Below, one piece after another: positions 1-63,316 of a stretch of 63,316 nucleotides of DNA. The stretch comes from Octopus bimaculoides (taxonomy: Eukaryota). The position numbers were made by a program, and so were the translations under genes. A model generated the notes under the pieces. The model searched no databases. It saw only the letters and a program-made list of their open reading frames with translations, and was not told where the DNA came from. How positions within the stretch are numbered: position 1 is the first letter of the stretch; every line of letters begins with the position of its first letter. Where the stretch lies: the NCBI RefSeq assembly GCF_001194135.2, contig NC_068995.1, positions 51,160,159-51,223,474 of the forward strand. Reading direction: 5' to 3'.

Positions 1-325
1 TATATATATATATATATATATATATATCAACAAAAGAAAAAGTTCCCTTCATATAATTTCATATAACAATTTTTTAGTATACTGAAAGAAGAAAGCATAC
101 AGCACTCATACATAACATTTATTCTCAGTGTGTATAAAAGTTTCACAACTCAAGTTGTAAGATTTAGGTGAGTAAGTATTTTTTTTCTTTTTTTTTCTGT
201 TTGTCATTCTGCATTTAGTGATATTTAGTAATCAGGCAGTTTGTCAAAGGACGAACTGTCTGATAACAAAAGGAAAAAAAAAAAAAAAAGAATTTAGATT
301 AGCATTGATTTTTTAATAGACAGCA

Positions 326-548
326 CTAATATAGATAATCTAGCTCTGTATGAATGAACTGTTTCAGTCTCTCGAGATACTGTCCATAAAGTTCAACATC
401 GTTATGGCCTGCACCTTCTACCCACAAGGGTTCCACTGCTCTCGGACAGCGTTCATATATAGCAAGGCCATGTGAGAAATCAATCACCTCATCATCGGTG
501 CCATGGATGACTAAAACTGGAGATGAGATCTTTGGAACTTTGTCGATG
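326..548 (-). CDS. ABHD17: ABHD17 last coding exon (223 nt incl. TAG)
   Basis: Long polypyrimidine tract then CCAG|C ATC GAC AAA. AG+C makes Ser216 and joins exon 1 in frame. Encodes IHGTDDEVI (Asp235) and GAGHND (His264). Spliced product is 289 aa with a complete Ser-Asp-His triad. Confidence 0.97.
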
Positions 549-1200
549 CTGGAAAGAAAAAAAGAAAAGAAAAGAAAAAGAGGATTAAAACAATGGATTA
601 CTTTGAAAATTAGAGAACATTTCAATACATAAAAACAAATATATACAGTGGTACATTTTAAGATAAATATCATCACCATCATTATTTAAAGTTCGTCATC
701 CATGCTGGCCATGAGTTGAAAATGGTTAGACAGGATCCAATAAGCCAGAAGACTTGTTGGATCCTGATATAGGAGCTACACACACACATATTTTACAACA
801 TTTTAAAATATGTTAATAAAAGTTTTCTCCAGTTTTTTAAATAACCAAATATTTGTAGAGTAGGTGAGGTGTATGTGAACATAATTTTAGCTGACTTGTG
901 TCATGTTTTAACTTTCCTCTTTCAAATATATTGACAGCATCAACATGGCAAATTGCAATCTGTCACAAGAAATGAAAAGCACACTGTACCTGTGGCTCTA
1001 GTTACCCAGCCACAGTGATTTGGAGATCACCAGTTTCAATGTGCCTACATGAGTTCTGTGACCCAGAGAAAGAAACAGTCTCAATGGTGAGGTGTTGTTA
1101 GAACTGAGTTTGTCAAGTAGGTTCAGGATATCAGCAATAACAACTCCAGTGGGATCATGATGACCATCACTGAGCAGATCAAAGTGACAGAGTCAACAAT

Positions 1201-1420
1201 CAAAAGAAGGGCCAGTTCAGGTCCAGCAAAACCTAGCTGGGGCAACCAGTAAGTCTGGTCAAAGTACTTGTTGAAGAAGTTGAAGCCCTTTGAGAAACCT
1301 GCAATGATCTTCTATGAGAAGAACTTTGACAAGACCAGAAGGTAGACAGGAGTGACAGGGACAAGTAGCTCTTTGCAGACCCCCAAGGAGTTGCTCACAA
1401 CAAAGCACACTGGGTTCCTA
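1201..1420 (+). pseudogene. Degenerate Tc1/mariner-superfamily (maT/DD37D-like) transposase fragment
   Basis: With frameshifts reads RRGQF...KYLLKKLKPFEKPAMIFYEKNFD(Q)DQKVDRS.DK*LFADPKELLTTKHTGF, resembling the recalled maT-type RRGQF...FSDEKNFDQDQKVNRRNDRWL...TKFP block. Confidence 0.55.
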
Positions 1421-2430
1421 TTGTCTCTGAAGGAAAGTCTGTTATCATACACTTGCTATACAACAACACAACTAAAACCCATACAATCACTACAAGTGCA
1501 AACCCTCTTCACAACATCCGATGATCTGCCATGGTCGTTTCTTCATTTGGACTGACGTCGCTAACCACTTAACAAAAGATCAGAAAAGACTTCAGCTCTG
1601 ACAAATTACTAACTTTCTAGAAGCTCAAATGTAACACAATAATTTACAGTAAAAGAGCCTCTAAACGGTAACCCAATCTGCTAAAAATAACACCGCAAAT
1701 CTCTCTCAAATCAGACTGTCTTAAAAAATGCATATTACATGGTTCCACTTTGTCTGAAATAGAATATGGGATGATCACAGCTGGAATGGCTTTCATCAGA
1801 TATTTGTTTAGTTAAAATTGACCTGAGGTTAACATCTATGCAATGGTGGAATTGGCACACACAAATACCCAGGGTCCTATAAAGACAGACAGTGTCCAAA
1901 GGTCAAGAGTGCTGACCTTTCTCCCCTATCTAATAAATAAATAAATAAAGATACTATATATTCCATATAAGGTCATAGATTGAGGAAGACAAATGACAGT
2001 TACAATAACATTCTGGTGAAATAATAAAATCATATTTATACAAGAACCCCTCACCCACCATAATAAGAATTGAAGCTGATTAAAATGGCCAGAGAGTCTT
2101 AAGACAGCAAAAACTAATTACCAACACATCCCCTGCTTAGTTTCATGTTTAGCTTGATACAACAATAACATGGTGATGAAAAACTAGTTGCTGGTTAGTG
2201 ACCTTTGAGTCATAACTTTTTTTTTATTAATTTACAAGCCGTCTAATGAAAACTACAGTTAAATTTTCATAAAATACAGGAAATATCCCAAACCATTTTT
2301 TAGATAAGGTAATCAGAGGAAGAAGGGAGGCAATGCTCATGGCCCTTTCAAGTTTTCCAGGACTGAGGAGATTAATTTTCATCTTGTACAACTGACCCCA
2401 GAATGCTCAGACCCACCTGGAGATCAGACC

Positions 2431-2865
2431 CTGTCAACAAATACAGAAGTCAGGATCTTTAACACAAATGTGAAAATGGTTCTGCTATATGCATGTGAAA
2501 CATGATAAATCACAAAGTTCTCTAACAATAAACTCCAACATTTGTAAACAAATGTGTCTGGAACAACCTTTGGGTGAGATGGCAAGATAGACTCACAAAG
2601 TCTTGTGGGAGCATTAGAACTAGCAACCTATCAAAAGCCAGATCAAGAGGAGAAAATGGGGTTGGCTGGGACACACCTTATGGAAACCGGTTTCCAACAT
2701 TAAAACTACCAATAGACAACCCCAAAGAAGAAAGAAGTATAGTAGACCAGGCAACTACACCTGGGACAGCTGCAATCCATTGCCAAAACTCGAAGTAGAA
2801 CGAGGTCTCTTAATGTTGCCCAATGCTCCACATGGAGTTATGGATGCTAAATAATGATGATGATA
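2431..2865 (+). mobile_element. Degenerate RTE-clade LINE 3' fragment (family distinct from the abundant RTE below)
   Basis: LSTNTEVRIFNTNVKMVLLYACET* and IKRRKWGWLGHTL are typical RTE ORF C-terminal motifs; stops and frameshifts; short (ATG)n tail. Confidence 0.75.
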
Positions 2866-4424
2866 AGAGAATGCAATTGATTCCTTTCTTAGGGTTCAAC
2901 AACCATAGCTAGACAGGAAGATTTGGCGTGAGAAATGCTGCTAGAGTGATGTAATCCTGGTGCATGGGAGGACTGTTGACTGAACTCAATTTAAGCAGGA
3001 TCATTTACCATAGATAATTGTATGGCTTTTGGGAGGATATATGCTAGAGTTTACAATTTAAAAAAAATCTATTCATGGTGTTAAATAATTGACAAATATG
3101 CCTCCGACAATATAACAATTAGTTTATCTCAGATTTTAACTGTGGGCTGATATGGACTCAGTTCATCAAATTAATAAAAGAATCACAAGAAAAAAAAAAA
3201 GGAAGGAAAAGAAACCAAAGTTATTTCTCATTAAGCTTTTTCTAGAATGTAGTTAAAACAGTGTAATTAGGACACCATTTGAAATCCCACCACTTTACGT
3301 CTATATATATATTAAGTTTATGTTGTACAATATAGAACAACTCAAAATGTTATGTCTTAATGTTATTGCTGACCATACCATACTGGTCACTTGTGCTCTT
3401 GGAATACTAAGAATGGAAGAAAAAATGCTATTTACTAATTAATAGTTCATAACTCAATTGTGAATAAGAAAACTTAAATCTAGCTTGGTTTTCTTGCTAA
3501 AGAAGTATAACTGAAATGCAAATATAGAATGCAGTGTTTTTGGATCCTGCAAAGTGTAAGTGGGCACCCAAAAGTAAAATATTTGGAGTCTCAGTTTACT
3601 TTTTGCTATGCTCTCAAAATGAAACAGGAAGCTGCATGTGATGTGGTAGTGAGAGTCACTCCTATATTGAATAGTTTTTACAAATTTTATCATTGAATGT
3701 TAAATATTACGTGTAGCTGTCTCAAGGCTGTTGTTAATTAGACTGGTTATCAACTCAGCTCTTGAGTTGTACAAGAGGAAACAATTCAAAGACTATAAAA
3801 GTGAAAAAATGCTGGAAAGGTAATGTCTTTTATGAAGGAGACAGAAGATTAGAGATGCATTATATTGGACATGATGCATATGAACACTGCGCCCTTAATT
3901 CAAGTAATGTCCTAAATACACTGTTTATCCACATAATGAAAGAAGAGCCATGCGAAATAGCCTTGTTTTCTTTTCATAGGTATGAGAGACATGTAAAGTA
4001 ATATGCTTTTTGCTCTACGTTTATTACAGGATTACAATTTATGACTTAAGCAGTTCATAGTATTAAACTACTTGGTGAGCATGAGCCAAGCAGAAAACTG
4101 CTGCATGAGCTGCCAGAAATAGCAGCCAAACTTTTCACAAACCCTGTCTACCAACTTTAAAAAATGGTACATTGAATAATGTAGTCCAGACACACAGATA
4201 CACTGTTTAAGAGAGACAGAGAGAAGCTTGAATGTTTTCATTGTAGGTTTGACTTGATCAAGGCTGAAAACAATAACTTAATTGGTACAAATTACAAACA
4301 ACTGAATGATGTGAAAATACTCATGGAGATTAATATTACTTTTAATAATGTTACTTAACCTCCTCACTCCTCTTTACAATCCTTATCTCATAGTTTGATT
4401 TACTCAACTGTGTCACTGCCTGGT

Positions 4425-4640
4425 TGTAACCTTATCTCTATCTCAGAACTGGTCAGTGGATTGTGACCTTATCTCTACCTCAGAACTGGTCAGTGGATTG
4501 TGACCTTACCTCTACCACAGAACTGGTCAGTGGATTGTGACCTTATCTCTACCACAGAACTGGTCAGTGGATTGTAACCTTATCTCTACCTCAGAACTGG
4601 TCAGTAGATTGTAACCTTATCTCTACCTCAGAACTGGTCA
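4425..4640. repeat. Minisatellite, 37-bp unit x about 5.8
   Basis: TGT(A/G)ACCTTATCTCTACCTCAGAACTGGTCAGTGGAT starting at 4425, 4462, 4499, 4536, 4573 and 4610 (partial); no spacers. Confidence 0.95.
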
Positions 4641-5985
4641 TTCTGTAAAAATGATTAATAGTTACTAGGTCACAGTTTCGGGAATGCAATGTTATTTAGT
4701 ATTAGAAATTTAAGACCTTTGGTCAAGTAGTCCAATACCCCAAACACATAGCTATCACTTTCAAATTAAAGTTTCAAGTATCAGTTTTCAGGTAAGAGTT
4801 TTGAATTTGGTTCAGTTTTACTGCCACAGCTTTGCATTTGCTCAACGTATATTAGCCCTGTTCATTTTATTCTCACTGAAAATAAAGACCATGTATGCTT
4901 CAATGGTTTGCATTAAGTAGGTTATCTGTCTGCAAAAACTTGTTTCACATTTCAAGTGAATCTCCCCAAATCTGAAATTTTCTCAGAAATCAAATACAGA
5001 ATACTAAAAATAGAACACATACTGTTCTTGAGTTTATGGTTTACTTTCTTCATGCTGATACGAATTAGTTAAGATACTTGAAGTGCTTCTTATGATCTAC
5101 GGATCTGACTGATCTTAAATGCATGTTAAAATTCATATTGCATTAAAATAAGGCAGCATTAGTTACGTTTATAAAACAAGCAAGACTTTATACTTATCAA
5201 AAATTAATCTCGGTGACTATTCTTTAAATGTTTTTACTTATTTTGTCCCAGCCTAAATTAATCTTAGTGATAGAAATGAAAGAAGCTAATTTATATTGTG
5301 CTTCTCAGAGAAGAAACAGAAGCAAAATTAAAACTCGTTTTAATCAAGCCCAAATTTAAGTCATACTGATTACTTAAGAACAAAGCCTAACATTTGAAGA
5401 AAGGAAACAAATTTGTCATACTCATTCATTTCTCAAATGGCTTCACTTTGTTATGAATTTACTTATTTAAAATTTGCCATCCAGTTCTATCAATAATTAT
5501 TAATAACATTCAGAGATTTGCTTTAATTATTGCTAAAAGGAGATAACAAATTATGAACATATCGAGTAATGATGCAGTTATTTCTAACAAATGTCTGCGA
5601 TTAGTGTCAGTCTGAAATCATTAATGGAAAAATAGCACTAATGAATCACTAGAGATATATGATAGTACCAAATAAATTTGAACTTATATTTCCAGTCTAC
5701 AGTATTTCCAGACTACTGTAGACAAGTAGTTGAGCTAAGTTACTGAAGAACTAAAAAGAAAAAAAAAAAAAANNNNNNNNNNAAAAAAAAAAAAAAAAAA
5801 AAACTTTATATGATATATATTTTAAAGAAAAAATTATTGAAAACAATTAAACAAAATTTGATTTAACGAGATCATGCCACAAAAATCAATGAGGTTTCTT
5901 AAACTGTCTACCTCTATACTACAGAAACGTAAATATAATTGCGGTGTTTCAATTTTTAGAAAGCCATAAATTCAATGATGTAAAA

Positions 5986-6661
5986 TATGGTCATGTGTTA
6001 TGTCTGGATGAGGACAGCTGAGTGAGGAAGTGCTATACCCTAACAGTGGAAGGAACCTGTGGAAGAGGTAAACCCAGGAAGACATGGGATGAGGTGGTGA
6101 AGTATGACCTTTGAACGTTGGGCCTCACAGGGGCAATGACAAGAGACCAAGACCTTTGGAGATATGCTCTGATTGAGAAGACCCAGCAAGTAAAGTGAGA
6201 TCGCAGCCATGGCTGATGCCAGTGTTGCATGTCCAGCCTAAAAGTACCCTTGATGCATCGGGCGATATGATATGCTTGAGAAAACCTGTTGAGTCAAGTA
6301 AAACCAAAATTGTAGCTGTGGCCAGTGCTCCCTGACTGGCTCCCTTGCCAGTGGCATGTAAAAAGCACCATCTGAACATGGTCGATGTCAGTGTTGCCTG
6401 ACTGGCTCCCATGCCAGTGGCATGTAAAAAGCACTATCCGAATGTCACCGATGCCAGGGCCGCCTGACTGGCTCCTGTGCCAGTGGCATGTAAAAAGCAT
6501 GCACTAAACTCTTGGAGTGGTTGGCATTAGAAAGGGCATCCAGCTGTAGAAACATTGCCAGATCAGATTGGAACCTGGTGCAGCCAGTGGCTTTCCAGAC
6601 CTCAGTCAAACCATCCAACCCATGCCAGCATGGAAAACGGATGTTAAATGATGATGATGAA
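5986..6661 (+). mobile_element. 5'-truncated RTE-clade LINE: ORF C-terminus, 3' UTR and (ATG)n tail
   Basis: 5986-6198 reads YGHVLCLDEDS*VRKCYTLTVEGTCGRGKPRKTWDEVVKYDL*TLGLTGAMTRDQDLWRY. The UTR has three 66-bp repeats (6321, 6387, 6453) and ends ...GTTAAATGATGATGATGA. Confidence 0.85.
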
Positions 6662-8026
6662 AGACATGATTAACAGAAAGGTAAGTTTTTAAAATCATTT
6701 TGAAAACATGGCGAGGTGACAAAGCACATTTATGTGAAACCAGTTGACTCAATCATACAGAATATTTTATAAGATTATCAGAGAATGTGAATTTTTGTTT
6801 TCTTTTTAGAAAATAATAATTAAAAAATGAGTTTACTGAACTTTCTGATTTCAAAATGAAACTATCAGAGTGCAAAATAAAATCTTGGTGAAACTGAGAT
6901 GAAAAACAAAGTCTCTAACTAAAAAATGGCTATCACAGGAGTTATTCTGAAGACTGTTGTTTGGTAGAAAGAAATATAGTAAACTTGTTATTTACATATT
7001 AGAGGCATGGATTGTCATGAAATCATGTGCTGAAACAGATGTTGTGTCTTGGGAAGGTCATTTTGCAAATAAAGCCACATGCACTGGCTCTATTCCATTG
7101 TTTACTTTAATTCAGCTAAAATCAGATAAACTAATTAACCAATGAACTGACTGCTTGATTAAAAAATTTGGCAATGAAAGGATTCTGACAAACAAACTGA
7201 CTGATTGAGCAACTGGTTAATCAATTTGTTAACTGGTTAAATAGTTGACTAATAATGGGAAAAAGTGCATGTGCTTTATTGGCTAGGTGATTGTCCCACA
7301 ATTGTAATACAATCCTGTTGAAAATGATTAAATAATATTTTGTTTTCTGATAAGACAGTTATAATGTGTTTGCTTAATGAAATCTGTTCTGAGTAGAGAT
7401 AACTATGGCTTCTCCACATCGTAAGTAAAATCACAACTATATCATAAAAGTAATATCAACAGACTTAAGTCACAAAGAGAAGACCAAAGAGATCAACAAA
7501 ATATCTTCTGTCCTTTTTTTTCTCTCCATCTTTCAACAGTAGCTGGCTCACAAATGTTAAATAGACAAATTTCCAGACTGACAGGCACAAACCTGGAAGC
7601 ACACATGTATAATAGATTTATAATATATAAATATGCAGAATGTGCAGAAGGATTAAATATGAATAGAGAATGAGAAAGACAATTGATTTTCTTGTTCCCA
7701 GATACTCAAACACAAAATATAATCAGATTCATTGCCATAAGCAAAAACATTTAGAATAGGCAATAAAATCAAACAAGAAAACAATTTTGAATGGATTTCA
7801 GATACATATATATAATATAAATATGTCTGAAGAAATTATGTGAAATGGCAATGCTATATCTTGAAGACCTGCAATGCAGCTATATTCAGAATATCCCTTT
7901 TCAACAATATTTTTGCATCATGATATCCCATTGAAAGTCATGCACTAGCACCGCTTTTAGTGTCTTGACCTTGGTCAATGATAGCCAAAACAAGAACATG
8001 TATCAATGAAATCAAATATGAAAAAT

Positions 8027-8154
8027 GGCAGGTGCAGACGTTGCTGGTTGTGTGGTAAGTAGTTTGCTTCACAACCACATGGTTTTGGTTTCAGTCCCAC
8101 TATATGACACCTTGGGCTGACCAAAGCCTTATGGCTTGATTTGATGGCATCCAG

Positions 8155-8187
<33 letters not shown>
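8027..8187 (+). mobile_element. SINE family A 5' half (tRNA-like head), ending in (TA)n
   Basis: TGTGTGGTAAGTAG...GTTTCAGTCCCACT...CACCTTGGG; matches the copy at 31855 with internal deletions. Confidence 0.7.
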
Positions 8188-8189
<2 letters not shown>

Positions 8190-8931
8190 CATCATCATTG
8201 TTTAGTGTCTGTTTTCCATGCAGGCATGGGTTGGATGGTTTGAATGGGGACTGGCAAGTCAGTAGGCTGCACCAGGCTCCAGTCTAATCCGGCAAGGTTT
8301 CTACTGCAGGATGCACTTCCTAATGCCAACTACTCTGAGAGTGTAGTAGGTGCCTTTAATGTGCTACTGGCACAGGAGCCAGTCAAACAGTACTGGCATC
8401 GACCATGGTGCTTTTTATTTGCCATCGGCATAGGAGGCAGTCGGCAGGGACTGGTTTCGGACACGTTCAGATGGTGTTTTTTTATATGTGCCACCGGCAC
8501 GGGGAGCCAGTCAAGCAGCACTGCATCAGCTACAACTACAATTTTCATTTTGATTTGATTGATTTTACTTGACTCAATAGGTCTTCTCAAGCGCAGTATA
8601 TCACCCGACAATTCAAGGGTACTTTTAAATGGGCTGATTATGCACTTTACTTGCTGGGTCATTGGCTACAATTCAATTTGACTTGACTCAACAGGTCTCC
8701 TCAAGCACAGCATATTGCCTGATGATTCAAGGGTACTTTTAAATGGCCTGGTTATGCGACACTGGTATCAGCCATGGCTATGATCTCACTTTACTTGCCG
8801 TGTCTTCTCAATCACAGCATATCTCCAAAGGTCTTGGTCTCATGTCATTGCCTCTGTGAGGCCTAATGTTTGAAGGTCATGCTTCACCACCTCATTCCAT
8901 GTCTTCCGGGTCTCCCTCTTCCACAGGTTCC
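8188..8931 (-). mobile_element. 5'-truncated RTE LINE copy with internal duplication, inverted relative to 5986-6661
   Basis: Reverse complement gives GTCGRGRPGRHG-/TWNEVVKHDL...WRYA coding tail and the same UTR. A segment of about 115 bp is duplicated at about 8520-8760. The tail abuts (TA)n. Confidence 0.85.
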
Positions 8932-9198
8932 ATCCATGAACTATATATATATATGTCCACAGCTAGCCACCTACACTTTTCTCTGCAAAATAGGGGTAGT
9001 TTATCCTGTTCAGGCTATATTATTAGCATTATTCTGCGATTGAGAATTTAAAATCACTTCTTTAACTTTCTAAAAGACATCTCAACGCTTCTAAATGCAA
9101 ACTTCGTTTGTTTATTTACGTTTGTCGTAATTTGAATTTAATATATATGTGTGTGTGTGTGTATATATACTCACACACACATGTATATATATATATAT

Positions 9199-9305
9199 GC
9201 AAGGCTATATGGTTAAAAAGTTTGCTTCCCAAGCACATGGTCTTGGGTTCAGATCCACTGCATAGTACCTTGGGCAAGTGTCTTCTCTTATAGCTCCAGG
9301 TCACC
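9199..9305 (+). mobile_element. SINE family A head fragment
   Basis: TGGTTAAAAAGTTTGCTTCCC...GGGTTCAGATCC...ACCTTGGGCAAGTGTCTTCT. Confidence 0.7.
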
Positions 9306-11979
9306 AGATTAAAAATTCAGGTGACTAAAAAACAAAATTATTTCATCAGTTTACACTAAAAACCTTAATATCCATACATACAACAGAGAAAGGTGAATGC
9401 TCACAGAAATACACATTATCAGTCGTGAAACGCACAACTGAGAAAAGCCCCAACAATCTCCTCCAATATATACATCAAAACCGAAAGAAATTAATGGAAT
9501 AACAATCAAAGATGCATATACAGACAAGTTAAAACTAATCTATTAGAACTATAGAGAATTCAATACAGAACCAGCAATATACCACTGAACAAACTTCAGA
9601 TGACCGATGTAATTTACAAATATGTTGCAAAAATTGCAACATAATACAGGACAAAGCAGACATGGAAATGTTTTATTAGAATGCCAACTCAGAGTGGGTT
9701 ATAGTTGACAACATAGCTATCTTAAATCAAATTCACCACTAAAAGATCAGTCATTGAAGCTAAAATAATAACAAAATTTAGACAAATATCACATCTTAGT
9801 AACAAAGGTAGCCAAGTCCTGATAGCAAGAAAGAAGAAAAACAACAAAAACACTACTATTAATGATAAATTTCAAATTTGTAGATATGTATAAGGTAATT
9901 AATTCACAACTGCCAAAATAACAATAAAAGATAACATATGCCACTCAGAACTACTTCTGAGGTCCAGAAATATTGAAGGAGTTGGGAACAGTTGCACTTT
10001 TAATAATATTTGTCTGTAAAAGCAATTGCCCATATCAATACATGTGTGCAAATAAATGATAACATTGTTGTCCAGCAGATGGGCGACATATTGAGTTTGC
10101 TATTGGGTTTATAGCACTTTTGAGGCACAATGACTATAAAGTTAAGATAGTGGACTAATGACCATAAGTTACAATTACAAAATCTTACAGCCATGGTGGT
10201 ACTTCAGTCAAGGAAGAAGTGAATAGGAATACTGATTTAGTTCTTGGGTAATGTTCAAGCAATCAAAATATCACATGCACACACATTTAAAATTGTGTTG
10301 CATAAAAATGCACACTGGTTTTGGTAATGTGAAATGATTACAAGCATTCGGGTTATGCAAATTCCTTTAGATGGTAATCTCAAATAGTATGTTAAAGACA
10401 TTTGGTAATCCTAGTTTCAAATCTAAATACATAAAGCTAAAAAACAGAAATCCTGATTTAATATATTTAGGAGAATCTAAAATTACCTACTCTCTGAGGG
10501 TTATAAATCCTGTCTGTGTTTATGTGCTATGCTGAAGACACTGAGTCCAGATAAAATGTTAACTTGGAATAACAATCAGCTTTGGCATGTCTATATTGTT
10601 AACATTGATAGCACCTCAACTATTCATGGGTTTATATATACACACAAACACACGTGCATATACATGTAGCAGCAAATTTGAAATGGAATGTGTAACCCGA
10701 GACAGATATTGACAAACTGGCATATGATGGTATGTGATACTTAAAATAATAATGGTTGCTACAAGTACCTTGAGCCATCTTTAGGCCAATAAAGGAACAA
10801 AAAAAAAAATTAATTAATGGGGTGAACAACTGAAAGCAAAACAGAGTAAAAGGAAGTTAGATATGGTGTTCATTATACAGTATTATGAAGATTTTACAGT
10901 TTTACAGAAAATGCTATAGAAGAGTGTTTGGAGATAGAAATAGGTAGCAAAGATCGGAGAGAAGTTATTTCTGTAAATATTGGGGAATACAATCCTTTTC
11001 TTTATAGGCACAAAATTGAAATTTTGAGGATAGGGGATAGTCATTTAAACATATCAGTTATATAATAAAAGCATTAATTTCCAAGTCCCAACATAACACT
11101 CAGATTGTTTTGCAGTAACTCCCATCACAAGTTTCCACAGAGGCCACCACTTAATCCGCAAGACAAACTTGAACAGTCTGGACATCAAACTAGAATGCAG
11201 TCTACACAGAGACTATATCCTAGGTAAATAACCATGGTCACAGAAGAACAATGTATAGCACTGACCCAAATAAGGTTCTGACCTATCCATTATATTGATT
11301 CAGGAGTTGATGTTGAACATTCAATGAACAAGTTCCATACTATGTCGCTTTGTAAACATATCTAAACCAAGGCAATTCAACAACTTCTCAACACTTACAA
11401 CATTATCTTAAGAATGATCTCCAAACAATGATAAGGTATTTAGAAAAGCGAAGCTTATCTGTTCTATCTTACATCCTTTCCTTTTGCTAGTTTCTGTCCT
11501 TGCACTGACAATACAAGGGCACTGCTTGCAAGCGTGTAGTCGATTGTGGACCCCAGTGTTGATTTGTACTTATTTTATATCAATTCTGAAGGAGGAAAGT
11601 GAATTCAAATTCCAAGCTACAAAAAAAGCATTTTTAGTGATATAGAACTTTTAAAAATGAATTACAGAATCTTTAATGTATTCATTCCTAAATTTTCTAA
11701 GCATGAACTAACATCCCTGATTAGCTGAATGTAGTTTTCAGACATCGATAATCTCTAACTGTTTTTAGATACTAGACTGCAGCAACACAGGAGCACTGTC
11801 TTGTCTTCAAAGGCTTAGTAGACTGTTCAGGTCCCAGTATGGGTATACTGGTACTTACTGTATTGACCTCAGGCGAATCAAAGGCAAAGTGTGGAATCTT
11901 AACTCAGACTATAGAGGGATGCAACCAAATAACACAAGGTATTTTTTCTGATGCTCTACTGATTCTGCTATCCACCACC

Positions 11980-12026
<47 letters not shown>

Positions 12027-12748
12027 ATACATTAGTTCCAGTAGTACTGGTTAAAATGGTCATATACATAATATTCTACCTGAAAAGAATATTGGTGAAA
12101 CTTGGTAAATTTAAGTAATGCATTCATAAGATTGGGTTTATTTGTAATTTTATATATTTAATTTATCTTAAGCCTGCATTAGTTTTCAGTAACGTTACAC
12201 CCACCACCACCATCATCATGCTAGCAATTCTTAGCGGTTNNNNNNNNNNACTAAGGTGAAATGAGCAATTCTTAAAAACACGAATAGAAAATACTTCTGA
12301 AAGAGGTTGGCACGAATTGGGAAAGAATCAGTATTTCATTGCTGTCCTGTATTAAGCTTTAGGTTTTTTGAATAAATTTCTTGAAATACTTCAACATTCT
12401 CCCATTATCGCTATTTTAAAGAACACCAAGAAATGTGAAAAGATTTTCATGGATACTTTTCTAGAATATAATGGTGTGCGTAAATGCACTGAAACAAATT
12501 AGCCTATAAAGACCTGCAACTGTATAATGTATATCGGTGTATTCCTACGGAATGCGAACTATATGCTGAGTAAGGAATGCGTTGCTGAATAGTAATGTAG
12601 TGAAATATGCGACAACTGGGATAGAATGAGTCAAGTAATGTCCTCTAGTTGTGCAATGTGTTTCTTGCCTTTTTTTAAACCAGAGATATCAGAGTAGCTA
12701 AGTGTCAATATGCATTATATATATATGTATATATATATATATATATAT

Positions 12749-12853
12749 ATCATCATCATCATCATCATCGTTTAACGTCCGCTTTCCATGCTAGCATGGG
12801 TTGGACGATTTGACTGAGGACTGGTGAAACCGGATGGCAACACCAGGCTCCAG

Positions 12854-12857
<4 letters not shown>
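12749..12857 (-). mobile_element. Short RTE 3' end embedded in a (TA)n tract
   Basis: (CAT)n-CGTTTAACGTCCGCTTTCCATGCTAGCATGGGTTGGACG...CAGTCTG, with (TA)n directly on both sides. Confidence 0.85.
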
Positions 12858-12911
<54 letters not shown>

Positions 12912-13814
12912 AGAGAGAGTACAACCATGTGAACTGATCAACAAAGGTACCAAGGGAAGAAGTGTATCTAACTGAGGGATACTGAGAAAGAAGTTATTCT
13001 TCTGTGCATACCCAGTCCCACACAAGGTGTGGGTGGGAGGCATCTATGTAACACTTTTGTAAACAATACAACTTGAGAGAGAAAAAAAAAAAAGAATACA
13101 TTTTCCCAGTTGGTATCGAACACTATCACATGCTGACCAAGCAAGTCAGTAATCTAACACCTACCCTTCATTCAGGTACATTGCTATTTTTGGATTCAGA
13201 TGAAGTATACAGTTGTCTACCTGTTTATAGAGAGTTTATTTTAATATGGGTAGCATAGACAGTCCATGTAAAATTTTCCCAGAAACTTAGCTAAAGTTGA
13301 CAGCTAGAATTAGCTATATCAGAGTCTTTGCTTTTTAGGCTGGAATCTTCAACAATCTGAAATGGTTCTGAGTCAAAGGTCACATTTTTGAACCTACACT
13401 TCCTTTCATTATTGATCGACTTACTGAGGGGGAAAAACATTTATGTAGTTTTGAGAAGTTATAACAATACATCATCAAACTTGGCCAAAGTCTCACAGAA
13501 TGTGTCGTGAAAAACAATATAAAATCCATTTGAACAGAGGGAGACAATAGAAGAGTTGAGAAAACATAAGTAGCCAGGTCAGAACTGAGAACACAAGATA
13601 TTATTTACAGAAGAAATGACACGGTTGGGACATGTGGAGAACTAGGGCACAGCAAATATCTTTAAATCAAAATAGATATAAAACTAATGATTTGATCTAC
13701 ATTGAAATATATAAGGAACAAACAGAAAAGAGATGAACCCTCCAAGTTGCAGTGCAAGTAATTCAAAAAGAGCCAAAACAATGCTGAGATGATTAACAAA
13801 TGCATGTTCGTTGG

Positions 13815-13960
13815 TGACCCTACCAGTGTTGGTGGTACAAAGAAAGCACCCAGTACACATTGTAAACTGGTTGGTGTTAGGAAAGGCATCCAACCATAGA
13901 AACTGGTCACACCAGCCATCTCGAGCCAGGATGTAAAGCAGATATTAAATGAGGACACTC
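13815..13960 (+). mobile_element. Degenerate RTE 3' UTR fragment
   Basis: TGGTTGGTGTTAGGAAAGGCATCCA shared motif. Confidence 0.65.
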
Positions 13961-16089
13961 AAGATTGCATACTTTAGATTCTTTTTATTCCAAGTGTTTG
14001 AGCCATATTCTTATGAACAACTACAAGATCTTTCTCATATATACATACACACATACTTATATAAACATACCATACACTTGTTCAAATACATAAGCTACAA
14101 GAAGCTATCTTAATAGCTTCCTATACTGTTCTTATTGAAAGAAACCAATCATTTTTGGAAGATAGCTGATTGAAATGTAATATAAATGGTCTGCTTCAGC
14201 TTCTGGACACAATGGTTCCAGTGTTCTCAATGTAAAATCCATTAAAGGAACTGGCTGATAGCAAATTGGTAGTCAGTGGTTGAATGATCAACACCTCAAC
14301 AAGAAAAAGTGCAGGATTAGTTTTTATTGTCTTAGGAAGGTGAACATTGTTAATGTTAGTTTATTCTGTATGCGTGGGTGTATGAGGTGTTATAGATTAG
14401 GGTGTTTGTAAAACATAGTTAAGGTGAAATCTGAAAAGGTTGAGTATGGCATAATGAAGAAATGTACAGGGAATGAGCAAGTTTAATATGGTGGTGGCTG
14501 TCAAAGAGAAACAAAGAAAGAGAAGAAAGAAATAAAGAAGTGCATGTAATGATAGGTTTGAATGGAAGCTTTGAATGCAAGTTGTGAAAATGAACGTGCT
14601 TAAGTAGCAACAGAAAAGAACACAGCATGACAATAAGTACAAGACAAAGTTTACAGTAACCATGAAAAGCATATGGTTTTCTGATATAAGTAATCTAAGG
14701 TGCCAATAACTGATGGTGCACTAAATCAGATATGAGAACAACCTTCCAGTGTTGGGGTATATTTGTGCTTCGTTGAGAATCAACTGTGGCTCAGAACTAA
14801 AACCATCCTCGAAAATAAGTAGGGACATTTTTGTAAGGCAGGTGAACAATGAATGCGCATGTTGTATAGTTACATTTCAATTAGGGTGGCAGGGAATTAA
14901 CACAGAAATTACAATAACTTACGGTTACAACAAAACTGACAGCGACTAACCAGTGTAGGGTTAATGATCAAACCACTCAGAGATATAGGGAAATTGCTGT
15001 CTACATGTTACACAGACTACACATATGTTTGATTCACTTTAAAAATCAGTTAATGTAGTTTGTCACACGTGTGATGTTGTGTCTGAACTTGATACATGGG
15101 GTAGGGGGTGGGTTGACGAGGAAGTTCAAGAAATGTTAAGCCAGAAATAAAATGAATTTTATCTGTTGAATTTGAGATTAAACAAGCTGAGATAAATTTG
15201 GTATTTCTTATGAAGGAGAAAAAAATTTTTTTAAATTGTCATGCTCTATGTATGCAATGAATACCAGTGATGCAAATGAGAGTAAAACAGCCTTAGTTAA
15301 TGACTGCAGACAAAGTGGAGTTAGCGAGAAAGAAAACGTGAAATGAATATGGTACAAGTATGCTTGTATGAGTTTCTTTTATTCTAACATACATGTAACT
15401 GGAAAGAACTAATTCAACAGAATTTCAAGTTTTCTACACCAATACAGTTTTGGAAGACTTGGATTTGAACAACTTTTAAACCTGACAGATTTGCAGTTGG
15501 AAGCCTTTTCTATGAAGTGGAGATGGCAACTACTCTCAGTTGAGCAAACTGAGCAAACAGAATAGGTACCACATGATTTCGTTAAAATTCAAGGAACTTC
15601 TGAACAACTATCGAGCAACCTAATATTATAGTTACTAACTCCAGCATAGAAAGAAGAAAAAATAGGAGGATAAAGATTCTGACAGTTTAGTCTTTTTATT
15701 TAAGTTACATCACAGTGAAAGCAACAAATCAACCAGACCAAGTTTTTCGAGTAGACTGGGCTCTAAGTCTCTAACAATATAACCTCTCAGGGTTGATGAT
15801 TATGCTACACCATGCTCCGACCTATATTTCCTTCCTGTGTGGTAAGCTCAACATACTACCCAGTTTAATAGCATCTCCTGATTCACAAGTGACTTTAGTA
15901 GAGTTCACTGTTTGAAGGATTTGAATTTAGTGGATATCACATTCTTGCAACAAGTCACCATCCACAGCATTTTCTTATGCATTGTATGAATACAAGTTGA
16001 AAAGGTTTTCCAGCAGACGTCACTACCAGATATTACAAAAGCCTTGAGCTGTAGGTAAAGCCTTGGGAGGTTGCCCAACTGACTGGAAC

Positions 16090-16290
16090 ATGATCTCCTA
16101 TCTTGTTCCCTCTGTGACTGATGCCAAGCAAGCACAAGATTTTGATGATGAAGCCAGTGACAACAAACAAAGCTACAAACAGGAATCCAAGGATTCAACC
16201 ATACCTGGCTGTGAAACTTCTACACTTAACTGCTTGCCTTGGATCAAAAGCTTCCTGTAAACATGCAGCATGTGTTAATGGAGCTCTCTC
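16090..16290 (+). mobile_element. Possible highly degenerate CR1/L2/Jockey-like RT fragment
   Basis: Only WIKSFL...VNGALS is recognisable; lies upstream of the clearer fragment at 17865. Confidence 0.3.
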
Positions 16291-17864
16291 TCTCTCTGTC
16301 ACTGACTAACACTATCAACTTTTGGTGCCTCCTGCAAACAAATGCCATTTACATGCAACATATAAACATCTATGAACAGAGACTTTGAAAGCATTCTCCT
16401 ATGGAATCATGCCAATCCAAGCTGAAACCATTATATCATTTTGCTAGGGTTGTTCCATAGGTCCAGAATATTTAGATTAGGTTTTAACTCTTCAGTGGGG
16501 ACATCATGTAAACTGTCATTGCGATCTGGTGATTACAATTCAGCTGGGATAATTATTTAGCACAGAGCAAAAACCGGAACAATTGCGCCAAAGCACGTTT
16601 TCTGTAGTAGCCATTCTTCCTTATTGATCATAGGTTGGTCCGAAGGTGGGCAGCCACCTAACAACGCCGTTTGTCAAATAGTGAAGTAGTTTCATTGTTA
16701 TCTCTGGGGTTTCCATCATTGACAAATTTCTAAACTGGATGAAATCTTTGTTGAATTTTGTCAAGAATAGACTGTTTTTCATCTGTAGTCTTGAATTGAA
16801 GATATATGGTGATATGGTTAACTTTTATTGCTAAGTCAGAAGGTATAAGAGAGTAATTGTACTTTCAGCATTTTTAGCTCCTGTCACAAATGGCCTTCAG
16901 CTACCATCAATATATACATAATAGGCTACATGTTTTTGTATATATACTTTATTTTCTGAGTAACACTTTAGCATTTGAAGCTGTTGAATTTATTCCACTT
17001 TATAAAATTTACACCTTCTAAATCATTTGACACAAGCTGGAGTTGTTCTGTTTATTTCTTGTTGTCTCATAATGCTTAATGAAACAGTTTGAAGCTTTCT
17101 AAATTATCCAACAGCATTTCAACTTAATTTACTCTAACAACGTCTCTATTTAGTTGTTCTGTTTGTCTTTTGTATTTGGAAGTTCATTCTGCTTAATGCT
17201 TCACTAATGTTTTAGTAGTCATAAAGTTTGATGATTTGCCGTGCATTGCAACATTTATAAGAGATTTCTTCATCATTATTGTAACCCAAACAGTTCTTTT
17301 GAGGTGATTTGCAGCCACACTGCAGAACTTGCATTTGATTTGATATTTTTTTCCATTAAGACCATAAAAATCTTAGTAAATTTTCAAAAGGTCCCCACTT
17401 ACTTGCTGGAGTTGATCTGCTTATTTTTTGGATTCAAAAGTTCATTCTATCCTCATTGTCTCATAATATTTTAATGTTCATAAATTCAGATGGTTTGCCT
17501 GGCATCACAACAACCATAAGAAATTTTGATGCTACTTTAGCATGTAGTCTACTGCAGTATCTGTAATCTACACCATGAAATGACTATCTGCCTCATGTTT
17601 ACACAAGAAATGTTGTTCTTCATGAACTTCTGCAGTGAATCATACCAGCACAGTATTTTGGGAGTGATAAATATAATTTGCATATTTCCCTGTTATTTTT
17701 GCACATATATTTACTTCCGCATCCTCTATCAATTTCCACCAGGTACTACAGTTTTATTATGATCTTGTCTCTACCAGCATACAGCCACAATCACCATCCA
17801 CATTGAGAAACACTTGCACATATACGGACAATATACAACTCAAAGTTTCATAGATGCTATAAAA

Positions 17865-18290
17865 GCTAGACCTCACAATCACTGACAATCTTTCTGGACA
17901 CTCACACCCCTACAATATAACAAATCAACAATCCCAAAACCGGCCTTTCTCTTCAGGGTCAGAATGCACTTCAACTCTGAATGGTTGCTACATCTCTACA
18001 GAATCCAAATGAGACGCAATGGAATACAGTTTTTATATCCAAGATAATGCTCCTATTGCTGTACACACATCCAAAACCGCATCTAAAATAATGTCACTAG
18101 ATTCACTGGTGAGGAGTTGTTCACCAACTTTTGGCCCAAAGATATGCGGTTTCCTTACTGCCTTTTCAAGTGATTCTATAGTGACCTTTGTACTTCAAAA
18201 CTGGTTGGTTTTGCTAGTTCCACACAACTCACTTGTGTCTGCTCCCTACATTTTCTACCCAACCAAAGTTCTGCACTAACCCCGCTTTTT
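17865..18290 (+). mobile_element. Degenerate CR1/L2/Jockey-like LINE ORF2 3' region
   Basis: LDLTITDNLS...AFLFRVRMHFNSEWLLHLYRIQMR/MEYS resembles the post-RT LG.......LW...LGFL.R....F....LL.LY...IRP.MEY motif; frameshifted. Confidence 0.55.
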
Positions 18291-20264
18291 TTAAAAATCC
18301 TTTCAAGACATCAACCCTCTAAAATTCTCTCTTTGCATATGTTTCTCTTATCAATTAGCAGTTGTTTAAGAACATCTACCACATTGAATACACTGGTCTT
18401 GAAAGGCCTCTAAATCAAGCCCCTTCCTCCATACCAAGGAGAGAGAGAGAGAGAGATAGAGAGAGAGAGAGAAAGAGAGCGGGAATATGAGTGACCTTCT
18501 ATGCAGACACTTGATCTTTAGAAATAGCAGCCAATATGAATTATACCCTACCAATTTTGGCAAATTTGTTGTATTCAATAACAGTGGAAAGTAATTGTTG
18601 AATGTGTATCTTTGGCTAGATGTATTTCAGATCCGGGAGTAACTAACTATCAGATATATTCTACTTCGGTATAGCCATGCAATAGTGGTTATCTGTGTGC
18701 ATGGAAAGGAAGTTGCACCTAGCTTACCATCTGCTTTTATATTATTGAAGTCTTATGTTGAAGCATATAATACGGATTCAGTTTCCTTATTGTGATATGT
18801 ATTTAGGTTTTGTGCTTGACTGAATCAGATCTAAAAAGTAGGCCATTTCAAAACAGTTTTTTTTAGGATGTCACTGATAAGTGTAGGTGGTTATTAGTGG
18901 ATGAACTTGAAACACCTGAGATCAAGGCTCTGTTGGAATAACAAAGTGCTGACCACATAATGAAATATACCCAGTCCATGCCTTAAAGTGGCTGGCAATA
19001 GAAAGGACATCTCTCTGCAAGAACCATGCCGAAAATCATAACAACAAACATTGGAGACTTTTTCTATTGTGCGTCTCAAATGAAGAAAAGCAACATGTAT
19101 AGAGAAGCTGTATGGGAACATACCTGTCCAACCCACATCAACATGAGAAAATAGGTATTCAATGATAAATGTAGGCTGGAACAAACTAGTTATGCAGTGC
19201 TACTTATGTGGCTAAGTGGTTTCCAAACAAAGTTAGCAGGTTTGGTTTTTGTATGGATGACAGTACTCGAAAGAACAGTTATGTGACAATTCTAAAACTT
19301 GTAATGACTTGTTTAATTCATATACAAAATACTATCAATTATCCTTGCCCAGAAAAAAGAAATTCAAAGAGATATACAAACTGCATTATGAAATGCCTAA
19401 ATTTATATATGAAACTAAACAAGCTAAATCTGATACAAGATTGTTTAGTACTCAAGATTCAGCAATTAGATTTTTATTTTGAACAGATGTTTTCAGTTTT
19501 GGTATTTGATAGCTTTCACACTTAAATTTAAGTCTAGTTGTCATAAATAACATTAGTTAATACAAAAATTAACTACTAGATGTTCATTCAAAACTGACCG
19601 AAAAGATATTTTGCATAAACTCAGATGAAAAATGACAGGTTGGTGTGTTGAATTTCTTAGGTGGAGAGGAAACATTGGAAAATAAGTGGAATGTAAATAA
19701 CCTCAATGCTCTCTCTCTCTCTCAGTGATCGGCTGTTAATTAAAGACAATCAGTGATCATAAGTCCATTAAAGCATTCATCACTATTTTTTTTTTGCATT
19801 GGTCTGGTCTGGAGGAAGGTGTTGTGCCCATGGCATTCATAGGCCCACCGTGACCAGTGAGAATAATGCAGTTAGTTGCTTAAGAAACACTTACTATTAT
19901 TATAGTTAATGAAGTACTCCTCACTGTAGTTAATAAATTATCACTAGCCACTACAGTTACCAGCATTCAAGATCTAAAACCATTGCAATATGTGGATTCC
20001 CCAGTAACATTTCCAGCAACATATTATAAATACTTCTTCAAATACAGTGAAAATGTGCACGAATATGACCAGTTCTATAGCCAATTCAGAGACAAAGAAA
20101 TAGTTTATAATGATGATGAACAATGGAGTTATAGAAGTTGGATTGATACTCCCTCCTCAAACCATGTTAATTAGAAAAAACAGCAAATTGCTATCACTGG
20201 AGGTTTTATAGTGAATGGAAATTAAATCTAGGCTATTTCAGTGCAGTGAAAATATTTGGAAAAA

Positions 20265-20305
<41 letters not shown>

Positions 20306-21241
20306 GACATAGAAACATATAAATGAAACTTAATTTCAGTTTGGGTATGCCAAATGCATAGTTTGAAAAAAAAAAGCAACAAAAAATAAATAAATAAAAC
20401 ACTGAATGCAATATGTAATACTGAGAAATGGAGCAGAAAGAATGTATATATGATTAAAAATCAGAACTGAAGTAAAAAGAAAAGAATGAAAGAAGAAAAG
20501 AAAAAAAAAAAGGAAAACTAGCAAACATTTTATAGACCATATGTTGCAGTTTTGAATACACAAGATAATGAACAAGAGTGGGAGATGAAATGTTGCAGAT
20601 TGTAAGCTGTAGAATTGTGGAAGTGATGTTGGGAAAATAGAAGTTGCTATCAAAATACAGAGAGGTAGCATTGTACAATGTATATGGAAAAGCATTATGT
20701 AAATAATGAAACCAATTAGTGCACAACAGATGCAGAGGCATCTCAACAAACACACATTGTATAAGCAGTACAAGTATTGGACTGCAACAATGGATCATTG
20801 GAGTGTAGATGACAGCTAGAAAAATAGACTGAATGCAAGGAGAGAATGCAATTTTATCTTTATTAACTCCGAAAGGATGTGTTGTTGTTAAAAATCTTAT
20901 AAATTATAATGAAGACCTATCGCTGTAAGACTTGTCTGCGATGATTTCAATAAAATTCGCTGAAAATAATTACATGACGAAATGTCTGATTACTGCAGTC
21001 GAGGAAACTGTATTGATACTGACATGTCATATAAATGAATGAGAACTAAACGAATGAATATTGCAAGTTCGGGTTAAACTGGAATAGAGGCGGATAAGAC
21101 AAAGTTAGATCGAAAGCTGACCTAAAAGATAAAAGGAAGGGAGATAACTAAGGATAAAGGATGAAGAGCAATGTACATAGCCATAAGCTGTTAGACAAAA
21201 GCAGGAAAACAATTGAGAACTAGTCAAAAATACTACATATA

Positions 21242-21272
<31 letters not shown>

Positions 21273-21282
21273 NNNNNNNNNN

Positions 21283-21325
<43 letters not shown>

Positions 21326-22871
21326 TATTGGGAATGAAGCAGTAGTGAATTTGTGATATTGTTCTCACGTAAAGAGCACACTATTGACATTCTTCAAAAA
21401 CTTAGCAACGTTGAGAAAATGTACGCTTGAAAATGAAATAAAAGACGGGTGTGGGTAGCAAATTTATCTATGATGAAGATTGATCAACGCCAACGGGTGG
21501 AAATTGGAAATTTTGAAACGGAAATCTGTCAAATTCTGTACCAAATGCTATAACAGTTTATTAAGGAAGCGGCGCAATCAATATCATTTTAAAATTCAAA
21601 AATTCAAAATGAAGCCGTAGATATGTGGCAAATTGATTAATATTTTTTAACAGCAGTTTATCCAATTACTACAACTATTTTTCTTTGGAAATCAATTCTA
21701 AGATTCAGAAAGAAAATATCGCAATGGAATTGCTCTGATCACATTCAGATGTCTTGTTTTAAAATAGTGAAGCCCACTGAGCAAATTGAAACAGCTGCAA
21801 ACCAAACAAAATTAAACGAATGAGCTTCGAATAATTCCAGATACATTAAAAGCAACACCGAGAGAGAGTCTCTACATGATACTTCGACTTGCTAGAAATA
21901 ACAGCCAAATCTCTTTCAATTAAGACTTGTTTTAGCCACACCCCTAAAAAGGCGGGATGGTGACGACTGGAATGCTTTTTGATCACGTATCTGCTGGAAC
22001 AAGGTTGACCCATGTCTAAACACATGGACACACAAATTAGTTAATTAGTCCATTCATAATAGATCCTCGGCTGAGATTGATTTTGATGAATGTTTCAGGG
22101 ATGCAAATATATTTGCGATATCTAGAGGATTGAATACAAGTGTAGGGTGAAAAAAAAAGAACAACCCCTATTGAAGTATGTCAGCAAAGATCATTGAAGA
22201 GAACATGCAAAATATTGGACAAATCTAACATTTTACTCGCCTTACAAAATAATATTACACGTAACGGCCCACCCCATTAGTTTCACACACACACACACAT
22301 ATGTACTTCGTATTTTGGTATTGGCAACGAGAAAACAATCCAAGCATAGATCAACGACAATGTGTGTCATATAATCGATAGAAGAATTATTAAAAAATAC
22401 TGACACAAGTTAGGCTAATAAAACAAACTTGCATTAAGAGTTAAATAATTAATTAAGCATTAGCGTTAATTAGAGGTCATGCATCCGGGACAAATAACAG
22501 ATAATGATGTATCGACATAAAAAAAAAAAAATCTGTGACAAATTAATTATAATTATCACCCGCTTAAAGTTTAACTGACAACTTTTCTCGTATGTAAACT
22601 TTCAGTTGCACACAAAACTGGTCCTCACATACATACACATATATAAACTTACTCCAATGAAAGCGAGTTGAAACTTCAGAAAATTTCAGCTCAAATCATT
22701 TGTGCTTATTACCGAGATAAAATTGTAGCTTTTCAAATAAGGTTGTACCTCAAATGACCATTCATTTAATTATACCGCATATTAAAACGATCAATTTAAT
22801 AAGACTGCACCATAAAATCATTTTAATTAGTGTGTATCTATACTAATAACAAATCAGTGTCAAAAGTTCAG

Positions 22872-22907
<36 letters not shown>

Positions 22908-24518
22908 ACATTACTTAGAAGTAACATTTCAGAAAACACACCCAAATTGCAATGACAACTGAAGCAATTTATGTAAGATTTTGGGAAAGGCTGAGAGAAA
23001 ATATTTCAAATTCAGATGCTGTTAGTTAATTTGCTACACTGTTTAATAATATTTCAAATTATTCTCCAGAATAAATATCTCGTAGTAATTCATCTTTATA
23101 TCCGAGATTTTAAACAGCTAAAACTACGTTGGTTGGCACGCTTCACACAATATCCGAGTTACAAACTATTTTAGAAATCTACCATCGTTACTTATTATTA
23201 AATGAGATAAAGTGATAATGTTTTTTTTAAAATTCTGACTCAGACGGAAAAGATCTATATATATATATATATATATATATAACAGCTTATTTTTCAGATT
23301 TATTGTTTGCTTCAGATATTTAAATCGAGAAAGGATTCTATTATTAAATCTAGTACAACTGAATACAGCCTCGCAATGAACCTTTCAGAAATATGAACAT
23401 AAATTTAGGTACAAGGCTTAATTTTTACTTCTACCTAATTTGTCTGACATTTGTCGTAGGCGGAATGGACATAAACACATACTGTGACAATTCATTCTAT
23501 ATACAAAAGAAATGTTTTTATCTTATCTCAAGCGTATGCTTTTGTTGATAAGAATTCGAAACTAAAGCAATACCTACTTTGGAGAATTGGGGTTAATAAC
23601 AATAGTAATAGTTTCAAATTTTGGCACAAGGTCTGTAATTTTAAGGGAGGGGTTAAGTCGATTACACTGACCCCCAGTGTTCAACGTTTCTGTACTTCTT
23701 TTATAATAAAAAAATCCTAACAAATATCACATAACCATTTAACATTTCTTTGTATATTGTTATGCTTGTGGAAGTTTGCCCTCTGTAGATATGTTTATAT
23801 GTATCAATAAAAAAGTGAAAAAGGAATGTCAATGAAATTGGTATGGAGTTTCCAGTATCATTCATTATTTAACAAACAGCTGAGAAAGGAATGGTACACA
23901 CATCCGACACTTAAAAGAGGATAAAGAAAAACCCGGCACTAAATTAAATAATCTTATATCACATGGAATCTATGGGAGAGAGAGAGAGAGAGGCGATATG
24001 GTGGTAGCTTAGCATATTTTTAGTGTTAATAACCTAGAAACTAATTTCTTTTGCTCTAACAATTTCAATGTAGCATTTCACACGGAAATAATATTAATTT
24101 TTTTTCTTCTTTAGACGATTTTCAAAATTTTCTTATTACTTTTTGCCAAACAGCAAGAGGGACGTATTTGTAATCTGAAATAGCAATATGACACTTCGTT
24201 TCTAGATAAAAACCCCGCAGAATCACGAGGGGGAAAAAAAGAGATAAGAGTTTCTTAATAGACACAGTTATCCAGAGTGGTGTGTTTGGTTTGAAAAGGC
24301 ATTGGAGACGAGGGTTCGAATCGAAGGAATTGTTTGATCTGTTGTCGTCGTCAAGTGGGTGTGAAAGTTGATTTGCACTGAGTCAGCCAAGTCTGTTGTT
24401 AGTGTTGGCACCCACCAACTAATATCAGTTTGCCATATGGTTTCAACACCGCTGTTTATATGCCAAATGTCGCTCCCTAAATGACTACATACTCAAGAAG
24501 TTCCCTAAACTGTCAGAA

Positions 24519-24550
24519 TGTGTGTGTGTGTGTGTGAGCGCGCGCGCGCG
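24519..24550. repeat. (TG)9-AG-(CG)6 alternating purine-pyrimidine tract
   Basis: Read directly from the sequence. Confidence 0.9.
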
Positions 24551-24904
24551 ACGGATATGATGTAGATAACAAGAACAAAAATAAAAACTGTTTCGATAAA
24601 AAAAGAAAAAAAAAAACGATATGAAAATAAAATTCAATTTCCTTTTTTTTTTTTTTAAGTATATATACAATATCAAACAACATAAAAAATTTGCATTAAG
24701 AAAATAAAAATCCTAACATGTTCTGTGTTACTTATATAACAAATATTTATCAACAAAATCAATCTAATGCTAATTTACGCTTTGTCAAAAAAAAAAAAAA
24801 TGTTAGAGAAGCAGCATTTTATTTGTAGGTGTGTGTGTAATAAACTAACAAATTATTACACTTAGTTAATTAACCCTCTCCCATCTTGTTACACACATAC
24901 AATA

Positions 24905-24943
<39 letters not shown>

Positions 24944-25494
24944 GTTGGTTTCGTGACGTTTAAGTCGTTATACACACACACACGTATATATATATGTGTG
25001 TGTGTATATAATCCAGGGGTTAATATATTTAATGCCGAAACTACTGGCCTGCAATTCAGAGAAGGAAGTAGGTAGTATACTGTTTGCGAATAGACATATG
25101 TGATAAGATGGACAATAAATGTAAAGGGTCAAAACCGTAGCAATGGAATTAACATTAAAACAAATTATTATTTGAGAGCGATGCAGGTGGAGAAGACAGT
25201 TAAAAAAATGAAAAGAAATAGCGTTTAGAGGTGCTAATTAGTTCGTTGCTGCATAGTTTGAGTTCGATTCCCGCCGGGATGAGAGAATCTTTTTTTAATT
25301 TTTATTCCTTTCTGACTACATCGATGAAATAAATAGGGGTTAGATATTGAAGCGGGGGTTGATTTAATCGATTGTAATTCTTAGAAAAAAGAACAAAATG
25401 TAAAGAAAAGAAAAGAAATGTAGTCTTGTAAGGTTTAATAATACAAAGAAATCATTTTTCAACAGCAAACAGGAAAACATCATCTTTGACTTAC

Positions 25495-26141
25495 CTGGGG
25501 AAAGCATCAAAAAACCAAGTTCGTTTTGTATCCGGAAAAGCCAAACGTACACCAGAGGTAAGAGGCGAATGTAGGATAACAGCTCCAACTTCAAATCTCG
25601 AAGCGAGATCCACGGTAGGAACCGTTCCTATACTTTGTCCGTACAAAATGACATTTTGTGGACTGATGCCATAACGAGTCCGCAGGGCTTGCAAAGCCGC
25701 ATCAATATCCGAATAAAGATTTTTCTCCGAAGGTTTTCCTGAGCTAGCTCCATAGCCGGAATAATCGTAACTAAAGATATTACAGTTGATTCTAGATCCG
25801 AGTCCGATATAAAAACTACTCATTTGTCCTAAATCGACTGCATTTCCGTGGCTGAAAAGCAGAGTGAAACGAGCGTTGGGTGAACAGCGAACAAACATAC
25901 ATGAGATTCGGTTTCCCCGTGTAGTTCTCGTCATGAATACTTCGATACAATCCAGTTCCTTTTGCGAATACTGCCACTCTGCTCTTTCTGTGAGATGCAA
26001 ACTGTACCGTGAGCCTGTTTGGTCCGATACGAGAGAATATGTCGGTTCTGGAGGCAGAAACGCCAGTTTGGCAGCGATACGGGAGGGACATGGCGGACAG
26101 CAAAAAAGACAACAAAGCTCGCTGAGAGAGAGGCCGTTCAT
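25495..26141 (-). CDS. ABHD17: ABHD17-family protein depalmitoylase (alpha/beta hydrolase), first coding exon (647 nt, ends phase 2)
   Basis: [20 protein letters not shown]-terminal Cys cluster, [21 protein letters not shown] nucleophile (Ser170). Ends ...GAT GCT TTC CCC AG|GTAAGT, a consensus donor at 25494-25489. Confidence 0.97.
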
Positions 26142-26326
26142 ACCTTAGGTTTGGGGGCCTAAGCAAATGGTGAAAAAAAAAAAAACAAACCAGGCTGTTG
26201 AGTACAGACTAAGCAGGCACACAGCCACTTTTAAGACGACAACGTAATGCAGAACATTCAATTTACAAAGTATAACCTAGACATGAGACGTATTCAACTG
26301 GAAGCAAGTAAGACGACTATTCAATA

Positions 26327-26334
26327 TGACGTCA
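26327..26334. promoter_or_regulatory. Perfect CRE palindrome TGACGTCA
   Basis: Exact match to the CREB/ATF consensus; binding not shown. Confidence 0.6.
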
Positions 26335-26567
26335 CATGCCATCGACGGGAAAACGAGTTCGACTGCGGATGTACCAAAATCCACATCCGGTATTTTCTAA
26401 TAGTCGAAAAGACAAAAAAAAAAACCAGGTTTTTTTTTCGAAATAAATAATTTGTGAAATATTACGAAAGGAAGATAAAATGAAAATATCGAAGCTAATT
26501 CGTGACGTTAAATTAAAAATAATCTTTAAAAAAAAAAAAAAAAAAATCTTTCCGGGCTGCTTGTGCA

Positions 26568-26582
26568 TCACGTCACTTCCGT
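26568..26582 (-). promoter_or_regulatory. Overlapping ETS-CRE composite (ACGGAAGTGACGTGA on minus strand)
   Basis: Plus strand reads TCACGTCACTTCCGT; CGGAAGTGACGT core about 80 bp upstream of the C9orf85 ATG. Confidence 0.6.
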
Positions 26583-26663
26583 AATGTAGTGTCCATTTCG
26601 GGGAAGCACATGGTAAAGCTTGGCTCCAGATTCTTTTTACAAAAATAACAACAACAATCTAAG

Positions 26664-26872
26664 ATGAGTTCACAGAAAGGTAATCTGAAGAAATCTGGCC
26701 CACCCCGTCACAGAAATAACACAGCTTTTAGAAATAATTTACACGATAACAGTATCAAACAGAAAATGATAAATTCTTTGGAAATTACTGGATTGTGTGA
26801 TCCGTGTACTAAAGTGATTGAATGGAAAATAAAATATAAAAAGTACAAACCTCTCACAAATCCTAAAACTTG
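26664..26872 (+). CDS. C9orf85: C9orf85 / DUF2039-family protein, first coding exon (209 nt, ends phase 2)
   Basis: MSSQKGN...CDPCTKVIEWKIKYKKYKPL matches the recalled C9orf85 signature (MSSQKGN...CxxCxxxxEWxxKYxKYKPL). Ends ACT TG|GTAAGC. Confidence 0.93.
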
Positions 26873-28530
26873 GTAAGCAAAAATTCTCGTAACTTTACGT
26901 CTTTTATTCTTCGTATTTAAATATGTGAATTTGCATCTATTTCTCCTCTCTTTCATTAAATTCAATCAAATTTCTAAAAATATTTCACTGCTTTTGAAAT
27001 TGTTGAAAATTGCAGCAATAGTCGACTTCGACTTTCATTTCCAAAAAAGCACCAGTAAGAATACTGTAATATGTTCAAATGATCGTATATTATTATCCCT
27101 GAGTAAGACATTTTAGTTTACGTACCTTTTCGACTAAATATAGCTCTTCCGACAGAGACATAGCTACTAGGAATTTAAACTGAGAAATGACAGGCGTACA
27201 CTAAACATTCCATATTCTTTATAAAGCATCGGATCGATGAATTAACTACCACTTAAGCACGGGGTTGTTGTAACCGACTATCTCACTTCCCTATTTTATA
27301 TATATATAAGCATAAGGCTAGGGTTTATGCCTATAATAGAAAAAAGTTATTACCCTAATAAGTTACACAAACAATTGGAAAGAGCATACATTAACGATAG
27401 TTTCGCAGCCAAAATCTAAATACGAATATGAACTAGAAATCTGCATAATTTTGGATTATTGTTTCTGATTATTCTGATGTAGTCTTTGTTATCTCTCTTG
27501 TCACCTTCTTGGGTTAACAAACCGTTTACGAGCCAACGTGATCGATCTATTAGAAATAACGGTAAATTTATAGTTTCACACCAGACTCGATTTCGGCACT
27601 AAATCGTTTTTTTCCCCCCGCATGTGTTTTCTTCGTGGTTTATCATGTAATGTTGATAACCCAATGTTTGTATATCTTTCTAAGCCGCCCAAGAATCACT
27701 AGATAACTGAGCCAGGTATGATGTATTTTTGAATTAGTGGAAACAATGTCGCTTTATCACGCTTCTGACCAGTCAGAGGAACAACAACAACAAAACGACG
27801 TTTGGTGTGAAACTATAAATTTACCGAAATAACAGCCAAACCTCCATATCCGACTGTCTTAAAAATGAACACATTGTGTCTAAATATGACAAGACTGACT
27901 CTTCGATAATGAGCCAACAGGTGATCTTCTGATTTGCTAGAAATAGTCACACTCTCTTCACAAACTGCTCCCCAACGCATTACTTAAGGAAAGATACATG
28001 GAATAATGGGCGCCCATATAATTATAAAAGACTGGGTGATCACGGATAGAATGCCTTTTGTCATAGGGCTGCTCGATTAGGCTTCATTTGGGGTTAAATA
28101 ACAGCCCTTTAATAAATGCTTTCAAGTCTAGAAGGAGGCGACATTCTGACAATATATATAACATGTACCTCCAAATGATTGCTCTATCTTTTATAGAAAT
28201 AGCAGTCAACTCTTCCTCAAATCACAAACCACTGTTTCAAACAAGATAGGATACGTTGGATAGTGGAGGCTATGGGTGTGTGTGCATTAAGTCTTAACAA
28301 AAAGGAAGACAGGTTTGTCATGGTTGGAATACTTTTCATGGATCAGCTCGACCAAAGGCAACCCAGGAGCTAAAATAAATATTAACAGCGCCACAATACA
28401 GAGAAGTAAACATCCGGTGACAACTACACGTGTAATATTACATATTATCTGCATTCGTTTTATGAACATAGCATATTATTTATTATTACTTAGGTTGAAA
28501 GTGATTGTTTGGTAGAATTTAAGTCCTTCT

Positions 28531-28740
28531 GTATGGCACCTTAGGCAAGTGTCTTCTACTATTGCCTCGGGCCGACCAAAGCCTTGTAACTGGATCTGGT
28601 AGAGGGAAACTGAAAGAAGCTCATCATATATATATATATATATATATTGTGTGTGTGTTTGTCCTCCCATCACTGCTTGACAACAGGTGTTGGTGTGTTT
28701 ACATCCCTGTAACTTAATGGTGCAGCAGTAGAGATTGACT
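28531..28740 (+). mobile_element. SINE family A internal fragment spanning the (TA)n/(TG)n spacer
   Basis: GGCACCTTAGGCAAGTGTCTTCTACT...GAAACTGAAAGAAG-(TA)n-GTGTTTGTCC...GCTTGACAAC. Confidence 0.75.
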
Positions 28741-30439
28741 AAAATTCTTCAAGGCTTGACTGAAACAAGAAATAACCTAAAAAAAAAAGAGATAACCTAT
28801 AGACAGCACCCGTAGCCCTTTTTGCAGTTTCCGTTCTGGCTCTTTACGTTTAGACTTCGAGGTCAGCTTTGTCTTTTATCCTTCCGGGGTCGATGGCCTC
28901 GACTAATCCCCTTCTTCCTCTAATTTGATGGCCGTTTGCCCAAAATCATAAATCATTGAGTTGTATTTTGATGTATAAAGTGGTTTTTTGATTACATTGC
29001 AGTTTATTGATTGTTTTGTACAAACTGTGGACTGTTACTTAGCTTCCCGTAAAGTTTGTAATACACTGGACCTGATGTTTGTTTTCAAGTGATATTCTGG
29101 ACGAAACATTTTGAGATGTTAAAATCGATTAAATGCTATCTGACCATATTGCTTTGACTGTCTCAACTGGTTATTTTAAGCCTCTAAGAGCCCTGATCAA
29201 AGGCAAAAAATGTATGCATTTTTTAAAGGCAATATGAGTGTGCATGCAGAGTGTCTTTCTCCTTTTATGGTTTGGTTTCAAGTAGATTTGGTTCTTCTTT
29301 CTAGCAGATCGAGCGACCACACGTAGAGGTTCCCTTGTTAGCGTTAACTGGTGTTGGCATTATTTTTAGCTCAAGTCAGCGCTGTTCGAAGAGGTGTTTT
29401 ATCAAAGGCGTTCCAGCTTCGAGCATCCCGTCGTTTTTGCATATTCCGCAATGATTTGTCCAAACACCATTTCCTATTATTTATTTATTTATTTTTGATA
29501 GTAGTGTGATTTGTGAAGGGTTTAGCTGCTATTTCTAGCAAATTAGCTGACCATAAAAGTGTTTTATGGTCAGCTGTCCTTCTCTACGCCAACCATTTTA
29601 ATCACCCTTTACAGCATGCATTGAATGATAACAATATGTCGATTCTTAAAAACCAGGATACACATAGTATTAACAGATTTAGCAGAATGTAAAGCAAAAT
29701 TTTAAAGATTGATTTTAGCTTCACCTGCTTATGTAATTGAATGGATGTTTCTTTCTTTCATTGATTTATCATGAAGTCTATAATATGTTACCTGTAACTA
29801 TGCTAATTGGAGTGCTGGTCCTTATTATTTATGACCATGATTATATCAGTGCAAAGTAATCGCATGCAGTGATTCACTTTTTTTCTTCATTGATTCTTTC
29901 ACAAGATTTGATCTTGGTTAGAATGCTCCATTTTAAGTCACTCACCTTCTTTTAGTATTTGTTTTATCGATTGCTAATTGGATCAGGGCCACACCAGTAC
30001 TTCGTTCAGGATTACAACAGCATCGTGCTTGTAATGGAGGGAAACGGCCTTCCAATATTTCATCCTCCAGTGCAGTTGCACCAGTCTTGTCTCTTTCAGC
30101 ATCAAAAACACAATCATTTACATATCAAGAAGACTTCATCCTGCCTCACTATCACATAAGCAGCGTGCAACTAAAGCCCTTGCGGTTACTCCAAATGTCA
30201 GGCTTCTGTATTACTAAGGTCCTCTCCTTGTGAACACACATTGTTTACAAAGCAGGGGTTGCACCTTGATGACTGGTCTTTCTCTTTAGGGCCAGAAAAT
30301 AACTACTAATCCTCCACAATGCTTAACTGAGACTACTAAATGGGGGAACACTATTCCCACATCAGTTATCAATTTTGCTGGTAATGGGGGCTTGTGGAAA
30401 GCCATCGGTACAGCTTCTTCCCCAAAAGCTACTTTTTTA

Positions 30440-30582
30440 CTGTATAGTTATAAGTTCAATTCCATTGCATCGCATGTGCAAGTGTCTTCTGCTATAGCCT
30501 CAGGCTGACCAAAGCCTTGTGAGTGGATTTGGCAGATGGAAACTGAAAGAAGCCCATGTCATATATATATATATATATATAT
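30440..30582 (+). mobile_element. SINE family A fragment
   Basis: GCAAGTGTCTTCTGCTATAGCCTCAGGCTGACCAAAGCCTTGTGAGTGGATTTGG...(TA)n. Confidence 0.75.
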
Positions 30583-30708
30583 CATCGTTAAATTTAGATT
30601 GGTTTGTATGAAAACTGAGGAGACAAGAGTCCTGATGTTTTGGCCCAAACTATTTATCAATGAAGTACATGTAGATAATATTCTTTGTACATTATTATAT
30701 TGTCTTTA

Positions 30709-30930
30709 AGGCAGCGAGCTGGCAGAAACGTTAGCATGCTAGGCAAAATGCTTAGTGGTATTTCGTCTGTCTTTATGTTCTGAGTTCAAATTCCACCTAG
30801 GTCAACTTTGCCTTTCATCCTTTCGGGGTCAATAAATTAAGTACCAGTTGCGTACCGGGATCGATCTAATCCACTGGCCCCTTCCCCCAAAATTTCGGGC
30901 CTTGTGCCTAGAGTAGAAATGAATATTATA
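30709..30930 (+). mobile_element. SINE family B, near full length (tRNA-derived, Deu/Nin-like central motif)
   Basis: GCTGGCAGAAACGTTAG A-box-like, GAGTTCAAATTCC B box, then GCCTTTCATCCTTTCGGGGTCAATAAATTAAGTACC; the superfamily assignment is from memory. Confidence 0.75.
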
Positions 30931-31854
30931 TTGTGCTTGATAGTAATGTTTGTAAATGCTGTCACGATACGTTTGGTTTTATCAACATCAAGAAGATGCA
31001 GTTGTTTGGAAGAGAGGGCATTGCCAGTATCTTTCACTGCTTTGTTATTTTACCTCCAAGATTATTCTGGTGTAACTTGTGATACATAAAATCTAGGTCA
31101 TTCCTGCTGTTATTCCTGTAAATAAATCTCTTTGAAAAATCTTGTTTTTTTTTTCTTTCTTTCTTTCTTTACNNNNNNNNNNNNNNNNNNNNNNNNNNNN
31201 NNNNNNNNNNNNNNNNNNNNNNNNNNNAAACAGCTGTTGATTTTCCCCCTCCTCCCAACCGTTTCCTGCTGCCAGGTGTGAGTAAATGATGAGGCGCCTG
31301 CAGAAATGACAAACTTTCTTAGATGTCTCTAATTGTTTTTAGTTTTTTTTTGTTTTTTTTTTTTTACCAAAATCCTTGTGATCTCATTTTGAGTCAAAGG
31401 TGAACTGTTTATTTTGCTAATTACCTATCTCCCATATCTTCACAATCGTTTTTTTCTCCCCCTCCCCCTTCAGAATCTGCAATTTTGGACAGGTTTTCAT
31501 TTCATGAATTTATTTTTGCTTCATGTGATTGTTTGACTTTTCATTCCATTGAGGATTACTAACTCTTTTATTTCGTTTCCAACATGTCTGATTAAATAAT
31601 TGCATCACAATGTTGCTGTGAGTTTCATTGTTTCTTTCTCTTTTTTATTCTATGGCTACCAAGTTAGTAAGTTGGTGAATGTTTAGCAACAAGTCGGCCC
31701 TGATCGAAGATGTTCCAGCTGTGATATTACCGTTTTTTTTAAATTCAGATATAGGCTTACATTATCAACTATTTCCATGCCTTTTGTTTTTTTTCAAAGA
31801 TGATGGTGTATAATTTGAGGAATATTTGGCTGTTATTTCAAACAAATTGAGTAA

Positions 31855-32245
31855 TAGGTGCAGGAGTGGCTGTGTGGTAAATAGCTTGCTTACCAACCAC
31901 ATAGTCTCGGGTTCATTCCCACTGCGTGGCACCTTGGGCAAGTGTCTTCTACTATAGCCTTGGGCCGATCAAAGCCTTGTGAGTGGATTTGGTAGACGGA
32001 AGCTGAAAGAAGCCTGTCGTATATATGTCTATATATATATATATATATATGTGTTTGTCCCCCTCAACATCGCTTGACAACCGATGGTGGTGTGTTTACG
32101 TCCCCATAACTTAGCGATTCGGCAAAAAGAGACCGATAGAATAAGTACTGGGCTTACAAAGAATAAGTCCTGGGGTCGATTTGCTTGACTAAAAAGCGGT
32201 GCTCCAGCATGGCCGCAGTCAAATGACTGAAACAAGTAAAGAGGG
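31855..32245 (+). mobile_element. SINE family A, near full length (tRNA-like head, CORE-like block, internal (TA)n, 3' half)
   Basis: TGGCTGTGTGG A-box-like, GGTTCATTCCC B-box-like, CACCTTGGGCAAGT; ends GCTCCAGCATGGCCGCAGTCAAATGACTGAAACAAGTAAAGAG. Many copies in the window. Confidence 0.85.
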
Positions 32246-33044
32246 TATAATCACATTGACACTCTCCTGGCTTGTTGTTTAGTCCCAGGTCTGTCCTGAA
32301 CCTACAAACCCATAAACAAGAATTTTTTTTTGTACTTTTTTAGACTACATTAACCAATGTGTTTTTGCTTAAAGAGAATAATACGTGATTTGAAGGCGAT
32401 TTAGCTGCCATTTCTGTTAGTTCTAATGTACACAAAGAGACTCTTGCTGGCTTGTAATCTAATTAGTTGATCCTGATAGTGTTGATGTTTACACCTGTTT
32501 GCAGAATGTTATTTTCGTTGTTGTATCATTTAGGTTGATTCTCATTCACATGAAACAGATCTGTGATCACAAGTATTCCACTTATCTCCATCCTACCATT
32601 TTATTTATCAGATGTGACATTGTCCAATATAATGTTTTTTTTTTCCCCCTAAGATGACTTGATGGAGGTTGGTTGTCATTTCTCGTAGCCAGGGTGATGA
32701 TATAAAACCAGTTATGGATTAACTGTGGCCCCTATGGCTTTCTGAATGGTATGCCTGTGAAAAATTACCTTGAATTTCTTTTAATAGGGCCTCCTGTCTG
32801 ATGACAAGCCATGTTTCACGTGGCCCACTTCTTGAAGAAGATTGCCTATGCTTGATGTAGGCACTCTCATTGCCTGTATGGTTTTATTGTCTACTGAGTA
32901 GACCTATGATCAAAGACATTCCAGTCATGACCATCTCAACTTGTTTGACTCTGTATTTTGCTTTTGCACCATCCCATTGTTTTGGGTTGTTGCAGCTAAT
33001 AAAAGAAATCACCGTTATTATTATTTTTGTTGTTTTTTATCACG

Positions 33045-33341
33045 ACCCTGAAATCTCAAAGTTACAAGATTAATTCATGATTAATTCCAAATAATGTGAA
33101 TTAGTAAGCATTACATTTGAATGAGTAATCTGAATGCTAAAGGATTAAACCAGCCATATCAGGCTCAGGTATTCTACCTGTATTATGTTGAAATCTGCCT
33201 CTCATATCTTCTCTACAATATCCTTCTCAAATAACCAATCACATCATCAAAATCTTGGAGCTTTGAGATAATACACAAACCATTCAAAACTATGTGAATA
33301 AATAAGCATTCCATTTGATAATCTGAATGTGAGAGGGTTAA
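33045..33341 (-). mobile_element. Two tandem partial copies of the TTAA MITE seen at 34739
   Basis: Both end CTGAATG(C/T)...AGG(A/G)TTAA (33148, 33341); reverse-complement similarity to 34739-34936. Confidence 0.6.
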
Positions 33342-33791
33342 TCTGCTTTCATCTAAGTTGACTATCATCTTGTATTACTGACATTAGAACTACTAAGACT
33401 TAACTTAATAAAGAAGCTTCTGTATGCTAGAAGTAGCAGCCAAATCTCCTTCAGATAAGGACCTGCCTTCTTTAACAAGGATACAAACATTGGAAAATGC
33501 AGTTCTTCCTTCCTTGCATCAAATTATGAAAAAGAATTAAAAAAGAAGACACCTAAAATTCAACACTGAAATGAAAAAGTAAATAAAATACAAATAAAAA
33601 TATGTACAAACCATTTATCAAAACAGATATAAACTAATAATTTTTTAAAAATGTTTTCTGTATTACATCATTTTTTTATTTAAATCTCGTTTCTTGGAAC
33701 CAATTATTGACATTAAAATGAAGTATTCTTGTATGTGTTTAACCATCTCACAGCTATAGCAATTTACTTTAACAAAGTTTATCACAATTAA

Positions 33792-34001
33792 CCCTTTCGT
33801 TACCGTATTTATTTTGAGATGCTCTGTGTTTCTTTCAGTTATTTAAAATATAACAAAGAATTTAGTAAAATAACTTAGTTATCATTAAGTTAGTGTTAGG
33901 AACATAAATTGTGACTAAGGTTTGGTGGAAGATTTTAATTCAAAACTTACATTTGTACTTCAGAGCCAGAGCTGGTTTCTGCTGGGTTGGTAACGAAAGG
34001 G
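33792..34001. mobile_element. piggyBac-like MITE (210 bp)
   Basis: Perfect 13-bp TIR CCCTTTCGTTACC / GGTAACGAAAGGG; flanks TTAA (33788-33791) and ATAA (34002-34005). Confidence 0.8.
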
Positions 34002-34738
34002 ATAATCAGCCTACAATTTCTTAATCAGTTTTACAGTTCAGTCCTGAGTCTATCAACAAAGCTATGGAATTCTGTGTAAGAGGTCAACTTTGTACTGTGA
34101 CTGGCCAACTACTTGACTAAGCTGGACGATAGGATGCTAATTGCATTTAAGCTGGGAATTAATGTGTGTTTCTTCTATGCCTGTACTTGACATATTATCA
34201 ATGTACTTTAATTAAGATTATAATTATTTGGAGTAGTTACCTCATCTATACAGGTGAAAACTGTTTTAATATTTACATCTACACTATGTTTTAGTTTGTT
34301 TGACCTTTGATCTTCATCAAGTGTTTTATGTCCTATTCTTGGTAAAGGTTTATCAGGTAAAAATTAACAGATAGCCTTACTCTCAGGTAAAAAGTTTACA
34401 TGACCCTAAGTAGTACAGGCCTCCCTTGGCTTACAAAACAGCATTAAAAAAAAGAAGTTCAAAGTGTGATGCCTGTTTTTTTTCATTGACTTATTGAGTT
34501 TTTATGTTACAAAACATGGCGCACAATGGGAAAATATGTTTTTACGTTATGGCATTTTGTGTTAGGGCAAGATTTTCAGAAATACAAAGCTTTCATAATA
34601 TGAGAGATACCTGTACTTGTATTTTTTGTTTAGCACCAGGTCAAGTCTGGTAGATCAGGCCTTTCATCAGCCTTGACTGTTGTGGTTTTCTTAGAAAGAT
34701 AATGACTTCAAGACTGAACTCTCCAATGTATCTCTTAA

Positions 34739-34936
34739 CCTTTTAGCATTCGAATTACTCTGTCAAATGTAATGCTTATTTGTTCACATTATTTTGAAGT
34801 AATTATGAATTATCTTGTAGCTTTGAGGTTTTGATGGTGTAATTATAGAGTAGGTGTGAAAGCTTGGATCTGGCCAGTTGCAACATAAAACAGGAAAAAT
34901 AGTTGAGCTAGATATGGCCTGTTAAATGCTAAAGGG
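34739..34936. mobile_element. piggyBac-like MITE (198 bp), second family
   Basis: 12-bp TIR CCTTTTAGCATT / AATGCTAAAGGG (1 mismatch); TTAA on both sides. Confidence 0.8.
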
Positions 34937-35511
34937 TTAAAACAGTAGTATGATTTTGTGAGTAGTTTGGCTACTGTTTCTAGCCGGTTGAGTAGCTGCT
35001 TAGAGACTTTTGTGTTAGTTCTATTTATACATGGTTTGATAGTCTCTCTATGTTTGTAGAGTGGTGACTATTTCTTTTGAATAGTGATCCAAAATAGGTT
35101 TCTCGTAATATCCAGACTGCTTTGATGTCGATGGACATTGTTGAATGGTAAGATTTTTATGTAATGTGATGTTATTAAATTAGAAAAGATTTTAGCTATT
35201 GAGAGACAAAAAACAAAAACACATCTCATTATGTGAGATGTACAAATAACTGTCCTTAAATAAAATCTCATAAATATTTAAAATATTCGTTACTAAGTTA
35301 TTTATCAGTTATAAACTTGTTCATTGTGAACATTTTTATGGTCTGTGATCATGTTCTTGCTTCAGTTGTTGCTATTTACTTAACAGAATGGACTTATTTC
35401 TCCAACAATAAGTTATGACCTAGTTAAGATATCTTAATAGTCAAGTATATCTTATCTATCACCTCCATTTACATACCATGTAAAACTTTTTTGTTATATA
35501 TTTAGTAATAT

Positions 35512-35760
35512 ATCATCATTGTTATTTAACATCCGTTTTCTTTGTTGGCATGGGTTAGCTACTTTGACAGAAGCTGGCAAGCCAGAGAACTGCACCAGGC
35601 TTCAGTGTCTGTCTGTTTTGGCATGGGCCCTGTGGCTGGATGCCCCTCTTAATGCCAACCACTTTACTGAATGTACTAAGTGCTTTTTATATGGCATCAG
35701 CACCAGTGGGGTTGCCAAGTAACTTGTAAGACAAAGACCCCTCAGTTGGGAGAGGGAGGT
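35512..35760 (-). mobile_element. RTE-related 3' UTR copy (variant subfamily)
   Basis: CATCATTGTTATTTAACATCCG...GGCATGGGTT...GGATGCCCCTCTTAATGCCAACCAC. Confidence 0.75.
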
Positions 35761-36149
35761 GGCTTTGTGCTGGTTGACAGGTTAAAGTATAATAGACAGA
35801 TAAAGATAGGTGTCTTATTATAGAGGAGATACTTGACTATCCCAGTAGGAAAAGAAAGGAGAAAAGAGATAGAGTTAGAGCAAAAGATAGACAAAATGAG
35901 AGAGAGAGAGAGAAAGAAATAGATGGTGTTGGACATGTGTCAGGACATACCCACAAGGTACAGTGAGGGGTGAATATAGTCTTGGAGCAGCCAGAGCCTT
36001 GTGAGTGAATTTGTTGGGTGGTAATTCTATTATGTGTATATGTTGGTGAGAAAGTGCTTGTGTCTCCTGATATTTAGTAATATATACATGTGTATATTTT
36101 TCTCATGAGTGTAGGAACATTGGTAGGGTAAATGCTATTCTTCACTGAA

Positions 36150-36572
36150 TGACCAGTGGAGATTGATCGTCATTAAGTTCTGACCATTGGGCCTCACGGG
36201 GGCAAAGTGGCTGAGTTCCTTTTGTGTGTTGGGCCCCATGGAGGCAATGACCGACACCTTTGGCATTATGTTGTGCTTGAGAAGAAGACCCATCAAGCTG
36301 AGCAAAATAGCAGTCATGGTAGATACCGGTGTCACACAAATTGGCACCCATGCCAGTGGCACATAAAAGCACCCCACTGTCATGGAAATGGCACCTGTGC
36401 TAGTGACATGTAAAAGCACCCATTACACTCTTGGAGTGGTTGGCACTAGGAAGGGCATCCAACCTTAGAAAACCATGCCAAACCAGACTGGAGTCTGGTG
36501 CAGCATGCTAGCCCGGTCAAACTGTCCAACCCATGCCAGCATGGACAAAAGACGTTAAATGATGATGATGAT
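36150..36572 (+). mobile_element. RTE-related element, variant subfamily, with (ATG)n tail
   Basis: GGGCCTCACGGGGGCAA...CCTTTGGCATTATG coding-tail remnant, shared UTR, ends GACGTTAAATGATGATGATGAT. Confidence 0.75.
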
Positions 36573-37069
36573 CTTACATTAGTGGTCTCGCAAGAAGGCA
36601 AACCCTTGTATGTTTCACCTCTGGTTAACGTTCTGTTAACATAACCAAAATGTTATGCATCTATGCTTTATAACTTTTATACTATACTCCATGCACTTTT
36701 AGGTATTCATTTATGATTTATTACTGCTGCTGAAGTATTTATATAGGTTTTGTATTGTTAACTCCGACTCAACTCAGATCAAACAGACTCTGATCAGTGT
36801 TGTGAATAACCTGTCTTTTATTCCTTTCTCTTTTTCTTCCCATAATTACTGTGTGCTGTTTCACATTTTCAATATCCTTTTCAGAGAGTAGATGAGTGTT
36901 GTCTGAGGGTGTATCACGACAAATAGCCCCCCAATGACAACTACCCTTTAGGACAGTTACGCCCTCTCTAGTATATCAAGAAGTTTTAAATCATCATCTG
37001 TTGTTCTCAGGGGTAATTGTCTTAGGTGGGGTTATTCTGCTGGTGGCACATATGAAAACCAACCTTGAA

Positions 37070-37327
37070 CATTAGGCCTCACGGTGACAAAGTGGCTGAG
37101 TTCCTGTTGAGCGAGGGGCCTGGACCTCACAAAAGCAAAGCGGCTGAGTTCCTTTCAAACTTTGGGCCTCATGGAGGCAAAGCGGCTGAGTTCCTTTCAA
37201 GTGTTGGGCCTCACAGAGGCAAGTGGCTGAGTTCCTTTCAAGTGTTGGGCCTCACAGAGGCAAAGCGGCTGAGTTCCTTTCAAGTGTTGGGCCTCACAGA
37301 GGCAAGGTGGCTGAATTCCTTTCAAGC
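37070..37327. repeat. Minisatellite, 41-42-bp unit x6, RTE-derived
   Basis: TGGGCCTCACAGAGGCAAAGCGGCTGAGTTCCTTTCAAGTGT; the same unit occurs at about 36187-36245. Confidence 0.9.
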
Positions 37328-39789
37328 ATTGATGTTATTGGGATGCTAAATATGTTTTTCAGAACTGGAAATGTTTCATTTTGGCAATAATATTGTAAGC
37401 TATTAAAAACTTCAAGAGAAACAGGAGCTGTTTGTCCCAAGAGATGCAATCTAAGCTCTTCTATTTCAGCTTTAGTAAGAATCCAATCTGCAGGTTGCTA
37501 CTTTTAGTAGTTATAGAAACACCACCACCTTTGAACTGGCTCAAAAATTCTTTGAATAGATATTTGAGTCAAGAAATGTCAAAATCCAGCACACCTAGTA
37601 TCTAATTACTTAATTGAAAGATGAATACATTATCATTATTGTTATTATCTATAATATTCTGTGACCGTCTATGTGTAATTGTTAAACAAAACTAAGGACA
37701 AAACTGTGGACTGTAATTGACATAATTTATCATAGACACAACATTCATGTTATTTCTAAGATAAATTGAGTGATGAATAAATATTTTAAATTATGATTTA
37801 TTTGTTCTTTTACTGCTTTCAGTTATTTGCTTATGGTCATGCTGGAGCACTACCTTTAAGTATTTAGTTGATTATGTTGTCTCCTGTACTCATTTATAAA
37901 TCTAATATTTATTTTATCCGTTTATTGGAGCACATAGGTTGCTTTAGAAAATCTCATTTTTGAAAGCTGTATTCTTTGTTAATACACATTTATCATTTCC
38001 ATCGTGGAAGATGTTATCTATTAATTTTTACCTTAATGAAAAGATGTAATCAATCTTAAATATAGAATGAAATAGAAGACATAACTATAACGTTATTCTT
38101 CTGCCATGGTATGACTACATTAATGGAACTTCAACCAGTCTTCATATGCTCTACTACATCATTATTTTCATATCAGAGAACAAGGTATATGCCTGGACAG
38201 GAACCCATAATACCAGCAAATAAACTATAGACTTTCTCACCTTCCTGAGCGTTAAACTAATACACCTGCCTTCGTCTTTTGTTTTTTTATAAATTCTAAC
38301 ATCCATATATACACATACACATACATATAACTCACCTGAAAATCCCTTACATTTACTGATGAAACTCAGAGTAGCAAGAGACTGACATGACTAAGATAAA
38401 ATGTGTGTGAGTGTTCTTATGTCATCATTCTTTTTTGCCTGGTGTGCTAACGATTCTAATAATAACAATACTACTACTACTACTACTACTACTATTGATG
38501 ATGAAACAGTTTTGAGATAGATGGTTGTGATATTTGAGTTTATTTAGTTTCCGATATCTCCAGTACTGAAAATGTCCTCCTCACAAGTTTTGTGAGTGGT
38601 TTTCTTCTAGTCTTCAGCTTTCGGTTTTCCCCAACATAGCAGCAGAATTAATCATACTTTGCTAAACATTGCAATTAAACTCTCTTAATATCTGCTCCCC
38701 CACCACTGACACAATCTAACTGTGATTATATTCCCCACCCTCACTTCTGTTTACCATAAGGCAGTGGTAAGGGTGGGTGTGCCTGCTCATTCTGAGTGCG
38801 TGTGTGTGTGTGTGTGTACACTCACTTAACTGGCAGTTATAGTTTTCACATAATCTTATTTGTTTAATGCTATATTTGTTTTAAATTCAAATTCTGTACC
38901 AAGNNNNNNNNNNNNNNNNNNNNNNNNNNNNNNNNNNNNNNNNNNNNNNNNNNNNNNNNNNNNNNNNNNNNNNNNNNNNNNNNNNNNNNNNNNNNNNNNN
39001 NNNNNNNNNNNNNNNNNNNNNNNNNNNNNNNNNNNNNNNNNNNNNNNNNNNNNNNNNNNNNNNNNNNNNNNNNNNNNNNNNNNNNNNNNNNNNNNNNNNN
39101 NNNNNNNNNNNNNNNNNNNNNNNNNNNNNNNNNNNNNNNNNNNNNNNNNNTAATCTTATTTGTTTAATGCTATATTTGTTTTAAATTCAAATTCTGTACC
39201 AAGCTGTTGGAGATATTTCTCTCCAAGGCAAAGTTCTCACACAATCATTTTATTTATTTATTTATCTATAATATTTATTTATTTATTGCTGTATTTTGCA
39301 TTCAAATTCTGTACCAACCCTTGATGTTTCCCTCCAAGGCACAACTTGTTGATCTATTTGTTTGCTTCATTCATATTCCTTTTCAAAGAAATAAAAATAA
39401 AAAAGACCAAAAAGATCTGCCACTCCTATTTCAAGGTTGAATGATTAGTAGTAGTAGTAGTAGTAGTAGTAGCAGTAGTAATAGTAGAGGAGGAGCTGTA
39501 AAATCTTGTTTTGCCAACAACTGAATAGAGTGAGAATATATTTGAAAACTTCAGAGCTAACGTCACTGGGGTGTTTGCATGAAGAAGAGTCAGGTCTGTT
39601 TATACCAGGTTAGCCAAACGGTTGCAAGCAGAATTATCAATGTGTATACAACACAACAACTGCATTAAGATTTTAACTTATTACCAGGTGTTTGTCAGTA
39701 ATCCAGTTACTTAACCTCACATCCGTTGTTTATAATTTTTAAAAAAATTTTTATTCTTAGTGTCAGATTTGCAGACTCCTTAGAGTGCC

Positions 39790-39912
39790 AATCAAAAAGT
39801 CTTGCAGTGTTTATTCTGGTTCACTGCATTCTGAGTTCAAATATTTCTAAGGTCAGCTTGCATTATTTCTTCCTTCAAGAATTGGTAAAATAAAGTACCA
39901 GTCAGTTCCTTG
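39790..39912 (+). mobile_element. Degenerate SINE family B fragment
   Basis: TTCTGAGTTCAAAT...GGTAAAATAAAGTACCAG. Confidence 0.5.
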
Positions 39913-40284
39913 GTTGAGGATGTGTGTGTGTGTGATGGGGAAGCGTGGTAAGGAGGCTTGCTACAAACCCAGCAGAACGGAAACAAAATGAGTTAAAAGA
40001 ATGGATGAGTCCAGTATAAGGTCAATTGCTATCTAGAAATAGTGTGTGAGGACATAGAAATAAAGCAACATGGTGAACAAGCCCATTGTAAGACCAATGT
40101 AGGAGTAATAGAGTTCGAGTCCTTGTTAGAACGCCTCTCTGATGTAAAACCAGAGGTTCTCCAGTTCCTGATCCTCCTGACCAATGTTGGAGTTCCTTGA
40201 ACAAAGTTATTTTATATGAAAAATGAATGCGGTTCAATGCAAACTTTGCTCACAAGAATCAATTTCTGCTTAAGAACTTTTTAG

Positions 40285-40540
40285 GACTGGCTCCTGTGCA
40301 GGTGGCACGTAAAATAAACCATTTTGAGCGTGGCCGTTGCCAGTACCACCTGACTGGCTTACGTGCCGGTGGCACGTAAAAGCACCCTCTACACTCCCGG
40401 AGTGGTTGGCGTTAGGAAGGGCATCAAGCTGTAGAAACTCTGCCAGATCAGATTGGAGCCTGGTGTAGCCATCTGGTTTGCCAGTCCTCAGTCAAATCGT
40501 CCAACCGATGCTAGCATGGAAGGCGGTCATTAAATGATGA
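40285..40540 (+). mobile_element. RTE 3' UTR copy with two 66-bp-type units; tail abuts (TA)n
   Basis: Shared UTR sequence; retains many CpGs, so probably young. Confidence 0.85.
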
Positions 40541-40713
40541 TATATATATATGTTTGTGTGTCTGTGTTTGTCTCCCAACATCGCTTGACAACCGATGCTG
40601 GTGTGTTTATGTCCCTGGAACTTAGCGGTTCGGCAAAAGAGACCGATAAAATAAGTACTAGGCTTACAAAAAATAAGTCCTGGGGTCGATTTGTTCGACT
40701 AAAGGCGGTGCTC
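40541..40713 (+). mobile_element. SINE family A 3' half, interrupted by a gap
   Basis: CATCGCTTGACAACCGATG...CTTAGCGGTTCGGCAAAAGAGACCGATAAAATAAGTAC...CTGGGGTCGATTTG. Confidence 0.85.
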
Positions 40714-40843
40714 NNNNNNNNNNNNNNNNNNNNNNNNNNNNNNNNNNNNNNNNNNNNNNNNNNNNNNNNNNNNNNNNNNNNNNNNNNNNNNNNNNNNNNN
40801 NNNNNNNNNNNNNNNNNNNNNNNNNNNNNNNNNNNNNNNNNNN

Positions 40844-40908
<65 letters not shown>

Positions 40909-41039
40909 ATGATGTATATGTGTGTCTGTAACATGGCTCTTAGTTCAATTCTACTGCATGGTACCTTGAACAAATACCTTCTGTCATAGCCTCAGGTTAA
41001 CAAATATCTTCTGAGTAGAATTGTGTCGATCAGAACTTT

Positions 41040-41190
41040 TCCGAGCTCAAATTCTACCGAGATTGACTTAGCCTTTCATCTTTTTGGGGGTCAACAAAAT
41101 AAGCATCAGTTGAACACTGGGGGTCGATGTAATTGATTTAGCTCCTCTTTTGAAGTTGCTCCTCCTGTGCCAGAATACTAAACTAATATA
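41040..41190 (+). mobile_element. SINE family B fragment
   Basis: GAGCTCAAATTCT...GCCTTTCATC...GGGGTCAACAAAATAAG...CTGGGGGTCGATGTAATTGA. Confidence 0.65.
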
Positions 41191-41199
41191 GATAGTGAT

Positions 41200-41530
41200 G
41201 GTGGTAACATATTTTCTGGTGGTGGTGGTGATGATAATGTGGGTGGTGGGGATAAATGATGTTGGTTGTAGTAATGAAGTTTGTGATAGTGGAAGTGATA
41301 TTGATGTTAGGTAATAAGCATGTATGTGGTGGTGGTGAGAGTAATGATATTGGTGGTGTTGGCGGTAATAATGGTGTTTATGGTCTTGATAGTGGTGAGA
41401 AGGTTGTGTAATGGTGCTGGTGGTGTTTATGTTGTTGATAATGGTAGTGGCGTTGTAATAATGGCAATTATACAAGTGGCTGTCTTTGGCAGTGAAGATG
41501 GCTATGTTTGTTGTTGTGATGATGTAGGAT
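41200..41530. repeat. Low-complexity GGT/GAT/GTA trinucleotide tract
   Basis: Read directly; source of spurious His/Thr- and Val-rich ORFs. Confidence 0.85.
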
Positions 41531-42384
41531 GATTCTGTGCAAATACCAGGATTCTCTTTTAAAAAAAAATTATATCTTATACCATTCTATTTAATGACTA
41601 ACGTCTGTATTTCTACCCCCGCCCCACTACCACCACCACCACCAGTACCAACACTATCAATACCACCCTCATCATTACTTCAACAGACAAACTGGTTTGC
41701 TTGCAATGTCCGCCATTATGGAATCTGTGGAATTTACTTGTCTTGCTCAGGAAACTTGTCTTTTAATCAGTTCAATCATGCTTGCTTCCTTGTTCGTTGA
41801 GATTTGATTTAAACAAACCCAACCTACCCCCACCGGCACCCTCACGCCTCCCCTCCTACCCCTGCCACTGCTATTGACAGTGCACCACCCTTTGTTCTGT
41901 TTTCTCGAAATGGAAGCACATGGGGACGAATATGTAGATGCATTCGCTACACACAGCGGGTAAATATAGGCATTCATGTACATACACAAATATATGTATA
42001 CATCCGCATACATGTATTATATATACAGACGCATATAGATACATGTACTCATGCAAACACACACACACACACTACTGTCACAATTTGTAATAGTATGAAA
42101 TGCTTATTTAAATGGCGAAATCGTTAAGCTTTTAGTGTAGATTTTTCTTAAACATCCTGTTGTAATGCTTTGATGTTTCTCAAGAGATTTACGTCATTGT
42201 ATTGTATTGTAAACCTCTCGGTTACTTCTGTTGTGTGGCTCATGGCTAGTGATGTTGTGAAACTCTTGGTTGGTGGTGCTGTGATGTTTTTCAAAAGATT
42301 TCCTTACTGTTGTGGTATGATGAGCATCTTGATTAGTTTCATTGTGGGGAACATCTTGATTGGTTTTGTTGTGAAGGAGCACTC

Positions 42385-42590
42385 CGTCAGTTACGACGAC
42401 GCGGGTCCCAGCTGATACGATCAACGGAACAGCTTGCTCATGAAATTAACATTCAAGTGGCTGAGCACTCCACAGACACGTGTACCCTTAACGTAGTTCT
42501 CAGGAAGATTCAGCGTGACACAGAGTGTGACAAAGCCGGCCCTTTGAAATACAGGTACAACTCATTTTTGCCAGCTGAGTGAACTGGAGC
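42385..42590 (-). mobile_element. Fragment of a third SINE-like interspersed repeat
   Basis: CAAGTGGCTGAGCACTCCACAGACACGTGTACCCTTAACGTAGTTCTC...TTTTGCCAGCTGAGTGAACTGGAGC; CpG-rich; recognised from memory only. Confidence 0.45.
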
Positions 42591-42599
42591 AGCCCAATG

Positions 42600-43500
42600 G
42601 GCAATAAACTATGCTTAAGAAGACCTGTTGAGTCAAATGAAATCATTGTTGAATGACCGTTGAATAAACTATGCTTGAGAAGACCTGTTGAGTCAAATGA
42701 AATCATTGTTGAATGACCGTNNNNNNNNNNNNNNNNNNNNNNNNNNNNNNNNNNNNNNNNNNNNNNNNNNNNNNNNNNNNNNNNNNNNNNNNNNNNNNNN
42801 NNNNNNNNNNNNNNNNNNNNNNNNNNNNNNNNNNNNNNNNNNNNNNNNNNNNNNNNNNNNNNNNNNNNNNNNNNNNNNNNNNNNNNNNNNNNNNNNNNNN
42901 NNNNNNNNNNNNNNNNNNNNNNNNNNNNNNNNNNNNNNNNNNNNNNNNNNNNNNNNNNNNNNNNNNNNNNNNNNNNNNNNNNNNNNNNNNNNNNNNNNNN
43001 NNNNNNNNNNNNNNNNNNNNNNNNNNNNNNNNNNNNNNNNNNNNNNNNNNNNNNNNNNNNNNNNNNNNNNNNNNNNNNNNNNNNNNNNNNNNNNNNNNNN
43101 NNNNNNNNNNNNNNNNNNNNNNNNNNNNNNNNNNNNNNNNNNNNNNNNNNNNNNNNNNNNNNNNNNNNNNNNNNNNNNNNNNNNNNNNNNNNNNNNNNNN
43201 NNNNNNNNNNNNNNNNNNNNNNNNNNNNNNNNNNNNNNNNNNNNNNNNNNNNNNNNNNNNNNNNNNNNNNNNNNNNNNNNNNNNNNNNNNNNNNNNNNNN
43301 NNNNNNNNNNNNNNNNNNNNNNNNNNNNNNNNNNNNNNNNNNNNNNNNNNNNNNNNNNNNNNNNNNNNNNNNNNNNNNNNNNNNNNNNNNNNNNNNNNNC
43401 TTGAGAAGACCTGTTGAGTCAAATGAAATCATTGTTGAATGACCGTTGAATAAACTATGCTTGAGAAGACCTGTTGAGTCAAGTGAAGTCATTGTTGTGG
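42600..43500. repeat. 60-bp minisatellite spanning an assembly gap
   Basis: TGAATAAACTATGCTTGAGAAGACCTGTTGAGTCAAATGAAATCATTGTTGAATGACCGT; two copies left of the gap and about 1.7 right of it. Confidence 0.9.
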
Positions 43501-43875
43501 CCGATGCCAGTACCGCATGACTGGCTCCTGTGCCAGTAACACATAAAAAGCACTATTCAAGCATGGTTGATGCCAGTGCCGCCTGACTGGCTCCTGTGCT
43601 GGTGGCACATAAAAAGCACCATTCGAGTGTGGTCGTTGCCAGTGCTGCCTGACTGGCTCCCATGTTGGTGGCATGTAAAAAGCACCATTTGAGCATGGTC
43701 GATGTCAGTACCGCCCGACTGGTCCTCATGCCAGTGGCACTTAAAAAGCACCCACTACACTCTTGGAGTGGTTGGCATTAGGAAGGGCATCCAGCTGTAG
43801 AAACCTTGCCAGTCCTCAGTCAAACTGTCCAACCCATGCTAGCATGGAAAGCAGACGTTAAACGACGATGATGAT
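43500..43875 (+). mobile_element. RTE 3' UTR with four 66-bp units; tail next to (TA)n
   Basis: Units start at 43506, 43572, 43638 and 43704; ends GACGTTAAACGACGATGATGAT. Confidence 0.85.
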
Positions 43876-45695
43876 TCTATATATATATATAGAGAGAGGG
43901 AGAGTGGGGGGGGGGAATTTTGAAGAAGGTTGAAGCAAGCCGGGTATAGGCGGTCATCAAGTAGTGCTCACATAAATCTGAAACTTAAATTACGACTCTT
44001 TTGTCCTGGGTAGGTAGTGCTGTTGTGGGTGGTTGGCTATAAAAACGATTTTCATTGAGCAGGAAGTAAAAATGTCATAAACAAATTTAGGTTTGAGGAG
44101 TGTATTTACATGCAAGGTTGTGAATAAAAATTAACAAAAGGAATGATGTAATAGTCTTATCTTTACTCACCCATACAAACACTCATACACACACACGCAC
44201 GCACACACATACATACATACACACATACACGTGTGTATGTTAAAGAGCTTTTGTGTTTAAACACGAACACTGCATCTGTTAAAAGGTATCTAGCCAGATG
44301 CCAAAATATAGAAGTTACAAATCTTTGTTAACAATGTATCTTGGAGTGAATTCAGCTATAAATAATAGCTTTATAAGAACCCTTTGGATAGAAAAGAAGG
44401 CGGGAAGCTGCCTGTGGAACTTGAACCAAATTTGCTCCAAGATTCTTTTCACATATTTCTTGATTCTTCTCCTTAATAGAAGATACAATTTCTTTTCAAG
44501 ACCTTCTCATAGAAAACATCTCTTAGTTGCATGTTCAAAAACAAACTGTTATTGTTTGTTCTTTGGACAGCCCTGGGATGCATTACAATCAAATGCCTTC
44601 CATTGATGACCATTCCATTTACCCTTTTTCCGAATTAAAGTGCGTAGAGGACTACATTCAATCCAATTTGATCTTCTTAAGACGGTCAGGTGGAATTTTT
44701 ACTGCTGTCTCTATTGAGTTGAGCACCATTTATAGAGGTTCCTATGGTTTACTTTATATAAAAAAAAACTCTCATTTATGGGGGGCCTTGTACGTGGTCT
44801 CTTGACTTACTAGAAGTGGCAGTTAAACCTCCTTCAACTCGCACTTAATCATCTTTAAAAAAAGGAAGGACACGCATTACATGATAATGTAGTCTTAAGA
44901 AAACCCCTTACCCCAAAAATGTTGGGATGGGCATAGCTTGTAATGCCTTTGTTTATAGTCTGCACACACCAGGGTTTACCTGGAACTAAATAATAGTAGC
45001 TTAGTCGATTATTCTATTTAATAATGATTTAGTTGAATCTGAGAGACACTTCCGTTCTAGCTCGGTTCCCTTCCCTGACACCTACTCATGTTGTTACCTT
45101 GTGGACTGCACGTACTGCATAAAATCTCCTTTCTTGTATATAAAATCAATAGAGACAAGATATTTGATGAGGTGAAATATATCATTCCTGTCCCTCCCCC
45201 AATCATTCTTTTGCAGTGATTCATTCCTTGATATGTTTGTCATCATCTCACTCTTGGTGTCATAAGTGACATAACTCCTTTCCCTTTGCCCGCTTTGCCC
45301 CCTTTTGCCTTTTTAACCCATTTCTGATCCCAGCCCAGTAACGTCTTCAAGTTGGATGTCTTCAAAACATTTTTTGCTTTTTCACAGAATTAATGTATTT
45401 ATTTATCAATTTAACAATTTGCCGATATGTTTAGGTTATTTTTCTGTACCCTCAGTTAATTATTGTTGTTATTGTAGTTCTGCTCTGGATCGGTCTTTGT
45501 TTAGCAAACTTATGATCAAAGGCTTTCCAGCCATGACCATCCTGTCTTGTGGTTTTAGATACAGTACAGAGTGTTTCAAAGTGGGTTCAATGAAAATAAA
45601 TTCGAGGGTTCAGCAACATAAGATGTCTTTGAATGAAATTTAGTAATTTATTGTATTAAACAAAGGCTGTTCACCACTTTCAGAATAAATGAGGT

Positions 45696-46020
45696 ACAGG
45701 CCTGGTTGTATGGTTAAGAAGTTTGTTTCTCAACCATGTGGTTTTGGGTTCAGTTCAACCATGTGGTTTTGGGTTCAGTTCCACCATGTGGCACCTTGGA
45801 CAAGTGTTTTTTTTTTGCTGTTGCCCCGGGCTAACGAAAGCCTTGTGAGCAGATTTTGTGGATAGAAACTGAAAAGCTCATCATATATCTTTGTGTGTGT
45901 GGATGTTGCAGTTTCTTTCTACAGAATCCGATCACAAGGCTTTAATTGGCTTAGGGCTGTAGAAGAAGACACTTGCCTAAGCTGTTGTGCAGTGGGATTG
46001 AACCTGAGACCACATAGTTG
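45696..46020. mobile_element. Two SINE family A 5' halves in tail-to-tail inverted orientation
   Basis: Plus copy 45696-45890 has a duplication of about 24 bp; minus copy about 45915-46020. Confidence 0.7.
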
Positions 46021-46176
46021 AATATTCAGTTGTTCAGTCAACTGGACTACTTTCACATTGAAAGGCAGGTACAATACCTCAGGTAATGTGGTTCCATATA
46101 AGGTTCTGTCTCCCTAGTTTTACTCACACATCTAAGGTTGACCTAAGGCCATGATAAAAAATACCAGGACAGCATG

Positions 46177-47101
46177 TTCGAAGGGTGTTCATTAAAGATT
46201 TCCCCTGACCCACTACTGGTTTATTGCAGGAAACAGAACTTGTGCAGGTATAATCACACATGTCCGTACGTGTCATTTTGTAAATTGCAGCTTTCTTCTG
46301 TATTCGTTTGTCTTTTATGGCTGCTGAAGTGGACTAAGCTGTTATAATGGAGGCAGTTGAATGCAGATCAGTGAACAGGTTCTTATACTTGAAAGGTCAT
46401 ACACCAAAAGAGACTTTCGATGAGATGAAAGAAGTTTGTGGTGACAATGCACCATCATATGATATAATCAAACACTGGCATCGCCAGTTCAAATGGGGCT
46501 GGACATTGGTGGAAACTGTTCCTATTCCCGTATGATCACATTCCACCATTGATGAGGATGCCATCCATAAAGTGGAAGCTGCCATTTTGGAGGATAACCA
46601 CAAAACTATTCGGCAACTAGCCCAAGAAGTGAAGATAAGTGTAGGGTCCGTGGAAAAAATCATTTATGACCATTTGCAAATGTGGAAGTTGTCTGCATGA
46701 TGGATTCCCCAGATGCTCACACCTTTTCGGAAGCAGGAATGAGTCACTTGCTCCCAGGTTCATTTGGCAGTGTGCCAAGAAAACGAGGAGGACTTTATTG
46801 GCAGAATTATCACACAGGATGAAACATGGGTCCATTGCTATGATCCTGAGATTAAAGTCCAGTCGAGGCAATAGAAGCATGATAACTCACCACCTCCAAA
46901 GAAGGCTCATGTCCAACCCTCAGCAGGCAAGGTGATGCTCAAAAACTTTTGGGACTAGAATGGAGTAGGGACGATGGATTTTTTGGCAAAGGACACCACA
47001 ATTAATGGGGCATATTATGCTTCTCTGCTGCAGAAATTGTGGGATGCTATCAAAACATGACCAAAGGAGTTCACCTCCTCCAAGACAATGCCCCAGTTCA
47101 C
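46177..47101 (+). pseudogene. Mariner (Tc1/mariner) transposon relic, 3'-truncated
   Basis: One frame from ATG 46347 across several stops: YLKGHTPKETFDEMKEVCGDNAPSYDIIKHWHRQFK...*WIPQMLT...ITQDETWVHCYDPE...PSAGKVM...INGAYYASLL, then frameshift to LLQDNAPVH. The third catalytic Asp and right TIR are absent; TIR-like start near 46177. Confidence 0.9.
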
Positions 47102-47792
47102 CCTGTGTGATATTTGTTCCCTCTGAATTCCACAGACAATCCCCTTGTCAGTTTTGGCTAGTTAGAAAGAAATGCAGTGAGCCTTCTGATTGGCCTGTTG
47201 GTAACCGGTAACCAATGGCAACAGATTCACCACTTCCATATCTATTTGTTAGCATTGTTCCAATCCACGCATATTTATTCACACAAACATGTAACATAAT
47301 GCATAAACTCTAGCTGTTGCTTATCTCTTCTCTGCCACCACCACCACCACCACCACAGCATAGCCCACCTCTCCTTCTCACATATGACTAATTCAACAAC
47401 AACAATAACGAGGTCTTTCATGTTTTTGTTATGCATTATTTTTATGATGTTTTGGTATTGTAATATTCTATTCTGTTCTGTTCTGTGATGCTATTATCAT
47501 CAATTAAATATTAATTTTTTTTTCTTCTGGATATGTTTATATATATATATTTTTTTTGAAATGCATTTTATTGCATTTTTATAGAAATGTATTTTNNNNN
47601 NNNNNNNNNNNNNNNNNNNNNNNNNNNNNNNNNNNNNNNNNNNNNNNNNNNNNNNNNNNNNNNNNNNNNNNNNNNNNNNNNNNNNNNNNNNNNNNNNNNN
47701 NNNNNNNNNNNNNNNNNNNNNNNNNNNNNNNNNNNNNNNNNNNNNNNNNNNNNNNNNNNNNNNNNNNNNNNNNNNNNNNNNNNNNNNNNNNN

Positions 47793-47938
47793 NGCAACTG
47801 GTACTTAATTTATTGACTCCTGTAAAGATGAAAAGTAAAATCAACCTTGGTGGAATTTGAACTCAGTACATAAAGACAAATAAAATGTTGCTACGCATTT
47901 CGCCCGACGTGCTAATGTTTGTGCCAGCTCACCGCCTT
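47793..47938 (-). mobile_element. SINE family B 5' part
   Basis: Reverse complement matches 30709-30850. Confidence 0.75.
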
Positions 47939-48094
47939 GGCACCGATATAATATTCTTTCTACGCTAGGCACAGGGTAGGGGAAATGAAGTGCTTGTGAA
48001 GTACTGGGGTGAGGGTGGGGGTGGCCAGTGGTATCGACTAAGCAGCTTCCTTCAAAATTGTTAGCCTTGTGCCTAAATTGCTGCATCTTTTATC

Positions 48095-48460
48095 TTCTCT
48101 TTGTTTCAGGCATTAGACTGCGGCCATGCTGGGGCACCACATTGGAGAATTTTTAATCAAATGAATCAACCCCAGCACTTATAGTTTTTTGTAAGCGTGG
48201 TAATTATTCTATTGGTCTCTTTTGCCAAATCGCTAAGTTACGGGGACATAAACACACCGACAGTGGTTGTCGAGCAGTGACAGCGCGGACAAAAACACAC
48301 CGACAGTGGTTGTCAAGCAGTGACAGCAGGGGCAAACACAAACATACACACACACACAATGGGCTTCTTTCAGTTTCCATCTACCAAATCCACTCGTAAG
48401 ATGATGGTAGAGTTGAGGCTTTAGTAGAAGACACCTGCCCAAGGTGCCATGCAGTGGAAG
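48095..48460 (-). mobile_element. SINE family A, near full length, with internal duplication of about 40 bp
   Basis: AAACACACCGACAGTGGTTGTC(G/A)AGCAGTGACAGC occurs twice. Confidence 0.8.
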
Positions 48461-48489
48461 TGAACAAGTTGAAGTAGTAGAGTGGCACC

Positions 48490-48725
48490 AGCACCATTGC
48501 TTTTTATGGTGCCTCATAAAAAGCACTGGTGATGGTGCCACGTAAGACTCACCCAGTAAACTGTGTAAAGTGGTTGGTGCTAGGAAGGGCATCCAGCTGT
48601 AGAAACCAAGCCAAAACAGACTATGGAATCTGGTGTGGCCCCTGGCCTTGTCAGTTCCTATCAAGCAGTCCAACCCATGCCAGCATGGAAAATGGATATT
48701 AACTGGGGATATTGATGATGATGAT
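48490..48725 (+). mobile_element. RTE-related 3' UTR copy
   Basis: GTGGTTGGTGCTAGGAAGGGCATCCAGCTGTAGAAA...CCAACCCATGCCAGCATGGAAA...(GAT)n. Confidence 0.8.
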
Positions 48726-49691
48726 GTAGACTGCATTCTGATTTCAAATCCTGGCAGGGTTGAGAAACCGTTAGGCATGTCCTGGGGTTAATTCATTTTT
48801 GACTATCCCCTGCTCTCCTCCCTTTGTATCTCTCTCAAAAGTTTTTGGCCATGTTCCAATGTTAAAAATTCATTATTGCCATTATTGATTTCTTTGTTTA
48901 TATTTAATTTTTTTTTTTTAATCATAGAAACCAACAGCTCAGATTTATAAGGAGAGGGCATGGTGAGACAGTGACATTCATGCTGATGTATGTGAAGTAA
49001 AGTATGTTATGTATCGATGGTGGTGGTGGTGGTGGTATTGGCAGTTATGTTCATGTTGGGCTTGAATGAATAATAATTCAATATGAGTTTTAACAATGCT
49101 TAAAAACAAAATTCTCTTTTGTCCTTTTATTTAATTAAATTTCTTCTCTATTACATGGCTATATAGGAAAAAAAACTAAATTTATGATTATGGAAGATTT
49201 TAAATGACGTTTTTATTGATTCCTGCCATTTTTTGTATTTGTTTTTATGTTTCTTTTTTTTCTTCTCTCCTTAAATAAAATTATTAACCAAATGACCTAA
49301 TAACACAGATTAAACTGTAAGTACATAGAAATTGCTTTCAAATTTTGAAATAAGGCCATCAATTTTCAAGGAAGGAGTCAAGTCGATTACACCAGCCCCA
49401 GTACGCAAACCCTGCCAAAAAAAAACACAGTAGTCTGGGGTAATTTTCTACCTGCCCAGTTCCTGTCAACCATGTATGCATAGAAGACTGACTTTAAACA
49501 ATGATGATACACACACACACACACACAGTTGAAATTTACAAAAAAAAAAACAAACAAACAAAACAAAAGACGAAGACAGGTGTGTAAACAACAAACAGAT
49601 GTATTAGTTTAACGCTTGGGAAGTGAGAAAGTCTTTTACGTTTCGAGCCTATGCTCTTCGACAGAAAGGAACACAGAAATAAACAGGGAGA

Positions 49692-49764
<73 letters not shown>

Positions 49765-50349
49765 CATAGATCCACACAAACATATGACATCTCTTTCTTC
49801 TGCCTGACAATTCTCAATTCCAATGTTGGCCATTAGTGCCAAATTTTAGCTACAGTACCAAGATTTATTATGGCATCAAAGTTTTGATTTATATTTCGTT
49901 ATTAAAATTGGTTCCATAATAAATTGCCTGTGTAGAAAATCATAACATTGTCAACTAATGTGTCTCTGTGTAGTTATTTTTTTTTTTTGCCGAGAGAGAG
50001 GAGGTAACTTATTGCTATCATGCGTTTTAAGGTGGTGAGATAGGGCAGTTCTTCACATAACTAATGTTATTCATTCATTGATGACTTTTTTGTTTACAAT
50101 TAATTTTTGCATTATTACATTGACGACTTGGACTCACTAAAGTCGTGTATGTGTGTATGCGCACACATCCATGTGTGTGTATGTGTGCACGAAGATGCAT
50201 GTGTGTGTGTGTATTTCATGGACAGTTGTGTCTTTGAATATATGTATCGTATCGTGTGAATTTTAAGCCACAGGAAATAAATCAAAACTATAGAAACAGA
50301 ATGACAAATAAATGCTTCTTTATTCAATCAATATTTACCTTTTACAAGA

Positions 50350-50690
50350 TAGGTGCAGGCATAGCTATGTGGTTAAGCTTACTGTTGGACCATATAGACT
50401 TGGGTTAAGTCTTGCTGCATGAGAAAATACTTGAGAAAGTATCTTCTGCTGTAGCTCCAGGTTAACGAAAGTGGATTTGGCTGATGAAACTGGAAGAAGC
50501 CTGTTGTGTATATGTGTGTATGTATTTGTGTTACCCTTGACCCCAGTACTCAACTGGTACTTATTTTGCTGACCACCAAAAGGACAAAAGGCACAGTAGA
50601 CCTTGGCAGAAATTGAACTCAGAAAGTAAAGAACCAGAAGCAATCCTGCTAATCATTTTCTCCAGCACACTAACGATTCAGCTGGATTCT
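50350..50690. mobile_element. Degenerate SINE A head (+) joined to a SINE B fragment (-)
   Basis: Shared motifs with 31855 and 30709. Confidence 0.55.
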
Positions 50691-50891
50691 TACTAAAGTA
50701 ATGTAATCAAATATGCATAGAAAATACACTCAAACATATGACTGCTATTTCTAGTGGATCAAGCGATCATATCAAGCTCCCTCATCTGCTTAAGAGATGG
50801 TGTGCTGCTGTCTACTTTTTTTTCTTATAGCATCTTTAGTTTGATTCTATATTTATTTAATTGTTTTTTCTTTTTCTTTTCTAATTCCCAG

Positions 50892-51017
50892 TTCTGGCTG
50901 TTCTAAAAAGGCTATCAAAAGAGCTTACCATTTGCTGTGTCAGCAATGTGCTGAAAACAGACAAATATGTCCAAAATGTGCTAAAAACCATGTTGCGACG
51001 GAGACAAACGATGAAGC
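50892..51017 (+). CDS. C9orf85: C9orf85 second coding exon (126 nt, phase 2-2); not shown in the ORF track
   Basis: Polypyrimidine tract plus CTAAT then CCCAG|T. TG+T gives Cys, then SGCSKKAIKRAYHLLCQQCAENRQICPKCAKNHVATETNDE, completing four CxxC pairs. Ends GAA GC|GTAAGT, or reads through to TAA at 51019-51021. Confidence 0.92.
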
Positions 51018-51053
51018 GTAAGTATAGAATTATTTTTACATTTCTACATTTAA

Positions 51054-51535
51054 GATATTTTAGCCTATACTTTCAATATTTGAGCCTATAGTTTCGATAT
51101 TTGAGTCCATTGTTTGGTTTTTTAGCCTATACTTTAGATATTTCAGCCTATAGTTTCGATATTTTAGCCTATAGATTAGATATTTTATTCTATATTTCAG
51201 ATATTGAGCCTATAGTTTGGATACTGAATGAATAGTTTAGATATTTAGCAATACTTTAGATATGTTAGCCTATAGTTTCGATATTTGACCCTATAATTTA
51301 GTTATTTTAGCCTATATTTTCGACATTTCAGCCTATAGGTTAGTTATTGTAGCCTATGCATTAGATATTCTAGCCTATACTCCCGATATTTTAGTCTATT
51401 GTCCCCATATTTTAGCCTGTGTTTTAGTTATTTTTGCCTATACCTTAGATATTTGAAGCCTATAGTTTACCCATTTTAATCTATATTTATATTTTAGCCT
51501 ATACTTTCGATATTTCAGCCTATACTCTAGATATT
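51054..51535. repeat. Degenerate minisatellite, 20-21-bp unit x about 23
   Basis: Consensus GATATTTTAGCCTATA(C/G)TTT(C/A); starts 36 bp after the C9orf85 exon-2 donor. Confidence 0.9.
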
Positions 51536-51635
51536 CCAGGAATTAGTCCCCTCCTCCCCTTTCTCGGAACTTTCCAGGAATTAATCCTCCTCCTTCTCTT
51601 CCTTGGAACATCCCAGGATGTAGTTAATTCCTCTC

Positions 51636-51858
51636 GTCATATATATATATATATATATATGTCTGTGTGTGTATATGTTTGTGTGTCTGTGTTTGTCCCT
51701 CCAGCATCACTTGACAACCAATGCCGGTGTGTTTACATCCCCGTAACTTAGCGGTTCAGCAAAAGAGACCGATAAAATGAGTACTAATCTTACAAAGAAT
51801 GCAGTGCTCCAGTATGGCCACAGTCAAATGACTGAAACGAGTAAAAGAGTAAAAGAAT
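51636..51858 (+). mobile_element. SINE family A (TA)n plus 3' half
   Basis: Ends GTCAAATGACTGAAACGAGTAAAAGAGTAAAAGA. Confidence 0.8.
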
Positions 51859-51889
51859 ATATACAAGAGCCACAATTCTTGTTTAGATT

Positions 51890-52030
51890 GATTGATCCAA
51901 ATCCACTCACAAGGCTTTGATTGACTCAGGGCTATAGAAGAAGACACTTAGCCAAGATCTCATGCAGTGGAACTGAACCAGAAACCACATGGTTGAAAAG
52001 CAAGCTTCTTAACCACAGAGCTATAATGCC
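51890..52030 (-). mobile_element. SINE family A 5' half
   Basis: AATCCACTCACAAGGCTTTG...AGAAGACACTT...CTGAACCAGAAACCACATGGTTG. Confidence 0.75.
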
Positions 52031-52536
52031 GATGGAAATAGTTTTAAGAAATCTACATTGAAATTGTATGTGACAAGCCAGCAGGATGGCTGTACCAACA
52101 AATTTTCTTAAACGTCTTCTAGCAATTTGTCTTATTAGTAAGAAGTAGGTATGAATTAGTGAGAGGACAAGTCTATAATCTAGCTTATCTTATGACAGGT
52201 TAGTTAATGTCTTGGGCAGGAGATGGGGCATGGGGAAGAGCGGTGTTGGATACTTGCTAGAACTGACATTTACAGTTTTAAACATGTGAGAATCTGTGTG
52301 GGTGTATGTGTGTGTGTGTGTGTGTGTTGCACATGGAAATAATGTGCATTTGTAAATGTGAAGGCATATGTGGGTGTACATGCGTGTGTGCGTTCCATGT
52401 AGAGATAATGTGCAGGTGTAAATGTGAAGGTATGTATGTGTGTGTATGTGCATGGGTAGATGTGCTTGTTGTTGCACATGCACATATAATGTACAGCTGT
52501 AAATTTGTGTGTGTGTGTGAGTCTGAATTGCACAAA

Positions 52537-52900
52537 CATCATCGTCATTGTTTAATGTTCACCTTCTATGCTGGCATGGGTTGGCTGGTTTCACAGAAGC
52601 TGGCCAGGCAGGAGCTTGCACCAGACTTCTGTGTCTGTTTTGGCAGGGTTTTTAATGCTGGATGCCCTTCCTAACACCAACTACCTAATAGAGTGGACTG
52701 AATGCTTTTTACATGGCACAAGCACAGGCGAGGTCAGTTTTGGCATGGTTTTTATGGCTAGATGCCCTTCCAAATGCCAACCACTTTACAGTGTGGACTG
52801 GATGTTTTACACACAGCACCAACACTGGCAGGGTCACCAAGTAACTTGCAAGACAAAGATCCTTTGATAGGGGAAGGGGCATTGGAGGAGGAGATCTTGT
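52537..52900 (-). mobile_element. RTE-related 3' UTR copy with internal duplication
   Basis: Two GGATGCCCTTCC...ACCA blocks; similar to 35512-35760. Confidence 0.75.
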
Positions 52901-53207
52901 GTCAGATGATGTATATAATATGTGAACTGTTAAAAATAGCAACAAAAATCTTCCTCAAATCACACCCTGCCGTTTTGAATAAAGAAATAAAGCATTGAAA
53001 TATGTATTAGATTATCTTAAAAAGTTAGGAGGGTCATATTTGGAATGCTTTTGATCATGGGTTTGCTTGACCAGAGCTGGTCTCAGGCTGAACAACATCT
53101 GTGAACATGTGAGGTTGTGTGTGTATACAATGGAAGGGTTATGTGTGTGTGAGTGCATGCATGCGCATGTATAAATATATATGCATGTGTATATATATGT
53201 ATGTGTT

Positions 53208-53251
<44 letters not shown>

Positions 53252-53298
53252 TGTGTACATACATGTTTGTACATGTATATATATTTATTGTGTATGTG

Positions 53299-53431
53299 TG
53301 TTGGCGTTAGGAAGGGCATCCAGCTGTAGAAACTCTGCCAAATTAGATTGGAGCCTGGTGTTGCCATCCAGTTTCACCAGTCCTCAATCAAATCGTCCAA
53401 CCCATGCTAGCATGGAAAGCGGACGTTAAAC

Positions 53432-53462
<31 letters not shown>
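53299..53462 (+). mobile_element. Short, young RTE 3' end within (TA)/(TG)/(CA) microsatellite
   Basis: GTTGGCGTTAGGAAGGGCATCC...GCGGACGTTAAAC(GAT)n, with microsatellite on both sides. Confidence 0.85.
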
Positions 53463-53463
<1 letters not shown>

Positions 53464-53492
53464 CATATATATATATATTATTTACATCTATC

Positions 53493-53524
<32 letters not shown>

Positions 53525-53554
53525 TATACATATGCATATATACATACGTATATG

Positions 53555-53615
<61 letters not shown>

Positions 53616-54299
53616 TATCATATGATTGAACGGCACACATCCTCTTCCAAGTAAGTTTTATCTATATGTATACGTATATATATATGCACACATGATCCAT
53701 GCATGTGTAGAACATTAAGAGCGAACATTAAAAATGATGCTTTCACACACACACACACACACCTGTACAAGTAGTAAATCTGTGTCACTTGTAAATCCAA
53801 TTATTGTGTGTATGTGTGTGTGTTTGTATACAAACACAAACAGAAAGGCAGATGAGGCAGTCAGTCAGTCAGTCGGACCTGATATGCCACGAGAAGGAAA
53901 CTGAAAAGATCACTGACCTCCAGAAGCGAGACTCATTTCTTTGTTGTGTCAACAAATCAACTGTCTTTTAAACCCACTCCACACCACACCACACCACACC
54001 ACACCCCTCCACACCACACCACACACATACATCTATCTGATGCCAAAGACACTAATCAAGCCACTACACTTCCCACTGTTGACTTAGTCTCTCTTGGCTT
54101 TATTTGGAATTATTGTTTTTATTTCTTGAAGGTTTTTGTTCTTTTCTTTTTTTTGTTTTAATTTACAGTTCCCTATTAACAGCCGCCAAGTGGTTTTTGT
54201 TGTTGTTTGTTGTTATTTTTGCTATCTTTGTTATTGTTCTTTTTTTTGTTGGTGTTGAGAAAGTTTCTCCACTTGTCTGGATGATCAGCTCTGATGCGG

Positions 54300-54660
54300 A
54301 AATCGTTCTTTTGCTGCTGCTGCTGTTGTTGCTGTTGTTGTTGTTGGTGGTGGTGGTAGGAAATGTTCGAGAGCTGGAAGCCTTTGGACTGTCTAGAAAT
54401 AGCAGCCAAATTCCTTGTAATCACATCGTACATCATTTTCCTCCTCATCACCACCATCACCATCGATCTTCTTCATCATCATCATCATCATCATTATCCA
54501 TCTCATCATCATAACCACCTTTACCTCTGTTCTTCATCATCACCATTATCATTATCATCATCATCACCACCATTCAACATCATCATCATCATTCAACATC
54601 ATCATCATCATTCAACATCATCATCATCATTCAACATCATCATCATCATTCAACATCATC
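54300..54660. repeat. (GTT/GCT)n and (CAT)n/(CATCATCATTCAA)n low-complexity tract running into a gap
   Basis: Read directly. Confidence 0.85.
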
Positions 54661-55297
54661 NNNNNNNNNNNNNNNNNNNNNNNNNNNNNNNNNNNNNNNN
54701 NNNNNNNNNNNNNNNNNNNNNNNNNNNNNNNNNNNNNNNNNNNNNNNNNNNNNNNNNNNNNNNNNNNNNNNNNNNNNNNNNNNNNNNNNNNNNNNNNNNN
54801 NNNNNNNNNNNNNNNNNNNNNNNNNNNNNNNNNNNNNNNNNNNNNNNNNNNNNNNNNNNNNNNNNNNNNNNNNNNNNNNNNNNNNNNNNNNNNNNNNNNN
54901 NNNNNNNNNNNNNNNNNNNNNNNNNNNNNNNNNNNNNNNNNNNNNNNNNNNNNNNNNNNNNNNNNNNNNNNNNNNNNNNNNNNNNNNNNNNNNNNNNNNN
55001 NNNNNNNNNNNNNNNNNNNNNNNNNNNNNNNNNNNNNNNNNNNNNNNNNNNNNNNNNNNNNNNNNNNNNNNNNNNNNNNNNNNNNNNNNNNNNNNNNNNN
55101 NNNNNNNNNNNNNNNNNNNNNNNNNNNNNNNNNNNNNNNNNNNNNNNNNNNNNNNNNNNNNNNNNNNNNNNNNNNNNNNNNNNNNNNNNNNAATCAGACT
55201 CTCCGTACTCGAAAATGGGGGATTCTGTAAAAAAAAAAAACGAAAGTGGGGGTGGTCCACATTCTTTATGTCTGCCGCCTGTGGCAATATCGGATAG

Positions 55298-55352
55298 ATC
55301 AGTGATTCCCAACTAGGGTCCATACAATCCCTGGAGGTCCATATAAAAGTCC
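55298..55352. mobile_element. Possible hAT-type MITE end
   Basis: CAGTGATTCCCAAC resembles hAT termini; the partner end was not found. Confidence 0.3.
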
Positions 55353-55355
55353 CCA

Positions 55356-55458
55356 GTCAAATCGTCCAACCCATGCCAGCATGGAAAGCAGGCATTAAAT
55401 GATGATGACGATGATGATGATGATGATGAGATAGATAGATAGATAGACAGATAGACAA

Positions 55459-55503
<45 letters not shown>

Positions 55504-55512
55504 TAGATAGAT
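55356..55512 (+). mobile_element. RTE 3' end followed by (GAT)n, (GATA)n and (GACA)n
   Basis: GTCAAATCGTCCAACCCATGCCAGCATGGAAAGC. Confidence 0.75.
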
Positions 55513-56051
55513 AGAGAGGTGAATGGGTGTCATTTAGCAGTGTGAAGATAAACAAGAGATGATGCTGGGTTTTGATTATAGAGTAAGAAGTGAAACCTTG
55601 GAACTATCAAATGTACCTTGAATAACTAGTTTCAGTAATGATGATTAACGGTGAGGAGCTGCTAAGAATAGATAAGACAGATAAATGAGGTTGGACAGGA
55701 GATGGTGGTGGTGGGACTTCTGTAACTGAAAGAGGATGGGTGTGGGGGGGAGCTGCTAAGGTGAAGAAGAAGTAAGTAAGTGATGGTGTTGACTGGGAAA
55801 AGTTCTGTGTCTGTTGTGGTTCGTGAGGGAGAAGGTGCCAATGTGATAACATTTGACTGAAGTGATTCCCTAATTTTCACACTTCACATTTATCAACAAT
55901 ATTAAGCTAACGGCAATTGCTCTACCTTCGACCCCCACTCTCTCTCTCTCCCCTATGTTGATAGTGTTAGCATGAAGGCTAGATCCCTATGGTAGTGGAG
56001 TGAGAGATCCTACTCAATACTCAACAGTTGATGGCACTCACTGATATATAT

Positions 56052-56281
56052 ATCATCATCATCATCCTCATTTAATGCCCGCTTTCCATGCTGGCATGGG
56101 TTGGACGGCTTGACTGAGGACTGGCAAGCCAGAAGGCCGTACCAGGTTCCAATCTGATCTGGCAAGGTTCCTACAGCTGGATGCCCTTCCTAACGCCAAC
56201 CACTCCGAGAGTGTAATTTGTGCTTTTTACATGCCACTGGCACCAGAGCCAGTCAGGCGGTACTGGCATCGACTATGCTTG
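56052..56281 (-). mobile_element. RTE 3' UTR copy; tail next to short (TA)n
   Basis: Reverse complement of the shared UTR with one 66-bp unit. Confidence 0.85.
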
Positions 56282-56329
56282 ACTATATGCACATACTTAT
56301 CCTCACATACAGACACACATTCACAGGGA

Positions 56330-56495
56330 TGTGTTGATGTCCCCATTACTTAGCGGTTCAGCAAAAGAAACCAATAAAATAAATACCAGGCTTTAAAAAA
56401 TAATAAGTACCGAGATTGACAAATTCGATTAAAATTCTTCAAAGTGGTGCCCCAGCATGGCCGCAGTCTAATGACTGAAACCAGTAAAAGATAAA
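56330..56495 (+). mobile_element. SINE family A-like 3' half
   Basis: CTTAGCGGTTCAGCAAAAGAAACCAATAAAATAAATACC...CCAGCATGGCCGCAGTCTAATGACTGAAAC. Confidence 0.75.
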
Positions 56496-57274
56496 AATTG
56501 GAAAGGAAGCTATTAGAACAGTAATGCAGTGTGTGGGTGAGTTTTGTGTGCATCTGCAATGTTTGTATTACCTCAAGAAATTCTGAAAGGCCAATCTGCT
56601 TCGTTAAGCTTACTAATTATTAGCATCTCAAAGAGATTTTGTTTACATCTAAAGTGGAATAAATATCTGGACTTGAAATACCTTGAGGTATAATGATTAA
56701 TTTGTAATTATTTTGCAGAACAAAATTCGTTATCATCATTCCCAAGCAGCTAACCTATAAATTAGCTTCCTTTTCTCTCTTGCTTTCTCTTGTGCTCTCT
56801 CTCCCCACCTCTCTCTCACTTGTACTTTCACCCTTCTGCTCTCTCTTCCCCTCTTTTTCACTTTTGCTCTCACTCTTGTGCACTCTCTCCCCTCACTCTC
56901 ACTTGTGCTCTCTCTTTCTCTTTCTCTCATTTGTACTCTCTCTCTCTCTCTCTCTTTTTGTCACTGTCTGTGTGTATATATGTGTAATATAAGTGAAGGG
57001 AGAGGAGAGAAAATAGTAATTCAGTGAAGGAGAAGTAGTGAGAGTAATAGCGCTGACTGAGAGAGAGTGAGAGAAAGTAAAAGCAATAGAGAAAGGAAGG
57101 GGTGGAAAAAAAAATCAGCGTTTTAACTGTGTGAGTATATGTGTGTATGTGTGTGCGTGTACAAGGGAAGTATGTAAATGTTTGTATATGCGATTATTAT
57201 GTACCTTATTTATATATAAAATACTACAATTAGCCATCATTTTTGATGGTACTGGGTCAGCTAGTATATATTAT

Positions 57275-57555
57275 AAGCATCCAGTCCACACTGTAAAGTG
57301 GTTGGCATTTAGAAGGGCTTCCAACTGTAAAAACCATGCCAAAACTGACCTCACCTGTGCTGGTGCCACATTATAAGCACGCAGCCCACTCCATGGAGTA
57401 GTTGGTGCTAAGAAGGGCATCCAGCCATAAAAAACCCCTACCAAAACAGACATAGTAGTCTGGCACAGTCTTCTGTCTGGTCAGCTCCTACCAAACCGTC
57501 TGACCCATGCCAGTATGGAAAGCGGACGTTAAATGATGATGTCGATAATGATGAT
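57275..57555 (+). mobile_element. RTE-related 3' UTR copy with duplicated block
   Basis: Two GTTGG...AGAAGGGC.TCCA blocks; ends GCGGACGTTAAATGATGATG. Confidence 0.75.
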
Positions 57556-58048
57556 CCATTATATTGATCTGTGAAGGAATGTTCATGTAACAGTCTAGAC
57601 TCTCACTGCCATAAATGCAATAGTTCAGTGATTGATTCATTGGAAACCTGTAACGAATGATTGCATTGTTTGTAAATTGTGACTCGAAGTAAATAAATTA
57701 AACAGATGTAAATATAACTGCACGCATATACACACGTTTGCGTTGGCGTGGATACTTCTTGGGAGAGTATGTAAAGCGATAGCTTCTTTGCTTGGGTGTG
57801 TCTGTTTATGAATTTGAAAAGGGTTAAAAAAAAAGTGTTAGTGGTGGTGGTGGTGGTGGTGGAGGGGGGGGCTGTGCTTAAATTTGATCAGTTTCTTTCT
57901 CTCACACTGTTGAAGAGATTTGTAAACCATTAACTGTTGTCTTGTTCTTTCTCACATATCATCTCCCTACTCCCCCCCTCTCTCATGTACACATACACGA
58001 ATCAGCCTATATCACTCTCTTTCACACGCACTCACTGGTCTGTCTCTT

Positions 58049-58079
<31 letters not shown>

Positions 58080-58229
58080 TGCACACCCACCCTAAAAATA
58101 TAAGGGAAATAACTCGTCTGTGTGTTTTTTTTTTTAAATCAAGACACCTAACCCATAAGAATCACTTGAACCCCCTTTCTAAACTTCAGTCTATTTAATT
58201 TTCAATATTTTATAAGTGTCTGATAGTTT

Positions 58230-58460
58230 TGCAGGTATGGTGTGTGGTTAAGAAGTTTGCTTCCCAACCACATGGTTTCAGGTTCAAACCCACCTTTGAG
58301 TAACTTGCTATAACTCTGGGCTGGTGAAATCCTTGTTACTTAATTTTGTGTATGGAAACTGTAAGAAACCCATTGTATACATACATACATATATATATGT
58401 GTGTATATATATATATACATATATATATATATGTGGAGGCACGTGGCCTAGCGGTTAGGA
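58230..58460 (+). mobile_element. SINE A head, (TA)n, then a truncated tRNA-like head (TGGCCTAGCGG A box)
   Basis: Motif similarity to other copies. Confidence 0.6.
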
Positions 58461-59623
58461 ACAAAAACAAACAAAAAAGAAAAATCTCGTAGTTTTGTAT
58501 TTTGTTAAAATTCCTTGACAACTGGTTATTCTTGTTAAACAAAATGGAAAAGAAACAAAGAAAGGATATTTAGTGAGGAAATAGGTCGTTCATTTAAAAA
58601 TGCTTTTGTCTTTTCCACACTTATTTTCACATGGAATACATGTAACTTCATTTGTGGTTATGAGTTTGTATAGGGGTCACTGTTTTTTTCTTTTTGTATT
58701 TGATTTTTTTGTTTTTGTTTTGGGTTGTGGGTAAGTGAAGATGAGTTTCCATGCTCTGTTTCCAGTACTTGAGGAAGATTCAGCAATGGAGGAATCTCTG
58801 TGTTGTCATAGTTGTTCAATTTGCTAGAAATAACAGCTAACTCTTTCTCAAAACATGAACAGTGTAGGCCGAGGTGTGTGTGTGTCTCACCACCACTTAA
58901 CAACCAGTGTTGGTGTATTTACATTACAGTAACTTTGCAGTTTGGCAAAAAGATCGATAGAAAAAGTGCCAGACTTTAAACATAAACAGTACTGGGGGTT
59001 GATTCATTTGTGCTCCAGCATGGCCGCAGCCTAATGATTGAAACAAGTAAAAAGATTAAAAGTGATATTTAATCTCAGTATAAAACTAAGATTTGCTTTT
59101 AAACAACAAGGCTTTTAACAGTTTTAAAGAGGGTTAAACTGACTAGTTTTATTGTCATTATGACATGTCAGAATTAATTTAACCTTCCTTCCAAATTACT
59201 GAAAGACTTCTGGCTGCTGTTTCTAGCTGGCTGAGTGACCATGTGAAAATACCCTTGCTGGATTGGCCAGTGAAGCAATTGTTCTTTAGGGTGTGCATTT
59301 TCTTCTTTGTTTGGTTTTACAATTCAGTATTTTCCTCATCATGACTCACTCAGCCACAAAATTGAAAGTTGTTCCTGACAAGTAATCCTGTGTTCGCCTA
59401 AACGACCACAATACAGAAGTTAATAACAAACACTGGCCATGTTATTGTTGTTGTTGTTAGCTCTATTTTTCCAAAAGAAAGTCCCTCAAAAAGTCCCTAC
59501 ATCTGTCTCATGACCTCAGGGTCTTTTTCGTTTTTCAAATCCTATATTGCGTTTTGTGAATGACAGCATCACTGGTTATAGGTTTTCAATGGGTCTGTTG
59601 TTGGTTCCAGTATTTACTGTAAC

Positions 59624-59827
59624 TCTTTTACTCTTTTACTTGTTTCAGTCATTTGACTTCGGCCATGCTGGAGCACCACCTTTAGTCAAGCAAATCGACC
59701 CCAGGACTTATTCTTTGTAAGCCTAGTACTTAGTCTATCGGTCTCTTTTGCCGAACCGTTAAGTTACGGGGACGTAAACACACCACCATCGGTTGTCAAG
59801 CGATGGTGGGGGGACAAACACAGACAC

Positions 59828-59868
<41 letters not shown>

Positions 59869-60220
59869 NNNNNNNNNNNNNNNNNNNNNNNNNNNNNNNN
59901 NNNNNNNNNNNNNNNNNNNNNNNNNNNNNNNNNNNNNNNNNNNNNNNNNNNNNNNNNNNNNNNNNNNNNNNNNNNNNNNNNNNNNNNNNNNNNNNNNNNN
60001 NNNNNNNNNNNNNNNNNNNNNNNNNNNNNNNNNNNNNNNNNNNNNNNNNNNNNNNATACAACGGGCTTCTTTCAGTTTCCGTCTACCAAATCTACTCACA
60101 AGGTTTTGGTCGGCCCGAGGCTAGAGTAGAAGACACTTGCCCAAGGTGCCACGCAGTGGGACTGAACCCGGAACCATGTGGTTGGTAAGCAAGCTACTTA
60201 CCACACAGCCACTCCTGCCT
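59624..60220 (-). mobile_element. SINE family A, full length, with a gap in the internal (TA)n
   Basis: Both halves closely match 31855-32245 and retain CpGs. Confidence 0.88.
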
Positions 60221-60222
60221 GT

Positions 60223-60285
60223 CTGGAATCGATCTCGGAGTCTTGGGGTTAGTAGCCTGCACTCTTAACCACTACGCCATATTCC
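60223..60285 (-). mobile_element. tRNA-derived Pol III head (SINE head or tRNA pseudogene)
   Basis: Minus strand GGAATATGGCGTAGTGGTTAAGAGTGCAGGCTACTAACCCCAAGACTCCGAGATCGATTCCAG; A box and B box present; 3' T-stem and acceptor strand missing. Confidence 0.6.
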
Positions 60286-60329
60286 TGTAAATAATGTACA
60301 TAATTCCTCATCTCTTAAATATAGAATAA

Positions 60330-60446
60330 CAAAGCTTTGGTTGGCCCGAGGCTATAGTAGAAGACACTTGCCCAAGGTACCACACAGTGGGACTGAACCT
60401 GGAGCCATGTGGTTGGTAAGCAAGCTACTTACCACACAGCCACTCC
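60330..60446 (-). mobile_element. Second SINE family A head
   Basis: Near-duplicate of about 60105-60215. Confidence 0.8.
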
Positions 60447-60482
60447 ATATATATGTCAATTAATAGTAAGAGTGGGAGTTAT

Positions 60483-60649
60483 GTAATCATTTTTATTCGC
60501 TTACAGCTGCTTCTGCTGTGAGAAGCGTTGCACACAGAGCTGAGTGCTTGTGTACTGTGACGAAGCTATAAGGTGTTGCACATGCACTTAGCTCTGAGTG
60601 CGTTGCTTCCCACGGCAGAAACAGCTGTAAGCTAATGGAGATGATTAAC
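60483..60649. repeat. Long imperfect palindrome (hairpin or foldback MITE-like)
   Basis: Core arms of about 55 bp between 60499 and 60632 begin GCTTACAGCTG and end CAGCTGTAAGC; loop about 25-30 bp. Confidence 0.85.
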
Positions 60650-62082
60650 TTTTCTTTTTATGTCTGTACTTGCCTAATGCTTTACTCTAAAGCATATTTG
60701 CGTTCTGTGCGTGTGTGTGTGTGTGTGTGTGCGTGCGTGTGTGTGTGTGTGCGTGTGTGTGTGTGTGTCGTGATAATTAGGGCTCGACAGATATCATGAC
60801 AACCCAATAAAGCAAGTTCTATAGGCATGGTGGGCACATGAGAATTAAGGTCCTACAGATGTTGTGGTCGTCAGACAAGGGTTCCACAGATGTAAGGAAT
60901 CCTAAAAGAATAGGTTTATTAAGTAGAGATGTTTAATGAACCTGACAGGGCCATCTGGACCCTGCCTGTATAGACAAGGTGCACTTGAACAAGTTGTTAT
61001 ACTGATGCTGCTGTCCATGACGACGACAACGATGGTGATGATGGTGGTGGTGGTGGTGGTGATGATGATGATGACCTTGTTGCTGTTGTTTTGTTGGTAT
61101 GGGGGGTAGTATTTGTGGTGGGGNNNNNNNNNNNNNNNNNNNNNNNNNNNNNNNNNNNNNNNNNNNNNNNNNNNNNNNNNNNNNNNNNNNNNNNNNNNNN
61201 NNNNNNNNNNNNNNNNNNNNNNNNNNNNNNNNNNNNNNNNNNNNNNNNNNNNNNNNNNNNNNNNNNNNNNNNNNNNNNNNNNNNNNNNNNNNNNNNNNNN
61301 NNNNNNNNNNNNNNNNNNNNNNNNNNNNNNNNNNNNNNNNNNNNNNNNNNNNNNNNNNNNNNNNNNNNNNNNNNNNNNNNNNNNNNNNNNNNNNNNNNNN
61401 NNNNNNNNNNNNNNNNNNNNNNNNNNNNNNNNNNNNNNNNNNNNNNNNNNNNNNNNNNNNNNNNNNNNNNNNNNNNNNNNNNNNNNNNNNNNNNNNNNNN
61501 NNNNNNNNNNNNNNNNNNNNNNNNNNNNNNNNNNNNNNNNNNNNNNNNNNNNNNNNNNNNNNNNNNNNNNNNNNNNNNNNNNNNNNNNNNNNNNNNNNNN
61601 NNNNNNNNNNNNNNNNNNNNNNNNNNNNNNNNNNNNNNNNNNNNNNNNNNNNNNNNNNNNNNNNNNNNNNNNNNNNNNNNNNNNNNNNNNNNNNNNNNNN
61701 NNNNNNNNNNNNNNNNNNNNNNNNNNNNNNNNNNNNNNNNNNNNNNNNNNNNNNNNNNNNNNNNNNNNNNNNNNNNNNNNNNNNNNNNNNNNNNNNNNNN
61801 NNNNNNNNNNNNNNNNNNNNNNNNNNNNNNNNNNNNNNNNNNNNNNNNNNNNNNNNNNNNNNNNNNNNNNNNNNNNNNNNNNNNNNNNNNNNNNNNNNNN
61901 NNNNNNNNNNNNNNNNNNNNNNNNNNNNNNNNNNNNNNNNNNNNNNNNNNNNNNNNNNNNNNNNNNNNNNNNNNNNNNNNNNNNNNNNNNNNNNNNNNNN
62001 NNNNNNNNNNNNNNNNNNNNNNNNNNNNNNNNNNNNNNNNNNNNNNNNNNNNNNNNNNNNNNNNNNNNNNNNNNNNNNNNNN

Positions 62083-62690
62083 AATGGTGATGTTGGTGTC
62101 TGATGTGGTGGTGGTGGTGGTGGTGGTAGATGTGGTGGCAATGGTAGTGGTGGTAGATGTATTGGTGATGATGGTGGCAGATGTGGTGGTGGTGGTGGTG
62201 GTGATAGAAGTATTATTGTTGAAGTAAAGGACCCTAAGAGATTGGGGTTGGCTGGAAATATTTCTAATCTGACAGAGCCATGTGGACCATGCCACTATAG
62301 ACCAGATGGACATGGTTAGATGCACGGATGGTGGTGGTGGTAGCAGTATGACACCCTGCTCTGGTAATATAATGGTAATAATGGTTATGCTGACGTGAAG
62401 TGGTAGATACATTTTATAGTGGGGGTTGTAGTGGTGGTACTGGTGATTACCAAACTAGTGACGATGATTATAATGGTGTTGGGGATGGTGATGATATGAT
62501 GGTGGTGGTGATGGTGATGATGTGGTGGTGGTGGTGGTGGTGATGATGGTGGTGGTGGTGGTGATGATGGTGGTGGTGGTGGTGATGGTGATGATATGAT
62601 GGTGGTGGTGGTGATGATGATGGTGTTGGGGATGGTGGTGGTGGTGGTGATGATATGGTGGTTGTTGCTGTTGTTGCTGTAGCAATGTAC
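62083..62690. repeat. (GGT)n/(GAT)n low-complexity tracts next to a gap
   Basis: Read directly; source of poly-His/Pro/Thr ORFs. Confidence 0.85.
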
Positions 62691-62825
62691 ATTTGAATTG
62701 AAACAAAGGAGAAAAAAGGGACCATCCTATTGGCAATAGATTTACAGTGGTTTGAATGGCCTTTACTGCTATATCTGAATTAACAGACTTAGAGACTGGA
62801 GACTGAGAACTCATTTTAACACTGA

Positions 62826-62856
<31 letters not shown>

Positions 62857-63277
62857 AGAAGAAGAAGGTTGTGTGTGTAGAATGAGCAGCAGAAGTGGTG
62901 GCTGTGATGTGGAATGGAAGTGGAAGAGGTTACTTGTTATAGAAAGCAAATATAATCTTCAAACACAAAACCAGAAAAAAATATATATATATAACATGCA
63001 AACAAACAATACAATACAATAAAGAAACTTCAAAACCTCTCTTGCATTGCACTTTTCTGTTTGTAAATAGCAAATAAACTGTCTTGCATAATAAACACAC
63101 GCACACACATACATGCACACACACACATGTATACACACACTCATCATCATTGTCCTTTTAACATCCACTTTTCCATGCTTGCATGGGTTAGATGGAAGTT
63201 GTTGAAGTAGATTTTTTACAGCTGGTTCAGAGAGAGAGGTGAAGAGATAGACAAAGATATAGAGAGGTAGATAGATA

Positions 63278-63316
<39 letters not shown>

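Follow-up and report, generated by a model that had tools for sequence, protein, structure and literature searches.

A divergent ABHD17–C9orf85 gene pair in octopus, probably inherited from the bilaterian ancestor

In the Octopus bimaculoides DNA analysed here (63,316 nucleotides, referred to below as the window), the genes for ABHD17 and C9orf85 lie on divergent strands with their ATG codons 522 bp apart, and each carries an intron of about 24-25 kb. This arrangement had been noticed in a preliminary description of the sequence, and the gene models and the gap-free intergenic sequence bear it out. We consider it quite likely that the two genes form an inherited divergent pair of bilaterian age, transcribed outward from one short, gap-free, CpG-undepleted and TATA-less promoter region with CRE- and ETS-type sites. 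Deeply conserved divergent pairs serve as evidence of ancestral genome organization and in arguments that cis-regulation constrains gene order, and the octopus lineage is reported to have scrambled or lost much of its ancestral microsynteny. The pair described here is a clean and easily scored example, as it joins two single-copy, highly conserved genes across a spacer of about 0.5 kb.

Structure of the octopus genes

ABHD17 is encoded on the minus strand. Its first coding exon (25495..26141; 647 nt, amino acids 1-215 plus 2 nt) is followed by an intron of 24,946 bp (549..25494) with a GTAAGT donor and a poly-pyrimidine AG acceptor, and its second (326..548; amino acids 216-289) begins after the AG upstream of position 548 and ends with a TAG stop at 328-326. 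The spliced product of these two coding exons has 289 amino acids and agrees residue for residue with the annotated ABHD17B of O. bimaculoides (XP_014772469.1, a 100% match), O. vulgaris and O. sinensis; identity to ABHD17 proteins from cnidarians to mammals is 80-91%. Pfam matches to Hydrolase_4 (E=1.2e-11), Abhydrolase_6, Abhydrolase_1 and Peptidase_S9, each above its own cut-off, point to an alpha/beta-hydrolase fold. The protein carries GQSIG at 168, which we take to be the GxSxG nucleophile motif, HGTDDEVID at 231 and GAGHND at 261, presumably the acidic and histidine motifs, and an N-terminal cysteine cluster in exon 1 (CCLFCCPPC; Cys 10, 11, 14, 15 and 18), presumably a site of palmitoylation and membrane anchoring. 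Judged by its sequence, it is a member of the ABHD17 (FAM108) family and a predicted palmitoyl-protein hydrolase. ABHD17 enzymes are depalmitoylases that act on Ras and synaptic proteins. The gene is the single invertebrate pro-orthologue of vertebrate ABHD17A, B and C, and not of ABHD17B in particular. The position of its intron (amino acids 215/216) is common to octopus and Nematostella, and the first exon of Lingula and of a spiralian-like metagenome contig (L021) ends at that residue too.

C9orf85 is encoded on the plus strand. Coding exon 1 (26664..26872; amino acids 1-69 plus 2 nt) is separated by intron 1 (26873..50891; 24,019 bp, including five gaps with 1,309 N) from coding exon 2 (50892..51017; amino acids 70-111), which carries three of the four CxxC pairs. 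The product matches Pfam DUF2039 (PF10217) with a score of 106.6 bits (gathering cut-off 27; E=8e-31) over profile positions 2-88 of 89. Each of the four CxxC pairs is preserved (CDPC at 45, CSGC at 70, CQQC at 86 and CPKC at 96), the WKIKYKKYKPL core is present, and every invariant alignment column is kept, including the eight cysteines. The protein is a predicted four-CxxC zinc-ribbon-type member of the DUF2039 family. The phase-2 position of intron 1 is common to octopus, Lingula, Lineus, Patiria, Crassostrea and the millipede, and a C9orf85 protein of 211 amino acids from Argonauta spans the equivalent exon 1-exon 2 junction.

The preliminary description had ended C9orf85 at position 51021, where read-through would give a product of 112 amino acids. 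The gene probably continues past this point, because the apparent stop (TAA at 51019-21) overlaps a conserved consensus splice donor (GC/GTAAGT) at 51018; in homologues the corresponding position is occupied by an intron, and there is no poly(A) signal for about 2 kb after 51021. A search between 51.1 and 63.3 kb found no exon for the C-terminal extension, with its LPERKRRxF motif and acidic tail. The conserved donor and the length of the Argonauta protein imply that further exons would lie outside the window or in its gaps.

All 11 N runs in the window are intronic or downstream. The exons and the intergenic region are free of them, and no reading frame therefore rests on a gap; their effect is limited to the intron lengths, which are estimates. 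The ABHD17 intron has three 10-N gaps (30 N), flanked by poly-A or microsatellites, and two of the gaps within the span of the gene pair, at 42721-43399 and 47596-47793, are missing from the program's list. The introns had been called full of transposons, a description borne out only in part: a short interspersed repeat family (at most 12 matching copies in the window) accounts for 8% of one intron and 19% of the other, and tandem repeats make up 3-4%, but no transposable-element protein domain was detected in the repeat analysis. The 522-bp intergenic region holds no within-window repeats.

Distribution of the pair among animals

Orientation and spacing were read from sequence in octopus, Lingula, L021 and the eel Conger. 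The genes are arranged 5'-5' in all four, with spacers of 522, 422, 539 and 542 bp, respectively. In Lingula, exon 1 of ABHD17 (88% identity over amino acids 1-215) lies on the strand opposite to C9orf85, at 422 bp from its ATG; ABHD17 had no gene call there because the contig ends. In L021, an ABHD17 gene of 86% identity is divergent from C9orf85, and in Conger an ABHD17B paralogue lies on the opposite strand. For three further animals adjacency was taken from annotation. In the unionid mussel Sinanodonta the two genes share a chromosome and bear consecutive locus tags and accessions; the gene order in pig is CEMIP2, ABHD17B, C9orf85, GDA; and both genes fall within one 6-kb interval in chicken.

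The likeness to the vertebrate ABHD17B (FAM108B1)–C9orf85 locus, first suggested from the human arrangement, therefore holds: as in octopus, orthologous genes are immediate divergent neighbours, with about 0.5 kb between 5' ends in the eel. We take the human pair to be on 9q21 and presumably similarly spaced, and ABHD17A and TIMM44 both to be on 19p13. The vertebrate locus differs in that the partner is one of three ohnologues, whereas octopus has a single pro-orthologue; the ABHD17B ohnologue would be the one that kept the pairing. The eel locus also differs from that of octopus in its short first annotated ABHD17B exon, a 5' exon with the main coding exon 4.9 kb away, and in having a CRE-like site only.

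The pair is nevertheless not widely retained among metazoans: at least 12 named species from seven phyla lack it or have the two genes unlinked. The genes were not found within 10 kb of each other in Crassostrea, Lineus, Dimorphilus, Anneissia, Patiria, Branchiostoma, Chamberlinius or Nematostella, nor at four informative metagenome loci, and the two are carried by separate chromosomes or scaffolds in Coccinella, Bradybaena, Bulinus and Lymnaea. The sampled lineages without the pair are the oyster, heterobranch snails, a nemertean, an annelid, two echinoderms, amphioxus, a millipede, a ladybird and a cnidarian; the species sampled gave no instance from ecdysozoans, from non-vertebrate deuterostomes or from an outgroup. 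Conservation across lineages, as first envisaged, is seen in spiralians and vertebrates, but most of the intermediate lineages sampled lack the pair. In Lineus both genes are on one chromosome, not adjacent. In most sampled lineages the two genes are separated, with each remaining intact and highly conserved.

The putative shared promoter

The intergenic region (26142..26663; 522 bp from ATG to ATG, gap-free) is a putative shared bidirectional promoter. Its ratio of observed to expected CpG is 1.27, against 0.38 for the whole window. A 1-kb profile reveals a single CpG-undepleted domain in the window, centred on this region, with its core at 24001..28000 (ratio 1.05-1.14) and a shoulder from 21 kb; outside this domain the ratio is 0.08-0.66. 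The region is TATA-less, and its G+C content is low (36%). A palindromic CRE, TGACGTCA, is located at 26327..26334, upstream of both genes, at 193 bp from the ATG of ABHD17 and 337 bp from that of C9orf85. It is the only copy in the window, where 0.32 would be expected. A half-CRE within GTGACGTT lies at 26503..26507, and a half-CRE with an ETS-like core (CGTCACTTCCG) at 26571..26581, 83-93 bp upstream of the C9orf85 ATG.

Conservation of the intergenic sequence is confined to an 8-9 bp motif, the (G)TGACGTCA core. The octamer occurs upstream of the ABHD17 ATG at 159 bp in Lingula and at 171 bp in both L021 and Nematostella; the CRE-like site of the eel intergenic region falls short of the full octamer. 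The intergenic regions of Lingula and L021 likewise contain ACTTCC(G) motifs. Because Nematostella carries the CRE at a similar distance from the ABHD17 ATG although C9orf85 is not its neighbour, the CRE would be primarily an element of the ABHD17 promoter. Most C9orf85 promoters without ABHD17 have no CRE. Lineus and L008, where ABHD17 is gone from beside C9orf85, have full CREs 266-410 bp upstream of C9orf85, a hint that C9orf85 may use the CRE as well.

Mammalian CpG-island bidirectional promoters carry ETS/GABP-type sites. The octopus region resembles such promoters in its short TATA-less spacer, CpG enrichment, ETS-like core and CRE sites; it differs in its low G+C content, so that the likeness is in the absence of CpG depletion and not in GC richness, and its bidirectionality is putative.

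Origin and maintenance of the pair

Bilaterian age is the best reading, as the preliminary description had proposed, because the same pair recurs in vertebrates and in distant spiralians (Lingula, L021 and Sinanodonta). A single origin requires at least seven losses. The neighbour upstream of C9orf85 differs in every broken lineage (APD1-4, a homeobox gene, DCP2, SIR2, COMMD1, GPP34 or none), as predicted by independent breaks of one ancestral state. Retention in octopus might be explained by the packing of two core promoters into a few hundred base pairs, which would leave few harmless breakpoints. Such a small-target effect, together with a mild shared-promoter effect, would maintain the pair without absolute constraint, given that the two genes have come apart in most lineages. 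The shared-promoter constraint that had been proposed at the outset is not supported in any strong form by these data: the pair is broken in most lineages, the CRE is kept at ABHD17 alone in Nematostella, and any such constraint is evidently weak and easily escaped.

It is possible, if somewhat doubtful, that the pair is ancestral but wholly neutral, surviving by chance because a spacer of 400-550 bp is a tiny target for breakpoints, with independent core promoters and no common functional element. The intact and conserved state of the separated genes is consistent with neutrality, as are the CRE that stays with Nematostella ABHD17 while C9orf85 is elsewhere and its lack in most C9orf85 promoters without ABHD17. 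Against this, the pair was kept in octopus despite the microsynteny loss of that lineage, spacing and orientation are held in four very distant lineages, and the full CREs of Lineus and L008 persist upstream of C9orf85 without ABHD17.

Convergence, in which vertebrate and spiralian pairs arose independently, for example by local inversions joining genes of one ancestral chromosome, is improbable. It would accommodate the lack of instances in the amphioxus, echinoderms, ecdysozoans and Nematostella sampled, and the case of Lineus shows that loose same-chromosome linkage without adjacency exists. However, out of more than 10,000 genes, the same pair would have to become adjacent, 5'-5' and 420-540 bp apart at least twice, and no alternative partner upstream of C9orf85 recurs in any two lineages. 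Inheritance from the bilaterian ancestor, followed by numerous independent breaks, is far more likely.

We attach hardly any weight to an artefact of assembly or annotation, in which the distal exons (326-548 and 50892-51017) were mis-scaffolded through gaps while the 522-bp 5' ends are unaffected: the introns do hold eight gaps, five (1,309 N) in that of C9orf85, and the octopus C9orf85 product is absent from the protein collection searched, its exon 1-exon 2 join being without independent annotation, but the ABHD17 splice product is identical to annotated proteins of three Octopus species (one of these encoded on a sequence of 78 Mb), other phyla have introns at the positions of both splice junctions, the Argonauta protein spans the equivalent junction, and both first exons and the intergenic region are contiguous and gap-free, which makes the head-to-head observation independent of gaps.

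Under bilaterian inheritance, the many independent breaks and the survival in octopus provide a natural experiment on the strength of bidirectional-promoter constraint, and the CRE, whose position upstream of ABHD17 is conserved from cnidarians to octopus, represents a testable regulatory hypothesis.

Comparison with conserved gene pairs and implications for function

Gene neighbourhood in animals is weak evidence of shared function. For this reason, and because interaction data point elsewhere, the pair offers no functional clue to DUF2039: such data as were found associate human C9orf85 with the BRISC complex, and nothing supports the link between DUF2039 and depalmitoylation that had been suggested.

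Among conserved ancestral microsyntenic pairs (CAMPs), Irimia et al. (2012; PMC3514665) describe a coregulated 5'-5' class with intergenic regions below 1 kb, HSPD1-HSPE1 being an example. The octopus pair resembles this class in joining unrelated genes across a spacer of less than 1 kb and in being shared by bilaterian superphyla. Nearly all species keep HSPD1-HSPE1, and its products cooperate, whereas ABHD17-C9orf85 is lost in most sampled lineages and its members have no known functional relation. By analogy, the pair fits as one more example of the known class of conserved 5'-5' microsyntenic pairs.

A possible three-gene block

We tentatively consider, at only slightly short of an even chance, that the bilaterian ancestor had a larger block, with ABHD17 and C9orf85 head-to-head and TIMM44 tail-to-tail downstream of C9orf85, the ABHD17/C9orf85 side being under a CRE-containing promoter in which the position of the CRE relative to ABHD17 predates the cnidarian-bilaterian split. 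In this reading the entire block would survive in Lingula alone, its TIMM44 side in echinoderms and the millipede, and its ABHD17 side in octopus, mussel and vertebrates. If so, the CREs of Lineus and L008 would be relics and C9orf85 transcription would also be CRE-dependent, and in vertebrates the block would have been split between ohnologous regions, presumably with ABHD17B-C9orf85 at human 9q21 and ABHD17A and TIMM44 at 19p13.

Gene models of the divergent pair

The gene models confirm the divergent arrangement of ABHD17 and C9orf85 given in the preliminary description, with exactly 522 bp between the two ATGs (spacer 26142..26663), and correct it at the 3′ end of C9orf85. On the minus strand, ABHD17 exon 1 (26141..25495) carries the ORF for amino acids 1-215 and closes at a GTAAGT donor, while the final exon runs from 548, behind a poly-pyrimidine/AG acceptor, in open frame to the TAG at 328-326. 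The spliced product of 289 amino acids matches alpha/beta-hydrolase Pfam families and carries an N-terminal Cys cluster, GQSIG and the conserved Asp/His motifs. The ABHD17B proteins annotated in Octopus bimaculoides, O. vulgaris and O. sinensis do not differ from it at any residue, which identifies the window as Octopus DNA and independently confirms the splice over an intron of 24,946 bp (an estimate, as gaps lie inside it). The protein is equally similar to vertebrate ABHD17B and ABHD17C (80-83%) and 83% identical to Nematostella ABHD17. It is the pro-orthologue of the entire vertebrate family, in which the 17B copy is the one that retained C9orf85 as its neighbour.

On the plus strand, C9orf85 exon 1 (26664..26872) begins with the ATG at 26664 and ends at a GTAAGC donor; a CAG acceptor immediately precedes exon 2, whose first base is 50892. 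Intron 1 measures 24,019 bp, again an estimate because of internal gaps. The exon 1-exon 2 join is supported by a phase-2 intron position common to five other phyla and by an Argonauta protein that covers the junction. The product matches DUF2039 (E = 8e-31) with all eight invariant cysteines intact. The TAA at 51019-51021, previously taken as the stop codon, overlaps a perfect donor (GC/GTAAGT), and an intron nine residues past the last CxxC is found at the equivalent place in Lingula, Lineus, Patiria, Crassostrea and Conger. Neither AATAAA nor ATTAAA occurs in the approximately 2 kb downstream of this TAA, and homologues are mostly 140-250 amino acids long (211 in Argonauta). For these reasons C9orf85 very probably continues beyond 51021. 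No further exon was detected in 51.1-63.3 kb by tblastn with more than 90 homologues, by a search with the 211-amino-acid Argonauta protein, or by a scan for the ERKRR motif. A tandem array of 21 bp units (51048-51535; about 23 copies, 72% matches, a 63 bp unit also being possible) begins 30 bp past the exon 2 donor and presumably sits within intron 2.

A collection of 15 billion proteins holds ABHD17 from three Octopus species and has no entry for Octopus C9orf85, whether sought as the 112-amino-acid model or as the 70-amino-acid exon 1 ORF; the closest entry is the 211-amino-acid protein of Argonauta hians. This small gene with a 24 kb intron may be unannotated or differently annotated in Octopus genomes. 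A PDB profile search for C9orf85 gave no match below E = 0.19. The cysteine-rich region (amino acids 57-108) shows a weak Pfam similarity to CRIPT (PF10235, E = 0.0036, below the cut-off), and these two CxxC-rich families may be distant kin.

Gaps and repeats

The window is AT-rich (36.6% G+C), with many microsatellites and 11 scaffold gaps. Three gaps of 10 N lie in the ABHD17 intron, five (1,309 N, including 42721-43399 with 679 N and 47596-47793 with 198 N) in C9orf85 intron 1, and three downstream of exon 2. Since none of the 11 touches an exon, a splice site or the intergenic region, no reading frame depends on a gap and only the intron lengths are estimates.

The introns had been described as full of transposons, and this is shown only in part. 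An interspersed family of 200-600 bp, represented in the window by as many as 12 matching copies in both orientations (6047-6660, 8157-8643, 36342-36575, 40285-40713, 43400-43891 and 56044-56285, among others), accounts for 8% and 19% of the two introns, with another 3-4% contributed by tandem repeats. The family looks SINE-like; the pseudo-ORF strings WMPFLTPT and DALPNANY recur in it, and it has no Rfam or Pfam match. Pfam matched none of eight candidate intron ORFs, some of which had looked LINE-tail-like or mariner-like on inspection, so that no transposable element protein domain was detected; a search of the whole window against Rfam was likewise negative. At the window's far 3′ end (60933-62826), a gap of 959 N is flanked by long pseudo-ORFs of low complexity, rich in His, Thr, Pro and Gln. 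As far as could be seen, this is simple-sequence DNA with no gene.

Distribution of the pair

We compared the genomic context, with flanks of up to 10 kb, of C9orf85 or ABHD17 homologues, and ran the octopus proteins by tblastn on every locus so that uncalled genes would not be overlooked. Absence here means that the partner is not within 10 kb, and nothing more; the upstream flanks of all loci scored in this way are gap-free.

Sequence verification established the pair at three further loci. In the brachiopod Lingula anatina, exon 1 of ABHD17 (88% identity, amino acids 1-215) lies head-to-head with C9orf85, 422 bp from its ATG, and is unannotated because the contig stops 2.8 kb further on. 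The metagenome contig L021 has the two genes head-to-head and 539 bp apart, with ABHD17 at 86% identity. Its ABHD17 is nearest to mollusc and annelid proteins (85-87%) and its C9orf85 exon 1 to beetles (about 68%), and the organism is probably a spiralian. In Conger conger, 542 bp separate C9orf85 from the end of a hydrolase gene that lies on the other strand and has only ABHD17B/FAM108B1 proteins as its best matches. By annotation, the two genes are also adjacent in Sinanodonta woodiana, with C9orf85 (ACJMK2_043301/KAL3865957) and ABHD17 (ACJMK2_043302/KAL3865958) on one 143 Mb chromosome. Published data give the order CEMIP2, ABHD17B, C9orf85, GDA in pig (PMC8871947) and place ABHD17B and C9orf85 in a single 6 kb interval of chicken chromosome Z (PMC10954189).

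Within 10 kb, the pair is absent from many other lineages. The gene upstream of C9orf85 is an APD1-4 RING gene in Lineus (where both genes lie on one 29 Mb chromosome), a homeobox gene in Dimorphilus (where they lie on separate scaffolds), DCP2 in Anneissia and SIR2 in Patiria. COMMD1 is divergent to C9orf85, 310 bp away, in Branchiostoma lanceolatum; GPP34 is divergent to it in the millipede Chamberlinius, and in Crassostrea virginica no gene is called upstream. In Coccinella, Bradybaena, Bulinus and Lymnaea, ABHD17 and C9orf85 are on different chromosomes or scaffolds. The ten metagenome C9orf85 loci include three that lack the intron between exons 1 and 2 (cDNA-like) and two with about 100 bp upstream; among the five informative ones only L021 has the pair, which L015, L016, the venerid-clam-like L019 and L020 lack, as does a further comparison locus, L008. 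A pre-bilaterian origin of the pair was set aside on the cnidarian evidence, as the Nematostella locus, anchored on ABHD17, has no C9orf85 within 10 kb. Within 10 kb of the loci examined, no ecdysozoan, ambulacrarian, cephalochordate or cnidarian case was found.

Two side observations concern C9orf85 copies. Lingula has two entries (P0002 and P0330) with more than 90% mutual identity on separate contigs of 545 and 806 kb, which may represent haplotigs or else a recent duplication; synteny was examined at the first only. On a 289 kb ENA contig (L006, 10001-10378), reverse-transcriptase and RNase H fragments surround an intronless copy of 125 amino acids that shares 69% identity with the octopus protein; this copy is likely to be a processed retrocopy whose ORF is intact.

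Ancestry and constraint

The recurrence of the pair in spiralians and vertebrates makes it highly probable that it was inherited from before their split, a history that requires about seven independent losses. Convergence, which we consider very improbable, would need one and the same pair among more than 10,000 genes to become immediate neighbours at least twice, each time with matching orientation and a spacer of 420-540 bp. Moreover, the gene upstream of C9orf85 differs in each pair-less lineage and no alternative partner recurs, as expected from independent breaks of one ancestral state. Both points make inheritance much the more likely reading.

With its 5′-5′ orientation and intergenic region of less than 1 kb, the pair fits the class of conserved ancestral microsyntenic pairs, enriched for both features, whose paradigm is HSPD1-HSPE1 (Irimia et al., 2012; PMC3514665). 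Unlike HSPD1-HSPE1, it is kept in a minority of lineages and its products have no known functional relation. We found no paper that treats ABHD17-C9orf85 as a conserved or bidirectional unit, the search covering literature other than the supplementary list of Irimia et al. (2012).

Of the earlier interpretation, then, the ancient origin is likely to stand, whereas the constraint holding the pair together is weak and a functional link is unsupported. In particular, nothing was found to connect C9orf85 to depalmitoylation, and that role for DUF2039 is rejected for want of evidence of any kind. C9orf85 is still uncharacterised: hu.MAP3.0 groups it with the BRISC complex through ABRAXAS2, a CAGE study illustrates dual initiation by the C9orf85 promoter, and a proteomic study lists it among uncharacterised proteins associated with ZIP8 knockout.

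The spacer and its CRE

The CpG observed/expected ratio is 0.38 for the window overall. It reaches 1.05-1.14 in 24-28 kb, a rise that has a shoulder starting at 21 kb, and keeps to 0.08-0.66 elsewhere. This local lack of CpG depletion points to a single germline-unmethylated-type domain centred on the spacer and the two first exons. No TATA match occurs in the 522 bp spacer. The palindromic CRE octamer TGACGTCA lies in it at 26327-26334, the sole copy in the 63 kb window (chance expectation, 0.32 per window), together with two further half-CREs and an ETS-like CTTCCG (26576-26581).

The full CRE recurs upstream of the ABHD17 ATG at 193 bp in octopus, 159 bp in Lingula (L001 3566), 171 bp in L021 (2555) and 171 bp in Nematostella (L022/L023 9830). 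Against a frequency outside these promoters of roughly one per 20-25 kb, in about 355 kb of fetched sequence, its occurrence in four of four within a 35 bp range of positions is far beyond chance. Because the Nematostella copy has no C9orf85 nearby, the CRE would seem to belong primarily to the ABHD17 promoter and to be of cnidarian-bilaterian age. Most C9orf85 promoters apart from ABHD17 have no CRE. The exceptions are Lineus, with two full copies 400-410 bp upstream of C9orf85 (L002 9591-9608), and L008, with one at 266 bp (9735-9742); these may be relics of the broken pair. At L008, a retroelement-like ORF block (4036-8917) lies directly upstream of the CRE and C9orf85.

We suggest that two tightly packed housekeeping-type core promoters share one open CpG-rich domain, and that the spacer would thereby offer few harmless breakpoints, slowing loss of the pair without preventing it.

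TIMM44 as a second neighbour

In Lingula (L001 7326-11018), the crinoid Anneissia (L003 14110-21588), the sea star Patiria (L004 14307-21607) and the millipede Chamberlinius (L011 10915-13711), C9orf85 has TIMM44 (Pfam Tim44) as its neighbour on the downstream side, the two genes converging tail-to-tail. A tblastx search of the octopus window with these four loci, which match one another, gave no match. From the convergent TIMM44 in these animals we tentatively propose an ancestral block, with ABHD17 and C9orf85 divergent, C9orf85 and TIMM44 convergent, and a CRE-based promoter, although we hold the odds to be somewhat against it. The C9orf85-TIMM44 microsynteny itself occurs across all three bilaterian superclades, and several lineages without the ABHD17 pairing retain it.

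What the first reader, a model, noticed from the sequence alone, without database searches (positions are those of the whole stretch)
26300..26620. Vertebrate-like bidirectional promoter grammar: ETS-CRE composite, full CRE and inverted ETS pair
Seen: TGACGTCA (26327-26334); GCGGATGT (26366-26373) and ACATCCGG (26383-26390) as an inverted pair; half-CRE TGACGT (26503-26508); CGGAAGTGACGT on the minus strand (within 26568-26582). Established: the overlapping CGGAAGTGACG ETS-CRE motif is bound by GABPA and CREB1 in mammalian proximal promoters, and GABP/ETS sites are enriched in bidirectional promoters. Inference: the same logic may drive this invertebrate pair and may be why the linkage is kept.
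Basis: partly seen in the sequence, partly recalled or inferred. Interest (0 to 1): 0.7.

Follow-up and report, generated by a model that had tools for sequence, protein, structure and literature searches.

The report
Octopod ABHD17–C9orf85 divergent promoter motifs
The flagged stretch is the 522-base spacer between two head-to-head octopod genes (ABHD17 and C9orf85); its CRE and ETS motifs are real and non-random, but the best-conserved one, a palindromic CRE, is an ancient ABHD17 element kept in animals whether or not C9orf85 lies next door.

Summary
All five motifs are present; only GCGGATGT is off by one base (26365-26372). They lie in the 522 bp between the start codons of ABHD17 (minus) and C9orf85/DUF2039 (plus), inside the window's only CpG-undepleted domain. 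They far exceed a local dinucleotide-preserving null.

Comparison splits them into three classes.
1. The full CRE TGACGTCA sits 142-210 nt upstream of the ABHD17 ATG in 14 of 47 independent lineages. These include abalone, Aplysia, zebra mussel, starfish, Nematostella and coral-type contigs. Half of them have a CCGGAA ETS core within 30 nt. Most lack C9orf85 nearby, so this is an ancestral ABHD17 element.
2. The mammalian-type 11-mer CGGAAGTGACG, 93 nt upstream of the C9orf85 ATG, was found again only in a second octopod. It is absent from four other head-to-head lineages.
3. GCGGATGT and the half-CRE at 26503 are lost even in the second octopod.

Best reading: two adjacent, separable core promoters that both use CRE/ETS-type sites. 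It is not one shared unit that explains the linkage. This is an ordinary kind of promoter with one unusually old site. Transcription starts, factor binding and the vertebrate orthologous promoter could not be tested.

The parts
25494..26141 (-). ABHD17 (FAM108-type depalmitoylase) coding exon 1: 216 aa, ATG at 26141-26139
   Evidence: Translation. Alpha/beta-hydrolase Pfam hits. 90% identical to Haliotis ABHD17B-like and 79-86% to other named animal ABHD17B. Exon 2 lies at 547-341.
26142..26365 (-). Constrained block: presumed ABHD17 5'UTR plus core promoter, including the full CRE
   Evidence: 96.4% identity to the second octopod L001, against 71-80% in flanking introns and 75.7% in the next 195 nt.
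26327..26334 (.). Palindromic full CRE TGACGTCA, 193-186 nt upstream of the ABHD17 ATG
   Evidence: Found at -142 to -210 in 14 of 47 independent ABHD17 upstream groups, from cnidarians to molluscs and an echinoderm.
26365..26372 (+).
   Evidence: Replaced by GCATAGCT in L001.
26383..26390 (-). CCGGATGT ETS site in ABHD17 sense, 48 nt upstream of the CRE
   Evidence: Conserved in L001 within a 32-nt block with 29 matches. Haliotis has ACATCCG/ACTTCCGG sites in a comparable position. By itself, a perfect 8-mer is kept in 24% of intron windows.
26503..26508 (+). Half-CRE TGACGT; probably not functional
   Evidence: TTACGT in L001, and it lies in the stretch that evolves at the neutral rate.
26528..26546 (.). 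19-nt poly(dA:dT) tract between the two motif clusters
   Evidence: L001 keeps a homopolymer here, but as a T run. A nucleosome-excluding role is inferred only.
26570..26581 (-). Overlapping ETS<->CRE composite CGGAAGTGACGT, about 93 nt upstream of the C9orf85 ATG
   Evidence: Kept in L001, where it is CGGAAGTGACGTCA with a full CRE. It sits inside the conserved block 26549-26602. It is the only instance of the 11-mer in 575 kb of fetched loci apart from L001.
26664..26873 (+). C9orf85/DUF2039 coding exon 1: 70 aa, splice donor GT at 26874
   Evidence: Translation. PF10217 at E=7.6e-16. Three differences from Argonauta hians C9orf85 over the first 69 residues. Exon 2 lies near 50896-50985.
21001..28000 (.). 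The only CpG-undepleted domain of the window, centred on the spacer
   Evidence: CpG observed/expected is 0.75-1.14 here and 1.74 at 26201-26600, against 0.08-0.66 in all other 1-kb bins.

Best explanation
The finding is the compact divergent promoter of an octopod ABHD17 / C9orf85 gene pair. It is best read as two adjacent, separable core promoters about 240 bp apart, joined by AT-rich, neutrally evolving DNA with poly(dA:dT) tracts.

ABHD17 side (26142-26365). This side is under strong constraint. It is anchored by a palindromic CRE that is an ancestral metazoan feature of ABHD17 promoters, lying at or just upstream of the transcription start. In most lineages an ETS core sits within 30 nt of it. 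In octopods the nearest ETS site is CCGGATGT, 48 nt away.

C9orf85 side. This side uses a lineage-specific overlapping ETS<->CRE 11-mer of the type bound cooperatively by GABPalpha and CREB1 in mammals.

Inferred mechanism. bZIP (CREB/ATF-type) and ETS (GABP-type) factors keep the CpG-rich spacer unmethylated and open, and they drive constitutive transcription in both directions.

Shown here: gene arrangement, motif presence, excess over chance, and conservation patterns. Inferred: which factors bind, where transcription starts, and any sharing of elements between the two genes.
For: - Head-to-head genes with 522 bp between their ATGs.
- The window's only CpG-undepleted domain is centred here.
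- Motif excess over a local shuffle null.
- Identity to the second octopod is 96.4% for 26142-26365, 75.7% for 26366-26560 and 86.4% for 26561-26663. Introns are 71-80%.
- TGACGTCA lies at -142 to -210 from the ABHD17 ATG in 23 loci forming 14 of 47 independent groups. Only 4 other copies occur in up to 1 kb upstream of all the loci.
- It is present in Aplysia, Dreissena, Acanthaster and Nematostella, where no C9orf85 exon lies in 6-8 kb of flank.
- A CG-containing ETS core lies within 30 nt of that CRE in 7 of 14 groups, against 0.09 hits expected per neighbourhood.
- Spliced, transcript-like contigs carry 143-171 nt 5'UTRs. Two of them begin inside the CRE, at GTCAC and CGTCAC. This places the start at or near the CRE.
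- The composite is retained in L001 and lies 93 nt from the C9orf85 ATG.
- A direct repeat ATGACGTCAC / ATCACGTCAC lies 241 bp apart.
Against: - No transcript, CAGE, ATAC or binding data exist for this species, so both transcription starts are inferred.
- A T13 tract followed by CTTAG lies about 20 nt upstream of the ABHD17 ATG and resembles a 3' splice site. A short 5'UTR intron is therefore not excluded.
- Retention of the composite in L001 is only modest evidence. 12.5% of perfect 12-mers and 3.5% of 50-column blocks with at least 46 matches are equally conserved in introns.
- The base 5' of the composite is A (ACGGAAGT), not the C/G conserved in mammals (PMC3464117).
- 33 of 47 ABHD17 upstream groups lack the CRE in the proximal 1 kb. 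Some of these may have distant first exons.
- Some transcript-like contigs (L052, L053, L061) contain the CRE inside the 5'UTR.
Confidence: 0.68

Rival explanations
1. First reader's reading. This is one shared bidirectional promoter whose GABP/CREB grammar drives both genes jointly, and that sharing is the constraint that keeps ABHD17 and C9orf85 linked from invertebrates to vertebrates.
For: - The head-to-head arrangement recurs in the second octopod, four Haliotis assemblies and two unrelated metagenomic lineages, L019 and L020.
- A chicken study lists both genes under the same 6-kb region (PMC10954189).
- GABP binds more than 80% of human divergent promoters, and adding a site induces opposite-strand activity (PMC2077898).
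- CRE and ETS sites are palindromic or orientation-tolerant.
Against: - The CRE persists with ABHD17 where C9orf85 is not within 6-8 kb: Aplysia, Dreissena, Acanthaster and Nematostella.
- C9orf85 loci L002-L006 have no ABHD17 upstream.
- The composite is absent from all non-octopod linked loci.
- The central 195 nt evolves at the intron rate.
- In Haliotis the ATGs are 1.4-4 kb apart, and a splice-acceptor-like sequence sits directly upstream of the C9orf85 ATG.
Confidence: 0.2
2. The motifs are real binding sites, but for other family members. The bZIP could be XBP1s, ATF6 or CREB3 (UPRE-like TGACGTGA at the composite in this species), or ATF1/ATF2. The ETS factor could be something other than GABP.
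For: - The composite's bZIP half reads TCACGTCA on the plus strand. That is one mismatch from the XBP1s consensus CCACGTCA.
- XBP1s sites are enriched at bidirectional promoters, with adjoining GABP motifs (PMC6959563).
- The 5' flank is A rather than C/G, and two of the three ETS sites have a GGAT core.
Against: The second octopod has a perfect TGACGTCA at the composite. The deeply conserved site is always the perfect CRE palindrome. Sequence alone cannot tell family members apart.
Confidence: 0.3
3. Chance. In an AT-rich spacer that happens to be CpG-rich, short CpG-containing motifs turn up and a motif-aware reader notices them.
For: - The motifs were picked after reading the sequence.
- Two of the five (GCGGATGT and TGACGT at 26503) are not conserved even in a sister octopod.
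- CGGATGT is generally over-represented in the window.
Against: The local dinucleotide-preserving shuffles already allow for CpG richness and still give P of 0.007 or less for each class. The CRE recurs at the same distance from the ATG in 14 independent lineages.
Confidence: 0.04
4. The conserved TGACGTCA acts at the RNA level as a 5'UTR element of ABHD17 mRNA, not as a DNA binding site.
For: Its distance from the ATG is constrained (-142 to -210). Three transcript-like contigs include it in their 5'UTR.
Against: Only the 8-bp palindrome is conserved, while its flanks differ completely between phyla. Most transcript-like contigs end just short of it or within it. Half the lineages have an ETS DNA motif on either strand next to it.
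Confidence: 0.05

Closest known systems
Mammalian ETS<->CRE composite motif (C/G)CGGAAGTGACGTCAC, bound cooperatively by GABPalpha and CREB1 (Chatterjee et al. 2012, PMC3464117; He et al. 2015, PMC4555227)
   Same: - Identical 11-mer core CGGAAGTGACG with exact overlap of the GT.
- Proximal-promoter position in CpG-rich DNA, next to a broadly conserved, probably housekeeping gene.
[quoted passage not shown] In mammals this is likewise the unconserved part.
   Different: - The 5' flanking base is A, not C/G.
- The host is a cephalopod.
- Conservation is shown only between two octopods.
- Binding and cooperativity are untested.
Human-type bidirectional (divergent) promoters enriched for GABP sites (Collins et al. 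2007, PMC2077898)
   Same: Head-to-head genes with less than 1 kb between them, CpG-rich, no TATAAA in the spacer, and ETS sites present.
   Different: The strongest conserved element is a CRE tied to one gene, not a shared GABP site. The strict GABP consensus CCGGAAGT is absent from the octopod spacer. The middle of the spacer is unconstrained.
Canonical palindromic CRE in CREB/ATF target promoters
   Same: Perfect TGACGTCA close to the inferred transcription start, conserved in orthologous promoters.
   Different: The conservation is unusually deep for one promoter site. It spans cnidarian and bilaterian lineages at a near-constant distance from the start codon. The paper library returned no description of it for ABHD17.
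XBP1s/GABP adjoining motifs at mammalian bidirectional promoters (PMC6959563)
   Same: An ACGT-core bZIP site next to an ETS site in a divergent promoter. The octopod composite's bZIP half is one mismatch from CCACGTCA.
   Different: The sister octopod has a perfect CRE instead. There is no evidence of a link to the unfolded-protein response or to 12-h rhythms.

Membership tests
Bidirectional (divergent) promoter | Two protein-coding genes head-to-head on opposite strands | tested here: met
   ABHD17 exon 1 on the minus strand with ATG at 26141. C9orf85/DUF2039 exon 1 on the plus strand with ATG at 26664.
Bidirectional (divergent) promoter | Transcription start sites less than 1 kb apart | tested here: inconclusive
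   The start codons are 522 bp apart, which bounds the distance only if neither gene has an upstream non-coding exon elsewhere. No transcript data for this species. Related transcript-like contigs suggest an ABHD17 5'UTR of 143-171 nt.
Bidirectional (divergent) promoter | Shared regulatory elements or co-regulation of the two genes | not testable with these tools
   Needs expression data or reporter assays. Comparative data suggest separable halves.
ETS<->CRE composite (GABPalpha/CREB1) | Core 11-mer CGGAAGTGACG with precise overlap | tested here: met
   26571-26581 on the minus strand, zero mismatches, unique in the window.
ETS<->CRE composite (GABPalpha/CREB1) | C or G immediately 5' of CGGAAGT | tested here: not met
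   The base is A (ACGGAAGT) in both the window and L001. The C/G requirement comes from PMC3464117.
ETS<->CRE composite (GABPalpha/CREB1) | Location in a proximal promoter or CpG-rich regulatory region | tested here: met
   About 93 nt upstream of the C9orf85 ATG. Local CpG observed/expected is 1.74.
ETS<->CRE composite (GABPalpha/CREB1) | Cooperative binding by GABPalpha and CREB1 | not testable with these tools
   Requires EMSA, protein-binding microarray or ChIP with cephalopod proteins.
Functional CRE of a CREB/ATF target promoter | Full palindrome TGACGTCA near the transcription start | tested here: met
   Sequence at 26327-26334. Nearness to the start is inferred from related transcript-like contigs that begin at or just after the CRE.
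Functional CRE of a CREB/ATF target promoter | Conservation in orthologous promoters | tested here: met
   14 of 47 independent ABHD17 upstream groups carry it at -142 to -210.
Conserved ABHD17-C9orf85 microsynteny | Head-to-head linkage in other animals | tested here: inconclusive
   Present in L001, Haliotis x4, L019 and L020. Not found within 6-10 kb in Aplysia, Dreissena, Acanthaster, Nematostella or a marsupial. Vertebrate linkage is supported only indirectly, by the chicken table.

The most novel reading that the evidence does not exclude
The ABHD17 core promoter is built on a start-site-proximal palindromic CRE, usually with an adjacent CCGGAA ETS site. This module has been held at a near-fixed distance from the start codon since before cnidarians and bilaterians split. 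That would make this depalmitoylase an ancestral CREB/ATF-plus-ETS target. In octopods the neighbouring C9orf85 promoter has independently acquired, or copied, the same logic in the exact overlapping ETS<->CRE form used in mammals. That would imply that DNA-mediated GABP-CREB cooperativity is usable outside vertebrates.
Probability: 0.3. Interest if true: 0.5.

Novelty: new member of a known kind. Interest (0 to 1): 0.35.

Why it matters
Single transcription-factor sites in promoters rarely stay recognisable across phyla. A CRE held 140-210 nt upstream of the ABHD17 start codon from cnidarians to molluscs and an echinoderm is therefore a clean, testable case of very old promoter constraint. 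It suggests that ABHD17, which according to the literature removes palmitate from PSD-95 and N-Ras, is under CREB/ATF control throughout animals.

For the original claim, the result is a useful correction. Shared motif types in a divergent promoter do not show that the motifs maintain the gene linkage. Here the best-conserved motif survives without the linkage. The octopod copy of the mammalian ETS<->CRE 11-mer gives a concrete site for testing whether GABP-CREB cooperativity exists in invertebrates.

Tried and rejected
- Human C9orf85 isoform X2 (P0176) lookup for the vertebrate spacer: not on record.
- Marsupial ABHD17B locus L013, with 10 kb of flank: no CpG island and no C9orf85 exon. The promoter must lie further upstream, so the locus is uninformative.
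- L016, the closest non-octopod C9orf85 (78%): an intronless copy with no ABHD17, no CRE and no ETS upstream. It is probably a retrocopy or has a different gene structure, so it is not usable for footprinting.
- L002-L006, C9orf85 loci of unknown taxa: no ABHD17 upstream and no consistent motif.
- Rfam and tRNA scans of the window: nothing. No hidden RNA gene explains the conservation.
- Paper search for run and assembly accessions to name the taxa: nothing. The taxon came instead from a cluster member named Argonauta hians.
- Supplements of the two ETS<->CRE papers searched for C9orf85, FAM108B1 and ABHD17B: no occurrence.
- The 'inverted ETS pair' as an ETS1-type palindrome: rejected. The cores are 14 nt apart, not the roughly 4 nt I recall for ETS1 homodimer sites, and one arm is not conserved.
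- Conservation in L001 as strong proof for the short motifs: tempered after an empirical intron null showed that perfect 8-mers and 12-mers are kept 24% and 12.5% of the time.

Full report
**Observation.**
- TGACGTCA at 26327-26334.
- ACATCCGG at 26383-26390.
- TGACGT at 26503-26508.
- ACGTCACTTCCG at 26570-26581, which reads CGGAAGTGACGT on the minus strand.
- GCGGATGT at 26365-26372, one base left of the stated position.

**Context.** The stretch is the spacer between two head-to-head genes.
- On the minus strand, a 216-aa exon starts at 26141 ([19 protein letters not shown]...). It is an ABHD17/FAM108-type alpha/beta hydrolase, 90% identical to Haliotis ABHD17B-like.
- On the plus strand, a 70-aa exon starts at 26664 and ends at a GT donor. 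It is C9orf85/DUF2039 (PF10217, E=7.6e-16).
- The start codons are 522 bp apart.
- Both genes have first introns of about 24-25 kb and together fill most of the window. ABHD17 exon 2 is at 547-341 and C9orf85 exon 2 is near 50896-50985.
- The C9orf85 exon differs at only 3 of 69 residues from the Argonauta hians protein. The closest contig, L001, clusters with that protein too. The window is therefore from an octopod, and L001 is a second octopod.
- CpG observed/expected is 0.08-0.66 in every 1-kb bin except 21-28 kb. There it is 0.75-1.14, and it peaks at 1.74 over 26201-26600. This is the signature expected of a constitutively unmethylated promoter in an otherwise methylated region.

**Chance.**
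- In the whole window, the 11-mer CGGAAGTGACG is expected 0.07 times and TGACGTCA 0.32 times. Each occurs once, here.
- Four of the window's eleven TGACGT copies fall within 250 bp.
- All the motifs contain CpG and the spacer is CpG-rich, so I shuffled the spacer itself while preserving dinucleotides. The results were TGACGTCA P=0.007, at least four TGACGT 0/5000, the 11-mer P=0.0002, and at least three CGGA[AT]GT 0/5000.
- The motifs were chosen after reading the sequence, which weakens these numbers somewhat.

**Second octopod (L001).** The same head-to-head arrangement is present, with a 550-bp spacer. Identity between the two species varies by segment:

| Segment | Identity |
|---|---|
| Introns | 71-80% |
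| Coding exons | 96-98% |
| 26142-26365 (ABHD17 ATG to 30 nt past the full CRE) | 96.4% |
| 26366-26560 | 75.7% (no constraint) |
| 26561-26663 | 86.4% |

- The full CRE is kept.
- The composite is kept and becomes CGGAAGTGACGTCA, with a full CRE.
- ACATCCGG is kept.
- GCGGATGT and the half-CRE at 26503 are lost.
- An empirical intron null tempers this. Perfect 8-mers survive in 24% of intron windows, perfect 12-mers in 12.5%, and a 50-column block with at least 46 matches in 3.5%. L001 alone therefore gives only modest support for the ETS arm and the composite.

**Deep comparison.** I fetched ABHD17 loci from named genomes and 80 ABHD17-bearing metagenomic contigs.
- TGACGTCA lies 142-210 nt upstream of the ABHD17 ATG in the window, L001, four Haliotis assemblies, Aplysia, Dreissena, Acanthaster and Nematostella. 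It is also there in coral-type, bivalve-type and other unidentified contigs.
- In total this is 23 loci, forming 14 of 47 independent upstream groups. Only four other TGACGTCA copies occur anywhere in up to 1 kb upstream of all the loci.
- The flanks are unalignable between phyla; only the palindrome is shared.
- In 7 of the 14 groups a CG-containing ETS core lies within 30 nt of the CRE, against 0.09 hits expected per neighbourhood. Examples are Acanthaster CCGGAAGgTGACGTCA, Aplysia CTTCCGGcaTGACGTCA, Nematostella CTTCCGGtaaTGACGTCA, and TGACGTCACCGGAA in Dreissena and the bivalve-type contigs L024 and L028.
- The octopods are among the exceptions. Their nearest ETS site is CCGGATGT, 48 nt away.
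- Spliced, transcript-like contigs have 5'UTRs of 143-171 nt, and two start inside the CRE, at GTCAC and CGTCAC. The CRE therefore sits at or just upstream of the ABHD17 transcription start.

**Linkage.**
- C9orf85 exon 1 lies head-to-head with ABHD17 in L001, in Haliotis, and in two unidentified lineages, L019 (539 bp between ATGs) and L020 (711 bp).
- In Haliotis the ATGs are 1.4-4 kb apart, and a splice-acceptor-like sequence sits just before the C9orf85 ATG.
- It is not within 6-10 kb in Aplysia, Dreissena, Acanthaster, Nematostella or a marsupial.
- Five C9orf85 loci of unknown taxa have no ABHD17 upstream.
- A chicken study lists both genes under one 6-kb region. From memory, the human genes are also head-to-head, but I could not fetch a vertebrate spacer.
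- The 11-mer composite occurs nowhere in 575 kb of fetched DNA except the two octopods.
- L019 has a bare ACGTCA at -87 from its C9orf85 ATG. In the window the ACGTCA half-CRE of the composite lies at -94.

**Mechanism.** The evidence favours two adjacent core promoters.
- The ABHD17 half is ancient and constrained, anchored by a CRE with ETS help.
- The C9orf85 half is younger and uses an overlapping ETS<->CRE.
- The roughly 195 nt between them evolves freely. It is AT-rich with homopolymer tracts, and one tract is kept as a homopolymer but on the other strand in L001.
- Binding by CREB/ATF and GABP-type factors is inferred from motif identity. XBP1/ATF6-type bZIPs remain possible for the TGACGTGA variant.

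**Comparison with known systems.**
- The octopod composite matches the mammalian 11-mer core. It also shows variation in the second CRE half, which is the unconserved part in mammals too.
- It fails the C/G flank rule.
- The strict GABP consensus CCGGAAGT is absent from the octopod spacer.

**Verdict.** The claim that shared GABP/CREB logic explains the linkage is not supported, because the CRE persists without the linkage. This is a new member of a known kind of element. The useful by-product is a very old, positionally fixed CRE at ABHD17.

Noticed in passing
window 21001-28000 against the rest: The window is strongly CpG-depleted (observed/expected 0.08-0.66 per kb), except for a roughly 7-kb domain centred on the divergent promoter (0.75-1.14). 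This looks like a broad unmethylated island flanked by methylated gene bodies.
   Followed up: partly
window 6617-6670 (+) and 35505-35560 (-): Two copies of a dispersed repeat share ...AACCCATGCCA(G/A)CA..GAAAACGGATGTTAAAT.A..ATGATGA. This contributes to the window-wide excess of CGGATGT (9 against 2 expected).
   Followed up: partly
window 26528-26546; L001 about 1590-1605: The 19-nt A run between the two motif clusters is replaced in the second octopod by a T run of about 13 nt. The homopolymer is kept but its strand is flipped.
   Followed up: no
window 26142-26200 (minus-strand sense): Just upstream of the ABHD17 ATG, the sense strand reads T13-CACCATTTGCTTAG|GCCCCCAAACCTAAGGT-ATG. This resembles a 3' splice site, so a short 5'UTR intron cannot be excluded.
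   Followed up: no
L012 7859, L024 1876, L028 2840: Dreissena (L012) and the two bivalve-type metagenomic contigs L024 and L028 share a different overlapping arrangement, TGACGTCACCGGAA(A/G), with the CRE first and the ETS second. A conserved TGTCATCGAT lies about 20 nt downstream.
   Followed up: partly
L016 6001-6378: A C9orf85 copy 78% identical to the window's runs through the exon 1/2 boundary without an intron. It has no promoter-like motifs or ABHD17 upstream. It is possibly a retrogene in an unidentified animal.
   Followed up: partly
L020 570-680; L011 12370-12390: Composite-like GGAAGTGACGTCA units that lack the 5' CG occur twice in L020, about 80 bp apart (GATGACGTCACTT...). One more occurs in Aplysia ABHD17 intron 1.
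   Followed up: no
L007-L010, about 22 nt upstream of the C9orf85 ATG: All four Haliotis assemblies have TTTTCAG|AC just before the C9orf85 ATG. This suggests a non-coding first exon near the ABHD17 promoter and a 1-4 kb 5'UTR intron.
   Followed up: no
window: 11 N runs, e.g. 42721-43399, 54661-55191, 61124-62082: The assembly has 3016 N bases in 11 gaps, many flanked by microsatellite-like (TA/CA) and homopolymer-codon repeats. ORFs reported across them are artefacts.
   Followed up: no
window 26326-26335 and 26567-26576: A direct repeat ATGACGTCAC / ATCACGTCAC lies 241 bp apart and is identical 10-mers in L001. A second short repeat, CGTAATGCAG / CGTAATGTAG, is also present. These hint that the C9orf85-side element may derive from the ABHD17-side CRE.
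   Followed up: no
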